Made by a program: the position numbers and the translations under genes. A stretch of 51,374 nt of DNA, taken from the sequence record NC_105433.1. The stretch is one strand, 5' to 3'. The notes below the pieces were generated by a model. The model worked only from the letters and a program-made list of their open reading frames with translations. It did no database searches and was not told where the DNA came from. This document shows positions 1 through 51,374 of this stretch, one piece after another (position 1 is the first letter of the stretch; every line of letters begins with the position of its first letter). This stretch comes from a phage.

Positions 1-21
1 GGTTTTTTATTGCCCGTTGTT

Positions 22-30
22 TGGTATAAT
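22..30 (+). promoter_or_regulatory. Extended -10-like element (TGgTATAAT) upstream of the small terminase gene
   Basis: tggtataat at 22-30, about 28 nt upstream of the ATG at 59; no convincing -35; follows the T-run of the terminator that spans the window junction. Confidence 0.3.
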
Positions 31-58
31 CAGGCATCTAACCAAAGGAGGATTAACA

Positions 59-586
59 ATGGCTAAAAACGTTGAGCCTGCTGTAAAGGCATTAAATTTC
101 AAAGAGTTATACAATAAAACTTATGGCGATATTGTTACGCTAAACAACCGCCACAAGTACACGCCGGAACAGGTTTTTGATATGGCGATCCGCTATTTCA
201 CTTGGGCCGAAGAGAATCACATCCAGGCGGCTGAAACTGCTTCCTTTCAGGGTGACGTGTACGAGAGCAGAGTTTACAAGCCTCGCGTTTTCACGGTTAA
301 CGGATTCAGCTTGTATCTCGGCGTGACTGAGGCAGCCGTAAGCAAATGGCGTAAAGAGCCTGGATTCTGCGATGTGATGGAGTTTGTTGATAAAGTAATT
401 TACGAGCAAAAATTCCAGCTTGCGGCAAATAACATGATTAACGCTGGATTTATCGGTAAAGAGATCGGAGTAGAGAAGCCAGCAACAGTGAGCGTTGAAG
501 CGAGCGCGGCAGCTAATGCAAGCATTGACGCAGTAACTGCCGATGAGGTGAAAGAGGCTGTGATTGATATTCTGGAGCAACTTTAA
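59..586 (+). CDS. Terminase small subunit (putative)
   Basis: Frame of ORF 17..586; first ATG preceded by RBS aaggagg is at 59; stop overlaps the large terminase start (ATGA); position directly upstream of terL. Confidence 0.6.
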   Translation: MAKNVEPAVKALNFKELYNKTYGDIVTLNNRHKYTPEQVFDMAIRYFTWAEENHIQAAETASFQGDVYESRVYKPRVFTVNGFSLYLGVTEAAVSKWRKEPGFCDVMEFVDKVIYEQKFQLAANNMINAGFIGKEIGVEKPATVSVEASAAANASIDAVTADEVKEAVIDILEQL

Positions 587-2154
587 TGATCATATGGGAA
601 GATTTGACGGCGGCGCAAAAGCGAGCCATTAAAGAAATCAGTGAGCATTCATTCGAAAAGATGATCAGGATCTGGTTCCAACTATTACAGGGGCAAAAAT
701 TCCAGAGCAACTGGCATTTTAGCTTATTGTGCAGTGAGGTAGAGAAGATCATCAATGGAGAGTCGCAGAATGTGATTTTCAACATTACGCCAGGTAGCGG
801 AAAGACTGAGATTTTCTCGATCCACATGTCACCCTACGCGTCATTGAAAAGCCGGAAGGTGAGAAATCTTAACCTTTCGTTTAGTGATGGCCTTGTCCAG
901 CAAAACAGCAACCGGATAAAGGAGATTATTGGTTCTCCTGAGTGGCAAGAGCTATGGCCAGGAAAACTGGCAAAGGCGAGCGCTAAAGATCTGATAGTCA
1001 CCGAAGGCGGCAAGGTTAAATTGCAAGTTAACTCACGATCTATTGGCGGCCAGGTAACAGGTTTGCGTGGCGGCTATATGGACGATGGTTTTACTGGTAT
1101 GCTGGTTCTTGACGATCCAGACAAGCCGGATGATATGCTTTCTAAGGTAAAGCGTGAGGCTATCCACATGCGGTTAAAAAACACAGTGCGATCGCGTCGA
1201 ATGAAAGACACCACGCCGATTGTTATGGTGCAACAGCGACTACACGTTAATGATTCCACCTGGTTCATGCTTAATGGCGGAATGGGTGGTATTGAGTTTA
1301 AAGTCGTGAGCATTCCGGCGCTGGTTACGAAAGAATACCGCGAATCGCTTCCTGATTGGTTGAAGCCTGAATTTGATCGTGATGTGCTGTCAAGTAAGCC
1401 AGTGATGATAGATGGCGTTGCTCATTATTCATTTTGGCCTGCGAAGGAAAGCGCGGAGGAGTTGCTTGCATTGCGCAATGCAGATCCTTACACGTTCGCC
1501 AGCCAATACCAACAGCAACCAATCGCGCTGGGCGGGAACGTGTTTAAAACAGAGTGGTTCCAGTATTACGGCAGCGGCGAAAAATGCGCACTTCCTAAAC
1601 CGGATCGCTTTGAATACACATTTATTACTGGAGATACTGCGCAGAAGGCCGGAGAGCTTAACGACTATTCTGTTTTTTGTTATTGGGGGATGTATAAGAA
1701 TCGCGTTTACTTCATTGATGGCATTCGCGGAAAGTGGGAAGCGCCGGATCTTGAATTAAATTTTATTGCCTTCGTTAATCAGTGCTGGAAGCGCAATAAG
1801 GAGTGTGGCAGCTTGCGACGTATCCACATTGAGGATAAGGCCAGCGGCACGGGTTTGATTCAGGGGGCCAAAAAGAAGATCCCGATTGATATAAATCCCG
1901 TTCAGCGAAGCAACGACAAGGTAACGCGAGCAATGGACGCCGCGCCAGTAATGAGGGCCGGACGTGTGGCACTGCCAGAAAATCACCCAATGCTGCCTGA
2001 GATACTGGCAGAGGTTGCAGCATTCACTTTTGATGATTCTCATCCCCATGATGATATTGTCGATAATATAGTTGATGCTGTTAACGTCGAAATGAACTTG
2101 GCAGATGATCCGGTGGCAAGGATGAAAAAGCTGGCTGGTCTACGCAATAAATAG
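586..2154 (+). CDS. Terminase large subunit
   Basis: 522 aa; Walker A-like TPGSGKTE near N-terminus, acidic nuclease-type C-terminal half; order terS-terL-portal. Confidence 0.88.
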   Translation: MIIWEDLTAAQKRAIKEISEHSFEKMIRIWFQLLQGQKFQSNWHFSLLCSEVEKIINGESQNVIFNITPGSGKTEIFSIHMSPYASLKSRKVRNLNLSFSDGLVQQNSNRIKEIIGSPEWQELWPGKLAKASAKDLIVTEGGKVKLQVNSRSIGGQVTGLRGGYMDDGFTGMLVLDDPDKPDDMLSKVKREAIHMRLKNTVRSRRMKDTTPIVMVQQRLHVNDSTWFMLNGGMGGIEFKVVSIPALVTKEYRESLPDWLKPEFDRDVLSSKPVMIDGVAHYSFWPAKESAEELLALRNADPYTFASQYQQQPIALGGNVFKTEWFQYYGSGEKCALPKPDRFEYTFITGDTAQKAGELNDYSVFCYWGMYKNRVYFIDGIRGKWEAPDLELNFIAFVNQCWKRNKECGSLRRIHIEDKASGTGLIQGAKKKIPIDINPVQRSNDKVTRAMDAAPVMRAGRVALPENHPMLPEILAEVAAFTFDDSHPHDDIVDNIVDAVNVEMNLADDPVARMKKLAGLRNK

Positions 2155-2180
2155 CACTAATTGCTAAAAAGTTATATAAT
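2149..2180 (+). promoter_or_regulatory. Degenerate copy of the conserved intergenic box plus TATAAT
   Basis: aatagcactaattgctaaaaag overlapping the terL stop (TAG), followed by tataat at about 2175-2180. Confidence 0.35.
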
Positions 2181-2183
2181 CAA

Positions 2184-2208
2184 GGCTGGATTTTTCCAGC
2201 CTTTTTTA
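2184..2208 (+). terminator. Hairpin plus T-run between terL and portal (intrinsic terminator or attenuator)
   Basis: ggctgg-attttt-ccagcc followed by tttttt, immediately before the portal RBS. Confidence 0.5.
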
Positions 2209-2224
2209 TTATGGAGATTTGACG

Positions 2225-3517
2225 ATGAGTGAAAAAACAAGGCTAGTTAAGGCCGATGGATACAACGAGATTTTCAAGGGCAGCAAGGGCAATGGGCGTG
2301 TGGAGTTGCCTTTCTTTATGCAAGGGTTCGAATACACCACGCACGCTGATTTTTACATTCGCGACGGCCTAGCAAAACGAATCATCGACGTTGTTCCAGA
2401 AGAAATGGTGACGCCTGGATTTAATATTGACGGCGTGGAAGACGAGGAAAGTTTTAGATCTTTGTGGGATGAGAAGCGGCTAAACGATAAAATCATTGAT
2501 GCGCTTTGCTGGTCGCGTCTTTTTGGTGGCGCTGCAATCGTAGCAATCGTTCAGGATGGCAGGGCGTTAAAGTCACCTGTAGCGCCTGGTGCAATCCTTG
2601 AAGATGTTCGCGTTTACGATCGCTTTCAGGTTCGCGTAGAAAAGCGAGAAACTAATCCGCGCAAGGTACGATATGGTGAGCCATTAATTTACACCATTGC
2701 ACCTGGTGCCGACTTGCCAGAATACCAGGTTCACTATTCGCGAGTCTGTATCATCGACGGTGAGCGGCTACCAAATCAGCGACGTCAGTCAAATGATGGT
2801 TGGGGTGAGTCAATCCTGAATAAGCGATTGGTTGAGGCTATTTGTGATTACAACTACTGCGAAAACTTAGCAACTCAATTGTTGCGACGTAAGCAACAGG
2901 CAGTATGGAAAGCTAAAGGACTTGCCGATCTTTGTGATGATGATGATGGTGTTAACGCCGCACGTTTGCGCCTTGCTCAAGTTGATGATGAGGGTGGCGT
3001 AGGTCGTGCGATCGGCATTGATGCGGAAGATGAGGAATATGATGTTTTAAATTCTGATATTTCCGGCGTCGATTCATTCCTGGAAAAGAAGATGGATCGC
3101 ATTGTATCTCTTTCCGGCATCCATGAAATCATCCTCAAAAACAAGAACGTTGGCGGTGTTAGCGCGAGCCAAAACACGGCGCTTGAAACCTTCTACAAGC
3201 TGATCGACCGAAAGCGAAAGGAAGAATACAAACCAATCCTTGAATTTCTGATCCCGTTCCTGATTCAAGAGGAAGAATGGAGTATTCAGTTTGCGCCGTT
3301 AAGCGTTCCCAGCGAAAAGGACCAGGCCGAGATCTTGAACAAGAATATTGATTCTTTGAGCAAGGCTATTGACGGTCAATTCATGGATACAGAGGAGGCG
3401 CGCGACACATTGCGAGCCATTGCGCCTAACGTTAAACTAAAGGACGGCAATAACATTAAATTACCTGAGCAGGACGTAGAGCCGGAGCCAGGAACAACCG
3501 AGGGTAGCAATCAATGA
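2225..3517 (+). CDS. Portal protein
   Basis: ORF frame 2219..3517 begins at a TTG; first ATG with RBS (ggag) at 2225; about 430 aa downstream of terL; acidic C-terminus. Confidence 0.8.
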   Translation: MSEKTRLVKADGYNEIFKGSKGNGRVELPFFMQGFEYTTHADFYIRDGLAKRIIDVVPEEMVTPGFNIDGVEDEESFRSLWDEKRLNDKIIDALCWSRLFGGAAIVAIVQDGRALKSPVAPGAILEDVRVYDRFQVRVEKRETNPRKVRYGEPLIYTIAPGADLPEYQVHYSRVCIIDGERLPNQRRQSNDGWGESILNKRLVEAICDYNYCENLATQLLRRKQQAVWKAKGLADLCDDDDGVNAARLRLAQVDDEGGVGRAIGIDAEDEEYDVLNSDISGVDSFLEKKMDRIVSLSGIHEIILKNKNVGGVSASQNTALETFYKLIDRKRKEEYKPILEFLIPFLIQEEEWSIQFAPLSVPSEKDQAEILNKNIDSLSKAIDGQFMDTEEARDTLRAIAPNVKLKDGNNIKLPEQDVEPEPGTTEGSNQ

Positions 3518-4269
3518 TAGTGAAAGGCGTCGTTAAACAATGGCGCTTTCCTGAAGCAAGCGAGCGGCAATTGCGCCGCTCAATTCAGGAGGCGATAAGG
3601 GATCTTGTTGTGCTGATGCGCAGCAAAACAAAGGAAATGAAATTTGACGCGGACACCGAAGAAATCAACGCCGCAGAGGATGAGATTAGTAGCTTCGCGT
3701 TAAAGCTAATAGCTGGCATCGCCGCATCACTTCCGGCTGTCGGCCTTGCTGTTTATAAATTCAACGCAAAGCAATTTATTAACGTAGCGAAATCAACGGG
3801 AGGCAAGTCAAATTCCGCCGTTATCATCCTTATGGCTATTGGGGCCAATGCGAATGAGAGTTGGTATAGGACGCTATACGGTCAATGGCATGACATGACG
3901 ATCGCATCTCTTCAAAAACTATTTGGAAACATCGTGTCTGACTGGTCAACCAATATTAGATCGGCAAACTTTCGCGGAATGAGAGATAGTCAGGTTAATG
4001 AATTGGCTGGTAAGAGATTTGCAGTGTATAGCTCTTGGGGTAAGACAAGGGCTGAAAATATCATAGGTGCTTGGAATAGTAGACTCATGCGCCAGCGTCT
4101 TTATGATGCAAAAGTAACTCATTATTTTTGGCATGGTATGCTTGATGACAGAGAACGATTGCAGCATGTACAATGGGAGGGTAAGCGCATTGCGCTAGAT
4201 TCTGAACATGATTTTCCTGGTGAGCCTTTCGGTTGTCGTTGTTGGGCCATACCAGATTGGAACAGTTAA
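3514..4269 (+). CDS. Head morphogenesis / minor head protein (SPP1 gp7 / Mu F-like, putative)
   Basis: 251 aa; start overlaps the portal stop (ATGA); conserved position after the portal gene. Confidence 0.55.
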   Translation: MIVKGVVKQWRFPEASERQLRRSIQEAIRDLVVLMRSKTKEMKFDADTEEINAAEDEISSFALKLIAGIAASLPAVGLAVYKFNAKQFINVAKSTGGKSNSAVIILMAIGANANESWYRTLYGQWHDMTIASLQKLFGNIVSDWSTNIRSANFRGMRDSQVNELAGKRFAVYSSWGKTRAENIIGAWNSRLMRQRLYDAKVTHYFWHGMLDDRERLQHVQWEGKRIALDSEHDFPGEPFGCRCWAIPDWNS

Positions 4270-4279
4270 GAGGTGTTAA

Positions 4280-5395
4280 ATGAAGGCAAAACAAAGATTT
4301 GATAGCGCCAAAGTAAAGGCGCACTTTGATGATAACGGGTTTTTAGTTGATCGCCCTATCGTGGCGCGAATTGGTTTGCAAGTCTATCAGACTCCTTTCG
4401 GTGAGCGCAGAGAATTTCGTCCGGCGTCCGAAGTATTCAAGGCCGACTCACTCGCCACCTTCGCAGGGAAGCCAGTCACGGTTGGGCACGTTACGGTAAC
4501 TCCAGAAAACGCCGAAAAGGTTGTGGTTGGTTCTTGTGCTGGCGCTGGCGTGCCGAACGGGATCGGCGTAGAGGTTCCGTTAAGCATTTACTCAAAACGA
4601 GCAATCGAAAGCGCGAAGAAGCGAGATACGGCGGAAATTTCGGTTGGTTATACATCGGTTGATATTGATAAACCAGGCTGGGGAAATAATAAAACTGGTG
4701 AGTACGTTTTCGATGAGGATGTTAGCGAAGACTGGAAACCTGATTCTCCTGATTGGGTTAAGTTTGATGCAATCCAGACTGAAATCAAGGTAAACCACAT
4801 CGCGTTAGTTTTCCGAGGTCGAGCTGGCATTGCAAAATTAAACCTTGATAGCCAGCAAGATTTTCCGTATAGTGACGATGTTATTAACAACAAAGAGGAT
4901 CAAATCATGACTGTAAAAATTAAACTGGATGGCGCTGTAGAATTTGATGTTCCGAAAGCAGTTGCGGATCACATTGAATCACTGAAAGCTGATGCCAAAG
5001 CACAGAAAGAAAAGGCGGACGGCCTGGAAGCTGAGCGAGATGCACTGCAAACCAAAGTAGATGGCATTCAGGATCAGATTGATGCCGCAGTCAAGAAAGC
5101 CAAAGAAGATGCCGCGCAACATGCTCAATTGGTAGCAGACGCTAAAGAGTTAGGCATCAAGTGCGACGGCCTGGATGCGAAAGCAATCAAGGTTGCATAC
5201 ATCAAAGAAGTTATGGGCAATGACGTTTCCGATAAAACTGATGCCTATATAGAAACAGCTTTCGACATCGCCAAAAACTCTGATAAAATGGCTGCGCAGC
5301 GTAAGAGCATTAAGGGTGACTCTTTCGCGAATGAAAAACAGGATGAAGCAGGTTCTAAGCTGAATCCTAACGCTCGTTTTGAGAAACTGAAATAA
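4280..5395 (+). CDS. Scaffolding / prohead core protein (putative)
   Basis: 371 aa; RBS aagagg; C-terminal half is charged, Ala/Lys/Glu/Asp-rich and coiled-coil-like (KADAKAQKEKADGLEAERDALQTKVDGIQDQ); sits between portal and capsid genes. Confidence 0.5.
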   Translation: MKAKQRFDSAKVKAHFDDNGFLVDRPIVARIGLQVYQTPFGERREFRPASEVFKADSLATFAGKPVTVGHVTVTPENAEKVVVGSCAGAGVPNGIGVEVPLSIYSKRAIESAKKRDTAEISVGYTSVDIDKPGWGNNKTGEYVFDEDVSEDWKPDSPDWVKFDAIQTEIKVNHIALVFRGRAGIAKLNLDSQQDFPYSDDVINNKEDQIMTVKIKLDGAVEFDVPKAVADHIESLKADAKAQKEKADGLEAERDALQTKVDGIQDQIDAAVKKAKEDAAQHAQLVADAKELGIKCDGLDAKAIKVAYIKEVMGNDVSDKTDAYIETAFDIAKNSDKMAAQRKSIKGDSFANEKQDEAGSKLNPNARFEKLK

Positions 5396-5407
5396 GGAGT
5401 AATTAAA

Positions 5408-5917
5408 ATGGCTAAAATTGGAGCAAGTTATTTTGACACTATGGCGCGTGCGCTTCCTGGTCAGGTATCCGACACGTCAGCATATAACATCGACGGCGCT
5501 TGCGTTCTTGACAAGGAAGACGGCATCCCAATCCTGGTTGGCGTGGCTGTTAAGCTAAAAGGCGTTGACTCAATGGGTAATAAGCTGATCGACGCTATTT
5601 CTGGTGGTGGTGATGTTCCTTATGGCGTTGGCGTTCGTTCGCACTTTCAAACTACGGCTGATAATGGTCGAATGGTTTATGAGGCTGGCGGCGGAATCAA
5701 CGTTATGACTGAGGGCCGCGTCTGGATGATTGGCGATGATTCCGATAAAAGCAAAAAGCCAGAATATCGTGAGCCTGTAAAAATTGATGAAAACTCTGGC
5801 AAGGTGAAAAGTGCTGGCGCTATCAATACAAACTGGGTTTACACTGGCGATAAAACCACTTTTGGAACTGGCAATAATATGTTGACTTTGTTTGAAGTTC
5901 AGGTCTTCCCAAGCTAA
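5408..5917 (+). CDS. Virion structural protein, paralogue of 5968..6750 (possible head decoration)
   Basis: 169 aa; shares YNIDG..C and RG.VW segments with the next gene; followed by a terminator. Confidence 0.45.
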   Translation: MAKIGASYFDTMARALPGQVSDTSAYNIDGACVLDKEDGIPILVGVAVKLKGVDSMGNKLIDAISGGGDVPYGVGVRSHFQTTADNGRMVYEAGGGINVMTEGRVWMIGDDSDKSKKPEYREPVKIDENSGKVKSAGAINTNWVYTGDKTTFGTGNNMLTLFEVQVFPS

Positions 5918-5921
5918 AATC

Positions 5922-5948
5922 AAGGCGCTCGCTTGAGCGCCTTTTTTA
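5922..5948 (+). terminator. Intrinsic terminator
   Basis: aaggcgctc-gctt-gagcgcctt stem followed by ttttttatt. Confidence 0.6.
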
Positions 5949-5967
5949 TTATGTAAGGAGAAATGAA

Positions 5968-6750
5968 ATGGCTAAAGATTATTCATCTGTTATGGGTCTT
6001 TCTTGCCCTGGTTGTTTGGTTGATTCTACTCGCTACAATATTGATGGTACTGGCGTTTGTGGTTCTGAATCGATCATTGCTGGTAAGGTTGTTTTCTTTA
6101 AGGAGAGAATCGGCGGTTACAACATATTTGTTGACCACAAAGAGGAGGACGCTGTGGTTGCGGGTGTTGCGCTAAGGAGCAACATAACAACGACAGTTAA
6201 CGAGGAAGACGGGTATTCCGACTACAAGGAAGGAGACGCCATCAACATTTTGACAAGAGGTGTTGTATGGTGTGTAACTCAAACAATTGAATCTCCCCCT
6301 GAGCATGGGGATCTTGTTTATGTTAACAATGATGGTTTTGTAGCAAAGAGTGATGGCGATGAAATCGTCGATGGCTGGATTTTTACTGGTGACTTCTACA
6401 AGTTTGATGAAACAATAAACATAGTCGGAGTCAGAATAACGCCGCTTTATCATAGAAAATATCTTCTCACTGGTGCGATCATTGAGGCTGAAAATGGATA
6501 CATAGAGGGAACAGAGACGATTGATAACGTCCAATTAAAGGTAACGGTTGTTCCGACTTGGGCTGATGACAAAACGGGTCAGTGGACAATTACAAATCCA
6601 CAAGATCCAAAGGTTGCCAGTGTTAGCCGCACAGGTCTTGTTGTTCCTACTGGTGTAGGAGGAAGAGTTAACGTCAACTGGACTGCTAATGATGGTTCTG
6701 GAGTTGCTGACCAGTTTGATATTGTATTTACGAAAACCGCTGGCGAATAA
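5968..6750 (+). CDS. Virion structural protein with C-terminal Ig-like (Big_2-type) domain, putative head decoration
   Basis: 260 aa; RBS aaggag 7 nt upstream; N-terminal region paralogous to 5408..5917; C-terminal beta-rich segment resembles bacterial Ig-like folds. Confidence 0.5.
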   Translation: MAKDYSSVMGLSCPGCLVDSTRYNIDGTGVCGSESIIAGKVVFFKERIGGYNIFVDHKEEDAVVAGVALRSNITTTVNEEDGYSDYKEGDAINILTRGVVWCVTQTIESPPEHGDLVYVNNDGFVAKSDGDEIVDGWIFTGDFYKFDETINIVGVRITPLYHRKYLLTGAIIEAENGYIEGTETIDNVQLKVTVVPTWADDKTGQWTITNPQDPKVASVSRTGLVVPTGVGGRVNVNWTANDGSGVADQFDIVFTKTAGE

Positions 6751-6752
6751 CT

Positions 6753-6794
6753 AATAGCATAAAAAAACATTGCACGTTTAACAAAAAGTGCTAT
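6753..6794 (+). promoter_or_regulatory. Composite of forward partial box and reverse-oriented box upstream of the major capsid gene
   Basis: aatagcataaaaaaacattgcacg followed by tttaacaaaaagtgctat (reverse complement of the conserved box). Confidence 0.35.
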
Positions 6795-6799
6795 CATCT

Positions 6800-6827
6800 A
6801 GGCCGTTACATTTAACGGCCTTTTTTA
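6800..6827 (+). terminator. Intrinsic terminator / attenuator just upstream of the major capsid RBS
   Basis: aggccgtta-catt-taacggcct, 9-bp perfect stem, followed by tttttt; RBS ggagg and ATG at 6841 follow. Confidence 0.6.
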
Positions 6828-6840
6828 TGGAGGAAGCAAA

Positions 6841-7812
6841 ATGGCTAAAAAATATGATGAACTAGATGCTACGATTGTGGCGAATCATTTGCAGATTCAG
6901 GGTGTTAAGTCCGACGCTTCTGATATGGGTATTTGGACCGCTCAAGAGCTACACAAGATCCGCTCTACCGCATACGAGAAAGAGTATCCGGCAGGTTCCG
7001 CGCTTCGCGTATTCCCTGTAACAAACGAGCTTTCTGATACTGACAAGACTTTCGAATATCAGACTTTTGATAAGGTTGGCTACGCGAAAATTATCGCCGA
7101 CTACACCGATGATCTGCCGACTGTGGACGCGTTGATGACTTCTGAGTTTGGCAAAGTGTTCCGCCTGGGTAACGCTTATCTGATCTCCATTGATGAGATT
7201 AAAGCAGGTCAGCGAACTGGCAAGAGCCTGTCAACTCGCAAGGCTAACGCTGCGCAAAATGCACATGATCAGTTGATTAACTTCCTGGTGTTCAAAGGTT
7301 CCAAGCCTCACAAGATCGTTTCCGTTTTCGATCATCCTAACCTTACGAAAATTGTTTCTAAAGGCTGGATGAGCCAGGACGGCAATACCAAGTTCCCGGA
7401 AGTGGCAAGCGATGAACTGGAGGCCGCAATCGAAACGATCGAGGAAGTAACCAAAGGTCAGCACCGCGCGACCAACATCCTGATCCCGCCGTCCATGCGT
7501 AAAGTCCTAACGGTTCGAATGGAAAATACCACTGAAAGTTATCTGGAATACTTCCAGAAGCAAAACGGCGGTATCACTATCGACTCTATCGCAGAGCTTG
7601 AGGATATTGACGGCAAAGGTACGAAAGGTTGCTTGGTTTACGAAAAAGATCCAATGAACATGAGCATTGAGATTCCAGAAGCGTTTAACATGCTTCCGGC
7701 GCAGCCAAAAGACCTGCATTTCAAAGTTCCTTGCACTTCCAAGTGTACTGGCCTTACGATTTATCGTCCGTTTACGATGGTGCTTATTACTGGCTTGAAA
7801 AAGTCAGCTTAA
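6841..7812 (+). CDS. Major capsid protein (putative)
   Basis: 323 aa; strong RBS; flanked by terminators; position after scaffold and decoration genes. Confidence 0.7.
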   Translation: MAKKYDELDATIVANHLQIQGVKSDASDMGIWTAQELHKIRSTAYEKEYPAGSALRVFPVTNELSDTDKTFEYQTFDKVGYAKIIADYTDDLPTVDALMTSEFGKVFRLGNAYLISIDEIKAGQRTGKSLSTRKANAAQNAHDQLINFLVFKGSKPHKIVSVFDHPNLTKIVSKGWMSQDGNTKFPEVASDELEAAIETIEEVTKGQHRATNILIPPSMRKVLTVRMENTTESYLEYFQKQNGGITIDSIAELEDIDGKGTKGCLVYEKDPMNMSIEIPEAFNMLPAQPKDLHFKVPCTSKCTGLTIYRPFTMVLITGLKKSA

Positions 7813-7823
7813 TCAGATAACAT

Positions 7824-7853
7824 GGGGAGCCTTAAGGGTTCCCCTTTTTTTTA
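7824..7853 (+). terminator. Intrinsic terminator after the major capsid gene
   Basis: ggggagcc-ttaa-gggttcccc hairpin followed by 8 T. Confidence 0.65.
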
Positions 7854-7870
7854 TTTATGGAGTACACAAA

Positions 7871-8137
7871 ATGAGCAAAACTTTAAAACTTAAAGTAACT
7901 GGCATTTGCATGATTATTATGGACGGTAAGCGTTATCATCCTGGTGATGAAATTGAAATTGAATCTGAACGCATTAATGATTCCGCAATTGAATACCTGA
8001 TCGCTCGCGGTGATGTGGAAGTTAAAGACAATTCCGAAATTAACGAGCAAATCAAGGCGAAAGCGGAGAAGAAGCGCAAAAAAGATCCTACCGAGGGCAA
8101 GAGCCGCAAAGAGCTAGAGGACGGCGGCGAATATTAA
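7871..8137 (+). CDS. Hypothetical protein (head region), Lys-rich C-terminus
   Basis: 88 aa ORF between capsid and connector genes. Confidence 0.45.
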
Positions 8138-8183
8138 TAATTGGGGCGCTTATGCGCCCTTTGTCACATCTGGAGAAAACAAA

Positions 8184-8603
8184 ATGGTAGATGAATTTTA
8201 CACAGACGCTGAAATCATGCAGCAAATCGTAAAGTTAGCGCCGCCAATGCAACAAGTTGATCCCGATTTAATTGTGGCATGGATTGAGCTTGCTAAAGAG
8301 TTTGTTTGCAAAAAACGGTTTAAAAACTCATACCCTAAAGCGGTTGCGCTTTACACTCTTCACCTTATGACCTTAGACGGGGCAATGAAACAGGAAGGTG
8401 AAAGCGTAGAAAGCTACTCCCGCCGCGTTGCCTCGTTCACTCTGACTGGTGAGTTTAGTCAGACGTTTGATCGAATTTCTTCCGATACAAGCGGAAAGCA
8501 GATCCGACAAACGCCGTGGGGCAAAATGTACGAAGTGTTAAACCGTAAGCACGGTGGCGGCTTTGGCCTTGTGACTGGATTGCGCCGGAGATGCTGCCGA
8601 TGA
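8184..8603 (+). CDS. Head-tail connector protein (gp6-like, putative)
   Basis: 139 aa; position and size; RBS ggagaaaacaaaATG. Confidence 0.45.
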
Positions 8604-8971
8604 ACTACAATGAGATTGCAAGAATGGCTACGGCTGGGATTAACTTTTTCAGCGATGCTAACGGTATGTTTAAGTGCATCACGCAGCAGGGAGGGGTTGA
8701 GATTATCGGCGGAGAGGAAGTTACCAAGCCGGAGATTTCAGTGATGATAAAGGGGCTTGTTAGATCTCCGAGGACTAGAGAGGTTGACGGTGAAGCAATC
8801 CGAGTAACCGACAAGTTGGGGATATTCACCAATGAAACTGAGATCAAAAATGGTTATCAGATTGAAATTGATGGCGAACGTTATGTTGTCGTTGAAGCAA
8901 GGCCAGTCAGGCAGACTAACATCACGGCGGCTTATCGTCCGATATTAAGGAGGATTGCTGTGCATGGCTGA
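8600..8971 (+). CDS. Head-tail adaptor / head closure protein (putative)
   Basis: ATGA overlap with the previous gene; about 123 aa; conserved position. Confidence 0.4.
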
Positions 8972-9407
8972 TAACTATAAGATCAGGGAATTTCACGGTG
9001 ATATAAGCAGGTGGATTGATTCAGTAAGCAGCGGCCTTGTTGATTGCGTTGAAATGTTCGCGACAAACGTCCACGAGGATCTTGTAAATCGCTCGCCAGT
9101 TGATACGGGCCGATATAAAGCCAACTGGCAGATAACAGCAAACAAGCCGCCGCTATATGCGCTCAACCAATACGATCGCGATGGTAGTAAAACCATTGCA
9201 GAAGGTAAGCGAGCAATATATGCAATTATGCGTGGCGGTGGCGCTGTGCGGTCAATCTATTTTTCAAACATGCTCATTTACGCAAACGCGCTTGAATACG
9301 GGCATTCAAAACAAGCGCCGTCCGGCGTACTTGGAATCGTGGCGGTAAAGCTGCGATCTTATATGGCTAAGGCAATAAAGGATTCGAGGGCAAAAAATGC
9401 ACTATGA
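8964..9407 (+). CDS. Head-tail joining protein (HK97 gp10-like, putative)
   Basis: RBS aaggagg about 11 nt upstream of the ATG at 8964; about 147 aa. Confidence 0.4.
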   Translation: MADNYKIREFHGDISRWIDSVSSGLVDCVEMFATNVHEDLVNRSPVDTGRYKANWQITANKPPLYALNQYDRDGSKTIAEGKRAIYAIMRGGGAVRSIYFSNMLIYANALEYGHSKQAPSGVLGIVAVKLRSYMAKAIKDSRAKNAL

Positions 9408-9798
9408 TTTAATGTTGGCGGCAAGAAAGGCGCTGGCGGCTGAATATGAATCACGATTTAAGATAGCCTATGAAAACGTTGATTTTGTGCCGCCTGGAGA
9501 TGGTTCTATGTGGTTAAAATTTAACTACATGGAAGCGGACACGGATCGCATATCTCTTGATAGAAAATGTGTTTCTTACATCGGTTTGGTTCAGGTTGGA
9601 ATTGTTATTCCTCCTGGTGGTGGCACTGATAAAGCGCGTTTGCTGGCTAAAGAGATTGCGAGATTTTTCTATGATGGTAGAATGTTTGAAACTGGCTATA
9701 TTAGCGAGGGAGCAAACGTCCACGCATTACTAAAAAGTGAAACAGGTTGGTTCTTGCCGATCCGTTTCAGTGTTAGGCTTGACACAAAGGAGGAATAA
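9397..9798 (+). CDS. Tail completion / tail terminator protein (putative)
   Basis: 133 aa, overlaps the upstream gene, directly precedes the major tail gene. Confidence 0.4.
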   Translation: MHYDLMLAARKALAAEYESRFKIAYENVDFVPPGDGSMWLKFNYMEADTDRISLDRKCVSYIGLVQVGIVIPPGGGTDKARLLAKEIARFFYDGRMFETGYISEGANVHALLKSETGWFLPIRFSVRLDTKEE

Positions 9799-9800
9799 TC

Positions 9801-10463
9801 ATGCACTTGCCTAATGGTTCTCAAATTTTCATCGGCGTTAATATGGGTGAGCCAATTAGCGCGACTCAAATCAGCAATGCTGATAATCCTGTTTTTACAA
9901 CCGAAAACACTCAAAGCATCAAAAAAGGCGCTTATGTTCTTATTGAAACATCTTCTTGGGGAAAACTTGTTAGTCGAGTGCTTCGAGTTAAGGAAGTATC
10001 AGATAATGTAAGTGTTACTCTTGATGGTGTTAGCACTAAAGATACAAACGTATTTCCAGAAGGACAGAACACAGCAACTTTCCGAGAAGTGAAATCTTGG
10101 GTAGAGGTTCCTTGCGTACAGGATCTTGCGCAGGACGGCGGCGAGCAACAGTATTACACTTATCAGTGTTTGGCTGATGACCAGGAACAGCAGTTGCCGA
10201 CCTACAAGAGCGCCGTTTCTCTTACCTATACTTTCGCGCATGAATATGATAATCCGATTTATCCGATCTTGCGCGAGGCTGAGGAATCCGGCGACGTAAC
10301 CGCTTTGCGTATGTACGTGCCGAAAGCTAAAGAGATGCGTTGCTGGGCTGGCGTATTGTCTTTTAATGACATTCCGCAAACCACTATGAACGAAATGGAA
10401 ACTGTTTCCCTTTCCGTATCTCTGAAAGGTAGATTCACGTTCTTACCTTCTGACGTTAAGTAA
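9801..10463 (+). CDS. Major tail protein (putative)
   Basis: 220 aa; strong RBS aaaggagg; followed by a terminator and then the chaperone and tape measure genes. Confidence 0.6.
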   Translation: MHLPNGSQIFIGVNMGEPISATQISNADNPVFTTENTQSIKKGAYVLIETSSWGKLVSRVLRVKEVSDNVSVTLDGVSTKDTNVFPEGQNTATFREVKSWVEVPCVQDLAQDGGEQQYYTYQCLADDQEQQLPTYKSAVSLTYTFAHEYDNPIYPILREAEESGDVTALRMYVPKAKEMRCWAGVLSFNDIPQTTMNEMETVSLSVSLKGRFTFLPSDVK

Positions 10464-10468
10464 AACAA

Positions 10469-10490
10469 GGGGCGTTGCGCCCCTTTTTTC
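10469..10490 (+). terminator. Intrinsic terminator after the major tail gene
   Basis: ggggcg-ttg-cgcccc followed by tttttt. Confidence 0.65.
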
Positions 10491-10529
10491 ATTCCTGTAA
10501 AATCAATCTATCAAATAAATTAATTCCAC

Positions 10530-10549
10530 TTTTAACAAAAAGTGCTATA
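10530..10549 (+). promoter_or_regulatory. Reverse-oriented conserved box abutting the RBS of the tail chaperone gene
   Basis: ttttaacaaaaagtgctata followed directly by aaggag and the ATG at 10563. Confidence 0.35.
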
Positions 10550-10562
10550 AGGAGATCTTGAG

Positions 10563-10880
10563 ATGGCAAAGATGAAACTAACGTTAGGCCCACTGCCTGA
10601 TTTTAAACTGCCTGTTTCTTTCGTGCTTCCAAATGGTGATGAGCAAGTTATTGTTTTCACTGTGCGCCACAAGAAGGCAAGCGAGATTCACGAACGATAC
10701 ACGGCAGAAAAGCCGATGAGCGACGTAGAAATGATCACCTTCCTTGCTTCCGGTTGGGATCTGGAAGATGAATTTAACGAGGAAAACGTTGCTAAATTGC
10801 TGGATTATTACCCTTCTGCGTCATTATCGCTGACTGGTCATTATATGAAAGCACTTGCGGGGCAGCGGGTAAAAAACTAA
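10563..10880 (+). CDS. Tail assembly chaperone (lambda gpG-like)
   Basis: 105 aa, directly upstream of the tape measure gene; ends just after a slippery heptamer. Confidence 0.7.
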   Translation: MAKMKLTLGPLPDFKLPVSFVLPNGDEQVIVFTVRHKKASEIHERYTAEKPMSDVEMITFLASGWDLEDEFNEENVAKLLDYYPSASLSLTGHYMKALAGQRVKN

Positions 10881-11197
10881 AGCGGGCGGTTTACCTGTTT
10901 TACCTCAAGCCGCCAACTGACGCACAATTAGAGGCCGTCGGCCTATCCCGTTCAGACTACGAAGGGGAGGAGCCGCCGGAGGTAATTTTTGATGAATCAA
11001 TGTTTCAATCTTGGGATCTGTTTTGCGCCATGCAGACGCAATGGAGATCGACTAGCGGCAGCGTGTATGGGTTCGACTATAACGTTTTGCCCATGCTTTT
11101 TGATATTTACAAGATTGATGATCGTGAGATGGCGCTAAATGATTTGCGCATCATGGAACAAAAGGCGCTAGAAATGATTCATTCAAACAAAACATAA
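10563..11197 (+). CDS. Tail assembly chaperone frameshift fusion (gpGT-like), -1 shift at 10871-10877
   Basis: The -1 frame continues 10871 to 11197 (covering ORF 11000..11197) and ends 40 nt before the tape measure start. Confidence 0.6.
10871..10877 (+). other. Slippery heptamer A_AAA_AAC for programmed -1 ribosomal frameshift
   Basis: aaaaaac in frame as gtA AAA AAC TAA; the -1 frame is open from here to 11197 with no stop. Confidence 0.65.
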
Positions 11198-11218
11198 GCG
11201 CCGCGAGGCGCTTTTTTA
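11197..11218 (+). terminator. Hairpin plus T-run between the chaperone and tape measure genes
   Basis: agcgcc-gcga-ggcgct followed by tttttt. Confidence 0.45.
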
Positions 11219-11236
11219 ATATCTGGAGGTTTTAAA

Positions 11237-13918
11237 ATGGCTGAAAAATACGCTGGCCTAACGCTAGGCGTTGACGTGTCGCAGGTCAACAATGCTGTTA
11301 AATCATTGCAGCAATTCAAGAAGGCAAACGACGACGCAAAAAAAAGCGTTAATGAATTTGTTGATTCTGAGGTTGTTGCCCGACAGCAAGCAAAACAGCT
11401 TGCCGAAGAACTGGCGCGCCAGAAAGCAGAATTTAAGAAAATCCAGGAGTCAATTGATCCCACTGCATCAAAGATGGATAAGCTGCGAAAGGCAGCGACA
11501 CAGCTTGATGCGCTATGGAAAAAGGGCGTTGTTCCTGATCAGACTTTTTTTGAGCTTGGGGCAATTCTTGAGACGCAGCAAAACAAGCTGATCGCAACCA
11601 AAAAAGCGATGACAGAGGAAGGTCGCGCGGCGCTTGAGGAATCAAAGAACAAGGCGCGTGCAGCGGAAGAGGCTAAAAAATTCGTCCAGGCTTTGCGTGA
11701 GCAGGAAGAAGCAGCAGGAAAAAGCAAGTCTGAATTGCTGGAAATGAAAGCGGCACAGCTTGGAGTTAGCCAGGAGGCAGCACCTTACATCGCAAGGCTG
11801 AAAGAGCAGGAAAAGCAGATCCAGAAACTTGGGATTTCTACAGGCCAATACAAACAAGCAATGGCGCAATTGCCAATGCAGATCACAGACGTGGTGACTT
11901 CACTTGCTTCTGGTATGCCCGTTTGGTTGGTCGCAGTCCAGCAGGGTGGACAGATCAAGGATTCTTTTGGTGGCGCATCCAATGCTTTAAAAGCGTTGCT
12001 ATCTTTCCTGAATCCGGTAAACGTGGCGTTTGGTTTGCTTTCCGGCACGCTGGCAATTGCTGCATATAATGCCCACAAAGCACAGACAGAGCTTGAGGCA
12101 ATTAAAAAAACCGTTCAGGAAACAACTGGCTTGAGTGGTGAGTTTGCCGAAAAGATTGCTATAGGAATCCAGGAGCTTTCCGACAAGACAGGCGAAAGCG
12201 CCGAAGATCTGGCAAAGGCTTACATCACCACGAAAGACGGCGCGAGCGAGGCGATTAAAAAACTGGTTGACGTTGGAATGACTTATGATGACGCAAAAAA
12301 GAAAGTCAACGAGTACAAGGGCGCGTCTAGCTTTGTCAGCTTGAATAACGAAATTGCAAACCACAAAAACAAAGTCCTTGAGTTGGGCGAGTCGTGGTAT
12401 GAAGTTTTGAAAGCTAAGCGTGATTACGCTTCCCCGTCCGGCGGCCTGTTAGGTAAAGAGCTTGGCTATGTTAATCCTATGCTTAAGTTTGCACTTAACA
12501 CTTATGAAGACATTGGAAAGGTCGTAAAAGATGCGAATAAGGACATGGCGGAGCGAGCGGAGCGAATCGACAAAGAAAACTTGTCATTAAACAGAGTGAG
12601 AGCGGCGCAAGAGGCTTTAAACAAAGCCATTGAGGATCAGAAGGGCGTGGCGCGTTCGGCTGATGAAGAACTGAAAAAGCGCGCGGCTGAAAACGTGGAG
12701 TTCAGACGCAAAGAGCTTGAGGAGATCAAGAAGCAGGAGCAGAAAAAGAAAGAGGCTAAATGGGGAATAGTTCGCGGACCTACTGAGCAGCTTGATAAAG
12801 AGTTGTACGTTTTAAAAGCGCAACTGGAAACTCTTAAAGAGCATCGCACTGTTAACGATGTTATTTCTCGCCAGCGTAAATCTTTATGGAGCATCGAAAA
12901 GCAGATCGAGATCCTAGAGAATGCGCAGAGCAAGCGTAAATTGACCGGAGCGGAACAGGCGCTACTAAACGAGCAAAAAGCCGTTCTTGAAATGGCAAGA
13001 CAAAAAGCGGAGCTAGGGGATCAGATTGTTTTGCAGGAGCGCAAAAACAAACTGGAGCAAGATAGTCTTAAGTTTATCCGTGAAACGGAGGCGGCTATTG
13101 ATGCGATTGGCCTTAAGCAACTTGGCTACACTGAAAAGCAGATCGAGCGTGAGCTAGAGTTACGCAAGCTGCGCACCGACTACGAGGCGCAAGGCGGAAG
13201 CGTTAGCGACGAAGTTTTTCAGCAAATGGAGACGAAACTTAAGCTGTATTACCAGGCACAAGACGAGGCGCAAGGCAACTGGTTAGCCGGAGCAAAGAAC
13301 GCATGGGAGCTATTCGCGGAAGATGCAAACAATGCCTATGGCAATGTTCAGCAGATTGCAAGCGAGGCGTTAAACGGCCTTACAAACCAATTAGCGAATT
13401 TTATCGCTACTGGCAAGGCAAACTTTAAAGACTTCTCGACGGCTATCATCAAAATGATTATTCAGATGATCACGAAAATGGTTGTCTTTAATGCGTTATC
13501 TGGCCTGATGGGTGGTCAAACCTGGACGATGGGGAGCTTGCTTAAGAATATTGGCGGATTTGCTGGCGGTGGATACACTGGCGATGGCGGGAAGTATGAG
13601 CCAGCCGGAATTGTTCATAAGGGTGAATTTGTCATGACGAAGGAGGCAACGCAGCGTATCGGAGTAGGCAACTTGTACCGCATGATGCGAGGCTATGCTA
13701 ACGGCGGCGTTGTTGGTGGTTCCGGCTATACTGGCGGTGGCACTGTCACTGGTGGAGCACCTCAATTTAACATCGGCGGGATTGATGTTAGCATCACTAA
13801 CGGCAACGATCCGAAGGGCATCGAAACTGGTGTTAAGATGATCTTTACTGATATGATTAAGCGTTCCTGTATGCAGGGCGGCGAGGTTTACGAATTTGTT
13901 ATGAGCAAGCGAGGTTGA
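11237..13918 (+). CDS. Tail tape measure protein
   Basis: 893 aa; long Ala/Lys/Glu/Gln-rich coiled-coil region; Gly-rich C-terminal segment; RBS ggagg; canonical position. Confidence 0.9.
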   Translation: MAEKYAGLTLGVDVSQVNNAVKSLQQFKKANDDAKKSVNEFVDSEVVARQQAKQLAEELARQKAEFKKIQESIDPTASKMDKLRKAATQLDALWKKGVVPDQTFFELGAILETQQNKLIATKKAMTEEGRAALEESKNKARAAEEAKKFVQALREQEEAAGKSKSELLEMKAAQLGVSQEAAPYIARLKEQEKQIQKLGISTGQYKQAMAQLPMQITDVVTSLASGMPVWLVAVQQGGQIKDSFGGASNALKALLSFLNPVNVAFGLLSGTLAIAAYNAHKAQTELEAIKKTVQETTGLSGEFAEKIAIGIQELSDKTGESAEDLAKAYITTKDGASEAIKKLVDVGMTYDDAKKKVNEYKGASSFVSLNNEIANHKNKVLELGESWYEVLKAKRDYASPSGGLLGKELGYVNPMLKFALNTYEDIGKVVKDANKDMAERAERIDKENLSLNRVRAAQEALNKAIEDQKGVARSADEELKKRAAENVEFRRKELEEIKKQEQKKKEAKWGIVRGPTEQLDKELYVLKAQLETLKEHRTVNDVISRQRKSLWSIEKQIEILENAQSKRKLTGAEQALLNEQKAVLEMARQKAELGDQIVLQERKNKLEQDSLKFIRETEAAIDAIGLKQLGYTEKQIERELELRKLRTDYEAQGGSVSDEVFQQMETKLKLYYQAQDEAQGNWLAGAKNAWELFAEDANNAYGNVQQIASEALNGLTNQLANFIATGKANFKDFSTAIIKMIIQMITKMVVFNALSGLMGGQTWTMGSLLKNIGGFAGGGYTGDGGKYEPAGIVHKGEFVMTKEATQRIGVGNLYRMMRGYANGGVVGGSGYTGGGTVTGGAPQFNIGGIDVSITNGNDPKGIETGVKMIFTDMIKRSCMQGGEVYEFVMSKRG

Positions 13919-13920
13919 TA

Positions 13921-14271
13921 ATGAAGCTGGATCAGTTTAAGTGGTGTACGCAGGTTCAGAATGGCGGCGGGGCCATGACGTCATCGAATAACGATCGAGA
14001 GATTGCATTCGGTAACGGATACACACAGGTAGCATCTGGAGGTTTTAACACAATCCGGCGAGAGTTCAGCATTGTTTACGCTGGGCTTGATTACAGAGAT
14101 GTTGTCAAGTTCCTGAATGAGCACAGGCTAAAACCTTTCTTGTGGATCATGCCAGATGGAAGCCCTGGATTGTTTAGGGTGAAAAGCGGTAGCGTCGGCC
14201 TTACTCCATTGTCGCCAACCGTTCAGGAAGTAAAAGCCACTTTTACGGAACAATTTACATCAATGCAGTAA
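13921..14271 (+). CDS. Minor tail protein (lambda gpM-like, putative)
   Basis: ORF frame 13915..14271 begins at a TTG; first ATG is at 13921 with RBS gagg; about 116 aa after the tape measure gene. Confidence 0.5.
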   Translation: MKLDQFKWCTQVQNGGGAMTSSNNDREIAFGNGYTQVASGGFNTIRREFSIVYAGLDYRDVVKFLNEHRLKPFLWIMPDGSPGLFRVKSGSVGLTPLSPTVQEVKATFTEQFTSMQ

Positions 14272-14275
14272 TTTA

Positions 14276-14313
14276 AAGCCGCCCTTGTGCGGCTTTTTTC
14301 TTGATGTTACAAT
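14276..14313 (+). promoter_or_regulatory. Composite terminator with embedded sigma70-like promoter (TTGTGC, 17 nt, TACAAT)
   Basis: Hairpin aagccgc-ccttgt-gcggctt plus T-run; -35-like ttgtgc lies in the 3' stem and tacaat at about 14308-14313; RBS aaggagg precedes the ATG at 14334. Confidence 0.4.
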
Positions 14314-14333
14314 GAGCAAAAAGGAGGTAGAAA

Positions 14334-15095
14334 ATGGCTAATAAAGAATCAGGTAGAGTTGAATTTGAGAACTGCCTACAAAGTTTGTACCCAGGTGAAA
14401 TTATAACGCTTGTAGAGATTGACGGGACGAAGTTCGGGGCAAATATTTACCGATTTCACAATGAGAACATCTCTTATACTGCCGAAGAATTAATGCAAGC
14501 GCAGCAAACCGGAATCTTGCCGCCGAAAGATATTATTTTTCAGGGTGAGGTTTACGGAGCGCGGCCTTTCGGTGTGAGCGGGATTAACTTCACAAGTAAC
14601 GGCAGGGCAGATAAGCCTCAGCTTATAGTGTCAAACCTTGACAGCAGGGTTAGCGCCATGATCAGAAACTACAATGGCATGATGCAAGCAAAGGTGACTT
14701 TCTGGATTACGGCAAAGGAATTTATAGGAGAAGGCGGAGCAATCAAAGATGGCGCTTACAGAAAATTGGTTTATTACATTGAGCGCCCAAGCCAGTATAA
14801 TAGAGAGGTGGCGAAATTTGATCTGACATCGCCTTACGATATGGATGGATTAATGATCCCGCCGCGCATCACTCAAAGCGTTTGCTATTGGGCGCAAAGG
14901 GGGTGGTACAGGAGCGGAAAGGGTTGCTCTTATAACGGATCGGCAATGTTCGATAAAGACAATAAGCCAGTAACAGATCCATCACAAGACTATTGCGCAG
15001 GAACTGTAACGGCTTGCAAATTGAGATTCGGTAAGCAAAACGAGTTGGATTTCGGCGGCTGTGCGGTGGCATCACTGCTACGGAGGAATCAATAA
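14334..15095 (+). CDS. Minor tail protein L (lambda gpL-like)
   Basis: 253 aa; position between M-like and K-like genes; C-terminal Cys cluster. Confidence 0.7.
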   Translation: MANKESGRVEFENCLQSLYPGEIITLVEIDGTKFGANIYRFHNENISYTAEELMQAQQTGILPPKDIIFQGEVYGARPFGVSGINFTSNGRADKPQLIVSNLDSRVSAMIRNYNGMMQAKVTFWITAKEFIGEGGAIKDGAYRKLVYYIERPSQYNREVAKFDLTSPYDMDGLMIPPRITQSVCYWAQRGWYRSGKGCSYNGSAMFDKDNKPVTDPSQDYCAGTVTACKLRFGKQNELDFGGCAVASLLRRNQ

Positions 15096-15826
15096 TGATT
15101 AGTGCAAAAATTAAACTTGAAATAATGCAGCACGTTAAAGAGGAATACCCTAAAGAGGCTTGCGGCGTCATAACTCAAAAGTCACGGGTACAGAAATATC
15201 ACCGCATAACCAACGTTCATGACGATCCAGAAAATCATTTTGAAATGGACGCCGTAGAATACGCTGAATCGCTCGACAAAGGCGAATTAATCGCGGTGGT
15301 GCATTCCCATTGCGGGGATGGTGCTAGCACGATACCGAGCGCGCACGACTCATGTATGTGCGATGAAATGGGTGTGTCGTGGATTATAGTGTCATGGCCC
15401 GAAGGTGATATGAGAATTGTCGAGCCGCAGGAGAGGCCGCTTATCGGTCGCCCGTGGTCGCTGGGGTCGTTCGATTGCTGGGGTCTTATCATGGCATGGC
15501 ATAAACAGCACGGAGTAGTATTGAATGACTTCCGAAAGCCTTACGAGTGGTGGAGGTCAGAATATGGTGAAAATCTTTACCAGGATAATTATTTGAAAGA
15601 GGGATTTGTTGAAACTAACGAGCCTCCAAAACCTGGTGATATGGTGATTATGCAGCTATCATCGTCAGTCTGGAATCATGCGGGGATTTATTTGGGTAAC
15701 AATCAGCTATTACATCATGCGTTTGGAAAGCTATCTCGCATTGACTTGTATTCTGGATGGTATCAGGAGCACACTGTAAAAATTTGCCGACATAAGGATC
15801 TGAAATATGACATTGAAAGTAATTAA
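15095..15826 (+). CDS. Tail assembly protein K (JAB/MPN plus NlpC/P60 domains)
   Basis: 243 aa; HSHCGDGASTIPSAHD metalloprotease-like motif and a Cys/His segment (FDCWGL ... H); ATGA overlap with the L gene. Confidence 0.75.
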   Translation: MISAKIKLEIMQHVKEEYPKEACGVITQKSRVQKYHRITNVHDDPENHFEMDAVEYAESLDKGELIAVVHSHCGDGASTIPSAHDSCMCDEMGVSWIIVSWPEGDMRIVEPQERPLIGRPWSLGSFDCWGLIMAWHKQHGVVLNDFRKPYEWWRSEYGENLYQDNYLKEGFVETNEPPKPGDMVIMQLSSSVWNHAGIYLGNNQLLHHAFGKLSRIDLYSGWYQEHTVKICRHKDLKYDIESN

Positions 15827-16403
15827 GCTATCTGGTTCCCTGGGGCGTAGATTTGGCGTCTTTCACAAAATGGCGGTTGACTCATACCCCGAAGCAATAC
15901 GCGCGTTATCTTCCCAGGTTGAAGGGTTCAAAGACTACATGCAAAGCGAAGTAGGATCGCGCATGAAATACGCTGTATTCGTTGACGGTAAAAACATTGG
16001 TCAGCATGATGAAAAATCATGGAAGTGCGCGCGAGAGGTTCGAATAGTTCCTGTTCCAACTGGTTCTAAGTCCGGCGGCCTGTTCAATGTTGTTTTTGGT
16101 GCTGTAATTATGGCTACTGCGTTCATTACTGGCGGTGGAAGCCTGGCGCTTATGGGCGCTTTTGCATCTTCCGCATTTATGATGGGTGGTGCTATAGCGC
16201 TTGGCGGTGTCATGCAAATGATCTCACCGCAGCAGGGCGGAATGAAACTGCAAAGCCAATCAGCAGAAAACAAGCCTTCTTACGCTTTCGGCGGCGCAGT
16301 AAATACCACGGCGGCAGGTTATCCGGTTCCTTTACCATATGGATATAGGACAGTAGGCGGCGCGATCTGGTCGGCTGGCAGCTACGCAGAAGATAAAGCA
16401 TAA
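15807..16403 (+). CDS. Tail assembly protein I (lambda gpI-like)
   Basis: 198 aa; overlaps the K gene; Gly/Ala-rich hydrophobic C-terminal half; precedes the J-like gene. Confidence 0.6.
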   Translation: MTLKVIKLSGSLGRRFGVFHKMAVDSYPEAIRALSSQVEGFKDYMQSEVGSRMKYAVFVDGKNIGQHDEKSWKCAREVRIVPVPTGSKSGGLFNVVFGAVIMATAFITGGGSLALMGAFASSAFMMGGAIALGGVMQMISPQQGGMKLQSQSAENKPSYAFGGAVNTTAAGYPVPLPYGYRTVGGAIWSAGSYAEDKA

Positions 16404-16408
16404 AAAAA

Positions 16409-16445
16409 TACCCGCCTTGCGCGGGTTTTTTTGTGCCTTTATAAT
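16409..16445 (+). promoter_or_regulatory. Composite terminator with embedded sigma70-like promoter (TTGCGC, 17 nt, TATAAT)
   Basis: cccgc-cttgc-gcggg hairpin followed by ttttttt; tataat at about 16440-16445 with ttgcgc 17 nt upstream inside the hairpin. Confidence 0.4.
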
Positions 16446-16481
16446 GTTCAAACCAAGAAACAGCACAAAAGGTTAAAAGTC

Positions 16482-19400
16482 ATGGCTAAATATATGATAA
16501 GCGGCAGTAAGGGCGGAAGCAAAAAGCCATACGTGCCAAAAGAGATGGAAGATAACCTGATCTCGATAAACAAGATTAAAGTTTTGCTGGCTGTATCTGA
16601 TGGCGAGTGCGATCCAAATTTCACGTTGCGCGATCTTTATCTTGATGATGTTCCGGTTATTGCCAGCGATGGCACTGTTAACTACGAGGGAGTTACGGCT
16701 GAATATCGACCAGGTACGCAGACGCAAGATTACATCCAGGGGTTTACTGACACATCAAGCGAGGTGACAGTTTCGCGAGATATTACAGCAGACAATCCTT
16801 ATGTTATATCTGTGACAAACAAAAATCTTTCTGCAATCAGAATCAAGATTCTGATGCCAGTTGGCATGAAGCAGGAGGATAACGGCGATCTTGTTGGCGT
16901 AAGGGTTCAATATGCCGTAGATATGGCTGTTGATGGCGGTTCTTATAACGAGGTTATGAGAGATGTAATTGACGGCAAGACGAGATCAGGATATGACCGC
17001 AGCAGAAGGATTGATCTTCCTAAGTTTGATGAGCGCGTTTTAATCAGGGTCAAGCGACTGACTCCAGACAGCACATCTTCAAAGGTGACTGATAAAATCA
17101 AACTGCAAAGTTACGCTGAGGTTGTGGATGCAAAATTCCGTTATCCTCTGACTGGCCTTGTATTCGTAGAATTTGACAGCGAATTGTTTCCTACGCAAAT
17201 CCCTAACATTTCTATAAAAAAGAAATGGAAGATTATTAATGTGCCAAGCAACTATGATCCAATATCAAGAGAATATCACGGGTCATGGGATGGGACTTTT
17301 AAAAAAGCGTGGTCAAATAATCCTGCTTGGGTTCTTTATGATCTGGTAACGAATCAGCGTTATGGGCTTGACCAGCGAGAGTTAGGAATACAGATCGACA
17401 AGTGGAGCTTATACGAGGCAGGCGTTTACTGCGATCAGAAAGTTCCAGACGGTAAGGGCGGTACAGAGCCTCGCTACCTATGCGATGTGGTGATTCAGAA
17501 TCAAGTTGAGGCTTATCAGCTAATCCGTGACATTTGCTCAATCTTTCGCGGAATGAGCTTTTGGAATGGTGAGAGCTTATCAATCGTGATTGATAAGCCG
17601 CGCGATCCATCATACGTGTTTACTAATGAAAACGTCATCAACGGTGATTTTCAGTACACAACCGCAAGCGAAAAAAGCATGTACACGCAATGTAATGTGA
17701 CGTTTGACGACGAACAAAACATGTATCAACAGGACGTCGAGGGGGTTTTTGATACTGAGGCGGCATTACGATTTGGATACAATCCAACAAGCATTACAGC
17801 GATCGGATGTACACGCAGGAGCGAAGCGAATCGTCGCGGTCGGTGGGTTTTGAAAACAAACCTTAGAAGCACTACTGTAAACTTTGCTACTGGACTGGAG
17901 GGGATGATTCCATCAATAGGTGATGTGATTGCTATCGCAGATAATTTTCAGAGCAGCAACCTAACGTTAAACCTATCGGGCCGAGTGATGGAAGTTTCAG
18001 GATTGCAGGTTTTCGTTCCGTTTAAGGTTGATGCTCGTCCTGGTGATTTTATTATCATCAACAAGCCGGACGGCAAGCCAGTTAAGCGAACGATCTCAAA
18101 GGTGAGCGCAGACGGAAAAACCATTGAGTTAAATATTGGCTTTGGTTTTGATGTTAAGCCTGATACTGTTTTTGCGATTGACCGTACTGACCTTGCGTTG
18201 CAGCAATACGTTGTGACAACTATCAGCAAGGGTGATGACGAAAACGAGTTTACCTATTCAATCACGGCTGTAGAGTACGATCCGAACAAATACGACGAGA
18301 TTGATTATGGAGTAAACATTGATGACAGGCCAACTTCAATTGTTCAGCCTGACGTGATGGCAGCGCCTGAGAACGTGCAGATCTCTTCTTATTCTCGCGT
18401 CGTGCAGGGTGTAAGCGTTGAAACTATGGTTGTGTCGTGGGAAAAAGTGCCTTATGCGTCACTGTATGAAATGCAATGGCGAAAAGGTGATGGCAACTGG
18501 CTGAATACGCCGCAGACAGCTAACAAAGAGATAGAGGTAGAAGGGATTTACTCGGGGAACTATCAAGTAAGGGTTAGATCTGTTTCTGCAAGCGGGAACA
18601 CTTCCCCGTGGTCAAAGATTGCAACCGCCACCCTGACAGGTAAAGTTGGCGAGCCAGGGGCGCCGATTAATCTTACAGCTTCTGATAATGAAGTTTTTGG
18701 CATTCGTGTCAAATGGGGTATGCCGGAAGGATCAGGCGATACGGCTTACATTGAGCTTCACCAATCGCCAGACGGAACGGTTGAAAACTCAAGCCTGCTT
18801 ACGCTGATTCCATATCCTCAATATGAGTATTGGCATAGCACGTTACCAGCGGGTCAAGTTGTATGGTATAGAATCCGTAGCGTTGACAGGATCGGCAACG
18901 TTTCCGGCTGGACTGACTTTGTTCGCGGCATGGCGTCAGATGATGTTGAATCTGTTTTAGGCGACATTCTGGACAAGATTTTTGATACCGAAGCGGGTCA
19001 AGAAATCAAAGAGAACGCCATAGACAGTGCAAACAAAATCAAAGATCAGGCGCAATCAATCATCCAGAACGCATTGGCAAACGATGCTGATGTGAAGTGG
19101 ACGCGAGTACAAAACGGAAAGCGTAAGGCTGAATATGGTCATGCACTGGAGCTTATTGCTAACGAAACGGAGGCGCGAGTAACTCAAATCGAAGAGTTAA
19201 AGGCGTCAATTGATGAAGATATAGTTTCAAGTATCAAAACCGTTCAGGAAGCGATTGCCAATGAATCAGAGACGCGAGCTACTCAAGTGCAGCAGCTTGA
19301 TTCTAAATTTACGAAGGAAATAGACGGCGTAAAACGAGATACGGCTGCAAGCATTGGCGAGGTAAGGCAAACCATTACCAATGAATCAGAAGCGCGCGCT

Positions 19401-20060
19401 CAGGCCGTTCAGCAGCTTGACGCTAAGTTCACGAAAGAGATAAACGACCTTGACGGAGTTATCAAAACAGAAGTCGAGGCTAACATCTCAGAAGTGAAAC
19501 AGGCGATCGCCAATGAGACAGAGGCAAGGGTTCAGGCTGACCAGGCTTTAACAGCTAAATTCGGAGATGTTGAATCAGCACTAGCCGAAAAACTTGATTC
19601 GTGGGCTAACGTTGATTCTGTTGGCGCTAAGTACGCTATGAAATTGGGCCTTACTTACAAGGGGCAGAAGTACAGCGCAGGAATGATCATGCAGTTGTCG
19701 CAATCTTCTCAAGGCCTGATCTCGCAAATCTTGTTCGATGCTAACAGGTTCGCGATCATGACTAGCTCTACTGGCGGTACGTTTACATTGCCGTTTGTAG
19801 TAGAAAATAACCAGGTGTTTATCAACAGTTTGTTGGTGAAAAACGGGTCCATTACTAACGCAATGATTGGTAACGTGATTCAGTCAAATAACTTTGTTCA
19901 GAATCAGCAAGGGTGGAGGCTTGATAAAAATGGTAACTTTGAGAACTACGGAACGAGAGCGGGGGAAGGAGCTACAAAATTCACTAACGAAGGCTTAAAG
20001 GTGAAAGATGCAAATGGACGATTGAGGGTTGAGATAGGGAGAATAACCGGAAGTTGGTAA
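16482..20060 (+). CDS. Central tail fibre / host specificity protein (lambda gpJ-like)
   Basis: ORF frame 16431..20060 begins at a TTG; first ATG is at 16482; about 1192 aa; last large gene of the tail module; C-terminal tandem repeats of about 40 aa. Confidence 0.85.
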   Translation: MAKYMISGSKGGSKKPYVPKEMEDNLISINKIKVLLAVSDGECDPNFTLRDLYLDDVPVIASDGTVNYEGVTAEYRPGTQTQDYIQGFTDTSSEVTVSRDITADNPYVISVTNKNLSAIRIKILMPVGMKQEDNGDLVGVRVQYAVDMAVDGGSYNEVMRDVIDGKTRSGYDRSRRIDLPKFDERVLIRVKRLTPDSTSSKVTDKIKLQSYAEVVDAKFRYPLTGLVFVEFDSELFPTQIPNISIKKKWKIINVPSNYDPISREYHGSWDGTFKKAWSNNPAWVLYDLVTNQRYGLDQRELGIQIDKWSLYEAGVYCDQKVPDGKGGTEPRYLCDVVIQNQVEAYQLIRDICSIFRGMSFWNGESLSIVIDKPRDPSYVFTNENVINGDFQYTTASEKSMYTQCNVTFDDEQNMYQQDVEGVFDTEAALRFGYNPTSITAIGCTRRSEANRRGRWVLKTNLRSTTVNFATGLEGMIPSIGDVIAIADNFQSSNLTLNLSGRVMEVSGLQVFVPFKVDARPGDFIIINKPDGKPVKRTISKVSADGKTIELNIGFGFDVKPDTVFAIDRTDLALQQYVVTTISKGDDENEFTYSITAVEYDPNKYDEIDYGVNIDDRPTSIVQPDVMAAPENVQISSYSRVVQGVSVETMVVSWEKVPYASLYEMQWRKGDGNWLNTPQTANKEIEVEGIYSGNYQVRVRSVSASGNTSPWSKIATATLTGKVGEPGAPINLTASDNEVFGIRVKWGMPEGSGDTAYIELHQSPDGTVENSSLLTLIPYPQYEYWHSTLPAGQVVWYRIRSVDRIGNVSGWTDFVRGMASDDVESVLGDILDKIFDTEAGQEIKENAIDSANKIKDQAQSIIQNALANDADVKWTRVQNGKRKAEYGHALELIANETEARVTQIEELKASIDEDIVSSIKTVQEAIANESETRATQVQQLDSKFTKEIDGVKRDTAASIGEVRQTITNESEARAQAVQQLDAKFTKEINDLDGVIKTEVEANISEVKQAIANETEARVQADQALTAKFGDVESALAEKLDSWANVDSVGAKYAMKLGLTYKGQKYSAGMIMQLSQSSQGLISQILFDANRFAIMTSSTGGTFTLPFVVENNQVFINSLLVKNGSITNAMIGNVIQSNNFVQNQQGWRLDKNGNFENYGTRAGEGATKFTNEGLKVKDANGRLRVEIGRITGSW

Positions 20061-20090
20061 AAAAAGGGGGCGTGGCCCCCTTTAATTTTA
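20061..20090. terminator. Bidirectional terminator between convergent J (+) and minus-strand genes
   Basis: gggggc-gtg-gccccc hairpin flanked by an A-run upstream and T-rich sequence downstream. Confidence 0.6.
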
Positions 20091-20702
20091 ATCATAGTGC
20101 GATGAATTTATAACCAAAACAGATGATGCCGTGTAAATACCAACAGGACCAGAAGTTTGCGCAACCTGCCTAGATAAAGAATATACCCCGTTGCCATAAG
20201 CGGCAGCTTGAGACTCAAATATCATGAATCCACCTAAAGACGGATTGGGCACAGAGTTTAAAGCTGTTAGTGATGGCATGATGGCGCAAGGGTATCCCAA
20301 GTTAACGTCAAAAGCGATCCCGCTTACAGATACAAGTTTTGCATCCAAAGGCTTCATCTTTCCATGATAAACCATCTCACCATTAGCATTATAAAAAGCT
20401 ATTCCGTGACTACCAGGAGGAGTAACCATGTTGCTAAAAGCATAAACAAATACCTCGCCTTGATTGTCTGACTTTTCTATCTTTATTGCGTGCTTCCCAC
20501 CATTATTAAACTGAGTAAATGCTATGTATGATTTTGATGTTAATCTTACAAAAAAGAAGCACGGTCTATTTATTGGTATAGAAGTATTAAAAACGGTTCC
20601 TGTTCTTGCTGATATTTTCCCTTTATCTATAAGGTTAACAGGAGTGAAATCTGGACTTAACCACAATGAACCGTCTGGTTTTTTTATGCTCATTCCGTAC
20701 AT
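20088..20702 (-). CDS. Hypothetical protein, third gene of the lipoprotein operon
   Basis: ORF 20088..20714 begins at a TTG; first ATG at 20702 with RBS ggggg; about 204 aa; start overlaps the stop of the upstream gene. Confidence 0.5.
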   Translation of the reverse strand: MYGMSIKKPDGSLWLSPDFTPVNLIDKGKISARTGTVFNTSIPINRPCFFFVRLTSKSYIAFTQFNNGGKHAIKIEKSDNQGEVFVYAFSNMVTPPGSHGIAFYNANGEMVYHGKMKPLDAKLVSVSGIAFDVNLGYPCAIMPSLTALNSVPNPSLGGFMIFESQAAAYGNGVYSLSRQVAQTSGPVGIYTASSVLVINSSHYD

Positions 20703-20704
20703 TA

Positions 20705-20983
20705 TTACCCCCAAAAAGTATATATATATCTTGAGTCAGATCCAGAAAGGCCACTCCATGTAACGGTATCACCACTTACACCCAACTTTGGAGCGCCTGG
20801 ATCGCCTCCTCGCCACGAATTCATTCCAACATATATTGCTTTCAAAGACTTACCTGGAGGCCTGTTTGAGTAGGTCTTACTGCCGGATGATTGAGTAAAT
20901 TTATCCAAGAAAAAAACTGGAGTTAAAAGGCCAGTAACATTTCTACCTTGCTCATCATATATTGCATACCCATATTCAGCCAT
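20705..20983 (-). CDS. Hypothetical protein
   Basis: 92 aa; RBS gaggtg; translationally coupled to its neighbours. Confidence 0.5.
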   Translation of the reverse strand: MAEYGYAIYDEQGRNVTGLLTPVFFLDKFTQSSGSKTYSNRPPGKSLKAIYVGMNSWRGGDPGAPKLGVSGDTVTWSGLSGSDSRYIYTFWG

Positions 20984-21251
20984 TTTTGCACCTCAAATCA
21001 ATGAATTTTCTTTCATCTTGCCAACGGTTGATAAATTTAACTTCTTTATTGTCAACGCTCAACCTGTATTGCTTTTGGCTGAATCTGTTTTCGCGTACCG
21101 CATTAATTTTAACTTCATGGAATCCGTTAACAGGGAATGTTTTAACGTTAAATTTTGCCGTGCAATCGATCTCCTTGAAGTTGCCAGTAGGCGAAGAAGA
21201 ACATCCGGTCAGGGCTGCTACGGTGGCGATAACTGCGATTAATTTTTTCAT
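20976..21251 (-). CDS. Lipoprotein, candidate Cor/Llp-like receptor-blocking superinfection exclusion protein
   Basis: ORF 20976..21257 begins at a TTG; ATG at 21251 with RBS aaggggg; signal peptide with lipobox LTGC; about 91 aa; antisense to and adjacent to the tail genes. Confidence 0.5.
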   Translation of the reverse strand: MKKLIAVIATVAALTGCSSSPTGNFKEIDCTAKFNVKTFPVNGFHEVKINAVRENRFSQKQYRLSVDNKEVKFINRWQDERKFIDLRCKNG

Positions 21252-21283
21252 CTTCAATACCCCCTTAGTTGTTGTTGGCTGTA

Positions 21284-21327
21284 ACTATACACGATCCGGC
21301 AAGCCGAGTTTAGCAAAAAGTGCTACT
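21284..21327 (-). promoter_or_regulatory. Box-type promoter for the lipoprotein operon
   Basis: On the minus strand: gtagcactttttgctaaa, about 21 nt, then tatagt, then RBS and ATG of the lipoprotein gene. Confidence 0.45.
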
Positions 21328-21419
21328 TGTTATTTTTTGTTTTCCGGTGTTATCGGATTTAAGACGGCGTAAATTTAGCGCAAATTTTAGCCAACATAAG
21401 AACAATAAATAATCAATAA

Positions 21420-21615
21420 AATAGGTATATACATATAAAATCAATAGTTTATTTATTTATGTATGTGTATTTGTTTTTTCTTGTTATCTGTGTTTCTTGT
21501 GGTTTTGGTTGTTTGTGGTGATTTTTCTTTCTGAGTATCTGTATGTGCCATCATTCATGTGTATGTATATAATCCGGCGTATCTGAGAGAACAAGGGAAC
21601 AAGAAAAATAACACA
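21420..21615 (+). repeat. Noncoding block A, homologous to block B at 42480..42690
   Basis: Ordered sub-blocks: atttatttat AT-rich run, G/T-rich run (tgtgtttcttgtggttttggttgtttgtggtg), then gtatgtatataatccggcg...aacaagaaaaataaca. Confidence 0.6.
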
Positions 21616-21695
21616 TATTAATCATTAACTTACGCGTAAAATTTGTTTTATTGCCATCTGAGAACGTTTAGAAAACAGAAAAAACAAAACAACTA

Positions 21696-21723
21696 TTGAC
21701 TAAATCAACCAAATGGCTACAAT
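21696..21723 (+). promoter_or_regulatory. Near-consensus sigma70 promoter (TTGACT, 16 nt, TACAAT) for the recombination operon
   Basis: ttgact at about 21696-21701 and tacaat at about 21718-21723; RBS gaggag; ATG at 21754. Confidence 0.65.
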
Positions 21724-21753
21724 GCACACACAAAGCAACGAGGAGCATTAAAG

Positions 21754-22809
21754 ATGAGTGATTTTAACGCCTATACTAGCGAAGAAATGAGCAATGAACT
21801 TTATCATGATCCTAACGCGTGGACGGCTGAATACGTCAGCGGTTCCAGCCTGGCGGAGATTTACAGCACTTGCCCTGCGTACTGGAAGTACAAGCCTCGC
21901 CAGGAAACCAAAGCACTTGTTTTCGGTACGCAGTCGCATACCAATTTTGAAAGCAAGGAGTTATTCGAAAAAACATATCGCCGCGCACCGTCGCAGGATG
22001 ATTTTAAAGATCTGATCACAAGTCAAACGGCGTTGGCCTCAAAGCTGAAATCTTTTGGCCTGAAAGGTACAACTGGTAAGCAATACCCCGAATTGCTGGA
22101 AATGCTGTACAAGTGCGGTGAGGATCTCAATGTATGGTGGCTTATCGAAATGATGGCAGAATGCCAGGCCGCAGCGGACGGCGTGCAGTTAATCGACGCG
22201 AAAGATTATGATGCCTGTGTAGCGATGCGGCGCGTACTTGAGGCAATACCTGAGCATAATGCTTGCATGAATAGCCCAACCGCGCAGCGTGAAATGTCAA
22301 TATTCGGGATCATCAATGGCGTAAAAGTTAAAGTGCGCCTTGATCACGTTGACGTAAACAAGGATGTAAAGGCCACAATCATTAACGGTTACGACGAAAA
22401 AGGCCGACCGATTTATGAAGAAGTCATCTATCCAGAAGCTGTGATTATAACTGACTATAAAACAACGGTTAGCGCAAATCCGGTTGACTTCCAGCGTCTG
22501 GCTTACAATCACGGCTATTATCTCAAAATGGCTTTGCAACATGATTTATTCAAAAAGGCGTATCCAGACGAGGAAAGACCAGTAATTGTGAGATTGCTTG
22601 CTCAAGAGAAGAAAGAGCCTTACTTGCCGCTCGCATTCCGAATGAACATTGAGCAATTGAAGATCGGGCGTATCCAGTACATGAGCGTGATCAACAAGTT
22701 CAACGTTTGCCAACAGTTAGATGAATGGCCTTCGTATGCAAACGGACAACCAGAAATTGATCTTGATACTCCTGATTGGGTTCGCGCTCAATTCAGGCAG
22801 TATCTATAA
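21754..22809 (+). CDS. Recombination exonuclease (PD-(D/E)XK, RecB/Cas4-like, putative)
   Basis: 351 aa; IITDYKTT segment resembling nuclease motif III; first gene of an operon with Erf-like and SSB genes. Confidence 0.6.
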   Translation: MSDFNAYTSEEMSNELYHDPNAWTAEYVSGSSLAEIYSTCPAYWKYKPRQETKALVFGTQSHTNFESKELFEKTYRRAPSQDDFKDLITSQTALASKLKSFGLKGTTGKQYPELLEMLYKCGEDLNVWWLIEMMAECQAAADGVQLIDAKDYDACVAMRRVLEAIPEHNACMNSPTAQREMSIFGIINGVKVKVRLDHVDVNKDVKATIINGYDEKGRPIYEEVIYPEAVIITDYKTTVSANPVDFQRLAYNHGYYLKMALQHDLFKKAYPDEERPVIVRLLAQEKKEPYLPLAFRMNIEQLKIGRIQYMSVINKFNVCQQLDEWPSYANGQPEIDLDTPDWVRAQFRQYL

Positions 22810-22814
22810 CAAAC

Positions 22815-22862
22815 TAAACAAATAGCTAAACTTTTATAATGGTTGGTGATATAATTCGCCAA
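22815..22862 (+). promoter_or_regulatory. Degenerate box plus hairpin-enclosed TATAAT
   Basis: aaatagctaaactttt followed by tataat and a ggttgg...ccaacc stem whose loop contains a second tataat. Confidence 0.3.
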
Positions 22863-22884
22863 CCAGATAACAGGAGAATGAGAA

Positions 22885-23142
22885 ATGACAGACAAAGACA
22901 ATGCCACATTATTGCATTTAGAACGATTCATTGATCGAGTAACCATTGCAATGAAAGAATTTATTAAGCCGATGAACATTAAAGAGTCGGAAGAAATGAA
23001 GACTTACATCAAGGACGTGGTTGCATCCATTGACAACGTTATCCTTGTTGCAACGATGAGCAAGGGAAACAAAGAGCGCGAGAGGTTGGTTACTGAATCA
23101 ACAGAAGAATTTATTAAAATGCTTGAAAGCGAGAAGGAATAA
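22885..23142 (+). CDS. Hypothetical protein
   Basis: 85 aa; RBS caggag; between exonuclease and Erf-like genes. Confidence 0.5.
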   Translation: MTDKDNATLLHLERFIDRVTIAMKEFIKPMNIKESEEMKTYIKDVVASIDNVILVATMSKGNKERERLVTESTEEFIKMLESEKE

Positions 23143-23799
<657 letters not shown>

Positions 23800-23804
23800 T
23801 AAAC

Positions 23805-23826
23805 GGGGCGCTTGCGCCCCTTTTGT
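23805..23826 (+). terminator. Hairpin plus short T-run between the Erf-like and SSB genes
   Basis: ggggcg-cttg-cgcccc followed by ttttgtc. Confidence 0.5.
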
Positions 23827-23842
23827 CATAGGAGAAAACAAA

Positions 23843-24295
23843 ATGCACGTTATTACAGGTGAGATCCGAAAAGAGCCAAAAGTAAAGCAAATGCCTAACG
23901 GCAGCACGCTATATGTTGTTGAGCTTTCCGAGCGATACAAAGACCGAGAGGGAAATTGGCAGTATACAAACTATGTGTTTTTCTTTAACGCGAAAACAGA
24001 CGGCCTGAATGGTTGGTATGCTGAGGCTTTCCAAGTAGGAAAGGTTATTTCTGTTTCCTGCGATACCTTGCGAGTTGAAACGCGAGAATACAACGGAAAG
24101 ATCTACAGCACCGTGCAGCCTGGCGGATTTGCAAACCTGATATTTAGCCAGCGCGGAGAAAGCCAGCAACAATATCAGCAGCGAACGCAAGGAGGCTGGG
24201 GGCAACCACAACAGCAACAGCAACAAAATACTCAACAGCAGCCACAGCAAAGCAATCAGCCGCCAATTGACTTTGACGATGATATACCATTCTAA
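23843..24295 (+). CDS. ssb: Single-stranded DNA-binding protein
   Basis: ORF frame 23792..24295; ATG at 23843 has RBS aggaga; Gln/Pro-rich linker and acidic C-terminal tip DFDDDIPF. Confidence 0.85.
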   Translation: MHVITGEIRKEPKVKQMPNGSTLYVVELSERYKDREGNWQYTNYVFFFNAKTDGLNGWYAEAFQVGKVISVSCDTLRVETREYNGKIYSTVQPGGFANLIFSQRGESQQQYQQRTQGGWGQPQQQQQQNTQQQPQQSNQPPIDFDDDIPF

Positions 24296-24300
24296 TGACA

Positions 24301-24327
24301 AAAAGCCCCGCATATGCGGGGCATTTT
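24301..24327. terminator. Bidirectional terminator between convergent ssb (+) and tail fibre (-)
   Basis: gccccgcatatgcggggc palindrome flanked by aaaa and ttttt. Confidence 0.65.
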
Positions 24328-26630
24328 TATTTGAGATCAACAAGTTTTGCAACCATCGACTTTAATTCGTCAACCTCACTTCTTAGCGATCGCAATTCCT
24401 CCTCCTGCTCTTTGCAAACTTGCAATATGTATGCAGTTACCGCTGAGTAGTCAACTTGTAGAAATCTTTCCTTTCCAATAAGTTCGCTACCGTCTTTTGT
24501 TGGGCCATGCAATTGCTGATAATCCTCAAAAGAACTAATAGCCTCCGGCACAACCTCCATGATCTCTTGAGCTATAACTCCAGCATAAGGCATACCATCT
24601 TTCTTTAACGTGTATGTATACCCACTAACTTTCTCAAGACCTAGCCTTGCATTTTCAATTGGTTTAATGTCAGTTTTCAAATCTCTGTCTGACCCCTGGT
24701 TAAATGCTGTTGCGTTCACAGGTCCGTTAACTTGCAGTTGTCTAGAGTTATTTGAGTTTAACTGAGCATAGAAAACCCACCCAGGTCCGTTATCAAAACC
24801 CCACTCAATAACCGACGCCCTATCAGACCCGTTACCCCATAATTTGAAGGTTGCAGGGTGCGACGAGTTGCCGTCGTTAAGCATTTTGAAATACTTGCCA
24901 CTCGGACGGTCGATCTCTAAACTTGCGGCCTGGACGTATGCTTTGCCTGCAAAGTTCTTTGTACCCATCACAACGCCGTCGGTGATCAACTCAACCTTAG
25001 AAGACGTGAGGTTGTTCAGAAACAGCGCGCTCGTTCCGGTGTCCTTCCCTAAAAACCAAAGACGTGTGCCAGCGGAGTTGTACCCTGTTACGTGCAGTGG
25101 TTGGTTGTTTGTTGACGCTGTTCCGTCGATACGAAAACCGCCATTAGCGGTTGTAACTTTAATGCTTGGTACGGTCATAGCGAATGTGCCACTGGCCGCA
25201 AGGCCGTTATACGCGATCAGCTTGTTGTCATACGCAAGCTCACCATTGTCGCGCATTTGTAGCACTTTCTGCGACGTCCCGTTGCGAATGCCAACATCCG
25301 TGCCGCCTACAAACATTTCGACGATTCGATTACCGCTTTTAGCTCTCACGTAAGCGTTATATTCCGGCGACGACCCCGCGTTATACAGTTCGTACCACTG
25401 CGACCAGGTGTCAGTTGCCCCGTTGCTAATCCAGCGCATCCATTTACGACCGTAACGGTATGAGGTGTACGTTTGTATGCAGCTTTTCGGATTGTTAGCT
25501 CCAGTCCTCTGCACCAACAAACAACCTGCCGTCACGGAAGGGTAGTTTCGCTCAGCAGTGGCGTTTGCAGTCAGTGACTGATAGTAAAAACCAGACTTAT
25601 CACCTTTCAGATCATTAAGGTTCTCAGTTGCCAGTGATTTCTGTCTTTCGTGCATGGCTTGAAGGTTGGCGCGCGCTCCCTGGTCGTTCGATGCTCCTGT
25701 CCCGCCGTCCCCGATCGCCACGTCACCGTTAGCACCCAGCTTCGCCAGTTCAATGGCGCCCACATTTCCAGATGAGCCGTTAATCGCGGCATTGTTTCCA
25801 GCGAAAACCTTCACGCGAGATGTCTGGTAGTCAACGTTAAACGCAAAAAATGTGTCACCAGCCCCGCCGCACACCCCTGGACCATACCTGAACGGCGTCA
25901 TCTCGCCAGAAGGGAACTGCGTAATATCATCGACGCGCCAGAATCCTCCTTTGACAGTATCGCGCAACCGCTTGAGCATATCCCTTACGCCAGTCGGCGC
26001 AGGTAATGTTACACCCGCATACGGCACTCTATTCTGAGCCTCTGAGCTTCCAGCAGCAGCCTCTGCTCGATCAGCCTCTGTTTTAGCCTTGTTTGCACTA
26101 TTTGCGGCATTAGTTTCCGATGTTTTAGCCGCATTCTTACTTGCATTGGCTGCATTTTCAGATGCTTTGGCATTAGTTTCCGATGTTTTAGCGTTTGTTT
26201 CAGAAGTCTTTGCAGCACTAGCGCTTTGTTTTGCTGATTCAGCGCCTTGTTTCACCTGATTTACAAGATCTTTCAACCCATCAAGATCGAAATCTCTAAA
26301 AAATTCAAGCGCGTCAGCGATCTCCGTTTCCTTGCTTTGATAGTAACGCAGTGTTTCCGCTACGTCCTGCGCCAGCCCGTCAACCGTTAACGAGTCATGA
26401 AGCAAGATCAGGTAATTTGTCTTCTGGACTACCGCGCCGCCAGTAGTAATTGCGCGAATGCTTGTATCGCTAATCACTTCTGTAATAACAGCAGCTTGCA
26501 AAGGTTGGGTAAGAAAGAAAATTGTTGCACCTGGGCGAATCAAGGTTAATTGTTCACGCCATTTTGTGTCGTAACCAGTCACATAACCTTGCGCGTCCAT
26601 AGACGCTTGGCCTTGTCTGTAAATCGCCAT
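24327..26630 (-). CDS. Tail fibre protein with C-terminal intramolecular chaperone (peptidase S74-like) domain
   Basis: ORF 24327..26654; ATG at 26630 has RBS taggagg; low-complexity AKTSETNAK repeats; C-terminal [30 protein letters not shown]...GVIAQEI resembles autoproteolytic chaperone domains. Confidence 0.75.
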
Positions 26631-26645
26631 TTGTAAAATCCTCCT

Positions 26646-26666
26646 AAATAGCACTTTTTGCTAATG
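26646..26666 (+). promoter_or_regulatory. Forward-strand box copy antisense to the tail fibre gene, abutting its RBS
   Basis: aaatagcactttttgctaatg on the plus strand; a second partial copy aatagcatttt about 20 nt downstream. Confidence 0.3.
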
Positions 26667-26693
26667 ACAATGCAGATAATAGCATTTTCAAGT

Positions 26694-26719
26694 GTAAAAA
26701 AAAACCCCGCATAAGCGGG
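26694..26719 (-). terminator. Intrinsic terminator after the primase gene (minus strand)
   Basis: Minus strand reads ccccgc-ttat-gcgggg followed by 9 T. Confidence 0.65.
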
Positions 26720-26736
26720 GCAATACTAGCGGAGTT

Positions 26737-27666
26737 TTATAGCAGTGATTCAGGCTTGTAGATTTTTCTTTCTACACCCTGTTTAAAATTATCGTTAACA
26801 GGCATCATTATGTCAAGCCCTCTTTCCTCTGCCGCGATTATCACATCACGATCATCTTTCCGGCAGACTACGCGCATTCTTCTTTCTCCTTTATATCTAT
26901 GCGCAACCATTTCAAGATTTGAAGGAGTAAAACATGCCCACACCTCTTGACCAGTTGATAAATGAACGTGTTGGGAGTCAACCCAATCAAGGCACAAATA
27001 GATCGTCTTATCTGTGCTACCTGTTTTAACAACAGATCCGCGCGTGTAGTCGCGAGCTAAAAACCAATCCTTTCCATCCTCATCAATGAAAAGCACGTTA
27101 CACATTTCATCATCCAGCCCGTCATCATGCACCAGGTGACAAGGTAGCGCGTGAATGTATCGACCATCCTTGACGCCGCAATCATAATGACAATCTTCCG
27201 GCGGATATATCCCCTCATAAACGCTTAATGGTGTGCGATCGAATTTTAATGTTTTTGCCATCACTTTTTCGCAGCATTCATGACTTGCCTGTTTCCCGAA
27301 CGAGTAGCCAGAAGAACGTGAAGCGCGTTTGTTTGCTCTGATCCTGTAATCCTGCGGCACTTTTCCGAGGAAGCGACCCAAAATGTTGATGGCCTCGCTG
27401 TAAGGTTCGCCAGTTAATTTCATTAACCAACCGATCCCCGTGTCGTTACCGCACACGTTGCAGATCGCGCCGCCGTCGCCCTCTTCATTTAGCTTATCAG
27501 TCCATCTAAAACGATCCTTACCGCCGCAGTGTGGGCAAGGCTGATGCTTTTTGTTGAAAACATCGCTATGCAGTCCGCAAATGCTTTGTAGTGCTTCACG
27601 CCATAACCCCTTCATATATGGCAAAACATCTTCTTTCTGATAGGTCATAAAGTTTTCAGTATTCAT
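26737..27666 (-). CDS. DNA primase (zinc-binding plus Toprim-like)
   Basis: ORF 26737..27744; ATG at 27666 has RBS gagg; CPHCGG...CNVCG zinc motif; acidic C-terminal region; adjacent to the helicase. Confidence 0.7.
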   Translation of the reverse strand: MNTENFMTYQKEDVLPYMKGLWREALQSICGLHSDVFNKKHQPCPHCGGKDRFRWTDKLNEEGDGGAICNVCGNDTGIGWLMKLTGEPYSEAINILGRFLGKVPQDYRIRANKRASRSSGYSFGKQASHECCEKVMAKTLKFDRTPLSVYEGIYPPEDCHYDCGVKDGRYIHALPCHLVHDDGLDDEMCNVLFIDEDGKDWFLARDYTRGSVVKTGSTDKTIYLCLDWVDSQHVHLSTGQEVWACFTPSNLEMVAHRYKGERRMRVVCRKDDRDVIIAAEERGLDIMMPVNDNFKQGVERKIYKPESLL

Positions 27667-27674
27667 GGCAAACC

Positions 27675-27715
27675 TCAATAAAAAAGCCCAGCAAATATTA
27701 TCATTTCGCTGGGCC
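27675..27715 (-). terminator. Hairpin plus T-run between the HTH gene and primase
   Basis: Minus strand: ggcccagcgaaatgataatatttgctgggc followed by ttttttatt. Confidence 0.5.
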
Positions 27716-27721
27716 TTATCA

Positions 27722-28198
27722 TTAGCTATTCGTGCTGTTATCACCTTTGTAGAATCTTCCGCCTGGTTCGTAGTCTGAATTTTTGACTACGCGCAACATT
27801 TCGTATTTGTCGCAACGGGTAGTAAGAGGCTTGCCGTTAGAATCAAACCGCAGATCTGGACGACAAAACGAGGCGCGGTATCCTTTGCATCCATTATATT
27901 TGTAGTCGTTATGCACCTTTTGTGCTCCAGCGGCTGAAATCATACCACGCTTTCGCCACTGGTTAACGACTTGCTGAGATACGCGCAGACGTCGAGCCAT
28001 AGCAGGAACACCGCCGTAATACTCGATCAGAATGTCAAGGCGAGATTTCAGGCTTGCTTTTACCTCATCTCGCAGGATAAGAAATCCGGTTCGGTGTTTT
28101 CGTGGCTTTTTGTCTTTACCTCGTCGCGTTCCGTTGTTACCGTTAATAGTGCGCTTGTCGATCTCACCCGTAGATACTGCAATTCGTGCATCTTTCAT
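27722..28198 (-). CDS. Putative DNA-binding protein (HTH) with Cys-rich C-terminal half
   Basis: 158 aa; basic N-terminus; HTH-like VPAMARRLRVSQQVVNQWRKRG; first gene of the leftward operon. Confidence 0.5.
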   Translation of the reverse strand: MKDARIAVSTGEIDKRTINGNNGTRRGKDKKPRKHRTGFLILRDEVKASLKSRLDILIEYYGGVPAMARRLRVSQQVVNQWRKRGMISAAGAQKVHNDYKYNGCKGYRASFCRPDLRFDSNGKPLTTRCDKYEMLRVVKNSDYEPGGRFYKGDNSTNS

Positions 28199-28209
28199 CT
28201 AGTCACCTC

Positions 28210-28253
28210 ATAGCATTTTTTGTTAAAACAGTTTATTGTAATGAGTCTATTAT
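28210..28253 (+). promoter_or_regulatory. Box-type promoter upstream of the helicase
   Basis: atagcattttttgttaaaac, 22-nt spacer, then tattat; ATG at 28286. Confidence 0.45.
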
Positions 28254-28285
28254 ATACTCCAAATGGCATTTTTTAAAGGTTTAAG

Positions 28286-30283
28286 ATGATTCCAAATATC
28301 GAAAAACAAATATCAGCGTTAGGCGAGGCAGTAATAAAAAGCATCCAAGAGCGATTCACGGTTGGCAATATAGTGCCTTATCCTTATCAGTGCGTTGCGT
28401 ATGCCGAGATCGCAAAGCGCATGAAAAACTATGAGCATCCTTTCTTTGTTAAGGCTTCTGTGTCGGCTGGTAAAACATTGATGTTTGCGATGGTTGCGGC
28501 GCAATGCCGCAAGATGGGATTGAAAATGATGGTCCTTGCTCGCCAGGCTGAAATTGTTGATCAGGATTCAGAAGAGATCAGCAATCTTGGCGTGCCAAAC
28601 TCAATCTATTGCGCCGGACTGAAAACAAAAAGCGCATACTTTCCGATCGTAGTCGGTTCTGAGGGCACTGTAGTAAACGGATTGTTTAAGTCGTTAGGTG
28701 ATTATGTTCCGCACGTTATCGGTATTGATGAATGTCACCAGGTGGATTGGGAGGATCTCGCCGACGCGATAGAAAATAATGAATCTTACCAGCAGATGAC
28801 CACTAAGAAGGATTTGCCTGTACTGATTGGAGAAGAACAGCAATTTGATTCCAATGGCGATCCAATGTTCGGAACAGGGCGCACACAGTACACCGTAATA
28901 ATCATGGAAATGATGCGCAGGTGTCGCGAGTCATACGGGCACGAATTGCGAATATTCGGTATGACTGGATCTGAGTTTCGCGGCGTGGTTCCAATACTGG
29001 TTGAAGATAAGAACAAAAAGGGATTCTGGCGTGAGCAGGTGACTAACATAGACACAAACTACTTAATCAAATTCGGTTCGGTAGTGCCAACAAATTTCGG
29101 CGACGTAGGCGACCTGGGGTATGACCTTTCAGAGTTCGAAGCCAGTAGCGAGGATGGCGTTTCAGACTTTGACGCTAAAACATTGCGCAAGATGGAAGAA
29201 AAAATCCATCAAGACGCAACAATGACACAGAAAATCATGGCTAAAGTCCATGAGATATGCAAAGACAGGAACGGAGTTTTAGTTACATGCGCAGGGGAAA
29301 GGCACTGCAAGGAGGCCGCCGCCGCACTGCCCCCAGGCGTTGAATACAGGATCATAACTGGCAAGACTGGAGATAATCAGCGTAAAGAGTGGCTGAGGGA
29401 GGCATACGAGGGAAAAGTAAAATACATCTTCCAGGTACAGGCGCTTACCACTGGCGTTAACGTTCCGTTTTGGGATACTTCGGTAATACTGAGAAAGATA
29501 GGATCTCTAACATTGCTCATCCAGCTTTTGGGGCGCGGTATGCGACTGCTTAAGCAATGGCACATTGAGAAGGGATTCAAGAAAAAAGATCATCTTGTAT
29601 TGGATTTTGCAGGTACTATGGATGAGTTAGGGGATTTGTATTTCGATCCAATCCTTGAGCAAGCGCAATTCCAAAAGAGATTTACAAACGGTAAAGAGCC
29701 TAAGACTTGTCCGATATGTGGAACGCTAAACAGTTTTTACGCTCGCCGATGTATGCACGTAGACGATAACGGGAAACGATGTGAGCATTTTTGGACTTAC
29801 AGAATTTGCGAGGACCAGGTAGATCCGAGAACGAAAAAGATAATCAAGCGCGGTTGCGGAACAAAAAACGACGTAGTGGCGAGAGTTTGCCGTTGTTGCG
29901 ATATTTCTCTTGTCGATCCTAACGAGAAGTTAAGCGGCAAGCACTACACCAAAAACGATTGGTGCAACGTTAAATCTTTCCGCGTTGATATGACGAAAAA
30001 CCAAAAAGGAATTGTTTTTTGCTATGAGCTTGAGGCCAACGGCGACACGTTCAAGGCATACGAAAGATTTTTCCCTGAGTCAGAAAGCAACATTTGCCGG
30101 ACGATATGGAGAAAAATAGCATTGCAGCACATACCGGATCGCAAGATTGCTGGTATGGTGGCGAGCTATAGAAATGCGCGTAAAATAATGTCATACGCTC
30201 ATCACATCATGCCTCCTGTACGCGTAACGCATCGCAAAAACGGCAAAGGTGAGGATAACATTGCAAAACGGGAGTTTGTTTAA
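28286..30283 (+). CDS. DNA helicase (SF2, DExH) with C-terminal zinc ribbon
   Basis: 665 aa; Walker A SAGKT; DECH box (IGIDECHQVD); C-terminal CxxC...C cluster. Confidence 0.8.
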   Translation: MIPNIEKQISALGEAVIKSIQERFTVGNIVPYPYQCVAYAEIAKRMKNYEHPFFVKASVSAGKTLMFAMVAAQCRKMGLKMMVLARQAEIVDQDSEEISNLGVPNSIYCAGLKTKSAYFPIVVGSEGTVVNGLFKSLGDYVPHVIGIDECHQVDWEDLADAIENNESYQQMTTKKDLPVLIGEEQQFDSNGDPMFGTGRTQYTVIIMEMMRRCRESYGHELRIFGMTGSEFRGVVPILVEDKNKKGFWREQVTNIDTNYLIKFGSVVPTNFGDVGDLGYDLSEFEASSEDGVSDFDAKTLRKMEEKIHQDATMTQKIMAKVHEICKDRNGVLVTCAGERHCKEAAAALPPGVEYRIITGKTGDNQRKEWLREAYEGKVKYIFQVQALTTGVNVPFWDTSVILRKIGSLTLLIQLLGRGMRLLKQWHIEKGFKKKDHLVLDFAGTMDELGDLYFDPILEQAQFQKRFTNGKEPKTCPICGTLNSFYARRCMHVDDNGKRCEHFWTYRICEDQVDPRTKKIIKRGCGTKNDVVARVCRCCDISLVDPNEKLSGKHYTKNDWCNVKSFRVDMTKNQKGIVFCYELEANGDTFKAYERFFPESESNICRTIWRKIALQHIPDRKIAGMVASYRNARKIMSYAHHIMPPVRVTHRKNGKGEDNIAKREFV

Positions 30284-30702
30284 TGGCTATAACTGATAAA
30301 GGCGATTATCTTGAGTTTTACGAAAGGGATCCAACCGACACGAGAAGGGAAGTTAATCACCAGATAGATAGTTTTCAGTGGTTGAGTTATGCTCATCCTT
30401 ATTTGCTGGCGTGGCATACGGTAAACGAGAATGAGAAGTCTAAAGCAACGGCGATGATTGATCAGCAGTCCGGCTTGGTTAAGGGAGTAAGCGATTTCAT
30501 CATCCTGATTGGTTTAAACGGAAAATACCCCTTTGCAGCTATTGAGATCAAACGAGTGAATAAATCAGGCAAGGGGAAAGCATCACCAGTCAGCGATGAA
30601 CAAAAGGCTTTTTTGCGTCGCGTTCGCAGCTTAGGAGGATTCGCTGCGGTAGCCTACGGATTCAATCAGTTTAAGTTGGCTATTGAATACATGCTTAAAT
30701 AG
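30283..30702 (+). CDS. VRR-NUC-type nuclease (putative)
   Basis: 139 aa; ATGA overlap with the helicase; ...SDFIILIGLNG...AIEIKR segment resembles the PD-(D/E)XK core; by recollection only. Confidence 0.45.
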   Translation: MAITDKGDYLEFYERDPTDTRREVNHQIDSFQWLSYAHPYLLAWHTVNENEKSKATAMIDQQSGLVKGVSDFIILIGLNGKYPFAAIEIKRVNKSGKGKASPVSDEQKAFLRRVRSLGGFAAVAYGFNQFKLAIEYMLK

Positions 30703-30742
30703 CACTTTTTGTTAAAACTGGCGCGATGGATTGCGCCATAAT
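30698..30742 (+). promoter_or_regulatory. Box-type promoter cassette (box, hairpin, CATAAT)
   Basis: aatagcactttttgttaaaac overlapping the upstream TAG stop; hairpin ggcgc-gatggatt-gcgcc; cataat 22 nt after ttgtta. Confidence 0.5.
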
Positions 30743-30782
30743 TCAATAACACGAGATGGCTTTTAATAGCGGAGAAATGAAA

Positions 30783-31508
30783 ATGGCTAAAGATATTTTA
30801 GATAAAGACACCCATGACGCATTCGTTAGCTTTGAGCAGTTGGAGAGAGAAACGTTTATAGGGAATGCCCTTGCAACTGGAGGCCATTACCAGGCAGTAA
30901 AGCCAAATCAATATTATAAGGTAAGCGGAAACCGATACGCTGGAAGCACTACGCCGGACGTTGTGCGAGATATGTGGAGCACGCCTCAAGAGATCGTGGA
31001 GTGGATGGAATCAGAATTTGGTGAATACGATCTCGACGCGGCAGCAAGCCAGGAAAACGCAGTTTGCGAGAAGTTCTATAGCAAGGAGACAAACTGCTTA
31101 AAGCGTTGGTGGGGTAGAAACAAGCACGTATGGCTTAACCCGCCGTACAGCAACCCAACTCCATTTATCAAGAAAGCAATTGAGCAAATGGAGCACAACA
31201 ACCAAATTGATGTTTTGTTGCCAGCAGACAACTCTACAGCATGGTTTTATGAGGCGCAGAAAAACGCGGCTGAAATTATCTGGATCACTGGCGAGGTTTA
31301 CGAAGAGGGTGGAGTAGAATACTCCCGCACCGGAAGAATTGCCTTTGTGTCTGGATTGACTGGTGAGCCTGTGCAGGGCAACAACAAGGGAAGCGTGATT
31401 TTTGTCATGCGCAAACTTAAAGAAGGCGAGGAGCAGAAAACGCGATACGTTAAGATCAGCGATATTTGCCCTTCTGTAACCGAACGTCGCGCACGCAAAC
31501 GGAGCTAA
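30783..31508 (+). CDS. dam: DNA N6-adenine methyltransferase (Dam-like)
   Basis: ORF frame 30756..31508; ATG at 30783 has RBS ggag; NPPY catalytic motif (WLNPPYSN). Confidence 0.75.
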   Translation: MAKDILDKDTHDAFVSFEQLERETFIGNALATGGHYQAVKPNQYYKVSGNRYAGSTTPDVVRDMWSTPQEIVEWMESEFGEYDLDAAASQENAVCEKFYSKETNCLKRWWGRNKHVWLNPPYSNPTPFIKKAIEQMEHNNQIDVLLPADNSTAWFYEAQKNAAEIIWITGEVYEEGGVEYSRTGRIAFVSGLTGEPVQGNNKGSVIFVMRKLKEGEEQKTRYVKISDICPSVTERRARKRS

Positions 31509-31512
31509 AACG

Positions 31513-31770
31513 ATGGAAAAAGAGAGAAGCGTTTATTTAAATGAAACTGGTGAGTGGTTGTTATTTCGCGCTATGGTGTGCGATGCACTTGATAAAAACC
31601 CTAACGTGAAAAAGATGATTGATTGCGATCCGTGGGAATTTTCAAGCGCATTAGATATGAGCTTTGAGGAGACAAGAAAACTCCCTCTTGAAAAATGGCA
31701 CGAACAAATCAGAAATGACATGCAAGAGTTTGTCGATTCGTGGAATTTTCAGCACGGAATGATCCACTAA
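31513..31770 (+). CDS. Hypothetical protein
   Basis: 85 aa; stop embedded in the following box copy. Confidence 0.5.
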   Translation: MEKERSVYLNETGEWLLFRAMVCDALDKNPNVKKMIDCDPWEFSSALDMSFEETRKLPLEKWHEQIRNDMQEFVDSWNFQHGMIH

Positions 31771-31813
31771 TAGCACTTTTTGTTAAAACGCCCGGCCTAG
31801 TGTCGGGCATAAT
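31769..31813 (+). promoter_or_regulatory. Box-type promoter cassette (box, hairpin, CATAAT)
   Basis: aatagcactttttgttaaaac; hairpin gcccg-gcctagtgt-cgggc; cataat at about 31808-31813. Confidence 0.5.
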
Positions 31814-31845
31814 TATTTCAACGAAGCAAACATGAGGAAATAAAA

Positions 31846-32025
31846 ATGGTGGTATTCGATAAACGCGCTTTTAACCTTGCTCAAGAAGTAGCAAAAGGTT
31901 CAGTGGATGGCGGTTCAAAGGAAGGATTCCAGTTTGATTGGGAGATCGCAATGTTTTTACTGAAAGTTGCATACGGTCACGCGCCAATTGAACAAGCGGA
32001 GGCATATTATAAGCATGAAGGTTGA
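31846..32025 (+). CDS. Small hypothetical protein (59 aa), absent from the ORF track
   Basis: ATG at 31846 with RBS gagg; reads MVVFDKRAFNLAQEVAKGS... to a TGA at 32023-32025. Confidence 0.4.
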   Translation: MVVFDKRAFNLAQEVAKGSVDGGSKEGFQFDWEIAMFLLKVAYGHAPIEQAEAYYKHEG

Positions 32026-32257
32026 GCAAGGTAGAGATGCGGTATGGAATCACGCTAAAGAATGCGGAATAGCCGACGATATAAAGAAGATCGCGCAATA
32101 CTTTGATATTGCAGATGTGAGCATAATTAGCGGCGACAAGATGACTTTCCTCAAGGAAAGGCCGCGAAAAATGGTAAGAGTTCCAGCAGTTCCAACAAAA
32201 ATTGATTTCAAAGAGGCAATGGCTAAAATCCGAGAGCCTCGCAAATATTATAAATGA
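32015..32257 (+). CDS. Hypothetical protein
   Basis: Frame of ORF 31967..32257; internal ATG at 32015 preceded by ggagg, overlapping the end of the small ORF. Confidence 0.4.
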   Translation: MKVEQGRDAVWNHAKECGIADDIKKIAQYFDIADVSIISGDKMTFLKERPRKMVRVPAVPTKIDFKEAMAKIREPRKYYK

Positions 32258-32351
32258 GGATAGTTATCATGTGGCGCTTGTTTGTTCTACCGTTACCCGT
32301 TATCATCGCTGTTACAGTTATGTACCATATAGTGATGAGATAGGTAGCAGA

Positions 32352-33467
32352 ATGAAAAATGTAAAAATTACAGATGAGCAATTCAAGATCGAACGGGCGG
32401 CAGGTAAGACATATAAACAGATCGCTCAAGAGTACGGAATGAATGTGAGAAGCGTTGAGCGTCGCGCGGCGCGTCTTGCAAAGCAAGGACAGTTATCGAC
32501 CATCGGAGCGCCTGGTTTTGGTGTTCATGGTGAGTCAGTAATGACTGACAAAGAAGGAAATATAATCCTCAAGTGGACCAAAACCAGCAAGGATAAAGAG
32601 CAATTAGAGGCACTGATGCGCGCAGCTATGGAGGCGTTTAGCGAGGAAGTGCCGCGATTAGATCCAGTTCCATTGCAGGAGCGTAACTATAATGAAACGC
32701 TTTCATTGTATCCGATCTTTGACATGCACTTAGGAGCTATGGCCCATAAGCACGAATGCGGCGAAAATTGGGATACTGCGACGGCAGAGCGCGTTATGAA
32801 TAACTTTATCGACTATGCTTTGATGTGCGCACCGGACAGCGAAAAGGCTGTTATCCTGATTGGTGGCGATATGCTGCATAGCGACGGACTGGAGGCGGTG
32901 ACACCTGCAAGCGGTCACGTACTTGATCAAGATAGCCGATATGCAAAATTGGTTTACGTTGCAATACGTGCAATTCGCCGCGCAATTAATAAAATGCTGT
33001 TAAAGCATAAACATGTTGAGGTCCAGATCGTAGAGGGCAATCACGACCAATCAGGAATGATTTGGCTACGCGCAGCAATGGCGGCAGCATATGAGAACGA
33101 GCCGCGCGTTTACGTTGATGTTTCTCCTCGCGTTGTTCACCACACGCAATACGGAAAAACTTTCCTTGCGTACCATCACGGGCACACAGTGCGTAAACCG
33201 GAGACTTTGCTAATGATGTGCGCGTCAGATTGGCGGGAGGACTTCGGAAACTCAAAAACGATGTATGCGCACGTAGGGCACTGGCATCACCAGACCGTAA
33301 CAGAAACGTCGCTTGGCATCGTGGAGGTGCATAGCACCCTGGCGGCAAAAGACGCATACGCCGCGCGAGGTGGCTGGAGATCTCGACGCCGTGCAGCGGT
33401 TATCATTTACGACAAAGAGCATGGAGAAGTGGGGCGATTTGTTCACTATCCAGAAATGATGAGTTGA
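32352..33467 (+). CDS. Metallophosphoesterase (calcineurin-like) with N-terminal HTH domain
   Basis: Frame of ORF 32202..33467; ATG at 32352; HTH-like TYKQIAQEYGMNVRSVERR; phosphoesterase motifs GDMLHSDG, GNHD, GHWHH. Confidence 0.55.
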   Translation: MKNVKITDEQFKIERAAGKTYKQIAQEYGMNVRSVERRAARLAKQGQLSTIGAPGFGVHGESVMTDKEGNIILKWTKTSKDKEQLEALMRAAMEAFSEEVPRLDPVPLQERNYNETLSLYPIFDMHLGAMAHKHECGENWDTATAERVMNNFIDYALMCAPDSEKAVILIGGDMLHSDGLEAVTPASGHVLDQDSRYAKLVYVAIRAIRRAINKMLLKHKHVEVQIVEGNHDQSGMIWLRAAMAAAYENEPRVYVDVSPRVVHHTQYGKTFLAYHHGHTVRKPETLLMMCASDWREDFGNSKTMYAHVGHWHHQTVTETSLGIVEVHSTLAAKDAYAARGGWRSRRRAAVIIYDKEHGEVGRFVHYPEMMS

Positions 33468-33513
33468 TGAATTTTTATTTAAATCAATGACAAATTAAAT
33501 CAAAAACTTGCAA

Positions 33514-33543
33514 AGGGGCGGCGTTTGTCGCCTCTTTTTTTTG
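33514..33543 (+). terminator. Intrinsic terminator
   Basis: aggggcg-gcgtttgt-cgcctct followed by tttttttt. Confidence 0.55.
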
Positions 33544-33612
33544 TTTAATTTTTTACCATGTGCGTTTATCATGCGGTCAATATATTGACTTTAATTAATA
33601 TGGAGAATAAAA

Positions 33613-33828
33613 ATGAAAGATTTTATTAACGCAGCTACCGCCGGATCTGGCGGTTCATCTATCGCAAGCGCCGCTACAGGGCAGTTAACCATTGCTATTG
33701 CCAGTTTTATTTTAATGGCTGCATTCGGTGCGTGGGGCGCTTACCTTCGCTGGCGTGATAGTAAAAAATTCCACGAGGCGATCGAAAAAGGTGATATTCA
33801 AAAAGCTATTGAGATCAGGGGCAAGTAA
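33613..33828 (+). CDS. Holin (pinholin-like, putative)
   Basis: 71 aa; weakly hydrophobic Gly/Ala/Ser-rich first segment and strong second transmembrane segment; charged C-terminus; directly upstream of the endolysin. Confidence 0.6.
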
Positions 33829-34319
33829 TGAGCATAAAGAACAGGGTAGCGGCTGCGGCCTTTGGCGTTGCGGTTGCCTTGACTTCTCCACTTCTTGAAG
33901 AGATCGAAGGGGTAAGATACAAGCCATACAAAGATATTGCGGGGGTATGGACGGTTTGCGCAGGAATCACCGGACCAGATGTTATCCTGGGGAAAACGTA
34001 CACTAAAAAAGAGTGTGATGCTTTGTTGGCTAAACATATCCAGGTTGCTAAAAAAGAAGTTGACAAGCAGGTTAAGGTTGACATTCCTGATAGTATGCGT
34101 GCAGCAATGTACTCATTCACTTATAATGCAGGCGTGGGAGCTTTCAGAAATTCAACAATGCTGAAACTCATCAACCAGGGGAAATTAAAAGATGCTTGCG
34201 ATCAGCTTTATCGTTGGACGTATTACCATAACCCCAAAACAGGAAGGCGCGAGAAGTCTAAAGGCTTACTTAACAGGCGCAAGGTCGAATACAAATATTG
34301 CACAATGGATCTGAAATGA
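33828..34319 (+). CDS. SAR endolysin (lysozyme, glycoside hydrolase 24-like)
   Basis: 163 aa; N-terminal Ala/Gly-rich signal-anchor-release-like segment; catalytic-triad-like spacing E(GVRY)...D(IAG)...T(VCAG). Confidence 0.75.
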
Positions 34320-34711
34320 TGAAGAAATTTTTACTTACACCAATCGCAATGGCGGTGATCTTGTCTGGATGTTCAAGCGTTACGCCACTGACCGGATTAA
34401 TCGGCAGTAAGCCGGAAATCACAGCACAGGCTGGCGCGAAGAACGTAAAGCAGACAGTTGGCATTACAGCAAAGCAGGACGCCAGCACAAAACAGAAAAC
34501 CACAATAAAGGAATCTGCGGTTGACAAGGTGGACACGTCCAGCAAGAAGGATTTCACAACATCAACCATTCAGGCCAATACCATCAAGGCAGACAAAATT
34601 CAGGTCGTGCAGGGTAATAACGGCAGATGGTACGATCCAATAATCATATGCGTGGTTGTGTTAATTGTGCTGATTTGTCTTTACTGGAGAGAAAAGAAAA
34701 AGGAGGCTTAA
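34316..34711 (+). CDS. Unimolecular spanin (T1 gp11-like)
   Basis: Frame of ORF 34298..34711; ATG at 34316 overlaps the endolysin stop; lipobox LSGC plus C-terminal transmembrane segment [16 protein letters not shown] in one polypeptide. Confidence 0.75.
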
Positions 34712-34727
34712 TGCCTCCTTTATTTTT
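34701..34727. terminator. Bidirectional terminator between the spanin (+) and minus-strand genes
   Basis: aggaggc-ttaat-gcctcct hairpin containing the spanin stop codon, followed by ttatttttat. Confidence 0.55.
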
Positions 34728-34950
34728 ATGCGTCGGGCCACATATGAGTTTCGTTTGTTGGCTTGTTCGATTCGTCGTACTGCCTTACTTCAATGCTGCA
34801 AGTGTCGCCATACATTTCTGCAATCTTGCGCTCATTTTCAACAGCCGATTGCTCACTCCATCCAAAATCCCTGTCATAAATTGTCGGGATTTCAGCAGAA
34901 GATCCGTTGTCATGATTATATACGCGAACTACTAAAAACTTGCTGGACAT
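34726..34950 (-). CDS. Hypothetical protein
   Basis: 74 aa; preceded on the minus strand by a box cassette and an RBS. Confidence 0.5.
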   Translation of the reverse strand: MSSKFLVVRVYNHDNGSSAEIPTIYDRDFGWSEQSAVENERKIAEMYGDTCSIEVRQYDESNKPTNETHMWPDA

Positions 34951-34986
34951 AATTTTACCTTTTGGTTGTTTCGTTTCGATGAAACA

Positions 34987-35031
34987 AATATACCCGACAC
35001 TAGGCCGGGCTTTTTAACAAAAAATGCTATT
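34987..35031 (-). promoter_or_regulatory. Box-type promoter cassette (minus strand)
   Basis: Minus strand: aatagcattttttgttaaaa, hairpin gcccggcctagtgtcggg, then tatatt 22 nt after ttgtta. Confidence 0.45.
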
Positions 35032-35221
35032 CCATACGCTTTACCGTAACCAGTAATACACCATCATCATTGCATAAAACATGTTCAGTGGTGCTAAAAG
35101 CGCGCATATCTGAATAAAGTAGCGTAAGTAAAGCATGAATAAAATCCTCATGTGATATTGAATTTACGGCGCAGTGCTTCAAGATCTTGTCTATTAGCTT
35201 TTGCCTGGAACAATTCATCAT
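35027..35221 (-). CDS. Possible small ORF (doubtful)
   Basis: 64 aa ORF whose N-terminal half overlaps 35148..35543 in another frame; its stop lies within the box. Confidence 0.2.
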   Translation of the reverse strand: MMNCSRQKLIDKILKHCAVNSISHEDFIHALLTLLYSDMRAFSTTEHVLCNDDGVLLVTVKRME

Positions 35222-35543
35222 CGCCCATCTCCCCTATTCTAGCCATATCCCTGATCCAGTCGTTGCGCATACCATCCAGGCTATACAATTCGAATCCGAA
35301 AGGCCGCTTTGACGATCCTTTGGACCAGTATTTACCGCAGACCCCATCTATATAGCCAGCCGTCATCATTCTTGCGCAAAATTCCTTAGATGCAAGGCTG
35401 GCGAACATTCGCGGCGTAAGTCCGGCGGCCCGTGCGAGCCGCTCACATTCTCTATGCTGATAGATAAATTTGGCTATGTGCTGCCTGTTAAACCAGTCGT
35501 ATGACTCACACCATTTATACAGATCAAGCAAAAACATAATCAT
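35148..35543 (-). CDS. Hypothetical protein
   Basis: 131 aa; start overlaps the stop of the upstream 526-aa gene. Confidence 0.5.
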   Translation of the reverse strand: MIMFLLDLYKWCESYDWFNRQHIAKFIYQHRECERLARAAGLTPRMFASLASKEFCARMMTAGYIDGVCGKYWSKGSSKRPFGFELYSLDGMRNDWIRDMARIGEMGDDELFQAKANRQDLEALRRKFNIT

Positions 35544-37120
35544 CCCAGCAGTATTGGATTGACAAAAATAACACCATTAATCACACAAACATAATTTCTT
35601 TCTTCCAGCATTGGCAGCAAGTGCCCTTCTATCCTCTTCATTACGCCAGCCTGACCAACGAAAGGTTTTACCTTTCTCGCTGATTCGTACAGGGCGCGAA
35701 TATTCAGAATCCCTTTATTAGCCTTGCCGTGTCTAGTGATCAATTCAATCAATTTGCCCATTTCAGCATCATCACCAGCATAACCAGAAGCATTGGCGGC
35801 GCTAATGTATGTTTTGCTCAATTCCTGAAACATGATCAACGCCTCTTGCATTGTTTCCACGTCGATCTCTTTCGACTTCTGCGGGTATCCAGCAGGATTA
35901 AACCAGTTGCGGATAACATGCAGGACGGAAGCAAGCCTGATCACCTGTTTATCCATTTTACCCAGCGCACCGCGTAACATTGTATGAGAATACTTTCCGC
36001 CGTCTGCAAGATGCGGTTCCATATCCTGGCGAGCAATGTTGAGCACTCGCATAGCTGAACGGCTTATTTTCAGCGATATATTTGATTCGCTCATGATGTT
36101 ATGCACCAATTGATAATATTGGGCCTTCAATTCAGGATCTACCGCCTCATAGGTAGAATCACCATTTTCATCAATGAATGAGCGACGGCCTAAGAATGAT
36201 TCCTCACGGACCAACAAAAAGCGCTCACTCACACCGATACCGCGCGATCCAGCGTCCATGATTCCGCTTATCGTTTCATCCTGGGCTATAACGCTCATAC
36301 ATCCAAGCGCGCGAAAACTCATGTTATTGTCAGCATTAGCACGGGCAATTGATACGTGACCATTATCCCACGCCTTAAGCACTAGCTCGCTGTTAGTCTT
36401 CCTTTCGCTATTGGCATAGGTCAAGCCTAACAGGCTGTTAATACTTGTTGCTTCGTCAGATATTACGGCAAAGTTACCTTGCTTGTTGTTGATTTTCGCC
36501 AAGCCTTCTGGAGTGGTATCTGAAACAGGGAAAGTTATATCACACATCTTTTCCAGCTTCTCCTCCAGATCCTCTTTTTCCTGGTATAGAGATTCCATAT
36601 CAGCGCCGGACCTTTCGCTTTTCATCTCCTTTGCAAGACCTGCCAACTTTGCCTGTATTTTCTTTCTTTCCTTGCGGCGTTGCTCGTTGATCTTCTCAAC
36701 TTCCGCAATCATCGGAGCAATAGCCATACTGTTGATCGCAGATTTACCAGTTGACGGCGGCTGGCTTGTAACTACGTAAAGCGCAGTCGGCTGATCGGTT
36801 CCGTGATAGTCAACCGTAAAGCGTCCAAGCATAGCGGCAGAAATGCAGCCGATAAAGTGCATGTAAGCCGATGATTCAGGGAATTGAACGGATCGCGCAA
36901 TACTGCGTGATAACTTTCCGACAACATCAATATCATTACCAAGAGAAATTACGGGGTAGCGATCGTGACCGCTATTTACATCCTTCACGTCGCCCCAAAA
37001 GCTGGACGACTGGCGATAGCCGTTAGCCTGAATTGATACGCGAACTGGCGAAAGGTTCTGGCTTTCAGCCATAGCGATTATTTGCTGTGGAGTTAATTTG
37101 TTCGTTTCTAATGAAAACAT
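35540..37120 (-). CDS. Hypothetical 526-aa protein with P-loop-like motif (DUF3987/YfjI-like replication-associated protein, tentative)
   Basis: RBS aaggag; deviant Walker A-like QPPSTGKSA; central coiled-coil-like Lys/Glu-rich stretch; largest gene of the leftward block. Confidence 0.45.
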   Translation of the reverse strand: MFSLETNKLTPQQIIAMAESQNLSPVRVSIQANGYRQSSSFWGDVKDVNSGHDRYPVISLGNDIDVVGKLSRSIARSVQFPESSAYMHFIGCISAAMLGRFTVDYHGTDQPTALYVVTSQPPSTGKSAINSMAIAPMIAEVEKINEQRRKERKKIQAKLAGLAKEMKSERSGADMESLYQEKEDLEEKLEKMCDITFPVSDTTPEGLAKINNKQGNFAVISDEATSINSLLGLTYANSERKTNSELVLKAWDNGHVSIARANADNNMSFRALGCMSVIAQDETISGIMDAGSRGIGVSERFLLVREESFLGRRSFIDENGDSTYEAVDPELKAQYYQLVHNIMSESNISLKISRSAMRVLNIARQDMEPHLADGGKYSHTMLRGALGKMDKQVIRLASVLHVIRNWFNPAGYPQKSKEIDVETMQEALIMFQELSKTYISAANASGYAGDDAEMGKLIELITRHGKANKGILNIRALYESARKVKPFVGQAGVMKRIEGHLLPMLEERNYVCVINGVIFVNPILLG

Positions 37121-37140
37121 TCGTTAGCTTCTCCTTTGTG

Positions 37141-37193
37141 GGCCGTAAATTTTAACGGCCCAATACTACCCCGTTTTGTCAAAAAGTGCTATT
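37141..37193 (-). promoter_or_regulatory. Box-type promoter cassette with consensus TTGACA and hairpin-enclosed -10
   Basis: Minus strand: aaatagcactttttgacaaaac, 22 nt, taaaat; the -10 lies in the loop of the ggccgt...acggcc stem. Confidence 0.5.
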
Positions 37194-37410
37194 TGATCCG
37201 CTCTATTGCAACCAGAAGTCGATCAGGCTGGCAGTCGCTGTAGCATTCTCCTGTAATCCCATCCTTAAACGTAAAGTAAAGCGCCTTATGATATGAAAAA
37301 CCAATCAGCCAACCTACCGCCGTTTTTTTGATGGGCCTGACTATATCGCCAGGCTTGAAAGTCTTTGTGGTAGAATGCGTTACTTTGTAACGGTTTTCAC
37401 TATTTATCAC
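37189..37410 (-). CDS. Hypothetical protein
   Basis: 73 aa; stop embedded in the box. Confidence 0.5.
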   Translation of the reverse strand: MINSENRYKVTHSTTKTFKPGDIVRPIKKTAVGWLIGFSYHKALYFTFKDGITGECYSDCQPDRLLVAIERIK

Positions 37411-37793
37411 AGATATTTGCCCTCAAACAGATAACAGCCGCCAGCAGAGAATCCGACCTCTTCACGGTACAGGTTCCAGCGGTCGCCGCACTCATCAAAA
37501 ACATAACCCGCAACGCTTCCAAGCGGTCGCCCTTTCTCGATCTGGTATCGCTTGCCCTGCTTAAAGTGCTTTTTGCACGGCATGTTATGATCTACAAACG
37601 TGCAAAGAACGGTTTTTGTGTTAATGGCGCGGTAATCATCTCGGTTTGCTGGAAGCCAGCGGCTACCCTTAACAAGCGTCTTAACCTGGAACTCCTCCAC
37701 CTCGATCACATCATCACTTCCTGCAATCTTCTGATAAACCGTTTTAAAACGGCCTTTCATCAATACGTTGGTTTCATTACAGATAACATTCAT
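37407..37793 (-). CDS. Hypothetical protein
   Basis: 128 aa; RBS aaggag; preceded by a box cassette. Confidence 0.55.
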   Translation of the reverse strand: MNVICNETNVLMKGRFKTVYQKIAGSDDVIEVEEFQVKTLVKGSRWLPANRDDYRAINTKTVLCTFVDHNMPCKKHFKQGKRYQIEKGRPLGSVAGYVFDECGDRWNLYREEVGFSAGGCYLFEGKYL

Positions 37794-37822
37794 GATCAGA
37801 TCTCCTTTGTTTGTTCGATGTG

Positions 37823-37868
37823 ATTATGCCAGGTTTTTACACCTGGCTTTTAACAAAAAGTGCTATTT
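37823..37868 (-). promoter_or_regulatory. Box-type promoter cassette (box, hairpin, CATAAT)
   Basis: Minus strand: aatagcactttttgttaaaa, hairpin ccaggtgtaaaaacctgg, cataat, then RBS aaggag. Confidence 0.5.
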
Positions 37869-38549
37869 TGAGTTTGACTCAAAGACGGCGCGAGCAAATC
37901 CGCGCGGAGTGAGGGAGCGTAGTTGCTTTGTTCTGGCAGACTTACCGCCTAAAAACTTCCAACCCCAAAAGAACATTACGCCCTCATCATTGGATAACGG
38001 CTTGCGTTCCGGTTCGGTAAATCCGTTGCCGCACCAGATAGCCGTCCTTTTAGTGTAGCCATCCTTTAGCGGCATTTTGGGGTGAAATGACCCATCGGAT
38101 TCGTCCAAGTAGTTACCAAAATCGCGCGGATTGAAATAAAAATCCGGCTTGCGCCATAGCGTTGATAGTCGGCCTACCGGATTCTCAGCCATCCAGGGAA
38201 CACCGAAATGATTTCCGACTTTTTCAACCATGATTGCATTTTGTAGCGCGATATGAATATCGTCTTCGCTGCGCACATGCTTACTTCCTGATTGTGCGAA
38301 CATGGTGCAGTCTGGAAAGCCAAATACAATATCAGGTTTTGGAATATCCATCTTAATGATGTTTTCAATGAAATTTTCATCAATCCACATATTCACATAA
38401 TGCAGATTTTCATGATTCATTTTGATGAAATATTCTCCGTGATTGCCTTCGTCAGCGTTAAAGCAATAGCATTGATAACCAGCCTTCGCATATTCAAGCA
38501 GCATGATTCCAGATCCATCAAACATTGAGTAAGCAACTTTATTTCCCAT
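37863..38549 (-). CDS. SAM-dependent methyltransferase-like protein (cytosine-C5 MTase-like motifs, tentative)
   Basis: Frame of ORF 37863..38609; probable start at internal Met (about 38549); motif I-like SMFDGSG, motif IV-like FGFPDCTMFAQSG, ENV-like MAENPVG. Confidence 0.4.
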   Translation of the reverse strand: MGNKVAYSMFDGSGIMLLEYAKAGYQCYCFNADEGNHGEYFIKMNHENLHYVNMWIDENFIENIIKMDIPKPDIVFGFPDCTMFAQSGSKHVRSEDDIHIALQNAIMVEKVGNHFGVPWMAENPVGRLSTLWRKPDFYFNPRDFGNYLDESDGSFHPKMPLKDGYTKRTAIWCGNGFTEPERKPLSNDEGVMFFWGWKFLGGKSARTKQLRSLTPRGFARAVFESNSK

Positions 38550-39066
38550 GATTTTTATGATACCCCAATTCATTCTCGGCTTTACGTTTTGCGGCAACAG
38601 CATCTCCAAAACTGGAAAAACAACCTATATAAATCCTACTTCCTCGCTTTCCGCCTCCAACCCTTACAACCCATTTGCCATGTTTATTTTTATGCACACC
38701 TAGTATGCCACTTGTATTGTTTTTCTGCTTTGATGTGTTTCGCATATTTCCTTTGTGATCTTTTAACTCAAAGTTTATTGCTCTGTTATCAGTCGTAATG
38801 TGATTTACGTGATCAACCTCCATTCCTTCCGGTATAGGCCCATAGTGCATTTCATAGCATATTCTATGAACTTTCAGGTTATAACGTTTTCCGTTTACAG
38901 TAAGTGCGGTTTCTAAATATCTGCCACCACTACCCAAAGAGCCAACCTCATTACCAGCATTGCAAGCATTCCATTGTTTAACTCTTGATGGGTGAATATC
39001 TTTTCTTTCTTTCCAGAACAGCTTTCCAGTTTCTGGATTGTATGTAAAGTAATCGTGCCAATTCAT
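38539..39066 (-). CDS. HNH homing endonuclease with AP2-type DNA-binding domain
   Basis: 175 aa; HNH motif VDHVNHITTDNR; C-terminal GILGVHKNKHGKWVVRV...GCFSSFGDAVAAKRKAE; overlaps the upstream end of the methyltransferase-like gene. Confidence 0.7.
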   Translation of the reverse strand: MNWHDYFTYNPETGKLFWKERKDIHPSRVKQWNACNAGNEVGSLGSGGRYLETALTVNGKRYNLKVHRICYEMHYGPIPEGMEVDHVNHITTDNRAINFELKDHKGNMRNTSKQKNNTSGILGVHKNKHGKWVVRVGGGKRGSRIYIGCFSSFGDAVAAKRKAENELGYHKNHGK

Positions 39067-39074
39067 TCATTACC

Positions 39075-39299
39075 TCAAAACGGAAAACAGCGCGCACAAC
39101 CAGGATCGAAATCGCATCCACAATCATTAACAATCATGGTGGGATCTGCAAATATTGCGCTTGATTCAAGATCCATATCCATATCACCTAAAGCCTCATC
39201 AAGAGTCTTAATTTTATATGCCACTTCAAGCGCCGACTCTTTATTTAGCCCGGCATCTTCTGCCATTTGAAGGCGCTCAAAAAAACCGTCCTGACTCAT
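39075..39299 (-). CDS. Hypothetical protein with Cys-rich C-terminus
   Basis: 74 aa; acidic; C-terminal CGCDFDPGCARCF. Confidence 0.45.
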   Translation of the reverse strand: MSQDGFFERLQMAEDAGLNKESALEVAYKIKTLDEALGDMDMDLESSAIFADPTMIVNDCGCDFDPGCARCFPF

Positions 39300-39412
39300 C
39301 GCATAACTTCCTTAATAACAGCCAAGATAATAGCCAGGCCAGCAGCAGTAACCAAAAATCCAGCCGCGCCAATAATCGAATAAAAAAAGAAATCAATAGC
39401 TTTATCTATCAT
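39296..39412 (-). CDS. Small membrane peptide (38 aa), absent from the ORF track
   Basis: RBS gaggtg; reads MIDKAIDFFFYSIIGAAGFLVTAAGLAIILAVIKEVMR; stop overlaps the downstream start (ATGA). Confidence 0.35.
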   Translation of the reverse strand: MIDKAIDFFFYSIIGAAGFLVTAAGLAIILAVIKEVMR

Positions 39413-39454
39413 TTTTCACCTCATTTAAAAGGCGGCAAAACGCCGCCAGATTAA

Positions 39455-39682
39455 TTAAAGAGCGCGCCAACTTTGAATATAGAAAGCGTTTTCTTCCAGT
39501 AATTCTTTTACCTGATCTTTATTGTATTTGCGCACCTTACCGCCTGGATGGATACCAATAAGATAGCCGCCTTTGCCCTCGGTGATAGTGATTTGGCTAA
39601 TTCCGCAGGACTTATCAAGTTTCACAGCCACGCGGTGATGAGCGTCAATAGTTGCCATAATGTTTAAAACTTTTGCTTTCAT
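39455..39682 (-). CDS. Hypothetical protein
   Basis: 75 aa ORF in the leftward block. Confidence 0.45.
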   Translation of the reverse strand: MKAKVLNIMATIDAHHRVAVKLDKSCGISQITITEGKGGYLIGIHPGGKVRKYNKDQVKELLEENAFYIQSWRAL

Positions 39683-39838
39683 TTAAATATCCTCAATTGA
39701 AATATGAATGACGTGGCGCTCTTTTTCCGTCGCCGCCGTAATGGTCATTTGCAACCGCCACCATCCAGGCATTTTTGAAAATAAATAGCCTCATTTCTTA
39801 TTTTCAGCTTAAATTTATGACCTTGAGCACCAGCGCCA

Positions 39839-40120
39839 TTATGCGATCCCAGTTACGTTAAAACTTACAGCCTTTGTTGCGCTAAATACATAAGCATCAA
39901 CAGCGCCGCCAAATACACGAATTTTACCCTGGCCGTACTGCGCATTCATATTTCGCCAAACCGTTCTATTAGAGCAGAATGCGCTACCAGTCTTAATGAG
40001 CGTATCCATCTCTTTTCTTAGATCGCGATAGTCCAGCCAGAATCTAAAGGCACGCTGTTTAATTCGCGCCGCCTTGATTTTTTCTCTTGCGCTATTGAAA
40101 TCATTCTTTTCGTATGCCAT
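39839..40120 (-). CDS. Hypothetical protein
   Basis: 93 aa; abuts the upstream 82-aa gene. Confidence 0.45.
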   Translation of the reverse strand: MAYEKNDFNSAREKIKAARIKQRAFRFWLDYRDLRKEMDTLIKTGSAFCSNRTVWRNMNAQYGQGKIRVFGGAVDAYVFSATKAVSFNVTGIA

Positions 40121-40368
40121 TAAATGATCTCCATGTATGTTTCAAAGCCATTTAACTTGAACAGGCCGTTTTCACATTTGCGCACGTTCCAAGTTAGCCC
40201 TGAGTGGTACGCTTCCATATCATCAAGGTCAATGGTGATTTCAGCACCTTTCTTAAACAAACCTTTTTCGTGAGACTTGTCGCGCTTAACAACTTTAACA
40301 TCAACCTGATTTTCCATCTTTAAATCCTCGCTTGTTGTCGATGGGTGTAATATACCATTCAGGCGCAC
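40120..40368 (-). CDS. Hypothetical protein
   Basis: 82 aa; preceded by a box and the conserved leader element. Confidence 0.5.
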   Translation of the reverse strand: MRLNGILHPSTTSEDLKMENQVDVKVVKRDKSHEKGLFKKGAEITIDLDDMEAYHSGLTWNVRKCENGLFKLNGFETYMEII

Positions 40369-40373
40369 ATCGT

Positions 40374-40393
40374 TTTTAACAAAAAGTGCTATT
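40374..40393 (-). promoter_or_regulatory. Box copy overlapping the stop of 40389..40730
   Basis: Plus strand ttttaacaaaaagtgctatt; downstream leader shares tattacacccatcgacaac with two other leaders. Confidence 0.45.
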
Positions 40394-40679
40394 CAACGAC
40401 TTTTCCAGTTAAAGAGATAAGTTGCCTTGTAATCTTGTGGCGGCGATACTTACGCGCAACAACAGGAAGGCTTTCACCGCTTTGATGACCAAAGCAGATC
40501 GGCAATTCACCTTCAAGGGAGCGGAAGCCACCAAATTCAAGATCCCGCACTGGCTTCGTGCGCCAGGCTTCAATAAATCCTCGCTCGTCACGAGTGATAT
40601 AGCGGTATATATTTGGGAGGGGCAATTGTATCCCCTCAAAATCCACTGTGTCGGTGTAGCTGTAAAACTTAGAACTCAT
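40389..40679 (-). CDS. Hypothetical protein
   Basis: Frame of ORF 40389..40730; internal ATG at 40679 has RBS ggag and avoids a long overlap with the upstream small ORF. Confidence 0.45.
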   Translation of the reverse strand: MSSKFYSYTDTVDFEGIQLPLPNIYRYITRDERGFIEAWRTKPVRDLEFGGFRSLEGELPICFGHQSGESLPVVARKYRRHKITRQLISLTGKVVE

Positions 40680-40821
40680 AGTCAACAACTCCAAACTCGT
40701 TAACGATTTGCGCCTTGTAGAATCCGCCATTTTTCGCCAGGTTGTAACAAGCGGCTACGGTTTCAAATTCGCGCGCTTCCGGCTGGCTGTTTTCGTGTTC
40801 CCAGGTAATCAGAGTAACCAT
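40669..40821 (-). CDS. Small hypothetical protein (50 aa), absent from the ORF track
   Basis: RBS gagga; reads MVTLITWEHENSQPEAREFETVAACYNLAKNGGFYKAQIVNEFGVVDYEF. Confidence 0.4.
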   Translation of the reverse strand: MVTLITWEHENSQPEAREFETVAACYNLAKNGGFYKAQIVNEFGVVDYEF

Positions 40822-40898
40822 TTTCAAATCCTCGCATTCGTTGTCGATGCGTGTAATGTACAGGAATGCGAGGATTGAGTTTTAACAAAAAGTGCTAT
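40822..40898 (-). promoter_or_regulatory. Box cassette with 10-bp perfect stem (cctcgcattc / gaatgcgagg) sequestering the RBS
   Basis: Minus strand: aatagcactttttgttaaaac, stem cctcgcattc, loop with tacattacacgcatcgacaac, stem gaatgcgagg, then ATG. Confidence 0.45.
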
Positions 40899-41162
40899 TT
40901 AGTCCAGGAATTCGATTTCACGCTCTCCAGTTAACGGATCTACAAGCCAGAATCCGAGCGGTTCGCCGTGAACACCGCCATAGAATCCAAGCGCTGTCAG
41001 ATCTTCACCTTTAACGAATACCAGGTTTCCGCTACGGCTTACGTGAGACACGTTAACGATAACCGGAAATGTGCGATCCTTAAATGCGGGCCGCAGGGCG
41101 TAACATCCGTTATTGAGCAAACGTGCTTTGCGCTTAACTGGAATAGGTGCATTAATTTTCAT
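40899..41162 (-). CDS. Hypothetical protein
   Basis: 87 aa; strong RBS aaggag; stop within the box. Confidence 0.5.
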   Translation of the reverse strand: MKINAPIPVKRKARLLNNGCYALRPAFKDRTFPVIVNVSHVSRSGNLVFVKGEDLTALGFYGGVHGEPLGFWLVDPLTGEREIEFLD

Positions 41163-41174
41163 GGTTATTACTCC

Positions 41175-41387
41175 TTATCGTAAAGATTTAAAGACGTATA
41201 GTTTATTGCGGTAACTATATATCCGCATTGTTATTTCTCGCAGTGCAATATATTCCTTCCTGTTTTCCGGCAGACTGGCGAGCAACAACAGGCAGTATTT
41301 ATAAGCGCGGTCAAGATTCCTTTCCGTGCCCCTGCAATATCCCTTGTTGCGCTTGGAGCGGTACAGCCATAACAATTTCTTGAACAT
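41175..41387 (-). CDS. Possible small basic protein (doubtful)
   Basis: About 70 aa from the internal Met of ORF 41175..41573; Lys/Arg/Tyr-rich and low complexity. Confidence 0.2.
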   Translation of the reverse strand: MFKKLLWLYRSKRNKGYCRGTERNLDRAYKYCLLLLASLPENRKEYIALREITMRIYSYRNKLYVFKSLR

Positions 41388-41388
41388 T

Positions 41389-41598
41389 TCAGATACGCCC
41401 ATACAGATCACAGACTTCGTTGATAAAACAGCGTTGAGACTCTTTATCATGCTTCTCAAACATCGCACGGCATTCGTAGCGGTGATTATGCACGATGACA
41501 ACAACCATATTTTCAGGCGCTGACGGGTGACGCGCGGAAGCGTCGCAGATTGAAACATCCATACCCATCTCATGTGCTTTCTTGATCACATCCAACAT
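41389..41598 (-). CDS. Hypothetical protein, paralogue of 41586..41852
   Basis: Frame of ORF 41389..41622; ATG at 41598 has RBS aggag; C-terminus CFINEVCDLYGRI matches DFINDVCLL of the upstream gene. Confidence 0.45.
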   Translation of the reverse strand: MLDVIKKAHEMGMDVSICDASARHPSAPENMVVVIVHNHRYECRAMFEKHDKESQRCFINEVCDLYGRI

Positions 41599-41852
41599 TT
41601 TTTCTTCTCCTGCAATAAGCAAACATCATTGATAAAATCAGCACGGCCCTTAATGTTGCTGATGTGGAACGTCTTTTCAGCGTACAGGCCATCACCTTCA
41701 ATCACGATCATTACGCGAGTCGGTTTATTCACGGGCGCACACGAAAAGAGTGGTCGCGCCGGAAGAAATTTAGTAGCCACATCCAGGTTAGCCCTGGCGG
41801 CCCTGCAAAATGCCTCCGCCAGATCCAAATCATTTTCGGTAATCACCGCCAT
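41586..41852 (-). CDS. Hypothetical protein
   Basis: 88 aa; ATGA overlap with the upstream gene. Confidence 0.45.
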   Translation of the reverse strand: MAVITENDLDLAEAFCRAARANLDVATKFLPARPLFSCAPVNKPTRVMIVIEGDGLYAEKTFHISNIKGRADFINDVCLLQEKKKCWM

Positions 41853-42124
41853 TACTTCTTAATCTCCTCACTGATAAATTTCAGCACCTGACGCAAGAAA
41901 ACCTCGTTGTTGATAGTCGCTGGCAATTCTTCCTTCACTTCTTGCGGCAGATAGATATTGCCGTGCCAGGTCAAGCAATCGTAGTTGATACGATAAGAGC
42001 AAAGCCACTCGCAATCGTTATCTGCTTCCCAAATGCAGAGTTGCAGAACATCGCCAAAATCTTCAACAGTCAGATCCAGACCGTGACGCTTAGCGAAATT
42101 GAAAGTGGTTTTGCTGATGTTCAT
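41852..42124 (-). CDS. Hypothetical protein, first gene of the leftward block
   Basis: 90 aa; Cys/Trp-containing; preceded by a box cassette. Confidence 0.5.
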   Translation of the reverse strand: MNISKTTFNFAKRHGLDLTVEDFGDVLQLCIWEADNDCEWLCSYRINYDCLTWHGNIYLPQEVKEELPATINNEVFLRQVLKFISEEIKK

Positions 42125-42204
42125 TGCTATCTCCTGAGCGGTTCGTTTCGATGTGTGTAATGTACCCGATCAGACGGCCTGAGTTTTAACAAAAAGTGCT
42201 ATTT
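42125..42204 (-). promoter_or_regulatory. Box-type promoter cassette for the leftward block
   Basis: Minus strand: aaatagcactttttgttaaaac followed by leader gggtacattacacacatcgaaacgaaccgctcaggag and ATG. Confidence 0.45.
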
Positions 42205-42479
42205 GACGGTTAGCGCCAGGATTGTGATCGAAATAATCAGAAGTAATCATTCGTAATCAAATCACGTCAAAATGATGATTGCCTTTGCAAATTTGATGAG
42301 AAAAGCAATCACGTTTAATCATTGGTTGCAGGGGAGATAGTGAAACCCTCCCCTCTTGCCTCACTTTTCCGCCTGGCTGTCAGTGGTTGTTGTCTTTTGT
42401 TCACCCCTGTTACCGATTTCAGGCGGCGTGTTTCCGCGCGGTTTTCCGGTGTAGCGAAAACGGAAAAAACAAAGAAAAT

Positions 42480-42690
42480 CCTCTATAATACATTGAAAAT
42501 AAAGATTATTTATTTATATATATCTATAATGTTTTCTTTTTGTTCTCACTGTTACAGTGCTTTTTGTTGGGTGTGGTGTGGTTGTGTGTTGGTATATATG
42601 GATAGTTGCGCGCGCGGCGGATTGCATATGTATATATACTTTTTCCGGCGGATTGCGTTAACAGCGTGAACAGAAAAATAACAGCCCTGA
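42480..42690 (+). repeat. Noncoding block B, homologous to block A at 21420..21615
   Basis: Ordered sub-blocks: attatttatttat AT-rich run, G/T-rich run (ttgggtgtggtgtggttgtgtgttgg), then gcatatgtatatatac...ccggcgg...aacagaaaaataaca. Confidence 0.6.
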
Positions 42691-42757
42691 AATCAACAAC
42701 TTGCGCATGATTTTGTAGTTTTTCGATATTGGTAACGTTTTGAATACAACAAAAACA

Positions 42758-42785
42758 TTGACACGCACCAAATAGCTTTTATAAT
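42758..42785 (+). promoter_or_regulatory. Consensus sigma70 promoter (TTGACA, 16 nt, TATAAT) for the rightward early arm
   Basis: ttgaca at about 42758-42763 and tataat at about 42780-42785; RBS ggagg; ATG at 42817. Confidence 0.7.
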
Positions 42786-42816
42786 GCGCCAACAGTCAAC
42801 AACTGGAGGAAAGGAA

Positions 42817-43281
42817 ATGGAACAGAAGACCACTAAGGACTATTGCGATTGGCTTCGCGAGCTTGGTCGCCGCCTGGCTAGTGGCGATATTGAAGAGTAT
42901 AAAATGTCACTAATTGACCTGGCCGGAATGTTAAGCGGTGACGACTGCTACAAGATCACGCGCAGTTCATCCTACAGCCGGACCATTATCAACCGCGTTC
43001 CAGAAGTAAGGGCCGCAGGTCGGGTAAGTATCAAGGTCGAGGAAACGGAAGATGATAAATTTTACGTTTTCCGCATGGTGCGCGAATCAAAAAGGAAAAT
43101 CATCACACCAGAAGAATTGCCAGCAATCAAGGCAAGGGCGATCAAAAAGTTTGCCGATCGCTTACTGGCAGCAATCCCGAACATCGTTGACCTGGAGGGT
43201 GATAAACTGGCTGGAGCTTGTGAGGGCGTAAGCCGCTACCAGGATATGATCCGCGAAATCATCAAAGAGGAGGAGCAATAA
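42817..43281 (+). CDS. Hypothetical early protein (first gene after the consensus promoter)
   Basis: Frame of ORF 42784..43281 (whose first ATG lies inside the -10); ATG at 42817 with RBS ggagg; about 154 aa. Confidence 0.55.
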   Translation: MEQKTTKDYCDWLRELGRRLASGDIEEYKMSLIDLAGMLSGDDCYKITRSSSYSRTIINRVPEVRAAGRVSIKVEETEDDKFYVFRMVRESKRKIITPEELPAIKARAIKKFADRLLAAIPNIVDLEGDKLAGACEGVSRYQDMIREIIKEEEQ

Positions 43282-43541
43282 TGAAAAAGGCATTAATCGG
43301 CGTTTTGGCGGCAATGACACTCCTGACCGGATGCGAAAAGGCATCAGAATCAACGGTTGTCGTAGGCGTGGAGTCAGATTTCAAAGTCGGTCGCCTGTTC
43401 ACTGTTGACGGATGCACAGCATACAGATTCTATGATAACGGTCGCGCGATCTATTACACCAATTGCAAAGGCGCAACGGATAGCACGTACAACAGCGGAA
43501 AGAACGTAATGCACCAGCAAGTCACAACAGATATTAAATAG
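43281..43541 (+). CDS. Lipoprotein (early), candidate superinfection exclusion factor
   Basis: 86 aa; ATGA overlap with the upstream gene; signal peptide with lipobox LLTGC; two further Cys. Confidence 0.5.
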   Translation: MKKALIGVLAAMTLLTGCEKASESTVVVGVESDFKVGRLFTVDGCTAYRFYDNGRAIYYTNCKGATDSTYNSGKNVMHQQVTTDIK

Positions 43542-43581
43542 CACTTTTTGTTAAAACGCCAGGCGCAAAGCCTGGCATAAT
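43537..43581 (+). promoter_or_regulatory. Box-type promoter cassette (box, perfect hairpin, CATAAT)
   Basis: aatagcactttttgttaaaac over the TAG stop; hairpin gccaggc-gcaaa-gcctggc; cataat 22 nt after ttgtta. Confidence 0.5.
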
Positions 43582-43613
43582 AGCCTCATCGAAACGAGAT
43601 TGAGGAAACAAAA

Positions 43614-43799
43614 ATGGCACGTCGCATCACCAAAGACCTTAAAGTCCTGAACAAAGAAAACGTAGTTAAAATCCTGGTTATCTGGGGCTACAACGAAGAA
43701 ACAGCAAAGCAGAAGGTCGAGGCGGGTTACGACCTGGCTGTAAAAGCAATGCCAAACGACGACGCAAAAGGCATTGCAAACTATGTGGCTTTCTTTTAA
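43614..43799 (+). CDS. Hypothetical protein
   Basis: 61 aa; RBS gagg; follows a box cassette. Confidence 0.5.
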   Translation: MARRITKDLKVLNKENVVKILVIWGYNEETAKQKVEAGYDLAVKAMPNDDAKGIANYVAFF

Positions 43800-43814
43800 T
43801 TAGCAGGTGAATAA

Positions 43815-44000
43815 ATGAAAACGAAATTAGTCCATAAATCAGAAATTAAGATCGGCGATACTGTGATTCACAACGGCGAGCTTAGAACGGTTGGCAAAGA
43901 GTCAATAAGCCACGATGAATTTATGGGGATCTTGTTGTTCGGTGACTCTTATCGTCTTGGTTACAAGATGGTTGAGCTTGTGGAAGAGGTAAAATTCTAA
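43815..44000 (+). CDS. Hypothetical protein
   Basis: 61 aa; RBS aggtg; stop embedded in the box. Confidence 0.5.
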   Translation: MKTKLVHKSEIKIGDTVIHNGELRTVGKESISHDEFMGILLFGDSYRLGYKMVELVEEVKF

Positions 44001-44044
44001 ATAGCACTTTTTGTTAAAACTCAAAAACGATAACCAGGCATAAT
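44000..44044 (+). promoter_or_regulatory. Box-type promoter cassette (no clear hairpin)
   Basis: aatagcactttttgttaaaac, 22 nt, cataat; RBS aggag before the ATG at 44100. Confidence 0.45.
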
Positions 44045-44099
44045 AAATCACATAGGGCGGCACGGCGTCGCCCAGTTAAACCAATCAGGAGAAAGCACC

Positions 44100-44993
44100 A
44101 TGTTAAAACTTGCTGACATTAAATTCCCGATCACTTTCGAATCTCGTGGCATTGGTCATTACATTTTTACCGATGAAAAAACATGCCATAAGGTTGATAT
44201 GAACAGCGACAAACTAAGTCCATCAACAATGGAGATTGAACACTTTATTGATGCGCACAATACGCACCACAACGCACTTAAAGACTATGGCTATGCAATG
44301 CCAGGCTACACATGCTTGCACTACAAGCCATATAAGGGCCAGGTGTTACCAGTGCGCTCACCGGAACGCGCAGAGATTCCGATGGTCAATATTAAAACCT
44401 GCGACTACAAAAAGCTGTGGTGCTTAAGTCTGGACAATATCAAGTATCCGATCACGTTCCACACGACTGGTAAGTCAACGATTCGCTACACATCTCGCGA
44501 CAATGGCGTTTATAGCGATGGTACGAAATCAGAGTTGAAAGTTAATTTCTTTGTAAATGGTCACAACAAATTCAATCCGCACAACGAAGAGGATAAAGTG
44601 TATTACGTGGAAGACATTACAAAACACTTGTTTGGAGAAACTCCATTCGGCGGCGGGAAGACGGCAATTCAGAAAATCATTGACGAGGAGATCCATAAAG
44701 CGGCTGTCGAAATGAAAGCGCCTGGAGGCTGGCGTATTGACAAGAGCGCATTTGCCTATCAAGAAATCGTAACGCAGGGAGCGATTGAAGATATGCCAGT
44801 TACAGCCACGCTAAAAGGAGTCCGGCTTGATGACGGCACATGGTATGAGTTAACGGCTACACCAAAGACGATCGAAATTCATGATGATGTTGTTATCCTT
44901 CTGCTTCACTACGGCGGCACTAAAAACCGGACTGTTGCAGGTGAGATCAGCATCAAGCGCGGAACGATGGTTAAGTGGAAGGTGAAGATTTGA
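44100..44993 (+). CDS. Hypothetical protein with internal tandem duplication
   Basis: 297 aa; LADIKFPITFESRGIGHYIFTDEK and LDNIKYPITFHTTGKSTIRYTSRD are repeated N-terminal modules. Confidence 0.55.
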   Translation: MLKLADIKFPITFESRGIGHYIFTDEKTCHKVDMNSDKLSPSTMEIEHFIDAHNTHHNALKDYGYAMPGYTCLHYKPYKGQVLPVRSPERAEIPMVNIKTCDYKKLWCLSLDNIKYPITFHTTGKSTIRYTSRDNGVYSDGTKSELKVNFFVNGHNKFNPHNEEDKVYYVEDITKHLFGETPFGGGKTAIQKIIDEEIHKAAVEMKAPGGWRIDKSAFAYQEIVTQGAIEDMPVTATLKGVRLDDGTWYELTATPKTIEIHDDVVILLLHYGGTKNRTVAGEISIKRGTMVKWKVKI

Positions 44994-45070
44994 GTTTGTT
45001 CACTGCGGCGCACGTCGCCGCATGGATAGGATTGTTTGCCTACCTGTTTAGCTTTTATTGAGGTGAGAGA

Positions 45071-45222
45071 TGGCTACCTGGATTTTGCTGATTCTTATGA
45101 TTGATGGCGGCGTTGACCATATCGAAATGAATAGCCAGCAATCTTGCATTGAGGCACGAGAGCAGATCAAGAACAACAACAGGTTTTATGCGTACACTCA
45201 CACGCTATGTATTAAGAAATAG
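45071..45222 (+). CDS. Small hypothetical protein (50 aa), absent from the ORF track
   Basis: RBS gaggtg; reads MATWILLILMIDGGVDHIEMNSQQSCIEAREQIKNNNRFYAYTHTLCIKK; TAG stop at 45220-45222 inside the box. Confidence 0.4.
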
Positions 45223-45261
45223 CACGAATTGTTAAAACTCAAATGTGGGGCCAGGTATAAT
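45218..45261 (+). promoter_or_regulatory. Box-type promoter cassette (variant box, TATAAT in a short stem-loop)
   Basis: aatagcacgaattgttaaaac, 21 nt, tataat flanked by ggcc...ggcc. Confidence 0.45.
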
Positions 45262-45291
45262 GGCCTCACTTTCAACGAGAGGGGAAACACG

Positions 45292-45519
45292 ATGGAAAGT
45301 TTAATCATCCAGAAGAAAATGAAGTGCGTCAGTGTAGCGCCAGGTTGCGGATTTATGTTCACAGTGGGGCATATCTACTCCGCGCAGAAGATGAGAACAT
45401 CAACCGGATCGTTTTACGTCAATAACAATCAAGGATACCGCATGTTCCTGAACGGTCAAAACGGCAACGAAATTTGCGCTTACGCAGACATTATCGCAAC
45501 CTTTGAGGAAGTGAAATAA
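45292..45519 (+). CDS. Small protein, tandem paralogue A
   Basis: Frame of ORF 45229..45519; ATG at 45292 with RBS gagagggg; shares G(Y)(R/K)(M/F)(F/Y)LNG(Q/N)NG(N/T)EI...FE(E/Q) with the next gene. Confidence 0.5.
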   Translation: MESLIIQKKMKCVSVAPGCGFMFTVGHIYSAQKMRTSTGSFYVNNNQGYRMFLNGQNGNEICAYADIIATFEEVK

Positions 45520-45764
45520 TGATCATCGAAAACAACTTTCTTTGCGTTAAGAGCAATCGACCATTCTTCACGCCTGGCAAGGTGTACCAGGGCAAGAAGG
45601 ACACAAGAGATGGTCACTCTTATCATGTTCACTGCAACAACGGATACAAGTTTTACCTCAACGGTAATAATGGAACTGAGATTGTTGCGTTTGAAAACGT
45701 AATTGCCGAGTTCGAGCAGATTACAGACGCGGAATTTGAGGAAGTGAAAGATGAAAACAAATAA
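45519..45764 (+). CDS. Small protein, tandem paralogue B
   Basis: 81 aa; ATGA overlap with paralogue A. Confidence 0.5.
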   Translation: MIIENNFLCVKSNRPFFTPGKVYQGKKDTRDGHSYHVHCNNGYKFYLNGNNGTEIVAFENVIAEFEQITDAEFEEVKDENK

Positions 45765-45972
45765 GCGCGTCAAGCACAGGTTTACTGATAACCACGGCGA
45801 CGCGATTGATGTATACAAGTTCGGCGATCGCGTGTTTATTGATGGCACGTTTGAAGGTGGTCGTAGGCCGGATTTTAGGTCGATACTTACCGTTGACCAA
45901 GTGCGCAAGCTGGCAGATAAGTTAAATGATCTGGCAGATGAAATAGAATACAAGCAAATCCATTTTAATTGA
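45751..45972 (+). CDS. Hypothetical protein
   Basis: 73 aa; overlaps the upstream gene end. Confidence 0.45.
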   Translation: MKTNKRVKHRFTDNHGDAIDVYKFGDRVFIDGTFEGGRRPDFRSILTVDQVRKLADKLNDLADEIEYKQIHFN

Positions 45973-45983
45973 TAGGTTTGATA

Positions 45984-46697
45984 ATGAAAAAATACACTTT
46001 CGAACTGTGGGGCAAGAAGTACGAATTAATCACCAGCAAGCCGATTGTTATCGTTGACCTGGACGGCACACTATCGGACGGATCGCATCGTTTGCATTTG
46101 CTGCCAACTGAAAACTTGCACCTTACGGAATCGTGGCGCGAGTTTAACAGGGCCGCCGCCGGAGATTCACCGATTAAAAGCACTATCGCGGTTATTAACG
46201 GTTTATGGGTGTCGGGATTTGCCATCGTCATCTTGACCGGACGCAGCGACGAGGTTCGCTATGAAACCTGCAAATGGTTGAATGAGAACGGCGTGAAGTT
46301 TGACGAAATCATCATGCGCCGCCAGGAGGACAACCGAAAGGATACGGTTATTAAAGAAGAAGCCTTGCGCGCTATTGGCCTGGACAACATTGTTTGCGCC
46401 TTTGACGATTCGCCGAACGTGGTTAAGCACTTCCGCAGCTTGGGGATCACAACCTATCAGGTCACGGAATACGACAAGCCACACGCTCACATACAATCTC
46501 ACGGCGTGGAATCAATCAAGATCACGAAGCGCGCCCGATTCGTCGGCAGCAAAGACAGCCTGGTCAATGCCAGCTTTATCAAAGGCAAGGTTTATGATGT
46601 TCATAGCCATGATAAAAACAGATTCTTTTTGTGGGATGAAAAAGGTTTTGGCTGGTGCTTTGAACACGACGACGGCGATTTTGTTAATGCGGAATAG
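45984..46697 (+). CDS. HAD-superfamily phosphatase (nucleotidase or Pnk-phosphatase-like, putative)
   Basis: Frame of ORF 45969..46697; ATG at 45984; HAD motif I VIVDLDGTLSDG; stop embedded in the box. Confidence 0.5.
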   Translation: MKKYTFELWGKKYELITSKPIVIVDLDGTLSDGSHRLHLLPTENLHLTESWREFNRAAAGDSPIKSTIAVINGLWVSGFAIVILTGRSDEVRYETCKWLNENGVKFDEIIMRRQEDNRKDTVIKEEALRAIGLDNIVCAFDDSPNVVKHFRSLGITTYQVTEYDKPHAHIQSHGVESIKITKRARFVGSKDSLVNASFIKGKVYDVHSHDKNRFFLWDEKGFGWCFEHDDGDFVNAE

Positions 46698-46743
46698 CAC
46701 TTTTTGTTAAAACAGATTGTCGGGCTTGCGGTATAGTAAGCCC
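46693..46743 (+). promoter_or_regulatory. Box-type promoter cassette with hairpin-enclosed TATAGT
   Basis: aatagcactttttgttaaaac, 22 nt, tatagt in the loop of gggctt...aagccc. Confidence 0.5.
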
Positions 46744-46768
46744 ATCAACAACAAACGAGGATTAAATC

Positions 46769-47032
46769 ATGGCTAACAAGATCGAGTTTTTTAAAGCGGT
46801 AGACATTATTGATGGCGCGCCTAGCTTCTTTGCCATCCATTCTATTGACGGCAAGGATATTGGGTACAACGTTATCCGTCGAGATGGAATCTCAAAACTT
46901 AGTGACCTGGTAGGCCATATTGTGTCAAACGGGAAATGCGCATGGCCCGATTCGCCACGAGAGCCACGCCGCCGCGACATGGTAGAGCCTGTTCTGCTTT
47001 ACACTCTGGTAGTAGAAGGAGAAAATAAATGA
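46769..47032 (+). CDS. Hypothetical protein
   Basis: 87 aa; RBS gagg. Confidence 0.5.
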   Translation: MANKIEFFKAVDIIDGAPSFFAIHSIDGKDIGYNVIRRDGISKLSDLVGHIVSNGKCAWPDSPREPRRRDMVEPVLLYTLVVEGENK

Positions 47033-47214
47033 TTTGGTTACTTGCTTTTTTGGTTGTTTTTCTTTACATTTCAGGCTTGTTTACGTTCCGCGCGTTGGTG
47101 AAATATTCTGACACGACAGACAAAGACGATAAAATCGTTCTCGCTTTCTGGTTTGTTTGGGTGTGGTTAGCAATTTACGAGATCATCAGAGACAAACAGA
47201 AATTTGAGTGGTGA
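47029..47214 (+). CDS. Small membrane protein (two predicted transmembrane segments)
   Basis: 61 aa; ATGA overlap; hydrophobic segments LLAFLVVFLYISGLF and IVLAFWFVWVWLAIY. Confidence 0.5.
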   Translation: MIWLLAFLVVFLYISGLFTFRALVKYSDTTDKDDKIVLAFWFVWVWLAIYEIIRDKQKFEW

Positions 47215-47222
47215 TTCTTGCT

Positions 47223-47252
47223 ATGGCGCATTCATGCAGTGCGCCATTTTGA
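47223..47252 (+). terminator. Hairpin plus short T-run
   Basis: tggcgca-ttcatgcag-tgcgcca followed by tttt. Confidence 0.4.
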
Positions 47253-47270
47253 GAAAACCTAAAGGGGGAA

Positions 47271-47423
47271 ATGATGCGTAACTTTGAAAAAATCATTACC
47301 AAAAAGAAGCGTCGCGGGTACGATGAGCATGTGGAGCTTGTGAAAAAGCAACGCAAGAAGCGCAACGAAGACAAGAAGCGTGGGAAAAAATTTAATGCGA
47401 TTTTTCGCTATGGAGATCATTAA
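47271..47423 (+). CDS. Small highly basic protein (50 aa), absent from the ORF track
   Basis: RBS aaaggggg; reads MMRNFEKIITKKKRRGYDEHVELVKKQRKKRNEDKKRGKKFNAIFRYGDH; stop overlaps the kinase start region. Confidence 0.35.
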   Translation: MMRNFEKIITKKKRRGYDEHVELVKKQRKKRNEDKKRGKKFNAIFRYGDH

Positions 47424-47425
47424 TC

Positions 47426-48016
47426 ATGAAACGAGACATTATCATCCTTAATGGGCCGCCAGGTTGCGGGAAGGACACTATTGCAGCTTACCTAACGGGC
47501 CATCGTTACCCTGCTGTCAAGGCGTCATTCAAACAGCCGATGTTCGATATTGCTTTTTCTATGCTGGGCGTGTACCGATACGATGAATTTATGGACCTGT
47601 ACAACGACCGAGAGCAAAAAGAAAAGCCTCAAGTTATCTTGGGCGGCAAGTCACCTCGACAATTCATGATCTGGATTAGCGAGGATGTAATGAAGCCAGT
47701 TTTTGGGGATCACTATTTCGGGCGTCGAATGGTTGAAGAGATTCACGAGATGTACCGAGATTTGGCGGTTGTGATCAGTGATGGCGGATTCCCCGAAGAA
47801 ATCAAGCCGCTGGTTAAGGCAGGGCATGAAGTGCATATTTGCCGATTGCATCGCGACGGCTTCACGTTTGCTGGCGATTCGAGAGACTACATTGACCTGA
47901 GCGGTTATCACTATCGAATCCATCACTATGATTTCCACTTGCAGGACGGTAAGCCGGAACTGGCTGTAAACGAGATCGTCAATGCTGTCAAATGGAAGCA
48001 CACACAGATTAAATAG
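47426..48016 (+). CDS. P-loop nucleotide kinase (dNMP kinase-like, putative)
   Basis: 196 aa; Walker A GPPGCGKDT at residues 10-18. Confidence 0.55.
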   Translation: MKRDIIILNGPPGCGKDTIAAYLTGHRYPAVKASFKQPMFDIAFSMLGVYRYDEFMDLYNDREQKEKPQVILGGKSPRQFMIWISEDVMKPVFGDHYFGRRMVEEIHEMYRDLAVVISDGGFPEEIKPLVKAGHEVHICRLHRDGFTFAGDSRDYIDLSGYHYRIHHYDFHLQDGKPELAVNEIVNAVKWKHTQIK

Positions 48017-48056
48017 CACGAATTGCTAAACGCGGGGCGCAATGCCTCGCTATAAT
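48012..48056 (+). promoter_or_regulatory. Box-type promoter cassette (variant box, hairpin, TATAAT)
   Basis: aatagcacgaattgctaaac, 22 nt including gcgggg...cctcgc, then tataat; RBS gagagg; ATG at 48087. Confidence 0.5.
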
Positions 48057-48086
48057 GCAAACACCAATCAACGAGAGGAAATCACA

Positions 48087-48467
48087 ATGGTTAACATCAG
48101 AAAAATCCGCGTCGGCACTAAATTCTTAGTTACTTACGCAATTCCAGATAGCGGAATGAAGAAGGGCCAGATTGTTAAGGTTGATAGCAAAAGATTCGGA
48201 ATCCCTGGTATCAATGGCTATCTAATCAATAGAGATCTTGGATTCGACGGCTTCGCTATCCGTGCGCTTGAGGGTATTGTTGCCACTCTTAAACGAATCA
48301 CTAATCATCGCGGCTGCCCAATCAAGACGATTAAAGCGCCAATAAATTACGGCAAACTGGATAATCGTCGAATCCGCCGCCTGGCGCGTAACGCGTTAAA
48401 ATTCCGTGGCGTAGGCGATGATTTCTACTATGGATACAAGAGGATTGCGCGCAATGCTGGGAAATAA
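48087..48467 (+). CDS. Hypothetical basic protein
   Basis: Frame of ORF 48042..48467; ATG at 48087 with RBS gagagg; about 126 aa. Confidence 0.5.
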   Translation: MVNIRKIRVGTKFLVTYAIPDSGMKKGQIVKVDSKRFGIPGINGYLINRDLGFDGFAIRALEGIVATLKRITNHRGCPIKTIKAPINYGKLDNRRIRRLARNALKFRGVGDDFYYGYKRIARNAGK

Positions 48468-48566
48468 CAATAACGCAACGAATCCTAAGCCACCTTTTGA
48501 TTTTCATTCCGCAATGATTGCGGTATTATCAATGCTACTTTTTCTTTATAGCATGAGGGCGCTACT

Positions 48567-48815
48567 ATGGTTTTTAACGCATTGAAACGACTGTTTAAGC
48601 CGGAATACCGGATCGTATTTTGCCGCGACTGTTCTACTTATCATGTGCAGCGACGCAGCTTAGGCGGCAATTGGCACTATGTTACAGACGACTTTTTCGG
48701 CATCATTGCCACTGAATTTAAGTATTACAGTGATGCTTATATGTACGTGAAGAAGCGCCACCGCTTACGCAAGTGTCGTTTTTCCGTGCTGATTCACGTT
48801 AATGATTGTTACTGA
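48567..48815 (+). CDS. Hypothetical Cys-containing protein (possible zinc binding)
   Basis: 82 aa; CRDCSTYH motif and further Cys residues; RBS gaggg. Confidence 0.45.
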   Translation: MVFNALKRLFKPEYRIVFCRDCSTYHVQRRSLGGNWHYVTDDFFGIIATEFKYYSDAYMYVKKRHRLRKCRFSVLIHVNDCY

Positions 48816-48822
48816 GGTGAAA

Positions 48823-49005
48823 ATGAAAACTGGTATTATTATTCTTTTCCTGATCCTTTTCGGTAGCCATTTAACCATTAACTATGAGGGCATTATGGCC
48901 TTTTGGGGCAACTTGATGGTTTTTGCCGCTGGTTCAATTACTGGCTACTCTGACGGGAAAAAGGACGGCGTTCGCAAGATGCTGATGGGACTTAAACAAA
49001 AATAA
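48823..49005 (+). CDS. Small membrane protein
   Basis: Frame of ORF 48802..49005; ATG at 48823 with RBS gaggtg; two hydrophobic segments. Confidence 0.45.
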   Translation: MKTGIIILFLILFGSHLTINYEGIMAFWGNLMVFAAGSITGYSDGKKDGVRKMLMGLKQK

Positions 49006-49016
49006 GGGGATCTGAA

Positions 49017-49307
49017 ATGGCAAACAAAACTTACCGCAAACTACTGGTTAACGCTTTTGAAAACATCGCGCAGTGTAACAAGTGGAACGACTCTAAACAC
49101 TCGCCAGTCACAATGAAGCGGGCCGGATTCAAAAATGCTCGTTCATGGGCGCGAGCTTTCGCAGCTTGCTATATGCCGGATGGTGGACTAGGAGCGATGA
49201 ATGATTTTTTGATCAACATGATAGAGGAAGCTGCGCGAGAGGATCGACCGCTGACACAGCGAGATTTTGACGACTTCGCGCGCGATGAGCTTTACTATCT
49301 GAGCTAA
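49017..49307 (+). CDS. Hypothetical protein
   Basis: 96 aa; RBS aagggga; stop embedded in the box. Confidence 0.5.
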   Translation: MANKTYRKLLVNAFENIAQCNKWNDSKHSPVTMKRAGFKNARSWARAFAACYMPDGGLGAMNDFLINMIEEAAREDRPLTQRDFDDFARDELYYLS

Positions 49308-49356
49308 TAGCACTTTTTGTTAAAACTTCCGCAAGGGCATTTGATAAAGTGCCCTT
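49306..49356 (+). promoter_or_regulatory. Box-type promoter cassette with hairpin-enclosed -10-like hexamer
   Basis: aatagcactttttgttaaaac, then perfect stem aagggca / tgccctt with loop tttgataaag (taaagt 22 nt after ttgtta). Confidence 0.45.
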
Positions 49357-49382
49357 ATTGAAGCGAAACAGAGGAAAGCGCA

Positions 49383-49595
49383 ATGAAAATCAAAATCACC
49401 AAAATCGACACCATCAACGGCGACGGATCAATCACTCTTGAGCAATGCGGTTTGGTTGTTGGTGATGTGCTGGAGGTTGACGGTCATTTCAGCGACGGAT
49501 CTTATTGTGTTATTGCGCCGCGTAACAGCGAGTTTATCAAGGCTGGCGATAATATTAGTGTTAACCATGACGAATGCGAGGTAGTAGAAGAATGA
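49383..49595 (+). CDS. Hypothetical protein
   Basis: 70 aa; RBS gagga. Confidence 0.5.
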   Translation: MKIKITKIDTINGDGSITLEQCGLVVGDVLEVDGHFSDGSYCVIAPRNSEFIKAGDNISVNHDECEVVEE

Positions 49596-49855
49596 TCACG
49601 ATTAACCTGTCAGAGCAGCAAGCGCGCATTATGTTAGCGGCCTTTGGTTGGCGAGATGATGACGGTATTCAGGCAACGGTTAAAATCCCTGAGACGGTAG
49701 CGCGTGAAGTTTTTAACCAGCTTGAACACGCATTTGATCCTGCTGGGACTGAGCAAGCGGAAACTGCCGCATGGTTCGGAGAGAACGGATACAGAGATCA
49801 GCAAGTCGAAAACTGGAAGCGCATAAACGAGACTATGGAGGAATCAGGTTTATGA
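49592..49855 (+). CDS. Hypothetical protein
   Basis: Frame of ORF 49574..49855; ATG at 49592 overlaps the upstream stop (ATGA). Confidence 0.45.
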   Translation: MITINLSEQQARIMLAAFGWRDDDGIQATVKIPETVAREVFNQLEHAFDPAGTEQAETAAWFGENGYRDQQVENWKRINETMEESGL

Positions 49856-50166
49856 TTTACATTCACTACTACCAAATCGGAACTAACGAGAACAAAAAAG
49901 AGCATCGTTTCATCCACGATGATTTGGACAAGGCAAAGGCACAGCAACAGGTTTTAGGCGGCGTCATTCAGGCTTTTGAGCCTGTAGAAGATATTGAGTA
50001 CCGCGAGCATTTAAAAGATGTTGTTATTGATGAGATCTCTTGCTTGATTGATGATATGACAAATCACGGCCCTGGTTCCCCGTGGGAAGATGCAGGATCT
50101 GTAACGTGGGACAAGGCCAAAGTTAAGACGCTAAACAACTTTCGAGAGATTCTCGACGGTTTTTAA
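49852..50166 (+). CDS. Hypothetical protein
   Basis: Frame of ORF 49771..50166; ATG at 49852 overlaps the upstream stop; RBS ggagg. Confidence 0.45.
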   Translation: MIYIHYYQIGTNENKKEHRFIHDDLDKAKAQQQVLGGVIQAFEPVEDIEYREHLKDVVIDEISCLIDDMTNHGPGSPWEDAGSVTWDKAKVKTLNNFREILDGF

Positions 50167-50236
50167 TTAAAAACGCATAGCCGTTAGAGCGCCTAAATCG
50201 CATTCTAACGAGCTATTTTTCTGGTAAGGTGATTTA

Positions 50237-50365
50237 ATGGATGAGTACAAACAACCTTCGCAGTGGTGCAAAGAGAAGCAAGAAGAGGCACTGGAGCGCG
50301 GAGATGTGGAAGAAGCTATGAACTATTTCAAACTTGCGGAAGAGTGGAAGGGGAGAGGATACTGA
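50237..50365 (+). CDS. Small acidic protein (42 aa), absent from the ORF track
   Basis: Reads MDEYKQPSQWCKEKQEEALERGDVEEAMNYFKLAEEWKGRGY; stop overlaps the next gene start. Confidence 0.3.
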   Translation: MDEYKQPSQWCKEKQEEALERGDVEEAMNYFKLAEEWKGRGY

Positions 50366-50595
50366 TGTTCGGCATGAATGAGGCGCAATTCAACGCAGCT
50401 AAACGCCAGGCTAAAAAGTGCGGCGAGGCGATGAAAGCGGATGTGGAAAAGCGCGGGAAGTATGTTGATGAAGTAATGAAGGGCATCATTGCAGAACACT
50501 ACCAGCCAATCGCGCCAATGTTGACGATCACTCAATTCATTTGGCTATGTGGTTACTTGCGTGGACGTTGGGGGAACGCTTTCGACAGGGAATGA
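50365..50595 (+). CDS. Hypothetical protein
   Basis: Frame of ORF 50263..50595 (GTG-initiated in the track); internal ATG at 50365 coupled to the upstream small ORF. Confidence 0.45.
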   Translation: MFGMNEAQFNAAKRQAKKCGEAMKADVEKRGKYVDEVMKGIIAEHYQPIAPMLTITQFIWLCGYLRGRWGNAFDRE

Positions 50596-50624
50596 TTGAC
50601 AACTATTTCCTGATTGGTTAGCAT
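50596..50624 (+). promoter_or_regulatory. sigma70-like promoter (TTGACA, 17 nt, TAGCAT)
   Basis: ttgaca at about 50596-50601 and tagcat 17 nt downstream; a long-loop hairpin ggcgata...tatcgcc plus tttttt follows before the RBS at 50758. Confidence 0.35.
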
Positions 50625-50757
50625 GGCGTCGTTTACATAAGAGCGGCTTAGTCCGAACGCGTGACGCGATAGTCACACAACAACGGCGATATGCAGGAGG
50701 TTTTTGCAACGCAAAATAATCCATAAGACGTATCGCCTTTTTTAATGGAGATCCAAA

Positions 50758-50991
50758 ATGATTAAATACAAATTAACAGTTTCTTTCCGTGATACCGTTA
50801 TTCATCCTTTCTACAATAGCTTTGTTAACAGCTTTACGGTAGAGGCGACAGAGGATCAGCTAGACGGTGACGAAACTTGCATTTCTATTGGAAATGTTGC
50901 TTACCCGATTCACAACATTACCAGCATTAAGCGTGAGGTTGTCGCTGATGAATTACAAAGTGAAGATGACGATCCGGCGAATGGGGCGTAA
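50758..50991 (+). CDS. Hypothetical acidic protein
   Basis: 77 aa; RBS ggag. Confidence 0.5.
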   Translation: MIKYKLTVSFRDTVIHPFYNSFVNSFTVEATEDQLDGDETCISIGNVAYPIHNITSIKREVVADELQSEDDDPANGA

Positions 50992-51129
50992 TTGCCAATC
51001 ATGCAAACAGGAATATGAATGCGTAGTTGATGCTCTTGATGAACTGGAAGCAGTAGCAAAAGCAAAAGAGCAATCGGGCGCTAATCCTGAAACACATCAA
51101 TTTTCAATTAACCTTGTGAGGGCTTTACA

Positions 51130-51354
51130 ATGATCGCATTATCTTTCTGCATTGGTTTTATCATGGCTATCATTATCTTTTCCGTTGTCATGCGCTTTGC
51201 TTATAAGTTCGTGATTAATAAAGGTTGGTACGCTTCTGCAATCTGGAGCGAAAAACAAAAGAAATGGCTTGTACGTGGTCAATACCTGATGATCGGTAGC
51301 AAGATCCTAAATTCCATTCGAGCCAAAGATGGGAAAGTAAAATATACAGCTTAA
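51130..51354 (+). CDS. Small membrane protein
   Basis: 74 aa; N-terminal transmembrane segment LSFCIGFIMAIIIFSVV; basic C-terminus. Confidence 0.5.
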   Translation: MIALSFCIGFIMAIIIFSVVMRFAYKFVINKGWYASAIWSEKQKKWLVRGQYLMIGSKILNSIRAKDGKVKYTA

Positions 51355-51360
51355 AAATCA

Positions 51361-51374
51361 CCCGCCGAACGGCG
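51361..51374 (+). terminator. 5' half of an intrinsic terminator completed by window positions 1-10
   Basis: Window end cccgccgaacggcg joined to window start ggttttttat gives cccgcc-gaac-ggcggg followed by tttttt. Confidence 0.5.

Follow-up and report, generated by a model that had tools for sequence, protein, structure and literature searches.

The DNA analyzed here (51,374 nucleotides; NC_105433.1; the whole stretch is hereafter called the window) comes from a T1-like phage that shares 98% identity with Escherichia phage tonnikala, and we took gene identities from the annotation of near-identical and related phages. The window carries many copies of the 21-base Drexlerviridae repeat aaATAGCACnnnTTGnTAAAA (the box), the core of which is near-palindromic, TAGCA-N5-TG(C/T)TA. 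In the window, the 16-mer with up to three mismatches occurs 19 times against 0.77 expected, and the dyad TAGCA-N5-TGYTA gives 23 matches at 19 sites against 0.32 expected. About 17 copies are canonical: each lies exactly 22 nt 5' of a -10 hexamer that has no -35 element, which puts the center of the site near -42. In a consensus of 76 canonical promoters drawn from six genomes, the box is followed by a fixed but unconserved 22-nt spacer and by G-14, A-11, and T-7, again with no -35. The -10 elements of canonical box promoters score 4.6 to 8.6 (random 90th percentile, 3.5). The box is probably the site of a sequence-specific, dimeric DNA-binding factor.

Repeats of the same sequence family were described in 2024 in phage TLS as 21-nt intergenic direct repeats (DR1 to DR18) common to T1-like phages, following the direction of transcription ∼76 nt upstream of start codons; their function was left open, with a stoperator, an enhancer, or an UP element suggested (PMC11447400). 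That paper does not describe the dyad, the fixed 22-nt distance to the -10, or the reversed position of DR7, the major capsid protein (MCP) gene copy, inside a predicted sigma70 promoter. The record of Citrobacter phage Stevie annotates the repeats as repeat_region. Our literature search turned up neither transcript 5' ends nor data on binding or expression for any T1-like phage.

Late genes in the window are accompanied by the following box copies:

2151..2166, + strand: portal box copy, TAGCACTAATTGCTA, forward orientation
6779..6794, - strand: MCP box copy, ATAGCACTTTTTGTTA on the - strand and TAACAAAAAGTGCTAT on the + strand
6841..7812, + strand: MCP gene, annotated in tonnikala (98% identical)
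10533..10548, - strand: chaperone box copy, adjoining the Shine-Dalgarno sequence AAGGAG (10549-10554)
10563..10880, + strand: tape-measure chaperone gene
16460..16475, + strand: J-like tail gene box copy, ACAGCACAAAAGGTTA, forward orientation
24327..26630, - strand: tail fiber gene, starting at ATG 26630 and not at GTG 26654 of the open reading frame list
26648..26663, + strand: fiber box copy, ATAGCACTTTTTGCTA on the + strand, with perfect palindrome arms

A first-pass annotation of this DNA had reported three boxes inverted relative to the downstream gene, at the MCP, tape-measure chaperone, and tail fiber genes. Positions and orientation were borne out: TAACAAAAAGTGCTAT is present on the + strand at both 6779-6794 and 10533-10548, and the - strand of 26648-26663 carries TAGCAAAAAGTGCTAT. 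The portal and J-like copies had not been listed; because both are forward, inversion is not a rule for late copies. The boxes had also been said to abut the ribosome binding site, which is the case at the chaperone (TGCTAT|AAGGAG) and fiber (TGCTAT-tt-AGGAGG) genes but not at MCP, where 34 nt separate the box from GGAGG. The three inverted copies differ in kind and are not one class of element.

Upstream of MCP we found:

6754..6769, + strand: upstream block, the half-site ATAGCA followed by the A-tract AAAAAAACA
6770..6775, + strand: -35-like hexamer TTGCAC, 16 nt 5' of the -10
6789..6797, + strand: extended -10 TGcTATCAT (hexamer 6792-6797; start inferred near 6804)
6800..6827, + strand: 9-bp hairpin with a T-run (arms 6800-6808 and 6813-6821)

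The first three of these elements make up a conserved, predicted sigma70 promoter, P_MCP (TTGCAC-16-TGcTATCAT with an upstream A-tract), the spacer of which is filled by the box; the box also supplies the TG and the first 3 nt of the -10. The box holds the same place and orientation in 49/53 related loci, as well as in BabyEgg, vojen, T1, and Stevie; of the other four loci, three have a box with a 1-nt deletion or half degenerate and one is truncated. Across 27 non-redundant relatives, the A-tract, TTG, TTTAACAAAAA, TGCT, and the -10 are conserved, and intergenic DNA farther upstream has fully diverged. TTG is at least 90% conserved (as TTGCAC, TTGACG, or TTGAAC), the box end with the next 3 nt reads TGcTAT(C/T/A/G)(A/T)T throughout, and the hexamers (TATCAT, TATTAT, TATATT, and TATGAT) have T at -7 in 27/27. 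The distal box arm TAACA is also at least 90% conserved, although it lies inside the spacer, where sigma70 needs no particular sequence. In three relatives the box is broken by a 1-nt insertion and TATCAT is retained, and Klebsiella phage Sushi retains TTGACG-16-TATTCT although its box is degenerate. Thus, the proposal that the box serves as a -35-less extended -10 found support at MCP for the extended -10 but not for the lack of a -35.

A quasi-palindrome claimed at 6753-6794 dissolved into a 6-nt inverted repeat, ATAGCA/TGCTAT, with arms 29 nt apart. Since the left element reads ATAACA plus A-tract in most relatives, what is conserved is a half-site and an A-tract, which resembles a proximal UP-element subsite, and not a palindrome. 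On the - strand the same block gives TGcTATTAG, which has the canonical 22-nt spacing to the box but no T at -7; it scores 1.9, compared with at least 4.6 in canonical promoters, and across relatives the antisense scores are 1.2 to 2.7 with T at -7 never present. The hairpin lies between the box and GGAGG (6829-6833) and begins 2 nt 3' of the -10. Its onset is 0 to 3 nt past the -10 in relatives, and its stems are clade specific yet always paired, with compensatory changes. Read-through RNA folds at the hairpin with a mean energy of -12.7 kcal/mol, compared with -0.7 to -3.6 kcal/mol when the RNA begins 6 to 9 nt past the hexamer. The hairpin would therefore end read-through transcripts, while transcripts from P_MCP would miss most of its 5' arm; with P_MCP nested in a terminator in this way, capsid transcription would depend on P_MCP alone.

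The chaperone box has different neighbors:

10467..10489, + strand: intrinsic terminator after the major tail protein gene, terminator-like on both strands in the window
10475..10503, + strand: predicted chaperone/tape-measure sense promoter, TTGCGC, 17 nt, TAAAAT (10498-10503)
10505..10513, - strand: antisense extended -10 TGaTAGATT, predicted start near 10498

The antisense -10 lies exactly 22 nt from the box and reads towards the major tail gene. Among 16 non-redundant relatives, its T-12, A-11, and T-7 are at least 90% conserved and the spacer between box and -10 has diverged; it scores 3.5 to 5.7, compared with 4.6 to 8.6 for canonical promoters. The box is present in 30/53 related loci and in BabyEgg, vojen, and T1, and lineages without it also lack the antisense -10, so that the two are gained and lost together. 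The sense TTGCGC sits in the terminator loop, and the sense start is predicted near 10510, which places the box at ∼+24 to +39. The sense TA.AAT is at least 90% conserved and is kept as TGTAATAT in boxless lineages. The chaperone box thus appears to belong to a conserved cassette that forms a predicted antisense promoter, arranged back-to-back with the predicted sense promoter. The hexamer derived from the box itself (TATAAG, TATCAA, TATTTA, and others) has T at -7 in 0/16 relatives, and a start 7 nt past it would come after the Shine-Dalgarno sequence.

Only 2 nt separate the inverted fiber box from the Shine-Dalgarno sequence AGGAGG (26645-26640) of its - strand gene, and one further element lies upstream of the box:

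26676..26684, - strand: predicted tail fiber promoter, extended -10 TGcTATTAT, predicted start near 26669

Relative to this start the box occupies ∼+7 to +22. Of 69 distinct upstream sequences from relatives, nearly all, Webervirus included, keep the TG-n-TA..AT motif whether or not they have the box; the motif is found 7 to 12 nt upstream of the box. The inverted box itself is found in 24/69, the T1 group included, with three spacer variants (AAAAG, AAACG, and ATTCG/ATTAG). Its own hexamer reads TATTTA or TATATA and almost never has T at -7, and antisense -10 scores are -1.0 to 1.6. At both the chaperone and fiber genes, a separate conserved sense -10 lies upstream of the box, and the suggested box-derived late promoter is not supported. 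The related suggestion of antisense promoters fits the chaperone copy, with its 22-nt spacing and conserved -10, and is not supported at MCP and fiber, where -10 scores are low.

The portal box lies at ∼-36 to -21 of TATAAT (2175-2180) and is followed by a hairpin (2182-2203) and the portal gene. The J-like copy, which corresponds to DR8 of TLS, occupies ∼+9 to +24 relative to TATAAT (16440-16445); it overlaps the Shine-Dalgarno sequence of the J-like tail gene, which starts at ATG 16482. The presence of both forward and inverted copies suits a factor that reads double-stranded DNA better than one that reads RNA.

One further region encodes a candidate box-binding protein:

27722..28198, - strand: Cro-type helix-turn-helix regulator gene (phrog_2856; T1 gp23 homologue)
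28210..28225, + strand: regulator/helicase box, between divergent genes
28277-28249, - strand: predicted regulator promoter TTTAAA-17-TATAAT

The structure model of the regulator (pLDDT, 85.6) has a central domain matching Cro proteins (target-normalized TM-score, 0.67 to 0.75), with C.BclI also among the weak fold matches. The family is confined to T1-like phages and is the sole annotated transcription regulator in the relatives. The regulator/helicase box is canonical (∼-50 to -35) for the predicted helicase promoter (-10 TATTAT, 28248-28253) and inverted for the regulator gene, where it lies at ∼+18 to +33 and adjoins the Shine-Dalgarno sequence. In 80/80 related loci it is located in the regulator 5' leader, downstream of a conserved TATAATA; the regulator -10 TATAAT overlaps the helicase -10 TATTAT. 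An equivalent regulator promoter, P57, was predicted in TLS (PMC11447400). The predicted recognition helix varies widely among genera (SQQVVNQW, SNQTVQGW, NLKTVWGW, and, in Vc1, VCRLTNAY) and the box stays the same, which is unexpected if this helix reads the box.

Reading start sites, binding, the direction of regulation, and its later relief from sequence architecture and conservation, we give about an even chance to the hypothesis that the late boxes are operators through which one factor, the activator of the early promoters, represses or competes with late ones. At ∼17 early and middle promoters the site lies near -42, a position from which an activator could recruit RNA polymerase; the late-region copies are positioned so that their occupancy should hinder sigma70-type promoters. 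At the capsid gene the factor would cover the spacer of a strong-looking promoter together with the first three bases of its -10, and at the fiber, portal, and J-like genes it would overlap either the core promoter or the first 25 nt of the transcript. At the chaperone and regulator genes, a cassette of box plus -10 faces away from the gene and interlocks with the -10 that serves it. Polymerase binding in the antisense orientation with the factor's help would then shut out the sense promoter, whose leader would also be occupied by the bound factor. Direct repression at these two boxes would have to take the form of a roadblock, because their positions (∼+18 to +39) are outside the footprint that polymerase usually covers. 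As long as the factor is active, early promoters would be on and boxed late promoters held down. Relief of repression would be needed if an early-made regulator represses the capsid promoter; we looked for a mechanism and found none, and one guess is that replicated DNA titrates the factor. The box cannot by itself account for the switch from early to late, since the majority of late promoters in the window lack it. The first-pass annotation had offered binding sites for one regulator at early and late genes as an alternative, and of the readings considered, such putative sites fit all copies best.

It is quite unlikely that each of the three inverted boxes is in itself a -35-less extended -10 promoter for the downstream gene. 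Each box ends in TGCTAT, forming the conserved TGcTATCAT at MCP, but the MCP promoter has a -35, the chaperone hexamers never and the fiber hexamers almost never have T at -7, and both genes have their own conserved sense -10 upstream. Antisense promoters have a precedent in phage lambda, which delays its late genes with the activator-dependent antisense promoter paQ, and the chaperone copy shows the canonical architecture in full, its key -10 positions being conserved. The MCP and fiber scores, however, are within the random range, and the MCP site never has T at -7. The chaperone antisense RNA would reach the hairpin after ∼30 nt, and the U-tract needed for this hairpin to terminate transcription on that strand is present in the window and not in T1, so that an antisense RNA product is not conserved. 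No plausible antisense open reading frame was found either, ATG 10492 lacking Shine-Dalgarno spacing and overlapping the tail gene. We therefore consider it unlikely that the copies act mainly as antisense promoters whose RNAs or transcription silence upstream late genes or collide with late transcription. An A-rich sense RNA, UUUUAACAAAAAG, lies 0 to 11 nt from the Shine-Dalgarno sequence in the predicted transcripts of the chaperone, fiber, and regulator genes, as expected if the box enhanced translation or were bound by a translational repressor. However, the portal, J-like, and T1 TerS copies are oppositely oriented, canonical copies lie 5' of the predicted start, the MCP copy lies largely 5' of its own, the conserved feature is a DNA dyad, and the box has no Rfam match; we judge a role in RNA very improbable.

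It is doubtful, too, that a host protein such as the leucine-responsive regulator Lrp reads the box in place of a phage protein. Such a protein would be present at time zero, with early promoters on and boxed late promoters off, and would later be titrated by replicating DNA, which would remove the timing problem of a phage-made repressor. In favor of this reading, the box is identical in Escherichia, Klebsiella, and Citrobacter phages and in a phage recorded as Vibrio phage Vc1, whereas conservation is poor in both the recognition helix of the phage regulator and the first early protein. The Escherichia coli Lrp consensus is yAGhAwATTwTdCTr (PMC5554404). TAGCACTTTTTGCTA matches it at 13/15 positions, and of the 15-mers in the window, only 0.09% score at least 12. 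Against it, the match is post hoc, Lrp being one of a large number of conceivable factors; the consensus includes neither the invariant C at position 6 of the box nor the flanks AA...AAAAC; and one lone site at -42 would be unusual for Lrp, which generally works through site arrays. We know of no report of T1-like phages depending on lrp. The least probable reading, which we regard as remote, is that the late copies are non-functional remnants of promoter cassettes recombined between mosaic modules. The chaperone cassette is a clean insertion or deletion between lineages, and the fiber copy is missing or decayed in many; nevertheless, position, orientation, and both arms are conserved across subfamilies beside completely diverged intergenic DNA, and the MCP copy is nearly universal.

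The operator hypothesis has parallels in known switches. CI of phage lambda at OR activates PRM from ∼-42 and represses PR, its effect being set by operator position, and the controller C-proteins of restriction-modification systems are likewise dual-function helix-turn-helix regulators dependent on operator position. Shared features are a dyad near -42 at putatively activated promoters and over the core or start at putatively repressed ones, a predicted autoregulatory site at the regulator's own gene, and a candidate Cro-type fold. Unlike these systems, the window phage has ∼20 dispersed single sites per genome and no tandem cooperative operators and, being virulent, has no lysis/lysogeny switch as in lambda. 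Protein p4 of phage phi29 couples activation to repression by redirecting host RNA polymerase among the close, opposed promoters A2b/A2c and A3. It activates late and represses early genes, the reverse of the polarity predicted here, and we found no homology between the two systems. Bidirectional promoters, reportedly described by Warman et al. in 2021 as arising from -10 symmetry, resemble the regulator/helicase pair: TATAAT and TATTAT overlap, TATAATA is conserved in relatives, and the 1-nt offset puts the predicted starts 18 bp apart. The chaperone hexamers, in contrast, are adjacent and not overlapping, with predicted starts ∼12 bp apart. The stoperators of mycobacteriophage L5, an analogy raised by the TLS authors, are also many dispersed copies of one asymmetric repressor site between genes. 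They have one orientation, lie inside transcribed regions, and block elongation, whereas the fixed distance of most window copies 5' of a -10 points to control of initiation.

The first-pass annotation had pointed to box copies upstream of the major capsid protein (MCP), tail chaperone and tail fibre genes that are inverted relative to each gene, and these copies proved real and conserved in relatives, with several details corrected. The window is the complete 51.4-kb genome of a T1-like siphophage, 98% identical over the 5 kb tested to Escherichia phage tonnikala (Drexlerviridae, Tempevirinae, Warwickvirus). Its genes are arranged in the following blocks:

17 to ~20060, plus strand: structural genes
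20088-21257, minus strand: small gene cluster
21754-24450, plus strand: recombination genes
24327-28198, minus strand: tail fibre, primase and regulator genes
28286-34952, plus strand: early or DNA-metabolism block, one of three
35148-42124, minus strand: early or DNA-metabolism block, one of three
42784-51354, plus strand: early or DNA-metabolism block, one of three

All three inverted copies match the consensus of the Drexlerviridae repeat (the TLS DR family), aaATAGCACnnnTTGnTAAAA. Relative to the 20-mer ATAGCACTTTTTGTTAAAAC, they carry two mismatches at 6775-6794, one at 10529-10548 and four at 26648-26667, every one of them falling either in the 3' flank or on the TG(C/T)TA arm position where T and C alternate. 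Across the window, TAACAAAAAGTGCTAT occurred 19 times with up to three mismatches (0.77 expected), and the imperfect dyad TAGCA-N5-TG(C/T)TA marked 19 sites (23 matches over both strands, 0.32 expected), with perfect arms at 2152, 21311, 26649 and 48014. Read along the early genes, the box is aaATAGCACTTTTTG(T/C)TAAAAC, with GAATT and TAATT as variants of its centre. The dyad has the form of an operator for a Cro/CI-type helix-turn-helix (HTH) dimer, a symmetric site of about 15-17 bp. We found the same box in BabyEgg, vojen, T1, Stevie, Klebsiella phage Sushi and a phage recorded as Vibrio phage Vc1; copies are annotated as repeat_region in the Stevie GenBank record, and late copies orthologous to those of the window are also present in other T1-like phages. 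For phage TLS, a 21-nt direct repeat with 18 intergenic copies was reported in 2024, lying along the direction of transcription ~76 nt before start codons, with similar repeats in T1, Rtp and Rogue1; a stoperator, enhancer or UP element was proposed, and function was listed among the open questions (PMC11447400). The three copies studied here are likewise all intergenic, but each is inverted with respect to the gene that follows, and they end 46 (MCP), 14 (chaperone) and 17 nt (fibre) before the start codon rather than ~76 nt. Reading TAGCAC...TTGC as a sigma54 promoter (TGGCAC-N5-TTGC) was rejected: the box has AG in place of GG, its G-to-C distance is 10 rather than 12, and a conserved sigma70-type -10 also sits 22 nt downstream.

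At early and middle genes, ~17 copies in the window, and 76 copies over six genomes, precede a -10 hexamer by 22 nt (in some cases 21) of unconserved spacer sequence; the hexamer (CATAAT, TATAAT, TATATT, TACATT or TATAGT) has nearly invariant A-11 and T-7, often with G at -14. A CA-rich leader (CATCGAAACGAA), a Shine-Dalgarno sequence and ATG come after the hexamer. The leader was seen downstream of every canonical box, for example at 43578-43600 and 42140-42160 (minus strand). About half of the canonical promoters hold a GC hairpin inside the spacer, which probably terminates the preceding unit. No -35-like element was present 16-18 nt from the canonical -10; TTGTTA of the box was rejected as a -35, lying 22 nt from the -10 in 80 of the scanned copies, too long a spacing for sigma70. 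The fixed 22-nt distance centres the dyad near -42, the position from which CRP, FNR and lambda CI at PRM contact RNA polymerase at promoters without a -35. By analogy with these activators, the canonical box is a predicted activator position for recruitment of RNA polymerase. We found no transcriptomes or start-site maps of T1-like phages in the literature searched. All -10 scores given here were built on approximate base frequencies from general knowledge and are relative measures only.

Upstream of the capsid gene, the box, which occupies 6779-6794 in the window, is present in 49 of 53 related IMG/VR loci and in BabyEgg, vojen, T1 and Stevie, always in antisense orientation and 60-80 nt from the gene; three of the other four loci carry a box with a 1-nt deletion or a half-degenerate one, and one locus is truncated. 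Read in the sense direction, 27 non-redundant sequences gave the consensus aTAaCA.AAAAa....TTGcacgTTTAaCAAAAA.TGCTat.at, which comprises an A-tract, a TTG-type -35, a 16-nt spacer and TGcTAT(C/T/A/G)(A/T)T, with completely diverged DNA farther upstream. The corresponding element in the window is:

6770-6775 and 6789-6797, plus strand: predicted sense promoter of the capsid gene (P_MCP), TTGCAC, 16 nt, TGcTATCAT

T-7 was present in all 27 relatives, and TG at -15/-14 together with A-11 makes this a sigma70 extended -10. A 1-base insertion breaks the box in three relatives (GTGCTTATCAT) and leaves TATCAT, and in Sushi TTGACG-16-TATTCT is retained although the box is degenerate. Because the -10 is kept where insertion or decay spoils the box, sequence comparison points to a sense sigma70 promoter under selection at this site, with the end of the box supplying TG and TAT of the predicted -10. 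The earlier suggestion that the box ends in an extended -10 therefore holds at the capsid gene, where TGcTATCAT is conserved, but the promoter is not "-35-less", having a TTG-type -35 at a 16-nt spacing. A generic scan of the window did not call it, since TTGCAC matches TTGACA at only 3/6 positions. By geometry alone, the predicted start at 6804 precedes the Shine-Dalgarno sequence at 6829. The distal arm of the box, TAACA, is at least 90% conserved even though it lies in the promoter spacer, where sigma70 needs no particular sequence, which argues that something besides sigma70 reads the box. An antisense promoter was not borne out at this copy: the antisense -10 at 22 nt scored 1.2-2.7, within the random range (90th percentile, 3.5; canonical promoters, 4.6-8.6), and never has T at -7.

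In essentially all relatives, an 8-10-bp hairpin begins 0-3 nt after the capsid -10, with stems that vary by clade and always pair. Across the 27 variants, the read-through RNA folded with a mean of -12.7 kcal/mol, and RNA beginning 6-9 nt after the hexamer kept only -0.7 to -3.6 kcal/mol. A transcript begun at the nested -10 would lose the 5' arm of the hairpin and escape termination, and read-through RNA would stop. Upstream transcripts likely end at this hairpin, with capsid mRNA arising only from the box-containing predicted promoter. This succession of -10, hairpin and Shine-Dalgarno sequence, which at the capsid gene spans 6792-6827, was also noted at 2175-2203, 5915-5943 and 7818-7852, and in T1 at 10545, 14235, 16107 and 28568; in this design a -10-like hexamer stands 0-3 nt before the hairpin, and the T-run leads directly into the next Shine-Dalgarno sequence. 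At other late terminators, the -10 comes after the terminator. Such an arrangement of late -10 elements and terminators fits an older idea, which the TLS paper quotes, of the T1 late region as a series of linked "transcriptons" (PMC11447400). A loading site of the lambda Q type was also considered; only the capsid copy sits between a -35 and a -10, and the annotation of the relatives revealed no Q-like protein.

The chaperone box, at 10533-10548 in the window, was detected in 30 of the 53 loci and in BabyEgg, vojen and T1, always inverted. At this gene, the proposed extended -10 late promoter had to be abandoned: the sense hexamers derived from the box (TATAAG, TATCAA, TATTTA and others) have T-7 in none of 16 non-redundant sequences, and a start from them would be near 10558, past the Shine-Dalgarno sequence at 10549-10554. 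Two further elements are conserved: in the sense direction, TTGCGC in the terminator loop, followed after 17 nt by TA.AAT (10498-10503), and in the antisense direction TGaTAnnnT (10513-10505), exactly 22 nt from the box and scoring 3.5-5.7. The DNA separating the box from these elements is not conserved. Where a lineage has no box, the sense -10 (TGTAATAT) is retained and the antisense -10 is missing, so the box and the antisense -10 behave as a single inverted promoter cassette inserted after the sense promoter and before the Shine-Dalgarno sequence. The predicted starts, at 10510 (plus) and 10498 (minus), diverge, each lying within or at the edge of the -10 hexamer of the other promoter, so the two promoters should be mutually exclusive. 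Class II-type geometry in the antisense direction (centre near -42, key -10 positions, no -35) was present at the chaperone copy and absent from the capsid and fibre copies. The idea of antisense promoters is supported for the chaperone copy, with its conserved 22-nt spacing and TGaTAGATT, but not for the other two. No conserved terminator or open reading frame (ORF) was found for the chaperone antisense RNA. Antisense ORFs after late boxes (6172-6534 and 10259-10492, minus strand) were set aside, as they overlap structural genes and have no usable ribosome-binding site.

An inverted box, at 26648-26663 in the window, precedes the tail fibre gene in 24 of 69 distinct upstream sequences, with three different centres and with the T1 group included. 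An extended -10 just past the primase terminator (TGcTATTAT, TGcTAAAAT, TGaTAAAAT and similar) is common to nearly all 69, whether or not they carry the box. This element lies 7-12 nt upstream of the box and in the window occupies 26684-26676, which places the box over ~+7 to +22 of the predicted transcript. The sense hexamer derived from the box itself rarely has the features of an extended -10, and a separate conserved -10 lies upstream, so that the fibre box is not supported as a promoter of its own; -10 scoring detected no antisense -10 at this copy. Related placements were found at three other genes:

28277-28249, minus strand: predicted regulator promoter, TTTAAA-17-TATAAT
2151-2166, forward: portal copy, ~-36 to -21 relative to TATAAT, overlapping the -35/spacer region
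16460-16475, forward: J-like tail gene copy, ~+9 to +24 relative to TATAAT, with a degenerate right arm, overlapping the Shine-Dalgarno sequence

The regulator box lies at ~+18 to +33 of its predicted transcript, abutting the Shine-Dalgarno sequence, and on the opposite strand it is a canonical copy for the helicase promoter. The helicase -10 (TATTAT) and the regulator -10 (TATAAT) overlap with a 1-nt offset, and the predicted starts (28242-28260) are 18 bp apart. The order TATAATA, ~20 nt, box and Shine-Dalgarno sequence recurred in 80 of 80 related loci, and TLS P57 is the equivalent predicted promoter. The J-like copy, which corresponds to TLS DR8, is conserved in four other genera; BabyEgg, vojen, T1 and Stevie all have it. 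In T1, a forward copy directly follows TGgTAAAAT upstream of the small terminase gene. With late copies in both orientations, the box is more likely to be recognised as double-stranded DNA than as an RNA element.

By association, the obvious candidate for the box binder is the 158-aa regulator, an HTH protein encoded at 27722-28198 (minus strand). It gave sub-threshold Pfam matches to YdaS and P22_Cro, a match to phrog_2856, and profile matches to solved Cro proteins with E = 2e-4 to 6e-3. A single-sequence structural model was unusable (pLDDT 36); a model from a 31-sequence alignment reached pLDDT 85.6, and its central domain superposes on Xfaso-1 and N15 Cro with target-normalised TM-scores of 0.67-0.75. 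The family is confined to T1-like phages. As with Cro/CI regulators, this HTH protein has the box in its own 5' leader, an association seen in 80 of 80 loci. Its predicted recognition helix, however, counts against it: the box is invariant across genera, unchanged even in Vc1, whereas in this predicted helix 3 (residues 75-84) the usual base-contacting positions are variable. What is invariant in the protein is not the HTH but a basic N-terminal arm (residues 14-33, DKRxxNGNNGTxRGxDKxxR), probably disordered given the low model confidence there. Covariation of regulator and box was uninformative, as the 80 IMG/VR loci and 99 database homologues are all at least 46% identical and all T1-like, and the box did not differ in any genome examined. 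As a binder, the first immediate-early protein (42784-43281, DUF7174) was rejected: with only 14-68% identity across the family, it is unlikely to read an invariant site. A host factor such as Lrp is a possible reader of the box; of the 15 positions in the E. coli Lrp consensus, the dyad matches 12-13, a lead that arose post hoc.

Whichever protein binds, the three inverted copies appear to be three placements of one predicted operator with respect to host-type promoters. The MCP copy forms part of the predicted promoter, the fibre copy covers the predicted start region, and the chaperone copy belongs to an inverted activator-type cassette interlocked with a sense promoter. The most economical explanation would be position-dependent dual control by one box-binding factor, whose direction of action, identity and timing we infer, in the manner of lambda CI, the C-proteins of restriction-modification systems and phi29 p4. 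From -42, such a factor would switch on the ~17 early and middle promoters without a -35; the same occupancy would shut the capsid, portal, fibre and tail-tip promoters from within their cores; and at the chaperone and regulator genes it would flip polymerase to the back-to-back antisense promoter. The early-to-late switch could then come about by titration or loss of the factor as phage DNA replicates, and with a host protein such as Lrp in this role, the phage could do without a late activator of its own. We consider it unlikely that all of these parts hold jointly and make a single 15-bp dyad the main cis-element of the T1-like temporal programme. Three points are read from the sequences themselves: a predicted dyad operator, its fixed distance to the early -10, and its position inside or just after predicted host-type promoters at no fewer than five late genes. 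Taken together, these points turn the question of function left open for the TLS repeat (PMC11447400) into one of concrete experiments on a few short fragments. T1 belongs to the seven classical T phages, and T1-like phages are common fermentation contaminants and phage-therapy candidates. A compact promoter set switched both ways by one factor could serve engineering.

Several observations concern the wider genome. No RNA family matched anywhere in the window (Rfam 15, covariance models, gathering score), and a tRNA scan of the window found none. The start of the tail fibre gene is ATG 26630 (GTG 26654 in the mechanical ORF list), and that of the J-like tail gene is ATG 16482 (TTG 16431 in the list). 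Two long AT- and GT-rich non-coding stretches with short repeats, at 42203-42780 (~580 bp) and 21330-21750 (~420 bp), each end in a near-consensus sigma70 promoter, TTGACA-16-TATAAT just before 42784 and TTGACT-16-TACAAT near 21700, respectively; these are likely immediate-early promoters, and ORF 42322-42669 of the list is probably spurious. A degenerate box, ACAGCACGAATAGCTA, at 27723-27738 (minus strand) precedes TAATAT by 22 nt and falls within the last part of the regulator gene, upstream of the primase gene, with equivalents at 35980 in T1, 26438 in Stevie and 27370 in Sushi.

What the first reader, a model, noticed from the sequence alone, without database searches (positions are those of the whole stretch)
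14276..16445. Composite terminator-promoter elements within the tail gene cluster
At 14276-14313 and 16409-16445 an intrinsic terminator hairpin with T-run overlaps a sigma70-like promoter whose -35-like hexamer (TTGTGC, TTGCGC) lies in the 3' half of the stem and whose -10 (TACAAT, TATAAT) follows 17 nt later. Terminators also sit directly before the decoration, major capsid and SSB genes (5922, 6800, 23805). This suggests segmental re-initiation and attenuation that tunes stoichiometry of structural proteins.
Basis: seen in the sequence. Interest (0 to 1): 0.45.

Follow-up and report, generated by a model that had tools for sequence, protein, structure and literature searches.

The report
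Terminator hairpins with built-in restart promoters
In this T1-like coliphage, several transcription stop signals inside the structural gene block each carry a start signal within or beside the same hairpin; the design is conserved across the phage family and resembles the composite promoter/terminator motifs known from T4-like phages, so it is a solid but not revolutionary finding.

Summary
At 14275-14313 and 16410-16445 a GC hairpin plus T-run holds a TTG in its loop/3' arm, and a -10 hexamer (TACAAT, TATAAT) lies exactly 17 nt further on. A third, unreported copy lies at 10467-10503, between the major tail and chaperone genes.

The window is a Warwickvirus (Drexlerviridae, about 98% identical to SECphi27). 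In about 160 related loci:
- The hairpin, the T-run and a TAnnAT hexamer persist at all three junctions, while flanking bases drift.
- The TTG-to-hexamer spacer stays at 17 although arm, T-run and gap lengths change in compensating ways.

This supports a real intrinsic terminator fused to a sigma70-type promoter. No transcript data exist, so the proposed stoichiometry tuning remains inference.

Two head junctions carry the opposite order, with the -10 directly before the hairpin. Early promoters combine a known 19-nt repeat, a hairpin and a -10. HNH endonuclease cassettes insert at these junctions.

The closest known kind is the PeSL of T4-type phages. T1 was earlier described as built of terminator-flanked "transcriptons". 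T1 and TLS annotations list these terminators but not the promoters.

Verdict: a new member of a known kind, of moderate interest.

The parts
14275..14299 (+). Site 1 intrinsic terminator: hairpin AAAGCCGC-CCTTGT-GCGGCTTT plus a T6 run, 4 nt after the stop codon of the gpM-like minor tail gene (13915-14271).
   Evidence: MFE -11.8 kcal/mol, z -4.3. Hairpin and T-run are kept at this junction in 49 of 50 unique relatives. The homologous terminator is annotated in T1 (22793-22816) and in TLS as T46.
14285..14313 (+). Site 1 promoter: -35-like TTGTGC (14285-14290, in loop and 3' arm), a 17-nt spacer holding the T-run, TG at 14305-14306, and -10 TACAAT at 14308-14313. Predicted start is near 14320, the SD is at 14323-14328, and the gpL start codon is at 14334.
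   Evidence: -10 conservation is shown. The spacer is 17 in 7 of 10 TTG-bearing lineages. The Klebsiella-phage lineage has TTTACG at 17 nt instead.
16410..16432 (+). Site 2 intrinsic terminator: hairpin ACCCGC-CTTGC-GCGGGT plus a T7 run, 6 nt after the gpI stop codon (16401-16403).
   Evidence: MFE -10.0 kcal/mol, z -2.5; the weakest of the ten hairpins folded, -9.5. mar001J1 carries a compensatory stem variant, ACCAGC/GCTGGT. Four of 5 aligned pairs show double changes. The terminator is annotated in T1 (24972-24994) and in TLS as T49.
16417..16445 (+). Site 2 promoter: -35-like TTGCGC (16417-16422), a 17-nt spacer, and the consensus -10 TATAAT (16440-16445). Predicted start is near 16452, and J starts at 16482.
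   Evidence: The hexamer is TATAAT or TACAAT in all 51 unique relatives in which a hairpin was found, and also in the 3 where the hairpin search failed. The spacer is 17 in 13 of 14 lineages although arm, T-run and gap vary (3/7/7, 3/9/5, 2/5/10).
10467..10503 (+). Hairpin AAGGGGCG-TTG-CGCCCCTT (10467-10485) and T6, TTGCGC at 10475-10480, a 17-nt spacer, and -10 TAAAAT at 10498-10503. It lies between the major tail gene V (ends 10463) and the chaperone gene G (starts 10563).
   Evidence: MFE -13.4 kcal/mol. TTG lies 16-17 nt from the hexamer in all 22 lineage representatives. T1 has TTGCAC-17-TAAAAT here.
2175..2207 (+). Opposite order at TerL|portal: -10 TATAAT (2175-2180) lies 1 nt before terminator hairpin 2182-2203 plus a T-run. 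The DR copy at 2151-2169 lies just upstream. A transcript started here would begin inside the 5' arm and so could not form the hairpin (inferred).
   Evidence: The hexamer matches at least 5 of 6 in 7/7 lineage representatives, against 1.5 expected. T1 has GATATAAT-TA-GGGCTG.
6770..6826 (+). Opposite order before the major capsid gene: TTGCAC (6770-6775), 16 nt, TGcTATCAT (6789-6797), then terminator hairpin 6800-6821 plus a T-run and the SD. A reversed DR (6776-6794) supplies the spacer and the TGcTAT.
   Evidence: The hexamer matches at least 5 of 6 in 14/21 representatives, against 2.8 expected. In T1 the homologous promoter (15062-15089) and terminator (15095-15121) are annotated side by side.
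5915..5947 (+). Weaker candidate of the opposite order: TAAAAT (5915-5920) 1 nt before terminator hairpin 5922-5943, ahead of the Ig-like decoration gene (5968-6750).
   Evidence: Conservation is only 6/14 against 2.6 expected, so it is not convincing.
7818..7852 (+). Weaker candidate of the opposite order: TAACAT (7818-7823) abutting terminator hairpin 7824-7844 plus T8, after the major capsid gene.
   Evidence: A TAnnAT hexamer lies 0-3 nt before the hairpin in 13/14 representatives at 4 of 6 or better, against 7.5 expected, which is borderline.
11196..11217 (+). Plain terminator between GT and the tape measure gene. It is followed at once by the SD and has no coupled hexamer. It serves as the internal negative control.
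   Evidence: The hexamer test gives 1/9 against 0.75 expected.
20063..20083 (+). Terminator after J, which closes the unit started at site 2.
   Evidence: -14.6 kcal/mol.
16460..16478 (+). DR-like box ACAGCACAAAAGGTTAAAA in the predicted 5' UTR of J. It contains the SD (AAGG).
   Evidence: 3 mismatches to the DR. It is conserved in relatives and listed as DR8 in TLS. Its function is unknown.

Best explanation
Each element is a compact two-in-one transcription signal read by the host sigma70 RNA polymerase.

Read as RNA from upstream, the GC hairpin plus U-run acts as an intrinsic terminator. Because the stems are modest (about -10 to -12 kcal/mol), it more likely acts as an attenuator that stops part of the flow leaving the previous gene block.

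Read as DNA, the same stretch is a promoter. The TTG in the hairpin loop/3' arm serves as a weak -35. The T-run forms the spacer. A good -10 lies 17 nt on, extended by TG at site 1. Fresh transcripts would start about 7 nt later, downstream of the terminator, 14-60 nt ahead of the next start codon.

The tail region is thereby cut into units:
- V|G promoter -> G, GT -> (plain terminator) -> TMP, M -> terminator
- M|L promoter -> L, K, I -> terminator
- I|J promoter -> J -> terminator

The upstream terminator also shields each weak internal promoter from occlusion by incoming polymerases.

Shown: the sequence anatomy, its family-wide conservation, and the spacing constraint.
Inferred: actual termination, actual initiation, their efficiencies, and the effect on protein ratios.
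For: Anatomy.

Identity: Warwickvirus, Drexlerviridae, with lambda-like tail gene order. No phage RNA polymerase or sigma factor is annotated in SECphi27 or T1. The TLS authors found none in TLS.

Conservation:
- Every lineage keeps hairpin, T-run and TAnnAT at M|L, I|J and V|G, down to 45-60% protein identity, with different stems.
- Positions T1, A2, A5 and T6 of the hexamer are almost invariant, as expected for a sigma70 -10.
- Shuffle controls give 16/16, 18/19 and 14/17 observed, against 2.6, 4.5 and 5.3 expected. No shuffle out of 2000 reached the observed value.

The -35:
- The match to TTGACA peaks at a spacer of 17 (2.8-3.0 matches, against about 1 at other offsets).
- The variance of spacer length is 0.27, 0.89 and 0.18. 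The summed variances of its three parts are 3.3, 2.1 and 10.9.

Other points:
- Negative control: the GT|TMP terminator has no hexamer.
- T1 itself has TTGCGC-17-TAGAAT, TTGCGC-17-TATAAT and TTGCAC-17-TAAAAT.
- When an HNH cassette sits between I and J, J still keeps a terminator plus TATAAT directly upstream.
- In T4-type phages the same kind of composite motif was shown by reporters to have both activities.
Against: - There is no transcript 5' or 3' end data for this or any T1-like phage.
- The -35-like hexamers match only 3 of 6 positions and lie in GC-rich stem DNA, so a standard scan does not call these promoters. The TLS authors, using a stricter rule, called none here.
- TTG is absent from the loop in Klebsiella-phage lineages at M|L and I|J.
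- In many lineages TG abuts the hexamer directly rather than in the canonical TGn position.
- One lineage (L052) has the M|L terminator but no hexamer.
- The lineage representatives are related, so the shuffle statistics overstate independence.
- Anchoring on the best hexamer inflates its information content somewhat.
Confidence: 0.7

Rival explanations
1. The elements are terminators only. The conserved TAnnAT box is not a promoter but another signal in the read-through RNA, or an AT-rich leftover. Examples would be an RNase E-type processing site after a protective 3' hairpin, or a 5' UTR or translation element. All tail genes would be made from one long late transcript with attenuation.
For: - The -35 is weak and the generic scan does not call the sites.
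- Published T1 and TLS annotations list only terminators here.
- AU-rich single-stranded RNA next to a hairpin is a typical RNase E context (own knowledge).
Against: - The pattern of invariance (T1, A2, A5 and T6 fixed; positions 3-4 free) is that of a sigma70 -10, not of a generic AU-rich site.
- A TTG is held at exactly 17 nt by compensating length changes.
- The GT|TMP terminator lacks the box.
- The box keeps a fixed relation to the hairpin but a variable distance (about 14-60 nt) to the start codon.
Confidence: 0.12
2. The promoters are real but do not use the loop TTG as a -35. They would be -10 or extended -10 promoters, possibly helped by a phage factor or by the AT-rich T-run. The TTG and its spacing would be kept only because the hairpin geometry is kept.
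For: - TTG is missing in Klebsiella-phage lineages at two sites, while the -10 stays.
- TG lies before the hexamer in most lineages.
- The phage's main promoter class uses a phage-specific 19-nt repeat rather than a canonical -35.
- A conserved HTH regulator is encoded at 27722-28198.
Against: - Loop size (3-7 nt), arm length, T-run length and gap all vary, yet the TTG-to-hexamer distance stays at 17.
- The Klebsiella-lineage M|L loop offers TTTACG at 17 nt.
- V|G keeps TTG at 16-17 nt in all 22 representatives.
Confidence: 0.15
3. The elements matter mainly as recombination or homing junctions. As short repeated motifs at gene-block borders, they would let cassettes such as HNH endonuclease genes move in and out, as proposed for PeSLs. 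Their regulatory activity would be secondary.
For: - HNH_3 genes sit exactly at these junctions: I|J in mar001J1, JLBYU10 and L025, with a remnant in tonn; TerL|portal in L085 and L120.
- The cassette brings its own DR-hairpin-TACAAT promoter and ends at a terminator-TATAAT unit with a swapped stem.
- In T1 the M|L and I|J elements share 22 identical bases.
Against: - The elements are present and conserved in the great majority of lineages, which have no insertion.
- Insertions at intergenic promoter/terminator borders are expected anyway, because they are least harmful there.
- The conservation pattern fits promoter and terminator rules, not a nuclease target.
Confidence: 0.1

Closest known systems
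PeSLs (promoter-early stem-loops) of T4-type myoviruses RB49, phi1, PST and nt-1 (PMC2839356, PMC4122927)
   Same: - Both are intergenic composite motifs that join a sigma70-type promoter to a stable stem-loop acting as terminator or attenuator for upstream transcription.
- The described PeSL subclasses include a stem-loop overlapping the -35, lying between -35 and -10, overlapping the -10, or lying just downstream of the -10. All of these arrangements are seen here.
- In both, the motifs flank mobile or variable genes.
   Different: - The phage family is different (T1-like siphovirus).
- The elements studied here lie in the conserved late structural block, not in hyperplastic early regions.
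- They carry a canonical T-run, have only a weak -35, and lack the AT-rich upstream part.
- The early-type units of this phage use a family-specific 19-nt repeat in place of a consensus -35.
- No functional test exists here.
T1 'transcriptons' (Roberts et al. 2004, as summarised in PMC11447400)
   Same: The idea is the same: the T1 late region is a series of modules flanked by rho-independent terminators, containing RpoD-dependent promoters. T1 is a relative, and its M|L and I|J terminators are annotated.
   Different: - The original paper could not be read.
- The current T1 record and the TLS tables annotate no promoter at M|L, I|J or V|G.
- The TLS authors state they cannot confirm transcriptons.
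- The overlap of -35 and hairpin loop, and the spacing conservation, were not found in the sources I could read.
Morons of lambdoid phages (promoter-gene-terminator units)
   Same: Both are autonomous units bounded by a promoter and a terminator inside a late operon. The HNH cassette at I|J has this form.
   Different: Morons are added accessory genes. Here the signals bracket core tail genes, and the terminator and the next promoter are fused into one 40-nt element.
Hairpin promoters of phage N4 virion RNA polymerase (own knowledge)
   Same: A short GC hairpin lies inside the promoter region.
   Different: N4 hairpins are recognised as extruded DNA by a phage-encoded polymerase. No phage polymerase is annotated in this family, and a sigma70 -10 is present here.

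Membership tests
Intrinsic (Rho-independent) terminator | GC-rich stem of at least 5 pairs with a short loop, stable as RNA | tested here: met
   Site 1 has 8 pairs (5 GC) and folds at -11.8 kcal/mol. Site 2 has 6 pairs (5 GC) and folds at -10.0 kcal/mol. Site 3 has 8 pairs and folds at -13.4 kcal/mol.
Intrinsic (Rho-independent) terminator | Run of T/U directly after the stem | tested here: met
   The runs are T6 at 14294-14299, T7 at 16426-16432 and T6 at 10484-10489.
Intrinsic (Rho-independent) terminator | Structure kept in relatives while the sequence changes | tested here: met
   Different perfect stems occupy the same junction in relatives. mar001J1 has a compensatory C-G to A-T change. 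Four of 5 aligned pairs show double changes. The alignment of distant hairpins is poor.
Intrinsic (Rho-independent) terminator | RNA 3' ends and a drop in downstream transcription in vivo or in vitro | not testable with these tools
   No transcript data were available or found.
Sigma70-type promoter | -10 hexamer close to TATAAT, with A at position 2 and T at position 6 | tested here: met
   The hexamers are TACAAT (5 of 6), TATAAT (6 of 6) and TAAAAT (5 of 6). They are conserved across lineages and above shuffle expectation.
Sigma70-type promoter | -35 hexamer close to TTGACA, 16-18 nt upstream | tested here: inconclusive
   Only TTG matches (3 of 6), so the sites fail the standard scan. However, the match peaks at a spacer of 17 and the spacing is held by compensating changes.
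Sigma70-type promoter | Extended -10 (TGn) that can replace a weak -35 | tested here: inconclusive
   Site 1 has TGtTACAAT. Site 2 has none. Many relatives have TG abutting the hexamer, which is not the canonical register.
Sigma70-type promoter | Primary transcript start about 7 nt after the -10 | not testable with these tools
   This needs 5'-triphosphate mapping or in vitro transcription.
PeSL (T4-type composite promoter/stem-loop) | Promoter boxes and a stable stem-loop joined in one intergenic motif | tested here: met
   compared with the definition read.
PeSL (T4-type composite promoter/stem-loop) | Motif repeated many times in the genome with shared sequence, including an AT-rich part upstream of the -35 | tested here: inconclusive
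   The three late elements share only their build and short strings. The early-type units share the 19-nt DR: 23 copies against 2.7 expected, with 16 of 17 followed by a -10 at 18-19 nt.
PeSL (T4-type composite promoter/stem-loop) | Association with gene insertions, deletions or replacements between close relatives | tested here: met
   HNH_3 cassettes lie at the I|J and TerL|portal junctions in some relatives.
PeSL (T4-type composite promoter/stem-loop) | Element of T4-like myovirus hyperplastic early regions, with a strong consensus early promoter | tested here: not met
   The phage is a T1-like siphovirus. The elements lie in the conserved late tail block, and the -35 matches only 3 of 6. 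The elements work like a PeSL but do not belong to the family as it was defined.
N4-type hairpin promoter | A phage-encoded RNA polymerase that recognises the hairpin | tested here: not met
   No RNA polymerase gene is annotated in SECphi27 or T1. The TLS authors report none.

The most novel reading that the evidence does not exclude
The overlap is not just economy of space. It may couple termination to restart. Host RNA polymerase often stays on the DNA after releasing the RNA at an intrinsic terminator, and it can reinitiate at a nearby promoter (PMC6978380, PMC10372574). Here the polymerase would release its RNA while standing on the spacer of the next promoter. A fixed fraction of terminated polymerases could then rebind sigma and restart on the spot. 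In that case the output of each tail-gene block would be a set ratio of the block before it, rather than an independent promoter strength.
Probability: 0.1. Interest if true: 0.7.

Novelty: new member of a known kind. Interest (0 to 1): 0.4.

Why it matters
T1-like phages (Drexlerviridae) are common coliphages and Klebsiella phages. They are used in therapy collections and as laboratory models. They encode no RNA polymerase or sigma factor, and how they programme late transcription is not settled. A 2024 reannotation of TLS found only three promoters and left the family's 19-nt repeat unexplained.

Conserved terminator-embedded promoters give a concrete, testable map of transcription units for the structural genes. 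Together with the pattern of repeat, hairpin and -10, they should improve annotation of hundreds of genomes.

The 40-nt elements are also ready-made insulated stop/start parts for phage engineering. They mark the sites where homing-endonuclease cassettes enter.

Tried and rejected
- Generic promoter scan: it does not list either site because the -35 matches only 3 of 6 positions. It therefore cannot decide the question.
- Motif count in the window: 2 hits against 1.4 expected. The count alone is not significant; only the placement in terminator loops is.
- MAFFT plus RNAalifold on distant I|J hairpins: the alignment is not structural and the consensus energy is only -2 kcal/mol. I relied instead on per-sequence hairpin detection.
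- First variance test of spacer parts: it was confounded by the arbitrary border between stem and T-run. I redid it with a T-run-based split.
- Coding explanations:
  - The in-frame TTG-started ORF 16431-20060 and the mini-ORFs starting at the ATG that overlaps each hexamer were rejected.
  - Intergenic lengths in relatives are not multiples of three.
  - The ATG is not conserved.
- Rfam: no family anywhere in the window.
- Literature:
  - No transcript maps of T1-like phages were found.
  - The T1 (2004) and Rtp (2006) genome papers are not held.
  - A text search for the repeat sequence gave only unrelated hits.
- Upstream-type hexamers at 5915 and 7818: conservation is weak or borderline. 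I list them only as candidates.
Full report
**What the window is.** The 2.9-kb region around the finding is 97-99% identical to Escherichia phages SECphi27, JLBYU10, tonn, tunus and swan01. SECphi27 is classified as Drexlerviridae, Tempevirinae, Warwickvirus, so this is a T1-like siphovirus.

The gene order is lambda-like:
- major tail protein V: 9801-10463
- chaperones G and GT: 10563-10880 and 11000-11197
- tape measure protein: 11237-13918
- gpM-like: 13915-14271
- gpL-like: 14334-15095
- gpK-like: 15095-15826
- gpI-like: 15807-16403
- gpJ-like tail tip protein: 16482-20060

Site 1 lies between M and L. Site 2 lies between I and J.

| | Site 1 | Site 2 |
|---|---|---|
| Hairpin | AAAGCCGC-CCTTGT-GCGGCTTT, 14275-14296 | ACCCGC-CTTGC-GCGGGT, 16410-16426 |
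| T-run | T6 to 14299 | T7 to 16432 |
| -35-like hexamer | TTGTGC, 14285-14290 | TTGCGC, 16417-16422 |
| Spacer | 17 nt | 17 nt |
| -10 hexamer | TACAAT, 14308-14313 | TATAAT, 16440-16445 |

Site 1 also has TG at 14305-14306, the position of an extended -10.

- The terminator scan lists both hairpins, together with those at 2182, 5922, 6800, 7824, 10467, 11196, 20063 and 23805.
- As RNA, sites 1 and 2 fold at -11.8 and -10.0 kcal/mol, with z-scores of -4.3 and -2.5. Site 2 is the weakest and site 1 among the weaker of the ten hairpins folded, which suggests partial rather than complete stops.
- The promoter scan does not list either site, because TTGTGC and TTGCGC match TTGACA at only three positions.
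- The motif TTG-N20-TAYAAT occurs only twice on both strands of the window, which is no more than chance (1.4 expected). Both occurrences are these two sites, each with its TTG in a terminator loop.

**A third copy.** Downstream of the major tail gene the same build recurs. Hairpin AAGGGGCG-TTG-CGCCCCTT lies at 10467-10485, followed by T6. TTGCGC lies at 10475-10480, then 17 nt, then TAAAAT at 10498-10503. The other plus-strand terminators of the late region (2182, 5922, 6800, 7824, 11196) are followed at once by a Shine-Dalgarno sequence. They leave no room for a downstream promoter.

**Comparative test.** I fetched 80 viral contigs through the gpL protein (59-99% identity) and 79 through the major capsid protein. 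I also fetched T1 itself. Junctions were located by tblastn with the flanking proteins.

Conservation of the parts:
- At M|L, I|J and V|G, nearly every lineage has a perfect GC hairpin, a T-run and a TAnnAT hexamer 6-13 nt after the hairpin. This holds down to Klebsiella phages, whose flanking proteins are only 45-60% identical.
- The stems differ between lineages. At I|J they include ACCCGC, CCCCGC, GCCCGC, GTCGCGC, GCCTCCTAT and GCCTGGGGGC. The structure is therefore kept, not the sequence.
- Anchored on the hexamer, information content is 1.4-1.9 bits per position in the hexamer. T1, A2, A5 and T6 are almost invariant while positions 3-4 are free. The next 14 nt carry only 0.4-0.75 bits. 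That is the signature of a sigma70 -10 box.

Shuffle control:

| Junction | Representatives with at least 5 of 6 matches within 26 nt of the hairpin | Expected in composition-matched shuffles |
|---|---|---|
| I\|J | 16/16 | 2.6 |
| M\|L | 18/19 | 4.5 |
| V\|G | 14/17 | 5.3 |

None of 2000 shuffles reached the observed value. The representatives are related, so these figures are not true probabilities. The drift of the flanks shows that enough time has passed for an unselected box to decay.

**The -35 half.**
- The mean match to TTGACA, scanned over all offsets upstream of the hexamer, peaks at a spacer of exactly 17. It is 2.8-3.0 matches there, against about 1 elsewhere.
- I split the spacer into the rest of the 3' arm, the T-run and the gap. 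These parts vary between lineages (3/7/7, 3/9/5, 2/5/10, 4/6/7, 6/7/3), yet their sum stays at 17. It is 17 in 13 of 14 lineages at I|J, 7 of 10 at M|L, and 17 of 22 at V|G with the other 5 at 16.
- The variance of the total is 0.27, 0.89 and 0.18. The summed variances of the parts are 3.3, 2.1 and 10.9.
- Loops range from 3 to 7 nt but keep the TTG. This argues for selection on promoter geometry rather than on loop stability.
- TTG is missing at M|L and I|J in the Klebsiella lineages, although M|L there offers TTTACG at 17 nt.

**Internal control and exceptions.**
- The GT|TMP terminator (11196) shows no coupled hexamer in any lineage: 1/9 against 0.75 expected.
- One lineage (L052) has lost the hexamer at M|L. 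One poor-quality contig (L043) has a broken I|J hairpin.
- The T1 lineage has lost the T-run at V|G but keeps the hairpin and TTG-17-TAAAAT.

**The wider design.** The two sites are part of a genome-wide habit of coupling hairpins to promoters.

1. *Opposite order at head junctions.*
   - At TerL|portal, TATAAT (2175-2180) lies 1 nt before hairpin 2182-2203.
   - Before the major capsid gene, TTGCAC-16-TGcTATCAT (6770-6797) lies 2 nt before hairpin 6800-6821.
   - These hexamers are conserved: 7/7 against 1.5 expected, and 14/21 against 2.8 expected.
   - In T1, the promoter and terminator before the capsid gene are annotated side by side.
   - A transcript started there would begin inside the 5' arm and could not form the hairpin. 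The element would then stop incoming transcripts but not its own. This is inference.
   - The similar hexamers at 5915 and 7818 are only weakly supported.
2. *The 19-nt repeat in the early regions.*
   - ATAGCACTTTTTGTTAAAA occurs 23 times, against 2.7 expected.
   - The TLS authors described this repeat in 2024 as of unknown function.
   - Of the 17 copies that point with the local genes, 16 are followed at 18-19 nt by a -10-like hexamer, against 1.4 in shuffles.
   - Eleven have a stable GC hairpin between the repeat and the hexamer, or around the hexamer. The mean fold energy is -9.2 kcal/mol, against -4.2 +/- 0.5 in shuffles.
   - These hairpins lack T-runs.

**Mobile cassettes at the junctions.**
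- In mar001J1 and JLBYU10 an HNH endonuclease gene sits between I and J. It carries its own repeat-hairpin-TACAAT promoter. It ends at a terminator-TATAAT unit whose stem differs from the window by a compensatory pair (ACCAGC/GCTGGT).
- tonn holds a deleted remnant. L025 has an HNH gene on the opposite strand at the same junction. L085 and L120 have one at TerL|portal.
- All of these are Pfam HNH_3.

**Comparison with what is known.** The closest described kind is the PeSL of T4-type phages. A PeSL is a composite intergenic motif made of a sigma70-like promoter and a stem-loop.
- The stem-loop lies between -35 and -10, overlaps either box, or lies just upstream or downstream.
- Reporter assays showed both promoter and terminator activity.
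- PeSLs are implicated in cassette shuffling.

The elements here work like PeSLs. They differ in the following ways:
- The phage family is different.
- They sit in the conserved late block.
- They have a canonical T-run and only a weak -35.
- The early-type units use a family-specific repeat.

For T1 itself, the late region was described in 2004 as a series of "transcriptons" flanked by terminators and holding RpoD promoters. I know this only through the TLS paper, whose authors could not confirm it for TLS. The original paper is not held.

The T1 record and the TLS tables annotate the M|L, I|J and V|G terminators but no promoters there. I found no transcript mapping of any T1-like phage. Rfam holds nothing for this window.

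**Verdict.**
Comparative evidence shows that both the terminator half and the promoter half are under selection. Termination, initiation and the proposed tuning of protein ratios remain untested.
- The finding is a new member of a known kind, of moderate interest.
- Its main value is a testable transcription-unit map for a widely used phage family, and a likely reading of the family's unexplained repeat.

Noticed in passing
window: 21308(-), 26648, 28210, 30699, 31770, 35012(-), 37174(-), 37848(-), 40374(-), 40880(-), 42184(-), 43538, 44001, 45219, 46694, 48013, 49307 (start of each 19-nt copy): The 19-nt repeat ATAGCACTTTTTGTTAAAA was listed as of unknown function in the 2024 TLS paper. Here 16 of 17 copies are followed at 18-19 nt by a -10-like hexamer (1.4 expected). 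Eleven of the 17 have a stable GC hairpin without a T-run in between or around the hexamer. It looks like the upstream half of the phage's main promoter class, a PeSL-like unit.
   Followed up: partly
window 6776-6794(-), 10530-10548(-), 26648-26666(+), 16460-16478(+), 2151-2169(+): In the late region the same repeat appears in other registers and in reverse orientation. It forms the spacer and TGcTAT of the promoter before the capsid gene. It sits between promoter and SD in the 5' UTRs of G and of the minus-strand 775-aa tail protein. It lies 5 nt from TATAAT at TerL|portal. A diverged copy supplies the SD of J. No single function explains all of these.
   Followed up: partly
L082 2905-3519 (mar001J1), L083 2905-3196 (tonn), L025 5477-6032, L085 368-940, L120 187-842: HNH_3 homing-endonuclease genes are inserted exactly at the I|J and TerL|portal composite junctions in some relatives. 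The cassette at I|J carries its own repeat-hairpin-TACAAT promoter. tonn keeps a deleted remnant.
   Followed up: yes
window 26685-26721 (- strand): On the minus strand, terminator GCCCCGCttatGCGGGGT plus T9 (26721-26704) is followed 13 nt after the T-run by TGcTATTAT, then a reversed repeat and the SD of the 775-aa tail protein gene (24327-26654). T1 has terminator ... TGaTAAAAT ... reversed repeat ... SD at the same junction. This is a possible fourth terminator-then-promoter unit. Its conservation was not surveyed.
   Followed up: partly
window 31770-31815(+) and 35030-34985(-): An inverted pair of near-identical units (repeat + hairpin GCCCGGCctagtGTCGGG + CATAAT or TATATT) points outward/inward around the 31.8-35.0 kb segment.
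   Followed up: no
L163 (T1) 18770-18800; L032-L042 V|G junction: In the T1 lineage the V|G hairpin keeps TTG-17-TAAAAT, but its T-run has decayed (CCCCCTTATTCATTTCTG). There the promoter geometry outlasts the terminator.
   Followed up: no
L163 (T1) 22789-22830 and 24970-25008: In T1 the M|L and I|J elements share 22 identical bases (CCCGCCTTGCGCGGGTTTTTTT). They form a direct repeat flanking L-K-I.
   Followed up: no
window 5408-5917 and 5968-6750: The two genes on either side of terminator 5922 are paralogues (both match phrog_1989). In T1 they are annotated as a capsid decoration protein and an Ig-domain decoration protein.
   Followed up: partly
L122-L162 (Klebsiella-phage lineage), junction before the major capsid gene: The arrangement there is different. 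Terminator GGGGCttcgGCCCC plus a T-run is followed about 20 nt later by a canonical TTGACG-17-GATATT promoter. This replaces the promoter-before-hairpin order of the E. coli phages.
   Followed up: no

Follow-up and report, generated by a model that had tools for sequence, protein, structure and literature searches.

A probable BtuB-type receptor-specificity cassette downstream of the J-like tail gene of a Warwickvirus coliphage

Loci downstream of gpJ have been described as encoding a receptor-binding protein (RBP) together with the exclusion protein that goes with it, each allele corresponding to the receptor used (PMC8594841), and in the published surveys this correspondence is without exception. 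The BtuB type of this 'bona fide RBP locus downstream of gpJ' is represented by Bas04 FritzSarasin, Bas06 KarlJaspers and Dhillonvirus PTXU06/Zar3M (Maffei et al. 2021, PMC8594841; bioRxiv 10.64898/2026.04.02.716166); Bas04 and Bas06 are BtuB-dependent, and PTXU06 is reported to be so. The cor cassette of T1, N15, phi80, HK022 and ES18 was noted by Wietzorrek et al. 2006, as cited in PMC13164509. An LptD-specific type, solved by cryo-EM (PDB 9rpt), is known from Oekolampad (Bas18) and Rtp44/Rtp45 (bioRxiv 10.1101/2025.07.07.663478). Rtp45, the lipoprotein of this Oekolampad relative, is a proven exclusion factor that acts on the periplasmic side. The RBPs with which small siphophages recognize FhuA, BtuB and LptD were recently described as separate families without relationship to one another. 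In the podophage phi24B, the RBP homologue gp54 was detected in virions, its partner gp55 was not, and gp54 has been proposed to sit at the needle tip together with gp55 (bioRxiv 10.64898/2026.04.10.717836).

Here we describe a locus of this kind in an E. coli Warwickvirus (Drexlerviridae, T1-like family). All positions refer to the complete 51,374-nucleotide stretch of sequence record NC_105433.1 that was analysed, called the window below. Neither the locus type, which the literature already covers, nor the module itself is new. We consider it quite probable that the three genes form the receptor-specificity cassette of this coliphage in its BtuB allele, made up of an exclusion lipoprotein, a partner protein and an RBP.

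Organization of the locus

Over the locus region, the window is 98.9% identical in nucleotide sequence to tonijn and 86.6% identical to Bas04 FritzSarasin, and the same three genes are found in both. The cassette (20088-21251, minus strand) lies between the end of the J-like gene (20060) and the start of an exonuclease VIII-like gene (21754). This slot, directly downstream of J and before the recombination genes, is the same in Bas04, Bas05 and Bas06. An earlier sequence-only reading had proposed a three-gene minus-strand operon converging on the J-like gene, and both parts of the proposal hold: all of the open reading frames are present and tightly packed, and the plus-strand J-like gene runs toward them, with a hairpin between the two units (Table 1). 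The first lipoprotein gene, encoding 91 aa (MKKLIAVIATVAALTGC), starts with an ATG preceded by a GGGGG Shine-Dalgarno sequence 8 nt upstream; a TTG at 21257 was rejected as the start because it is too close to the Shine-Dalgarno sequence. The ATG of the 92-aa gene overlaps the lipoprotein stop codon (ATGGCTGA), and the 204-aa gene begins 2 nt past the 92-aa stop with a GGGGG Shine-Dalgarno sequence of its own.

Table 1. Coordinates of the features discussed in the text
Feature	Position	Strand	Description
J-like central tail fibre / tail-tip protein	16482..20060	+	1192 aa from ATG at 16482
G+C-rich hairpin GGGGGCCACGCCCCC then T-run	20063..20083	both directions	between converging units
204-aa RBP, predicted BtuB-specific	20088..20702	-	T1 gp31 / N15 gp23 family, phrog_425
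92-aa RBP partner	20705..20983	-	T1 gp32 / N15 gp22 family, phrog_557
91-aa outer-membrane lipoprotein, putative superinfection-exclusion factor	20976..21251	-	lipobox LTGC
-10-like hexamer TATAGT	21284..21289	-	18 nt downstream of box TAGCACTTTTTGCTAAAC
Promoter box TAGCACTTTTTGCTAAAC	21308..21325	-	2 mismatches vs phage-wide 18-nt box
Second small lipoprotein	43281..43541	+	86 aa, two further Cys; related to phrog_6360 and DUF4884

Folded as minus-strand RNA, the hairpin has a free energy of -15.7 kcal/mol (z -3.7) and is followed by UUUUUUU; it was also found by the terminator scan of the plus strand. We read it as a bidirectional intrinsic terminator common to the cassette and J. The box-type promoter that had been proposed for the operon corresponds to a real recurring element, an 18-nt box that occurs 19 times in the window where chance would give 0.12 copies, with constant spacing both to -10-like hexamers and to the downstream genes. 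There are 11 copies of the box in T1, and in both Bas04 and Bas06 the box and TATAGT are kept upstream of the same operon. A sigma-70 consensus scan of the minus strand upstream of the operon gave no promoter and no -35/-10 pair at normal spacing; TTGCTA was rejected as a -35 element for TATAGT, as it would need a 21-nt spacer, and the 18-nt box was taken as the upstream element. Since there is no standard sigma-70 pair, the promoter function of the box is deduced solely from the recurrence of the motif. In the literature, searches for the 18-nt box returned unrelated papers only and no description of it.

The J-like protein, whose start is most likely the ATG at 16482, is 94.8% identical over 1192 aa to J of Bas05 PeterMerian, a FhuA-dependent sister phage. 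Of the 62 differences between these two proteins, 16 fall within the last 53 residues, and the final ~50 residues are presumed to be the docking site of the RBP pair. The C-terminal motif of J, LKVKDANGRLRVEIGRITGSW, recurs in other fibre proteins whose genes lie ahead of this gene pair. The tip is not strictly tied to the receptor, because the BtuB phage Bas06 carries a T1-like J tip.

The RBP pair and its predicted receptor

Profile searches place the 204-aa protein in phrog_425 (E 9e-51) and the 92-aa protein in phrog_557 (E 2.8e-21). The sequence-only reading had suggested that the two could be receptor-binding or accessory proteins, and this is supported by the published RBP locus, by the virion homologue in phi24B and by the fold: the AF2 model of the 204-aa protein is confident (pLDDT 85.9) and shows the same fold as a phage RBP of known structure, the LptD-type protein in PDB 9rpt, chain C. 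BLASTP of the 92-aa and 204-aa proteins against the Oekolampad RBP gave no significant similarity, so the link between the 204-aa protein and the Oekolampad RBP is purely structural. A PDB sequence search with the three cassette proteins gave nothing useful, and neither Pfam nor NCBIfam had a match above threshold for these three or for the second lipoprotein.

In 80 of 80 related loci in IMG/VR, the gene for the 204-aa homologue directly follows, in the same orientation, one for a homologue of the 92-aa protein, and the 92-aa protein is therefore an obligate partner. It is most likely an adaptor or assembly factor of the RBP; a purely chaperone role is also possible, given that the phi24B partner was not detected in virions. 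A YGxAIYDxxG motif near the N-terminus is common to the partner and the RBP. The idea that the partner is a paralogue of the RBP N-terminal domain was not adopted, as hhalign covers the 15-residue motif only, with a probability of 6%.

Two segments of the RBP behave differently across alleles. Residues 1-25, the conserved attachment segment, are 64-100% conserved across all allele types. The allele-specific segment, residues 146-195, is 54-92% identical within the BtuB type (92% to Bas04, 66% to Bas06) and 10-14% identical to the Stx, JenP2, L013 and L016 alleles, with the L084 allele intermediate at 30%.

Bas04 and Bas06 both carry the same cassette type as the window, and the RBP is 88% identical to that of Bas04, 63% to that of Bas06 and 24% to that of the FhuA phage Bas05. 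The match to PTXU06 concerns its lipoprotein homologue only (53% identity). The JLBYU Warwickviruses, which are 97% identical to the window over the cassette locus, are reported not to be FhuA-dependent. Bas05, which belongs to the same genus, has a T1-type cassette with counterparts that are just 24% and 34% identical and with a true Cor. Because Bas05 is FhuA-dependent with this T1-type cassette despite its nearly identical J, it is probably the cassette, not J, that sets specificity. Family membership alone does not fix the receptor, because homologues with 45% identity have been proposed to bind BamA. From these sequence comparisons, the cassette is most likely the BtuB-specific version of the T1-like receptor-specificity cassette, and the 204-aa protein of this phage would be expected to bind BtuB.

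The two lipoproteins

The first lipoprotein carries AALTGC at residues 12-17, in agreement with the lipobox pattern [LVI][ASTVI][GAS]C, with Ser at +2. Its mature domain has two cysteines, Cys30 and Cys88, that are retained throughout 24 family members. Its homologues occur only beside BtuB-type RBP alleles in siphophages, in three genera, and none of them is from a T5-like phage. The sequence-only reading had compared the protein with Cor and Llp. The analogy does not extend to the FhuA target, as the allele is that of BtuB-dependent phages, or to membership of the Cor family, for which the NCBIfam model NF047972 gives 18.6 bits against a cutoff of 31. The full-length protein matches phrog_1119 (Cor) with E 6e-8, but its mature part, with the signal peptide removed, has no Cor PHROG match, and in BLASTP against T1 Cor residues 1-34 alone align. 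As a family assignment, the Cor label was rejected on account of this lost match. The mature domain of Cor is likewise framed by an N-proximal and a C-terminal cysteine, and hhalign of the two mature domains puts both cysteines in register (E 1e-4) with a probability of just 29%; the Cor alignment used here came from eight GenBank phages, the IMG/VR search having given close T1 relatives only. Comparison of the fold with T5 Llp (PDB 8a60 chain B, 7qjf) yielded a weak, non-discriminating match. Its position and its covariation with the RBP allele suggest that the first lipoprotein is the cognate exclusion factor; as a superinfection-exclusion candidate, which is how it had been put forward, it is supported by the published pairing of RBP and exclusion factor at this locus (PMC8594841).

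The second lipoprotein is likewise real, with LLTGC at residues 14-18 in agreement with the same pattern and Glu at +2; the lipobox test of the two lipoproteins also gave a weak match to LPAM_1. Its ATG overlaps the stop codon of the preceding 165-aa gene. It matches phrog_6360 (E 1.2e-11 for the full protein, 1e-5 for the mature part) and scores 24.7 bits against Pfam DUF4884, for which the cutoff is 30. Its identity is 98% to Bas05 and 92% to Bas07, both FhuA phages, 55% to the LptD phage Rtp and 47% to the nearest relative tonijn; at the level of these comparisons it does not track receptor type. In the absence of such a link, the implied function as a second receptor blocker is without support, and of the earlier proposal for this gene the coordinates and lipobox stand.

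Mechanism, alternatives and comparison with described systems

We propose that a single transcript, running from the box-type promoter to the hairpin shared with J, would give rise to three proteins. The lipoprotein, once exported and lipidated, would attach, from the periplasm, to the terminal receptor used by the phage itself and disable it, such that superinfecting phages would be excluded and progeny would not be lost on cell debris. The 92-aa protein, predicted to be soluble, most likely would form a heterodimer with the RBP or aid its mounting on the tail tip. The N-terminal ~25 residues of the RBP may hold it, by non-covalent contacts, on the C-terminal end of the J trimer, and the variable segment (~residues 146-195) would then contact the extracellular face of BtuB, leading to irreversible adsorption.

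The T1 homologues of the pair had no structural matches in the KanT1 paper, where a Sie-related role was assumed, and in the window the two genes are co-transcribed with the lipoprotein from a non-late promoter type. Both points would suit a reading in which the 92-aa and 204-aa proteins are not virion proteins at all, being instead membrane-associated helpers of the exclusion lipoprotein. We regard this as highly improbable, as the 92-aa and 204-aa proteins have no signal peptide and no transmembrane or hydrophobic segment (maximum 19-residue hydropathy 1.36 and 0.59), and the phi24B homologue of the 204-aa protein is present in virions. Moreover, the pair occurs without a detectable homologue of the first lipoprotein in 71 of the 80 loci, no lipobox open reading frame was found nearby in five representative loci of the lipoprotein-less types, and in T1 and Bas05 the pair lies within the late tail operon, directly after J. 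If the pair does act as an RBP with its partner, the terminal receptor might still be FhuA or another outer-membrane protein: the 204-aa protein is 12% diverged from that of Bas04, members of its family at ~24% identity are tied to FhuA in T1 and Bas05, and those in Stx phages that have been proposed to bind BamA are 45% identical. Such a departure from BtuB is nevertheless unlikely, given the similarity of the 146-195 segment to those of the BtuB-dependent Bas04 and Bas06, the FhuA independence of the JLBYU relatives and the unbroken match of allele and receptor in the surveys.

For the first lipoprotein, there is a small but real chance that it is not a receptor blocker, and serves instead as a moron or fitness factor, as a lysis accessory or as a post-adsorption block to DNA entry. 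Several observations speak against such functions: the gene heads the RBP operon and overlaps the next gene, a position that is the same as that of the proven LptD blocker Rtp45 and of the Oekolampad homologue; a true Cor takes its place exactly where the RBP allele changes; across three genera, its homologues stay within BtuB-type cassettes; and its cysteines fall in register with those of Cor in the mature-domain comparison. We therefore retain the reading as a cognate blocker for the first lipoprotein. To extend it to the second lipoprotein, which is also small and exported, has two additional cysteines and lies second in an early-looking arm, seems very unlikely to be correct. That protein is nearly the same in the FhuA phages Bas05 and Bas07, yet far more divergent in the nearest BtuB-cassette relatives, it has homologues in Pseudomonas, Serratia, Pantoea and Xanthomonas phages, and the families it resembles, phrog_6360 and, below cutoff, DUF4884, are of unknown function.

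The cassette would decide the outer-membrane receptor and would shield infected cells and progeny from wasteful adsorption. Being self-contained and swappable, it lends itself to receptor prediction from sequence and to the engineering of host range. For the window, the annotation becomes a BtuB-type RBP with its partner and a putative exclusion lipoprotein cognate to them; for the cassette proteins, the labels given in databases, 'membrane associated protein' and 'outer membrane protein', are misleading. The additions made here are modest: a link in fold between BtuB-type and LptD-type RBPs, the strict pairing of the two genes in sipho- and podophages, and the shared docking motifs. A broader scheme can be suggested, which we hold as possible rather than probable. 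The FhuA, BtuB and LptD RBPs, and perhaps the BamA-directed gp54, might form one portable structural superfamily, docking by a short YGxAIYDxxG beta-hairpin onto the matching C-terminal motif of J or the needle; the 92-aa and 204-aa proteins might correspond, as two chains, to the single chain of the LptD-type RBP; and the first lipoprotein might be the founder of a BtuB-directed family of exclusion proteins, disulfide-framed and very distantly related to Cor.

Among the described systems, that of T5, with Llp and the FhuA-binding pb5, and its BtuB counterparts in T5-like phages, differs in that pb5 is unrelated to the RBP of the window and much larger. Oekolampad has the same antisense order as the window, with the lipoprotein first and then the RBP. 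Its RBP, however, is a single chain (321 aa as annotated in the CDS, 309 residues according to the paper) that lacks a small partner gene, no sequence similarity can be detected, and the J tip and receptor differ. In Stx podophages of the phi24B / 933W type, the gp55-gp54 unit is homologous to the pair, at 53% and 45% identity respectively, and in phi24B it follows the gene for the central fibre (needle), whose C-terminus carries the same motif as J. Unlike the window, phi24B is a podovirus with no adjacent lipoprotein homologue, its 146-195 segment is unrelated (14%) and its proposed receptor is BamA. The T1/N15 cor cassette (gp32-gp31, N15 gp22-gp23 and Cor) has the same three components, from phrog_557 and phrog_425, in the same slot after J, at identities of just 23-34% (pairwise to T1, just 23%). 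T1 and Bas05 keep the pair on the strand of J, as part of the late operon, with only cor running antisense, whereas in the window all three genes form one antisense operon. The T1-type cassette is also associated with FhuA and Cor, and that of the window with BtuB and a lipoprotein whose mature domain is not detectably Cor. The closest match is the BtuB-type locus: in Bas04, Bas06 and Zar3M, too, an antisense set of these three genes, identically ordered, separates J from the exonuclease VIII gene, with RBP, partner and lipoprotein 88, 92 and 94% identical in Bas04, 63, 73 and 56% in Bas06, and 58, 71 and 54% in Zar3M. From this locus the window shows no difference of substance; it is another isolate with the same allele.

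The antisense operon and its proposed promoter

The phage is a T1-like E. coli phage (Drexlerviridae, Tempevirinae, Warwickvirus), 98.9% identical to Escherichia phage tonijn in this region and, over its first 25 kb, 97% identical to the JLBYU Warwickviruses. The three minus-strand genes of the sequence-only reading lie exactly where it placed them and do converge on the J-like gene, with a hairpin (-15.7 kcal/mol, z -3.7) in between. Their tight packing indicates a single transcript with translational coupling.

Coordinates of the features in the window and in numbered related loci
Feature	Location	Strand	Remarks
J-like gene	16482-20060	+	convergent with operon
G+C hairpin	20063-20083		separates J from operon; T-runs after it in both directions
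204-aa gene	20702-20088	minus	start 2 nt past 92-aa stop; own GGGGG
92-aa gene	20983-20705	minus	start inside lipoprotein stop codon (ATGGCTGA)
Lipoprotein gene	21251 (ATG) to 20976	minus	91 aa, begins MKKLIAVIATVAALTGC; GGGGG Shine-Dalgarno 8 nt upstream
-10-like hexamer TATAGT	21289-21284	minus	downstream of box TAGCACTTTTTGCTAAAC
Operon promoter box TAGCACTTTTTGCTAAAC	21325-21308	minus	18 nt upstream of TATAGT
Other box copies (examples)	30700-30717, 43539-43556, 46695-46712, 49308-49325	+	
Other box copies (examples)	37848-37865, 40374-40391	minus	
Antisense box copies, late structural cluster	6776-6793, 10530-10547	minus	T1 likewise
Second lipoprotein gene	43281-43541		lipobox; translationally coupled to preceding gene
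C-terminal motif carriers	window 19900-20060; L008 2044-3312; L013 576-3692; L084 33-3500		window: J C-terminus
Stx podophage pair loci	L004 7686-8587; L008 3324-4228		Stx2 II, phi24B; further IMG/VR loci L013-L083

A plain sigma-70 scan of the minus strand upstream of the operon returned no promoter. An 18-nt box, TAGCACTTTTTGTTAAAA, is present in 19 copies in the window, versus 0.12 expected by chance, and the operon box is one of them. Every copy inspected is followed by a -10-like hexamer at a distance of 18-19 nt and by a Shine-Dalgarno sequence and ATG within a few dozen bases, and box and hexamer are kept ahead of the same operon in the BASEL collection phages Bas04 and Bas06. Recurrence and conservation thus bear out the proposed box-type promoter. 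The genes behind the copies are mostly non-structural, and T1 has 11 copies. A literature search did not turn up the motif, which may mark a class of promoters specific to the phage or bind a regulator. The operon start is separated from an exonuclease VIII-like gene by an A+T-rich spacer of about 500 bp (21252-21753), which holds two plus-strand sigma-70-like promoters (21545-21573 and 21696-21723) and a degenerate minus-strand box copy (21666-21678); one related record has three tiny ORFs annotated here.

Probable receptor type, receptor-binding protein and partner

Bas04 (FritzSarasin) has all three genes at the corresponding position, and the antisense layout is common to the window phage, Bas04, Bas06 and Dhillonvirus Zar3M (identities of 204-aa protein/92-aa protein/lipoprotein 88/92/94%, 63/73/56% and 58/71/54%, respectively). 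At the loci downstream of gpJ, allele and terminal receptor agree in every case (PMC8594841, published 2021), as a 2026 preprint with 1,050 genetic screens confirms. According to the BASEL supplementary table, the receptor is BtuB in Bas04 (Warwickvirus) and Bas06 (Hanrivervirus) and FhuA in Bas05 (Warwickvirus) and Bas07. Dhillonvirus PTXU06, which has a homologue of the window lipoprotein, is reported to be BtuB-dependent, and independence of FhuA is reported for the JLBYU Warwickviruses, whose cassette locus is 97% identical to that of the window. Five 49,946-bp 'Campylobacter phage' records (MG065643, MG065649, MG065657, MG065680 and MG065681) carry the E. coli Drexlerviridae cassette together with the second lipoprotein; their host labels are probably wrong.

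The J protein of Bas05 is 94.8% identical to that of the window, but between J and the exonuclease gene Bas05 has a T1-type cassette: genes of 103 and 197 aa that run in the direction of J, followed by a true 75-aa Cor encoded on the other strand. Identity to the window counterparts is only 34% for the 103-aa and 24% for the 197-aa protein, and the lipoproteins have only the signal peptide in common. Therefore the cassette, not J, carries the FhuA-versus-BtuB difference. Sixteen of the 62 differences in J fall in its last 53 residues, a clustering consistent with a docking surface that has adapted to the cassette.

The 204-aa protein matches phrog_425 (E 9e-51), labelled 'membrane associated protein' in the database, and has no signal peptide and no hydrophobic segment. 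Structure prediction, which the earlier reading had called for, gave a confident all-beta AlphaFold2 model from an alignment of 18 homologues (pLDDT 85.9, pTM 0.81), disordered only in the first ~20 residues, themselves highly conserved. Foldseek found 22 more uncharacterised phage proteins with this fold among predicted viral structures. In the Stx podophage phi24B, the counterparts of the 204-aa and 92-aa proteins are gp54 (204 aa, 45% identical) and gp55 (53%); in a cryo-EM and proteomics study gp54 was detected in virions, and a gp54/gp55 heterodimer at the needle tip was proposed as the receptor-binding candidate (bioRxiv 10.64898/2026.04.10.717836). In 80/80 related IMG/VR loci the 204-aa homologue is directly preceded by a 92-aa homologue on its own strand, irrespective of the surroundings of the pair. 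A homologue in virions, obligate pairing and the fold together uphold the suggestion that these genes encode receptor-binding or accessory proteins, with the 204-aa product as the predicted receptor-binding protein (RBP) and the 92-aa protein as its obligate partner.

In the RBP, conservation over all types is 64-100% for residues 1-25. For residues 146-195, identity is 92/66/54% with BtuB-type proteins and 10-14% with the Stx, JenP2, L013 and L016 alleles, with L084 intermediate (30%); from this pattern, the segment is likely the receptor-contact part. In a BFVD search with the RBP model (m5002c1b86d5b), three phage proteins of ~95 aa matched a ~95-residue stretch (G3ENB8; A0A9E7C725, 'tail fiber protein' of Pseudomonas phage PP9W2; A0A6J7WUE6; target-normalised TM 0.55-0.63), a model-based hint that small partners such as the 92-aa protein may each consist of one domain related to the RBP.

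The pair follows J in either orientation or a podophage needle gene, or lies in ~100-kb plasmid-prophage-like contigs. It occurs at 40-54% identity in Shiga-toxin podophages, a lambdoid prophage (L013), Nonagvirus JenP2 and those contigs, usually after the central fibre or needle gene and with no detectable lipoprotein homologue; the unit crosses phage morphotypes. A third arrangement is seen in 44-47-kb IMG/VR contigs (L084-L088), where J, a lipoprotein gene (33% identity), a 91-aa gene and a 204-aa gene follow one another on the same strand. The proteins preceding the pair, including the otherwise unrelated phi24B needle, have a common C-terminal motif, I/L-x-V-[YKR]-D-x-N-G-x-L-R-V-x-I-G-R, from which the C-terminal end of the LptD-type J of Bas18 differs. 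The common motif resembles YGxAIYDxxGxxV, found at the 92-aa N-terminus and twice in the RBP, and the pair may attach to the fibre through beta-hairpin contacts. Because gp55 was not detected in phi24B (bioRxiv 10.64898/2026.04.10.717836), the 92-aa protein could be either a virion-resident adaptor or an assembly aid only.

The two lipoproteins

The RBP operon opens with the gene of the first lipoprotein, whose lipobox is standard and followed by Ser at +2; under the Lol pathway rule this residue implies sorting to the outer membrane. Homologues occur only in BtuB-type cassettes (Warwickvirus, Hanrivervirus, Dhillonvirus and a small number of siphophage loci from metagenomes). Among 1.84 billion representatives, a profile search retrieved only 25 relatives, all of 83-108 aa, in which the lipobox Cys and two further cysteines are invariant. 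From its position, its covariation with the RBP allele and the analogy to Cor/FhuA, Llp/FhuA and the solved Rtp45/LptD, we infer that it is the cognate exclusion factor, probably acting on BtuB from the periplasmic side.

Sequence comparison did not demonstrate membership in the Cor family: the NCBIfam Cor model scored 18.6 bits against a cutoff of 31, the PHROG Cor match was lost once the signal peptide was removed, and BLASTP aligned only residues 1-34 with T1 Cor. Profile comparison of the mature domains placed both cysteines in register, a weak match (E 1e-4, probability 29%). By analogy the protein would work like Cor and Llp, as a candidate exclusion factor rather than a demonstrable member of either family.

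The second lipoprotein gene is real and has its lipobox. Identity of its product is 98% to Bas05 and 92% to Bas07, both FhuA phages, and 55% to the LptD phage Rtp, but only 47% to tonijn and JLBYU10, the nearest relatives with a BtuB cassette. It does not vary with the terminal receptor, and therefore nothing supports a receptor-blocking role. It is related to phrog_6360, a family of uncharacterised function (a DUF4884 match was below threshold), with relatives in Pseudomonas, Serratia, Pantoea and Xanthomonas phages. Warwickviruses otherwise >95% identical carry two alleles (about 99% versus 47% identity), a pattern that points to recombination affecting the early gene independently of the receptor cassette.

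Relation to known cassettes

The original finding was correct in observation and, mainly, in interpretation, and the module is already described: the T1, N15 and phi80 cor cassette goes back to a 2006 observation cited in PMC13164509, and a 2026 paper notes Cor-like proteins in BtuB-dependent Tempevirinae. Our additions, which are small, are the 80/80 pairing, the common docking motifs and a predicted fold link between the BtuB-type and the LptD-type RBPs, two families that a recent preprint called unrelated. The LptD-type RBP of Oekolampad (Bas18) binds the extracellular face of its receptor by cryo-EM (bioRxiv 10.1101/2025.07.07.663478), and its locus is likewise an antisense operon convergent on J, in which the gene of the exclusion lipoprotein precedes that of the RBP. 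T1 has a late-operon pair with an antisense cor, whereas in the window the pair is inverted into one antisense operon with a box-type promoter ahead of it, and the predicted receptor also differs.

What the first reader, a model, noticed from the sequence alone, without database searches (positions are those of the whole stretch)
24327..26630. Tail fibre gene displaced into the replication module, with S74-like chaperone domain
The 767-aa fibre gene is on the minus strand in an operon with the HTH protein and primase, 4 kb from the tail cluster, so its expression may be early or middle. It has low-complexity AKTSETNAK-type repeats (DNA repeats around 26100-26200) and a C-terminal domain resembling intramolecular chaperone/auto-cleaving domains of endosialidase-type fibres.
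Basis: partly seen in the sequence, partly recalled or inferred. Interest (0 to 1): 0.45.

Follow-up and report, generated by a model that had tools for sequence, protein, structure and literature searches.

The report
Ordinary T1-family lateral tail fibre gene
This is the normal side tail fibre gene of a T1-like coliphage. It sits where every phage of this family keeps it, carries a well-known self-cleaving folding domain, and appears to have its own promoter and terminators, so it is ordinary rather than displaced.

Summary
The window is the complete genome of Escherichia phage vB_EcoD_Poky (Drexlerviridae, 97.7% identical to Warwickvirus tonijn over 14000-34000). The 767-aa minus-strand gene at 24327-26630 exists exactly as described and is already deposited as "putative tail fiber".

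- **S74 domain, confirmed three ways.** Pfam PF13884 scores 44.7 bits. PDB sequence searches hit S16 gp37, MyRF and phi29 gp12. A fold search returns only MyRF ICA and the K1F intramolecular chaperone as top hits. Ser647 is invariant and Lys652 is conserved in at least 90% of homologues. Predicted products are a 69-kDa mature fibre and a 14-kDa released chaperone.
- **Position.** The "displacement" is not an event in this phage. The order ssb | fibre (opposite strand) | primase | HTH regulator | helicase is the same in T1, tonijn and JLBYU26, in 28 metagenomic relatives, and in the BASEL description of the family.
- **Mosaicism.** Only the centre of the gene (aa 142-617) has been swapped. It has 51.5% GC and is shared with Dhillonvirus.
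- **Operon claim, not supported.** A conserved intrinsic terminator and a conserved extended -10 promoter lie between primase and fibre, and a bidirectional terminator follows the fibre gene. It therefore looks like a monocistronic unit. Its timing cannot be read from sequence.
- **By-product.** I found a family-wide 15-nt palindromic box, with one copy in the fibre leader.

The parts
24327..26630 (-). Lateral tail fibre CDS, 767 aa plus stop (83.0 kDa precursor)
   Evidence: ORF and translation; SD and ATG; PHROG tail-fibre families; identical to the deposited Poky 'putative tail fiber'
26253..26630 (-). N-terminal virion-anchor domain, aa 1-126, the only part conserved across Drexlerviridae
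   Evidence: 92% identical to tonijn and 47.5% to T1 ST26; E=2e-61 to residues 1-174 of 7LZJ/7VYV; 1352 phage records match, mostly over aa 1-127 only; BASEL S1C Fig
26022..26252 (-). Alanine/serine-rich heptad region, aa 127-203: ten K-x-S-E-x-N-A heptads (aa 127-196), a predicted trimeric helical bundle.
   Evidence: [quoted passage not shown]
24693..26021 (-). Central and distal beta-rich shaft and presumed receptor-binding region, aa 204-646. Its core (aa 142-617, nt 24780-26207) is a horizontally exchanged cassette.
   Evidence: No nucleotide match to tonijn between 24776 and 26205, with 96.7% and 88.6% identity in the flanks; GC 51.5% vs 44.9% for the genome; ~84% nt identity to Dhillonvirus fibres; AF2 model is mostly beta, pLDDT 80-90 for aa 210-420 and 570-640
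24330..24692 (-). Peptidase_S74 / intramolecular chaperone domain, aa 647-767 (13.7 kDa). Predicted autocleavage between Gly646 and Ser647. Ser647 codon is 24690-24692 and Lys652 codon is 24675-24677.
   Evidence: Pfam PF13884 44.7 bits; PDB phmmer hits 6F45, 7DC3 and 3GUD, with the 3GUD chain starting at the aligned Ser; Foldseek top 7 hits are 7DC3 and 3GW6; Ser invariant and Lys >=90% conserved; S[DE]xxxK in 117/120 homologues
26640..26645 (-). Shine-Dalgarno AGGAGG, 9 nt before the ATG
   Evidence: Read directly
26649..26663 (-). Palindromic box TAGCA-AAAAG-TGCTA in the fibre 5' leader, centred about +14 of the predicted transcript. It is a member of a genome-wide Drexlerviridae box family, here without the usual fixed-distance -10.
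   Evidence: conserved in T1 and most relatives at -32 to -36 from the ATG
26676..26684 (-). Predicted extended -10 promoter element TGCTATTAT for the fibre gene
   Evidence: TGnTAnnAT present at -45 to -54 in 28 of 31 distinct upstream regions; invariant columns in the alignment
26696..26721 (-). Intrinsic terminator ending the HTH-primase unit: GCCCCGC-TTAT-GCGGGG plus T9
   Evidence: Relatives carry different GC-rich hairpins but always a T-run at the same place, -10.7 to -19.2 kcal/mol
24305..24322 (.). Bidirectional intrinsic terminator shared by the fibre gene (-) and the convergent recE-erf-ssb genes (+). It starts 4 nt after the fibre stop, so no separate chaperone gene follows.
   Evidence: T1 has annotated terminators on both strands at the equivalent site
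26737..27744 (-). DNA primase gene (upstream neighbour; the true start is probably internal, near 27666)
   Evidence: Pfam Zn_Ribbon_Prim and phrog_510; tonijn annotation gives 309 aa
27722..28198 (-). HTH (Cro/YdaS-like) transcriptional regulator gene, first gene of the leftward unit
   Evidence: phrog_2856 E=1.6e-72; sub-threshold Pfam YdaS/P22_Cro hits

Best explanation
The gene encodes the lateral (side) tail fibre of a T1-like siphovirus.

**Protein architecture.**
- aa 1-126 dock the trimer onto the tail tip.
- aa 127-203 form a heptad-repeat helical bundle.
- aa 204-646 form the beta-rich shaft and distal tip. By analogy with T5 and other small siphoviruses, this part reversibly binds a surface glycan such as O-antigen.
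- aa 647-767 are an S74-type intramolecular chaperone. It templates trimer folding and then cuts itself off at Gly646|Ser647 using the Ser647/Lys652 dyad. This leaves a 69-kDa mature fibre and makes a separate tfa-type chaperone gene unnecessary.

**Position and exchange.** The location between the recombination genes and the primase, on the opposite strand to the tail operon, is the ancestral layout of the Drexlerviridae. The conserved 5' anchor-coding and 3' S74-coding ends act as homology arms between which the receptor-binding cassette is exchanged. In Poky the cassette is a Dhillonvirus-type one.

**Transcription.** The gene is most likely its own monocistronic unit. It is insulated from the primase by an intrinsic terminator, driven by an extended -10 sigma-70 promoter, and closed by a bidirectional terminator.

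**Shown versus inferred.** Shown here: homology, domain borders, catalytic residues, synteny, mosaic breakpoints, and conservation of the terminator and the -10. Inferred: actual cleavage, receptor, promoter activity and timing.
For: - **Identity and annotation:**
- **Fibre nature:**
- **S74 domain:** Pfam; PDB sequence hits, including the cleaved phi29 gp12 chain that begins at the aligned Ser; fold hits 7DC3 and 3GW6; Ser647 invariant and Lys652 >=90% in 67 sequences; motif in 117/120 homologues.
- **Synteny:** T1, tonijn, JLBYU26, 28 metagenomic loci with primase immediately upstream, BASEL text and S1C Fig. In the T1-like phage Sfin-1, the orthologous gene next to primase carries pfam13884 and was detected by LC-MS/MS in purified phage.
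- **Mosaicism:**
- **Separate transcription unit:** terminator and promoter. The stop codon lies 4 nt from the bidirectional terminator.
Against: - No experimental data exist for Poky, so cleavage, virion incorporation and promoter activity are all unmeasured.
- The -35 region of the predicted promoter is only the terminator's T-tract in Poky. T1 has a better TTGCAA with a 17-nt spacer.
- Intrinsic terminators also sit between co-oriented structural genes in this genome, so terminators here may be leaky or antiterminated. Some read-through from the primase unit cannot be excluded.
- The Sfin-1 proteome also contained non-structural proteins such as primase and helicase, so it is weak evidence for virion association.
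- The T1 cryo-EM map showed no lateral-fibre density.
- The AF2 models have only moderate confidence (pLDDT 73 and 69).
Confidence: 0.85

Rival explanations
1. One reading: the fibre gene is the distal gene of the HTH-primase operon. It would be transcribed by read-through from the promoter in front of the HTH gene, so the fibre is made early or middle together with the replication proteins.
For: The fibre gene has the same orientation as the primase and lies only 106 nt downstream of it. A good sigma-70-like promoter lies upstream of the HTH gene (TTTAAA-17-TATAAT, 28277-28249). Intrinsic terminators also occur between co-oriented structural genes that must all be expressed, so terminators in this phage may be partial.
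Against: The terminator between primase and fibre is canonical and strong (7-bp GC stem, T9). Its presence, though not its sequence, is conserved in every relative with primase upstream. A conserved extended -10 follows it in 28/31 distinct upstream regions, including phages where no primase is upstream (L032-L034). T1 additionally has an annotated terminator between the regulator and primase genes.
Confidence: 0.2
2. The protein is an enzymatic tailspike (a glycan depolymerase or esterase) rather than a purely binding fibre, as at the same locus in Klebsiella Webervirus phages.
For: The N-terminal 174 aa are homologous to the depolymerases 7LZJ/7VYV/7VZ3. S74 domains were first described on endosialidases. 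Foldseek gives weak hits to the Acinetobacter AS12 tailspike (118 columns, 24% identity) and to endosialidase NF.
Against: No Pfam catalytic or beta-helix domain is found apart from S74. Homology to the depolymerases stops at residue 174. The remaining sequence hits are to fibres: R-type pyocin fibre (E~0.04-0.06), T4 gp34 and S16 gp37. The endosialidase structural hits have probability <=0.2 and rmsd >35 A.
Confidence: 0.12
3. The fibre gene was recently moved or inverted in this particular phage, so its position would be a genuine lineage-specific rearrangement.
For: The central 1.4 kb is foreign relative to the nearest genome, tonijn, and has atypical GC.
Against: The recombination breakpoints lie inside the gene. 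Both ends and both flanks are collinear with tonijn at 89-97% identity. The gene order is identical in T1 and across the family.
Confidence: 0.02

Closest known systems
Lateral tail fibre locus of Drexlerviridae (T1 ST26/gp26; BASEL phages Bas01-13; tonijn gp23; JLBYU26 gp83)
   Same: [quoted passage not shown] Terminators flank it on both sides.
   Different: Poky's central cassette is a Dhillonvirus-type module that is absent from tonijn and T1. T1's own fibre has a different C-terminus in which I saw no SDxxxK motif.
C-terminal intramolecular chaperone domains (Peptidase S74): K1F endosialidase CIMCD (3GW6), S16 gp37 (6F45), phi29 gp12 (3GUD), MyRF ICA (7DC3). T5 pb1 is cited from my own knowledge.
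   Same: It sits at the C-terminus of a trimeric fibre. The Ser-x4-Lys dyad lies at the domain's N-terminal border. The beta-rich part is followed by a long C-terminal helix (aa 728-765 in the model). It matches the Pfam HMM and the fold.
   Different: It is only ~17-24% identical to the solved examples. Cleavage has not been demonstrated for this protein or, as far as I found, for any Drexlerviridae fibre.
Klebsiella Webervirus depolymerase Depo32 (7LZJ) and relatives (7VYV, 7VZ3)
   Same: Residues 1-174 (anchor plus heptad helical bundle) are homologous at E=2e-61, and the gene occupies the same locus in a T1-like genome.
   Different: Depo32 continues into a catalytic beta-helix, a CBM and a small C-terminal domain. 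Poky continues into a fibre-like beta region and an S74 chaperone.
Dhillonvirus lateral tail fibres (e.g. Gluttony_ev152 gp58, 803 aa)
   Same: The central and C-terminal ~77-83% of the protein is 74-82% identical and ~84% identical at the nucleotide level.
   Different: The N-terminal anchor differs. The gene lies just beyond gpJ and the two small RBP/exclusion genes, not beside a primase. No palindromic box is found in that locus.

Membership tests
Peptidase S74 / intramolecular chaperone auto-processing domain | Match to the family HMM (PF13884) above the curated threshold | tested here: met
   44.7 bits against a cut-off of 22, E=1.6e-11, aa 647-697. PF13884 is precomputed for all 120 listed homologues.
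Peptidase S74 / intramolecular chaperone auto-processing domain | Catalytic Ser at the cleavage site with Lys five residues downstream (Ser-Lys dyad) | tested here: met
   S647-D-R-D-L-K652. Ser is invariant and Lys >=90% conserved in 67 sequences. The motif is present in 117/120 homologues. Ser647 aligns with residue 1 of the cleaved phi29 gp12 chain 3GUD and with the SDRRIK of S16 gp37.
Peptidase S74 / intramolecular chaperone auto-processing domain | Fold of the CIMCD (beta-rich part plus a long C-terminal helix forming a trimeric bundle) | tested here: met
   Foldseek of the aa 620-767 model gives 7DC3 (prob 1.00, TM 0.49/0.52) and six 3GW6 chains (prob 0.89-0.97) as the only meaningful hits. 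The model is a monomer with pLDDT 69, so this is supportive rather than precise.
Peptidase S74 / intramolecular chaperone auto-processing domain | Autoproteolytic release of the domain after trimerisation | not testable with these tools
   This needs SDS-PAGE or MS of expressed protein or virions. The prediction is 69.3 kDa plus 13.7 kDa.
Drexlerviridae lateral tail fibre | Homologous N-terminal anchor domain | tested here: met
   92% identical to tonijn and 47.5% to T1 ST26 over aa 1-193. Hundreds of Drexlerviridae records match aa 1-127.
Drexlerviridae lateral tail fibre | Syntenic position between the recombination/ssb genes and the primase, antiparallel to the tail operon | tested here: met
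   and BASEL S1C Fig.
Drexlerviridae lateral tail fibre | Physical presence on the virion and a role in primary (glycan) receptor binding | not testable with these tools
   Only indirect literature is available. The Sfin-1 orthologue was detected by LC-MS/MS. BASEL states that the role 'has never been directly demonstrated'. No fibre density was seen in the T1 cryo-EM map.
   An intrinsic terminator at 26721-26696 and an extended -10 at 26684-26676 lie between them, and both are conserved in relatives. The test is by sequence only; read-through was not measured.

The most novel reading that the evidence does not exclude
The 15-nt palindrome TAGCA-N5-TG(C/T)TA may be the operator of a Drexlerviridae-specific transcription factor, possibly the conserved Cro-like HTH protein encoded two genes upstream of the fibre.

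At about 16 early or middle promoters the box spans roughly -49 to -35, at a fixed 22 nt from the -10, which is a class-II-activator-like position. In front of the fibre, major capsid and portal/terminase genes it instead lies without that -10, in the transcribed leader or next to the SD.

If one protein activates the first set and blocks the second, this would be the missing early-to-late switch of T1-like phages. It would also explain how a fibre gene embedded among replication genes is still expressed with the structural genes.
Probability: 0.25. Interest if true: 0.5.

Novelty: already known. Interest (0 to 1): 0.15.

Why it matters
As stated, the finding changes little. The gene is already annotated as a tail fibre, the S74 domain is a routine Pfam call on such fibres, and the locus position has been documented since the T1 genome (2004) and the BASEL collection (2021).

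Its practical value is for host-range engineering. The anchor-coding and S74-coding ends delimit a swappable receptor-binding cassette (aa ~142-617) that moves between Drexlerviridae and Dhillonvirus.

The more interesting result is a by-product. T1-like phages appear to be organised as many small terminator-promoter units marked by a family-specific palindromic box, and temporal control in this classic phage family is still unexplained.

Tried and rejected
- **Fold search of the 568-aa model (aa 200-767) against the PDB.** It returned only weak, long-rmsd hits to assorted phage fibre and spike chains, so it says nothing about the receptor-binding tip.
- **Literature on T1-family gene timing or transcriptomes.** The one paper combining Drexlerviridae and RNA-seq had sequenced a T5-like phage. 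The search for promoter and terminator motifs found nothing relevant. A search for the printed box sequence found only an unrelated mouse paper.
- **Known RNA elements.** Rfam and tRNA scans of the whole window found no known RNA element in the fibre leader or elsewhere.
- **The GTG at 26654 as the start codon.** Rejected because it has no SD, and all homologues begin MA(I/L)YR.
- **The 147-aa minus-strand ORF 23909-24352 as a downstream fibre chaperone.** Rejected because it has no family hits and lies antisense to a well-supported ssb gene.
- **The fibre-leader box as an antisense (+ strand) promoter.** Rejected because no -10-like hexamer lies 21-23 nt downstream of it in Poky or T1, unlike 16/19 and 14/18 of the other boxes.
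- **The simple promoter scan.** It flagged TTGACA-17-GATAAT at 26816-26788 inside the primase 3' end. That site lies upstream of the terminator, so it is unlikely to serve the fibre.
Full report
**What the window is.** The fibre protein is 100% identical to 'putative tail fiber [Escherichia phage vB_EcoD_Poky]' on a contig of exactly 51374 bp. Positions 14000-34000 are 97.7% identical to Escherichia phage tonijn (Drexlerviridae; Tempevirinae; Warwickvirus) over 91% of their length. Poky is one of 22 T1-like phages announced in PMC9119101. The window is therefore a complete, published T1-like genome.

**Checking the observation.**
- The minus-strand ORF 24327-26654 is open.
- The ATG at 26630 is preceded by AGGAGG with a 9-nt spacer, and the upstream GTG has no SD. 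All homologues start MA(I/L)YR. The 767-aa call is therefore correct.
- Tandem Repeats Finder reports 21-nt-period arrays at 26114-26212. In protein terms these are part of ten consecutive heptads K-x-S-E-x-N-A, aa 127-196.
- The gpJ-like gene ends at 20060, so the fibre lies 4.3 kb away.
- The neighbours are a primase (Zn_Ribbon_Prim, phrog_510) and an HTH regulator (phrog_2856) on the same strand. A recE/erf/ssb block converges from the other side.

**What the protein is.**
- *Family matches.* Thirty-six PHROG families match the protein; the 25 listed are all tail fibre or other tail proteins apart from one of unknown function.
- *Residues 1-174.* They match Klebsiella siphophage depolymerases 7LZJ, 7VYV and 7VZ3 at E~2e-61. 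[quoted passage not shown]
- *Other phages.* Of the 1352 phage records that match the protein, most match only aa 1-127. [quoted passage not shown]
- *Central region.* It has no Pfam domain. It gives weak sequence hits to R-type pyocin fibres and weak structural hits to T4 gp34, a phi812 baseplate chain and an Acinetobacter tailspike fragment. The AF2 monomer model is mostly beta and has moderate confidence.
- I treat the protein as a binding fibre rather than an enzyme, but that is not proven.

**The S74 domain.** Three independent lines agree.
- Pfam Peptidase_S74 scores 44.7 bits against a cut-off of 22, at aa 647-697.
- A phmmer search of the last 137 aa against the PDB finds S16 gp37 (6F45, E=6e-6), the MyRF ICA domain (7DC3, E=1e-4) and, weakly, phi29 gp12 (3GUD). 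The crystallised, already-cleaved 3GUD chain begins with the Ser that aligns to Ser647.
- An AF2 model of aa 620-767 (pLDDT 69) searched with Foldseek returns 7DC3 (prob 1.00) and six chains of 3GW6 'Intramolecular Chaperone' (prob 0.89-0.97) as the top seven hits. Nothing else falls below E~0.9.

The catalytic motif is S647-DRDL-K652. Ser is invariant and Lys is at least 90% conserved in a 67-sequence alignment. S[DE]xxxK occurs at the equivalent place in 117 of 120 homologues. Predicted products are 69.3 kDa (aa 1-646) and 13.7 kDa (aa 647-767). Actual cleavage is inferred, not shown.

**Is the gene displaced?** Only in comparison with lambda or Dhillonvirus.
- In Dhillonvirus Gluttony_ev152 the homologous fibre lies just beyond gpJ and two small genes.
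- Within Drexlerviridae the order ssb -> | <- fibre | <- primase | <- regulator | helicase -> is universal. It holds in T1 (ST27 / ST26 / ST24 / ST23 / ST22), tonijn (gp22-26) and JLBYU26 (gp82-86).
- Among 34 IMG/VR loci recovered with the anchor domain, 28 have a primase homologue (58-99% identical) ending about 100 nt upstream of the fibre start.
- The T1-like phage Sfin-1 was annotated in 2019 with pfam13884 on the fibre gene next to primase. The protein appeared in an LC-MS/MS analysis of purified phage, although non-structural proteins appeared too.

The position and the domain are therefore both already documented.

**Mosaic structure.**
- Against tonijn, nucleotide identity is 96.7% from 26206 upward (fibre aa 1-141, primase and beyond). 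It is 88.6% from 24775 downward (fibre aa ~618-767, ssb and beyond). There is no nucleotide match in between.
- The replaced core (aa 142-617) has 51.5% GC, against 46.1% and 40.7% for the two ends and 44.9% for the genome.
- That core is ~84% identical at the nucleotide level to Dhillonvirus fibres. It is 74-82% identical at the protein level to many 803-808-aa proteins, most of them on ~45-kb or shorter contigs.
- The anchor-coding and S74-coding ends thus behave as homology arms for cassette exchange across phage groups.

**Operon or separate unit?**
- *Terminator.* Between the primase stop (26737) and the fibre ATG lies GCCCCGCTTATGCGGGG followed by nine T on the fibre strand (26721-26696).
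- *Terminator conservation.* In relatives the hairpin sequence differs (ACCCCGC/GCGGGGT, GGCCCCGC.../...GCGGGGCT, GGCCCGGTAC.../...GTATCGGGCC, ACCGCC/GGCGGT, ACCCGC/GCGGGT). A GC-rich hairpin plus T-run is nevertheless always present, at -10.7 to -19.2 kcal/mol. This is the signature of selection for a terminator.
- *Promoter.* Downstream of the terminator, an alignment of nine diverse upstream regions has invariant columns spelling AATG-TA--AT, which is an extended -10. The variants are TGCTATTAT, TGCTAGAAT, TGCTAAAAT and TGATAAAAT.
- *Promoter conservation.* TGnTAnnAT occurs 45-54 nt before the ATG in 28 of 31 distinct upstream sequences. These include three from phages with no primase upstream. 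T1 also has TTGCAA at a 17-nt spacing, whereas in Poky the -35 position falls in the terminator's T-tract.
- *Downstream end.* The fibre stop is followed after 4 nt by a bidirectional terminator (24305-24322) shared with the convergent ssb gene. The gene is therefore monocistronic and has no tfa-like partner, as expected for a fibre with an intramolecular chaperone.
- *Caveat.* Intrinsic terminators are also frequent between co-oriented structural genes, so read-through or antitermination may be part of this phage's biology.

Timing cannot be decided from sequence, and I found no transcriptome for this family.

**A by-product: the palindromic box.** The conserved leader sequence GTGCTATTTA led me to a 15-nt palindromic box, TAGCA-N5-TG(C/T)TA.
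- *Abundance.* The box occurs 19 times in the window against 0.22 expected (maximum 2 in 200 shuffles) and 18 times in T1. It is absent from the non-Drexlerviridae loci fetched.
- *Canonical copies.* In 16 of 19 copies (14 of 18 in T1) a -10-like hexamer lies 21-23 nt after the box, and in 14 of the 16 window copies the distance is exactly 22 nt. The background frequency is 6.3%. All but one of these (the copy at 10533) precede non-structural genes: helicase, Dam methylase, and the small early genes on both arms. The box then spans about -49 to -35.
- *Copies without that -10.* In Poky these lie in front of the portal gene (2152), the major capsid gene (6779) and the fibre gene (26649). In T1 they lie at 105, terS (8363), the major capsid gene (15071) and the fibre gene (34903).
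- *Leader copies.* The copy before the tail-chaperone gene (10533; T1 18835) and the copy before the HTH gene (28211; T1 36445) lie in the leader directly before the SD, as at the fibre. Their -10-like hexamer is on the opposite strand, and for the HTH copy it belongs to the divergent helicase promoter.

The fibre's box therefore groups with those of structural genes, which hints at co-regulation with the late genes. Because the HTH gene shares the leader arrangement, the pattern does not by itself assign a temporal class. What binds the box is unknown, and the conserved HTH protein is only an obvious candidate.

**Verdict.** The 'displacement' is a long-known family trait, the gene and its domain are already annotated, and the operon and early-expression inference is not supported by the sequence. 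Interest is low for the finding as stated. The box family is the only item here that may merit separate follow-up.

Noticed in passing
window 2152, 6779, 10533, 21311, 26649, 28211, 30700, 31771, 35015, 37851, 40377, 40883, 42187, 43539, 44002, 45220, 46695, 48014, 49308 (15-mer starts); near-copy at about 37177-37191 (the 10-mer match is at 37186): The palindromic box (a)aaTAGCAC-TTTTT-G(T/C)TAaaac occurs 19 times against 0.22 expected, and 18 times in T1. It is absent from the Dhillonvirus and other non-Drexlerviridae loci fetched. In 16 of 19 copies a -10-like hexamer lies 21-22 nt downstream (background 6%), which defines a family-specific promoter class for non-structural genes. The TAG inside the box is often the stop codon of the preceding gene. 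The copies lacking that -10 lie before the portal, major capsid and fibre genes.
   Followed up: partly
window 2182-2203, 5922-5943, 6800-6821, 7824-7844, 10467-10485, 11196-11213, 14275-14296, 16410-16426: Strong intrinsic terminator hairpins lie between almost every pair of structural-gene blocks on the + strand, as annotated in T1. Some are followed by a -10-like element and an inverted box, for example terminator-ctgTAAAAT-box-SD before the gene at 10563, which is conserved in T1. This suggests the late region is a chain of small units or depends on antitermination.
   Followed up: partly
window 28199-28285: This is the divergent control region between the HTH regulator gene (-) and the helicase gene (+). 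A single box at 28211-28225 lies 22 nt upstream of the helicase -10 (TATTAT) and at the same time in the leader of the HTH gene, downstream of its TTTAAA-17-TATAAT promoter. That geometry would suit autoregulation. It is conserved in T1 (36445).
   Followed up: no
window 24780-26207: The exchanged core of the fibre gene has 51.5% GC against 44.9% for the genome. It is ~84% identical at the nucleotide level to Dhillonvirus fibre genes, which is evidence of recent cassette transfer between two phage groups.
   Followed up: yes
phage collection hits H1, H11 (MG065636.1, MG065637.1) and others: Dozens of records named 'Campylobacter phage' with host C. jejuni are ~50-kb T1-like genomes closely matching this E. 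coli phage region (86.9% nt over the fibre gene). The host assignment looks doubtful; contamination or mislabelling seems likely.
   Followed up: no
window 26737-27744 vs 27722-28198: The mechanical primase ORF (335 aa, GTG start) overlaps the HTH gene by 23 nt. Relatives annotate a 309-aa primase starting about 54 nt after the regulator gene, so the true start is probably internal. T1 has an annotated terminator between the two genes, but the scan found none here.
   Followed up: no
window 20088-21372: Downstream of gpJ lie minus-strand genes for a 'membrane associated protein' (phrog_425) and a small 'outer membrane protein', driven by a canonical box promoter at 21311 (-). This is the RBP/superinfection-exclusion locus described by BASEL, and here it is inverted relative to T1, where ST32 and ST31 are on the + strand.
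   Followed up: no
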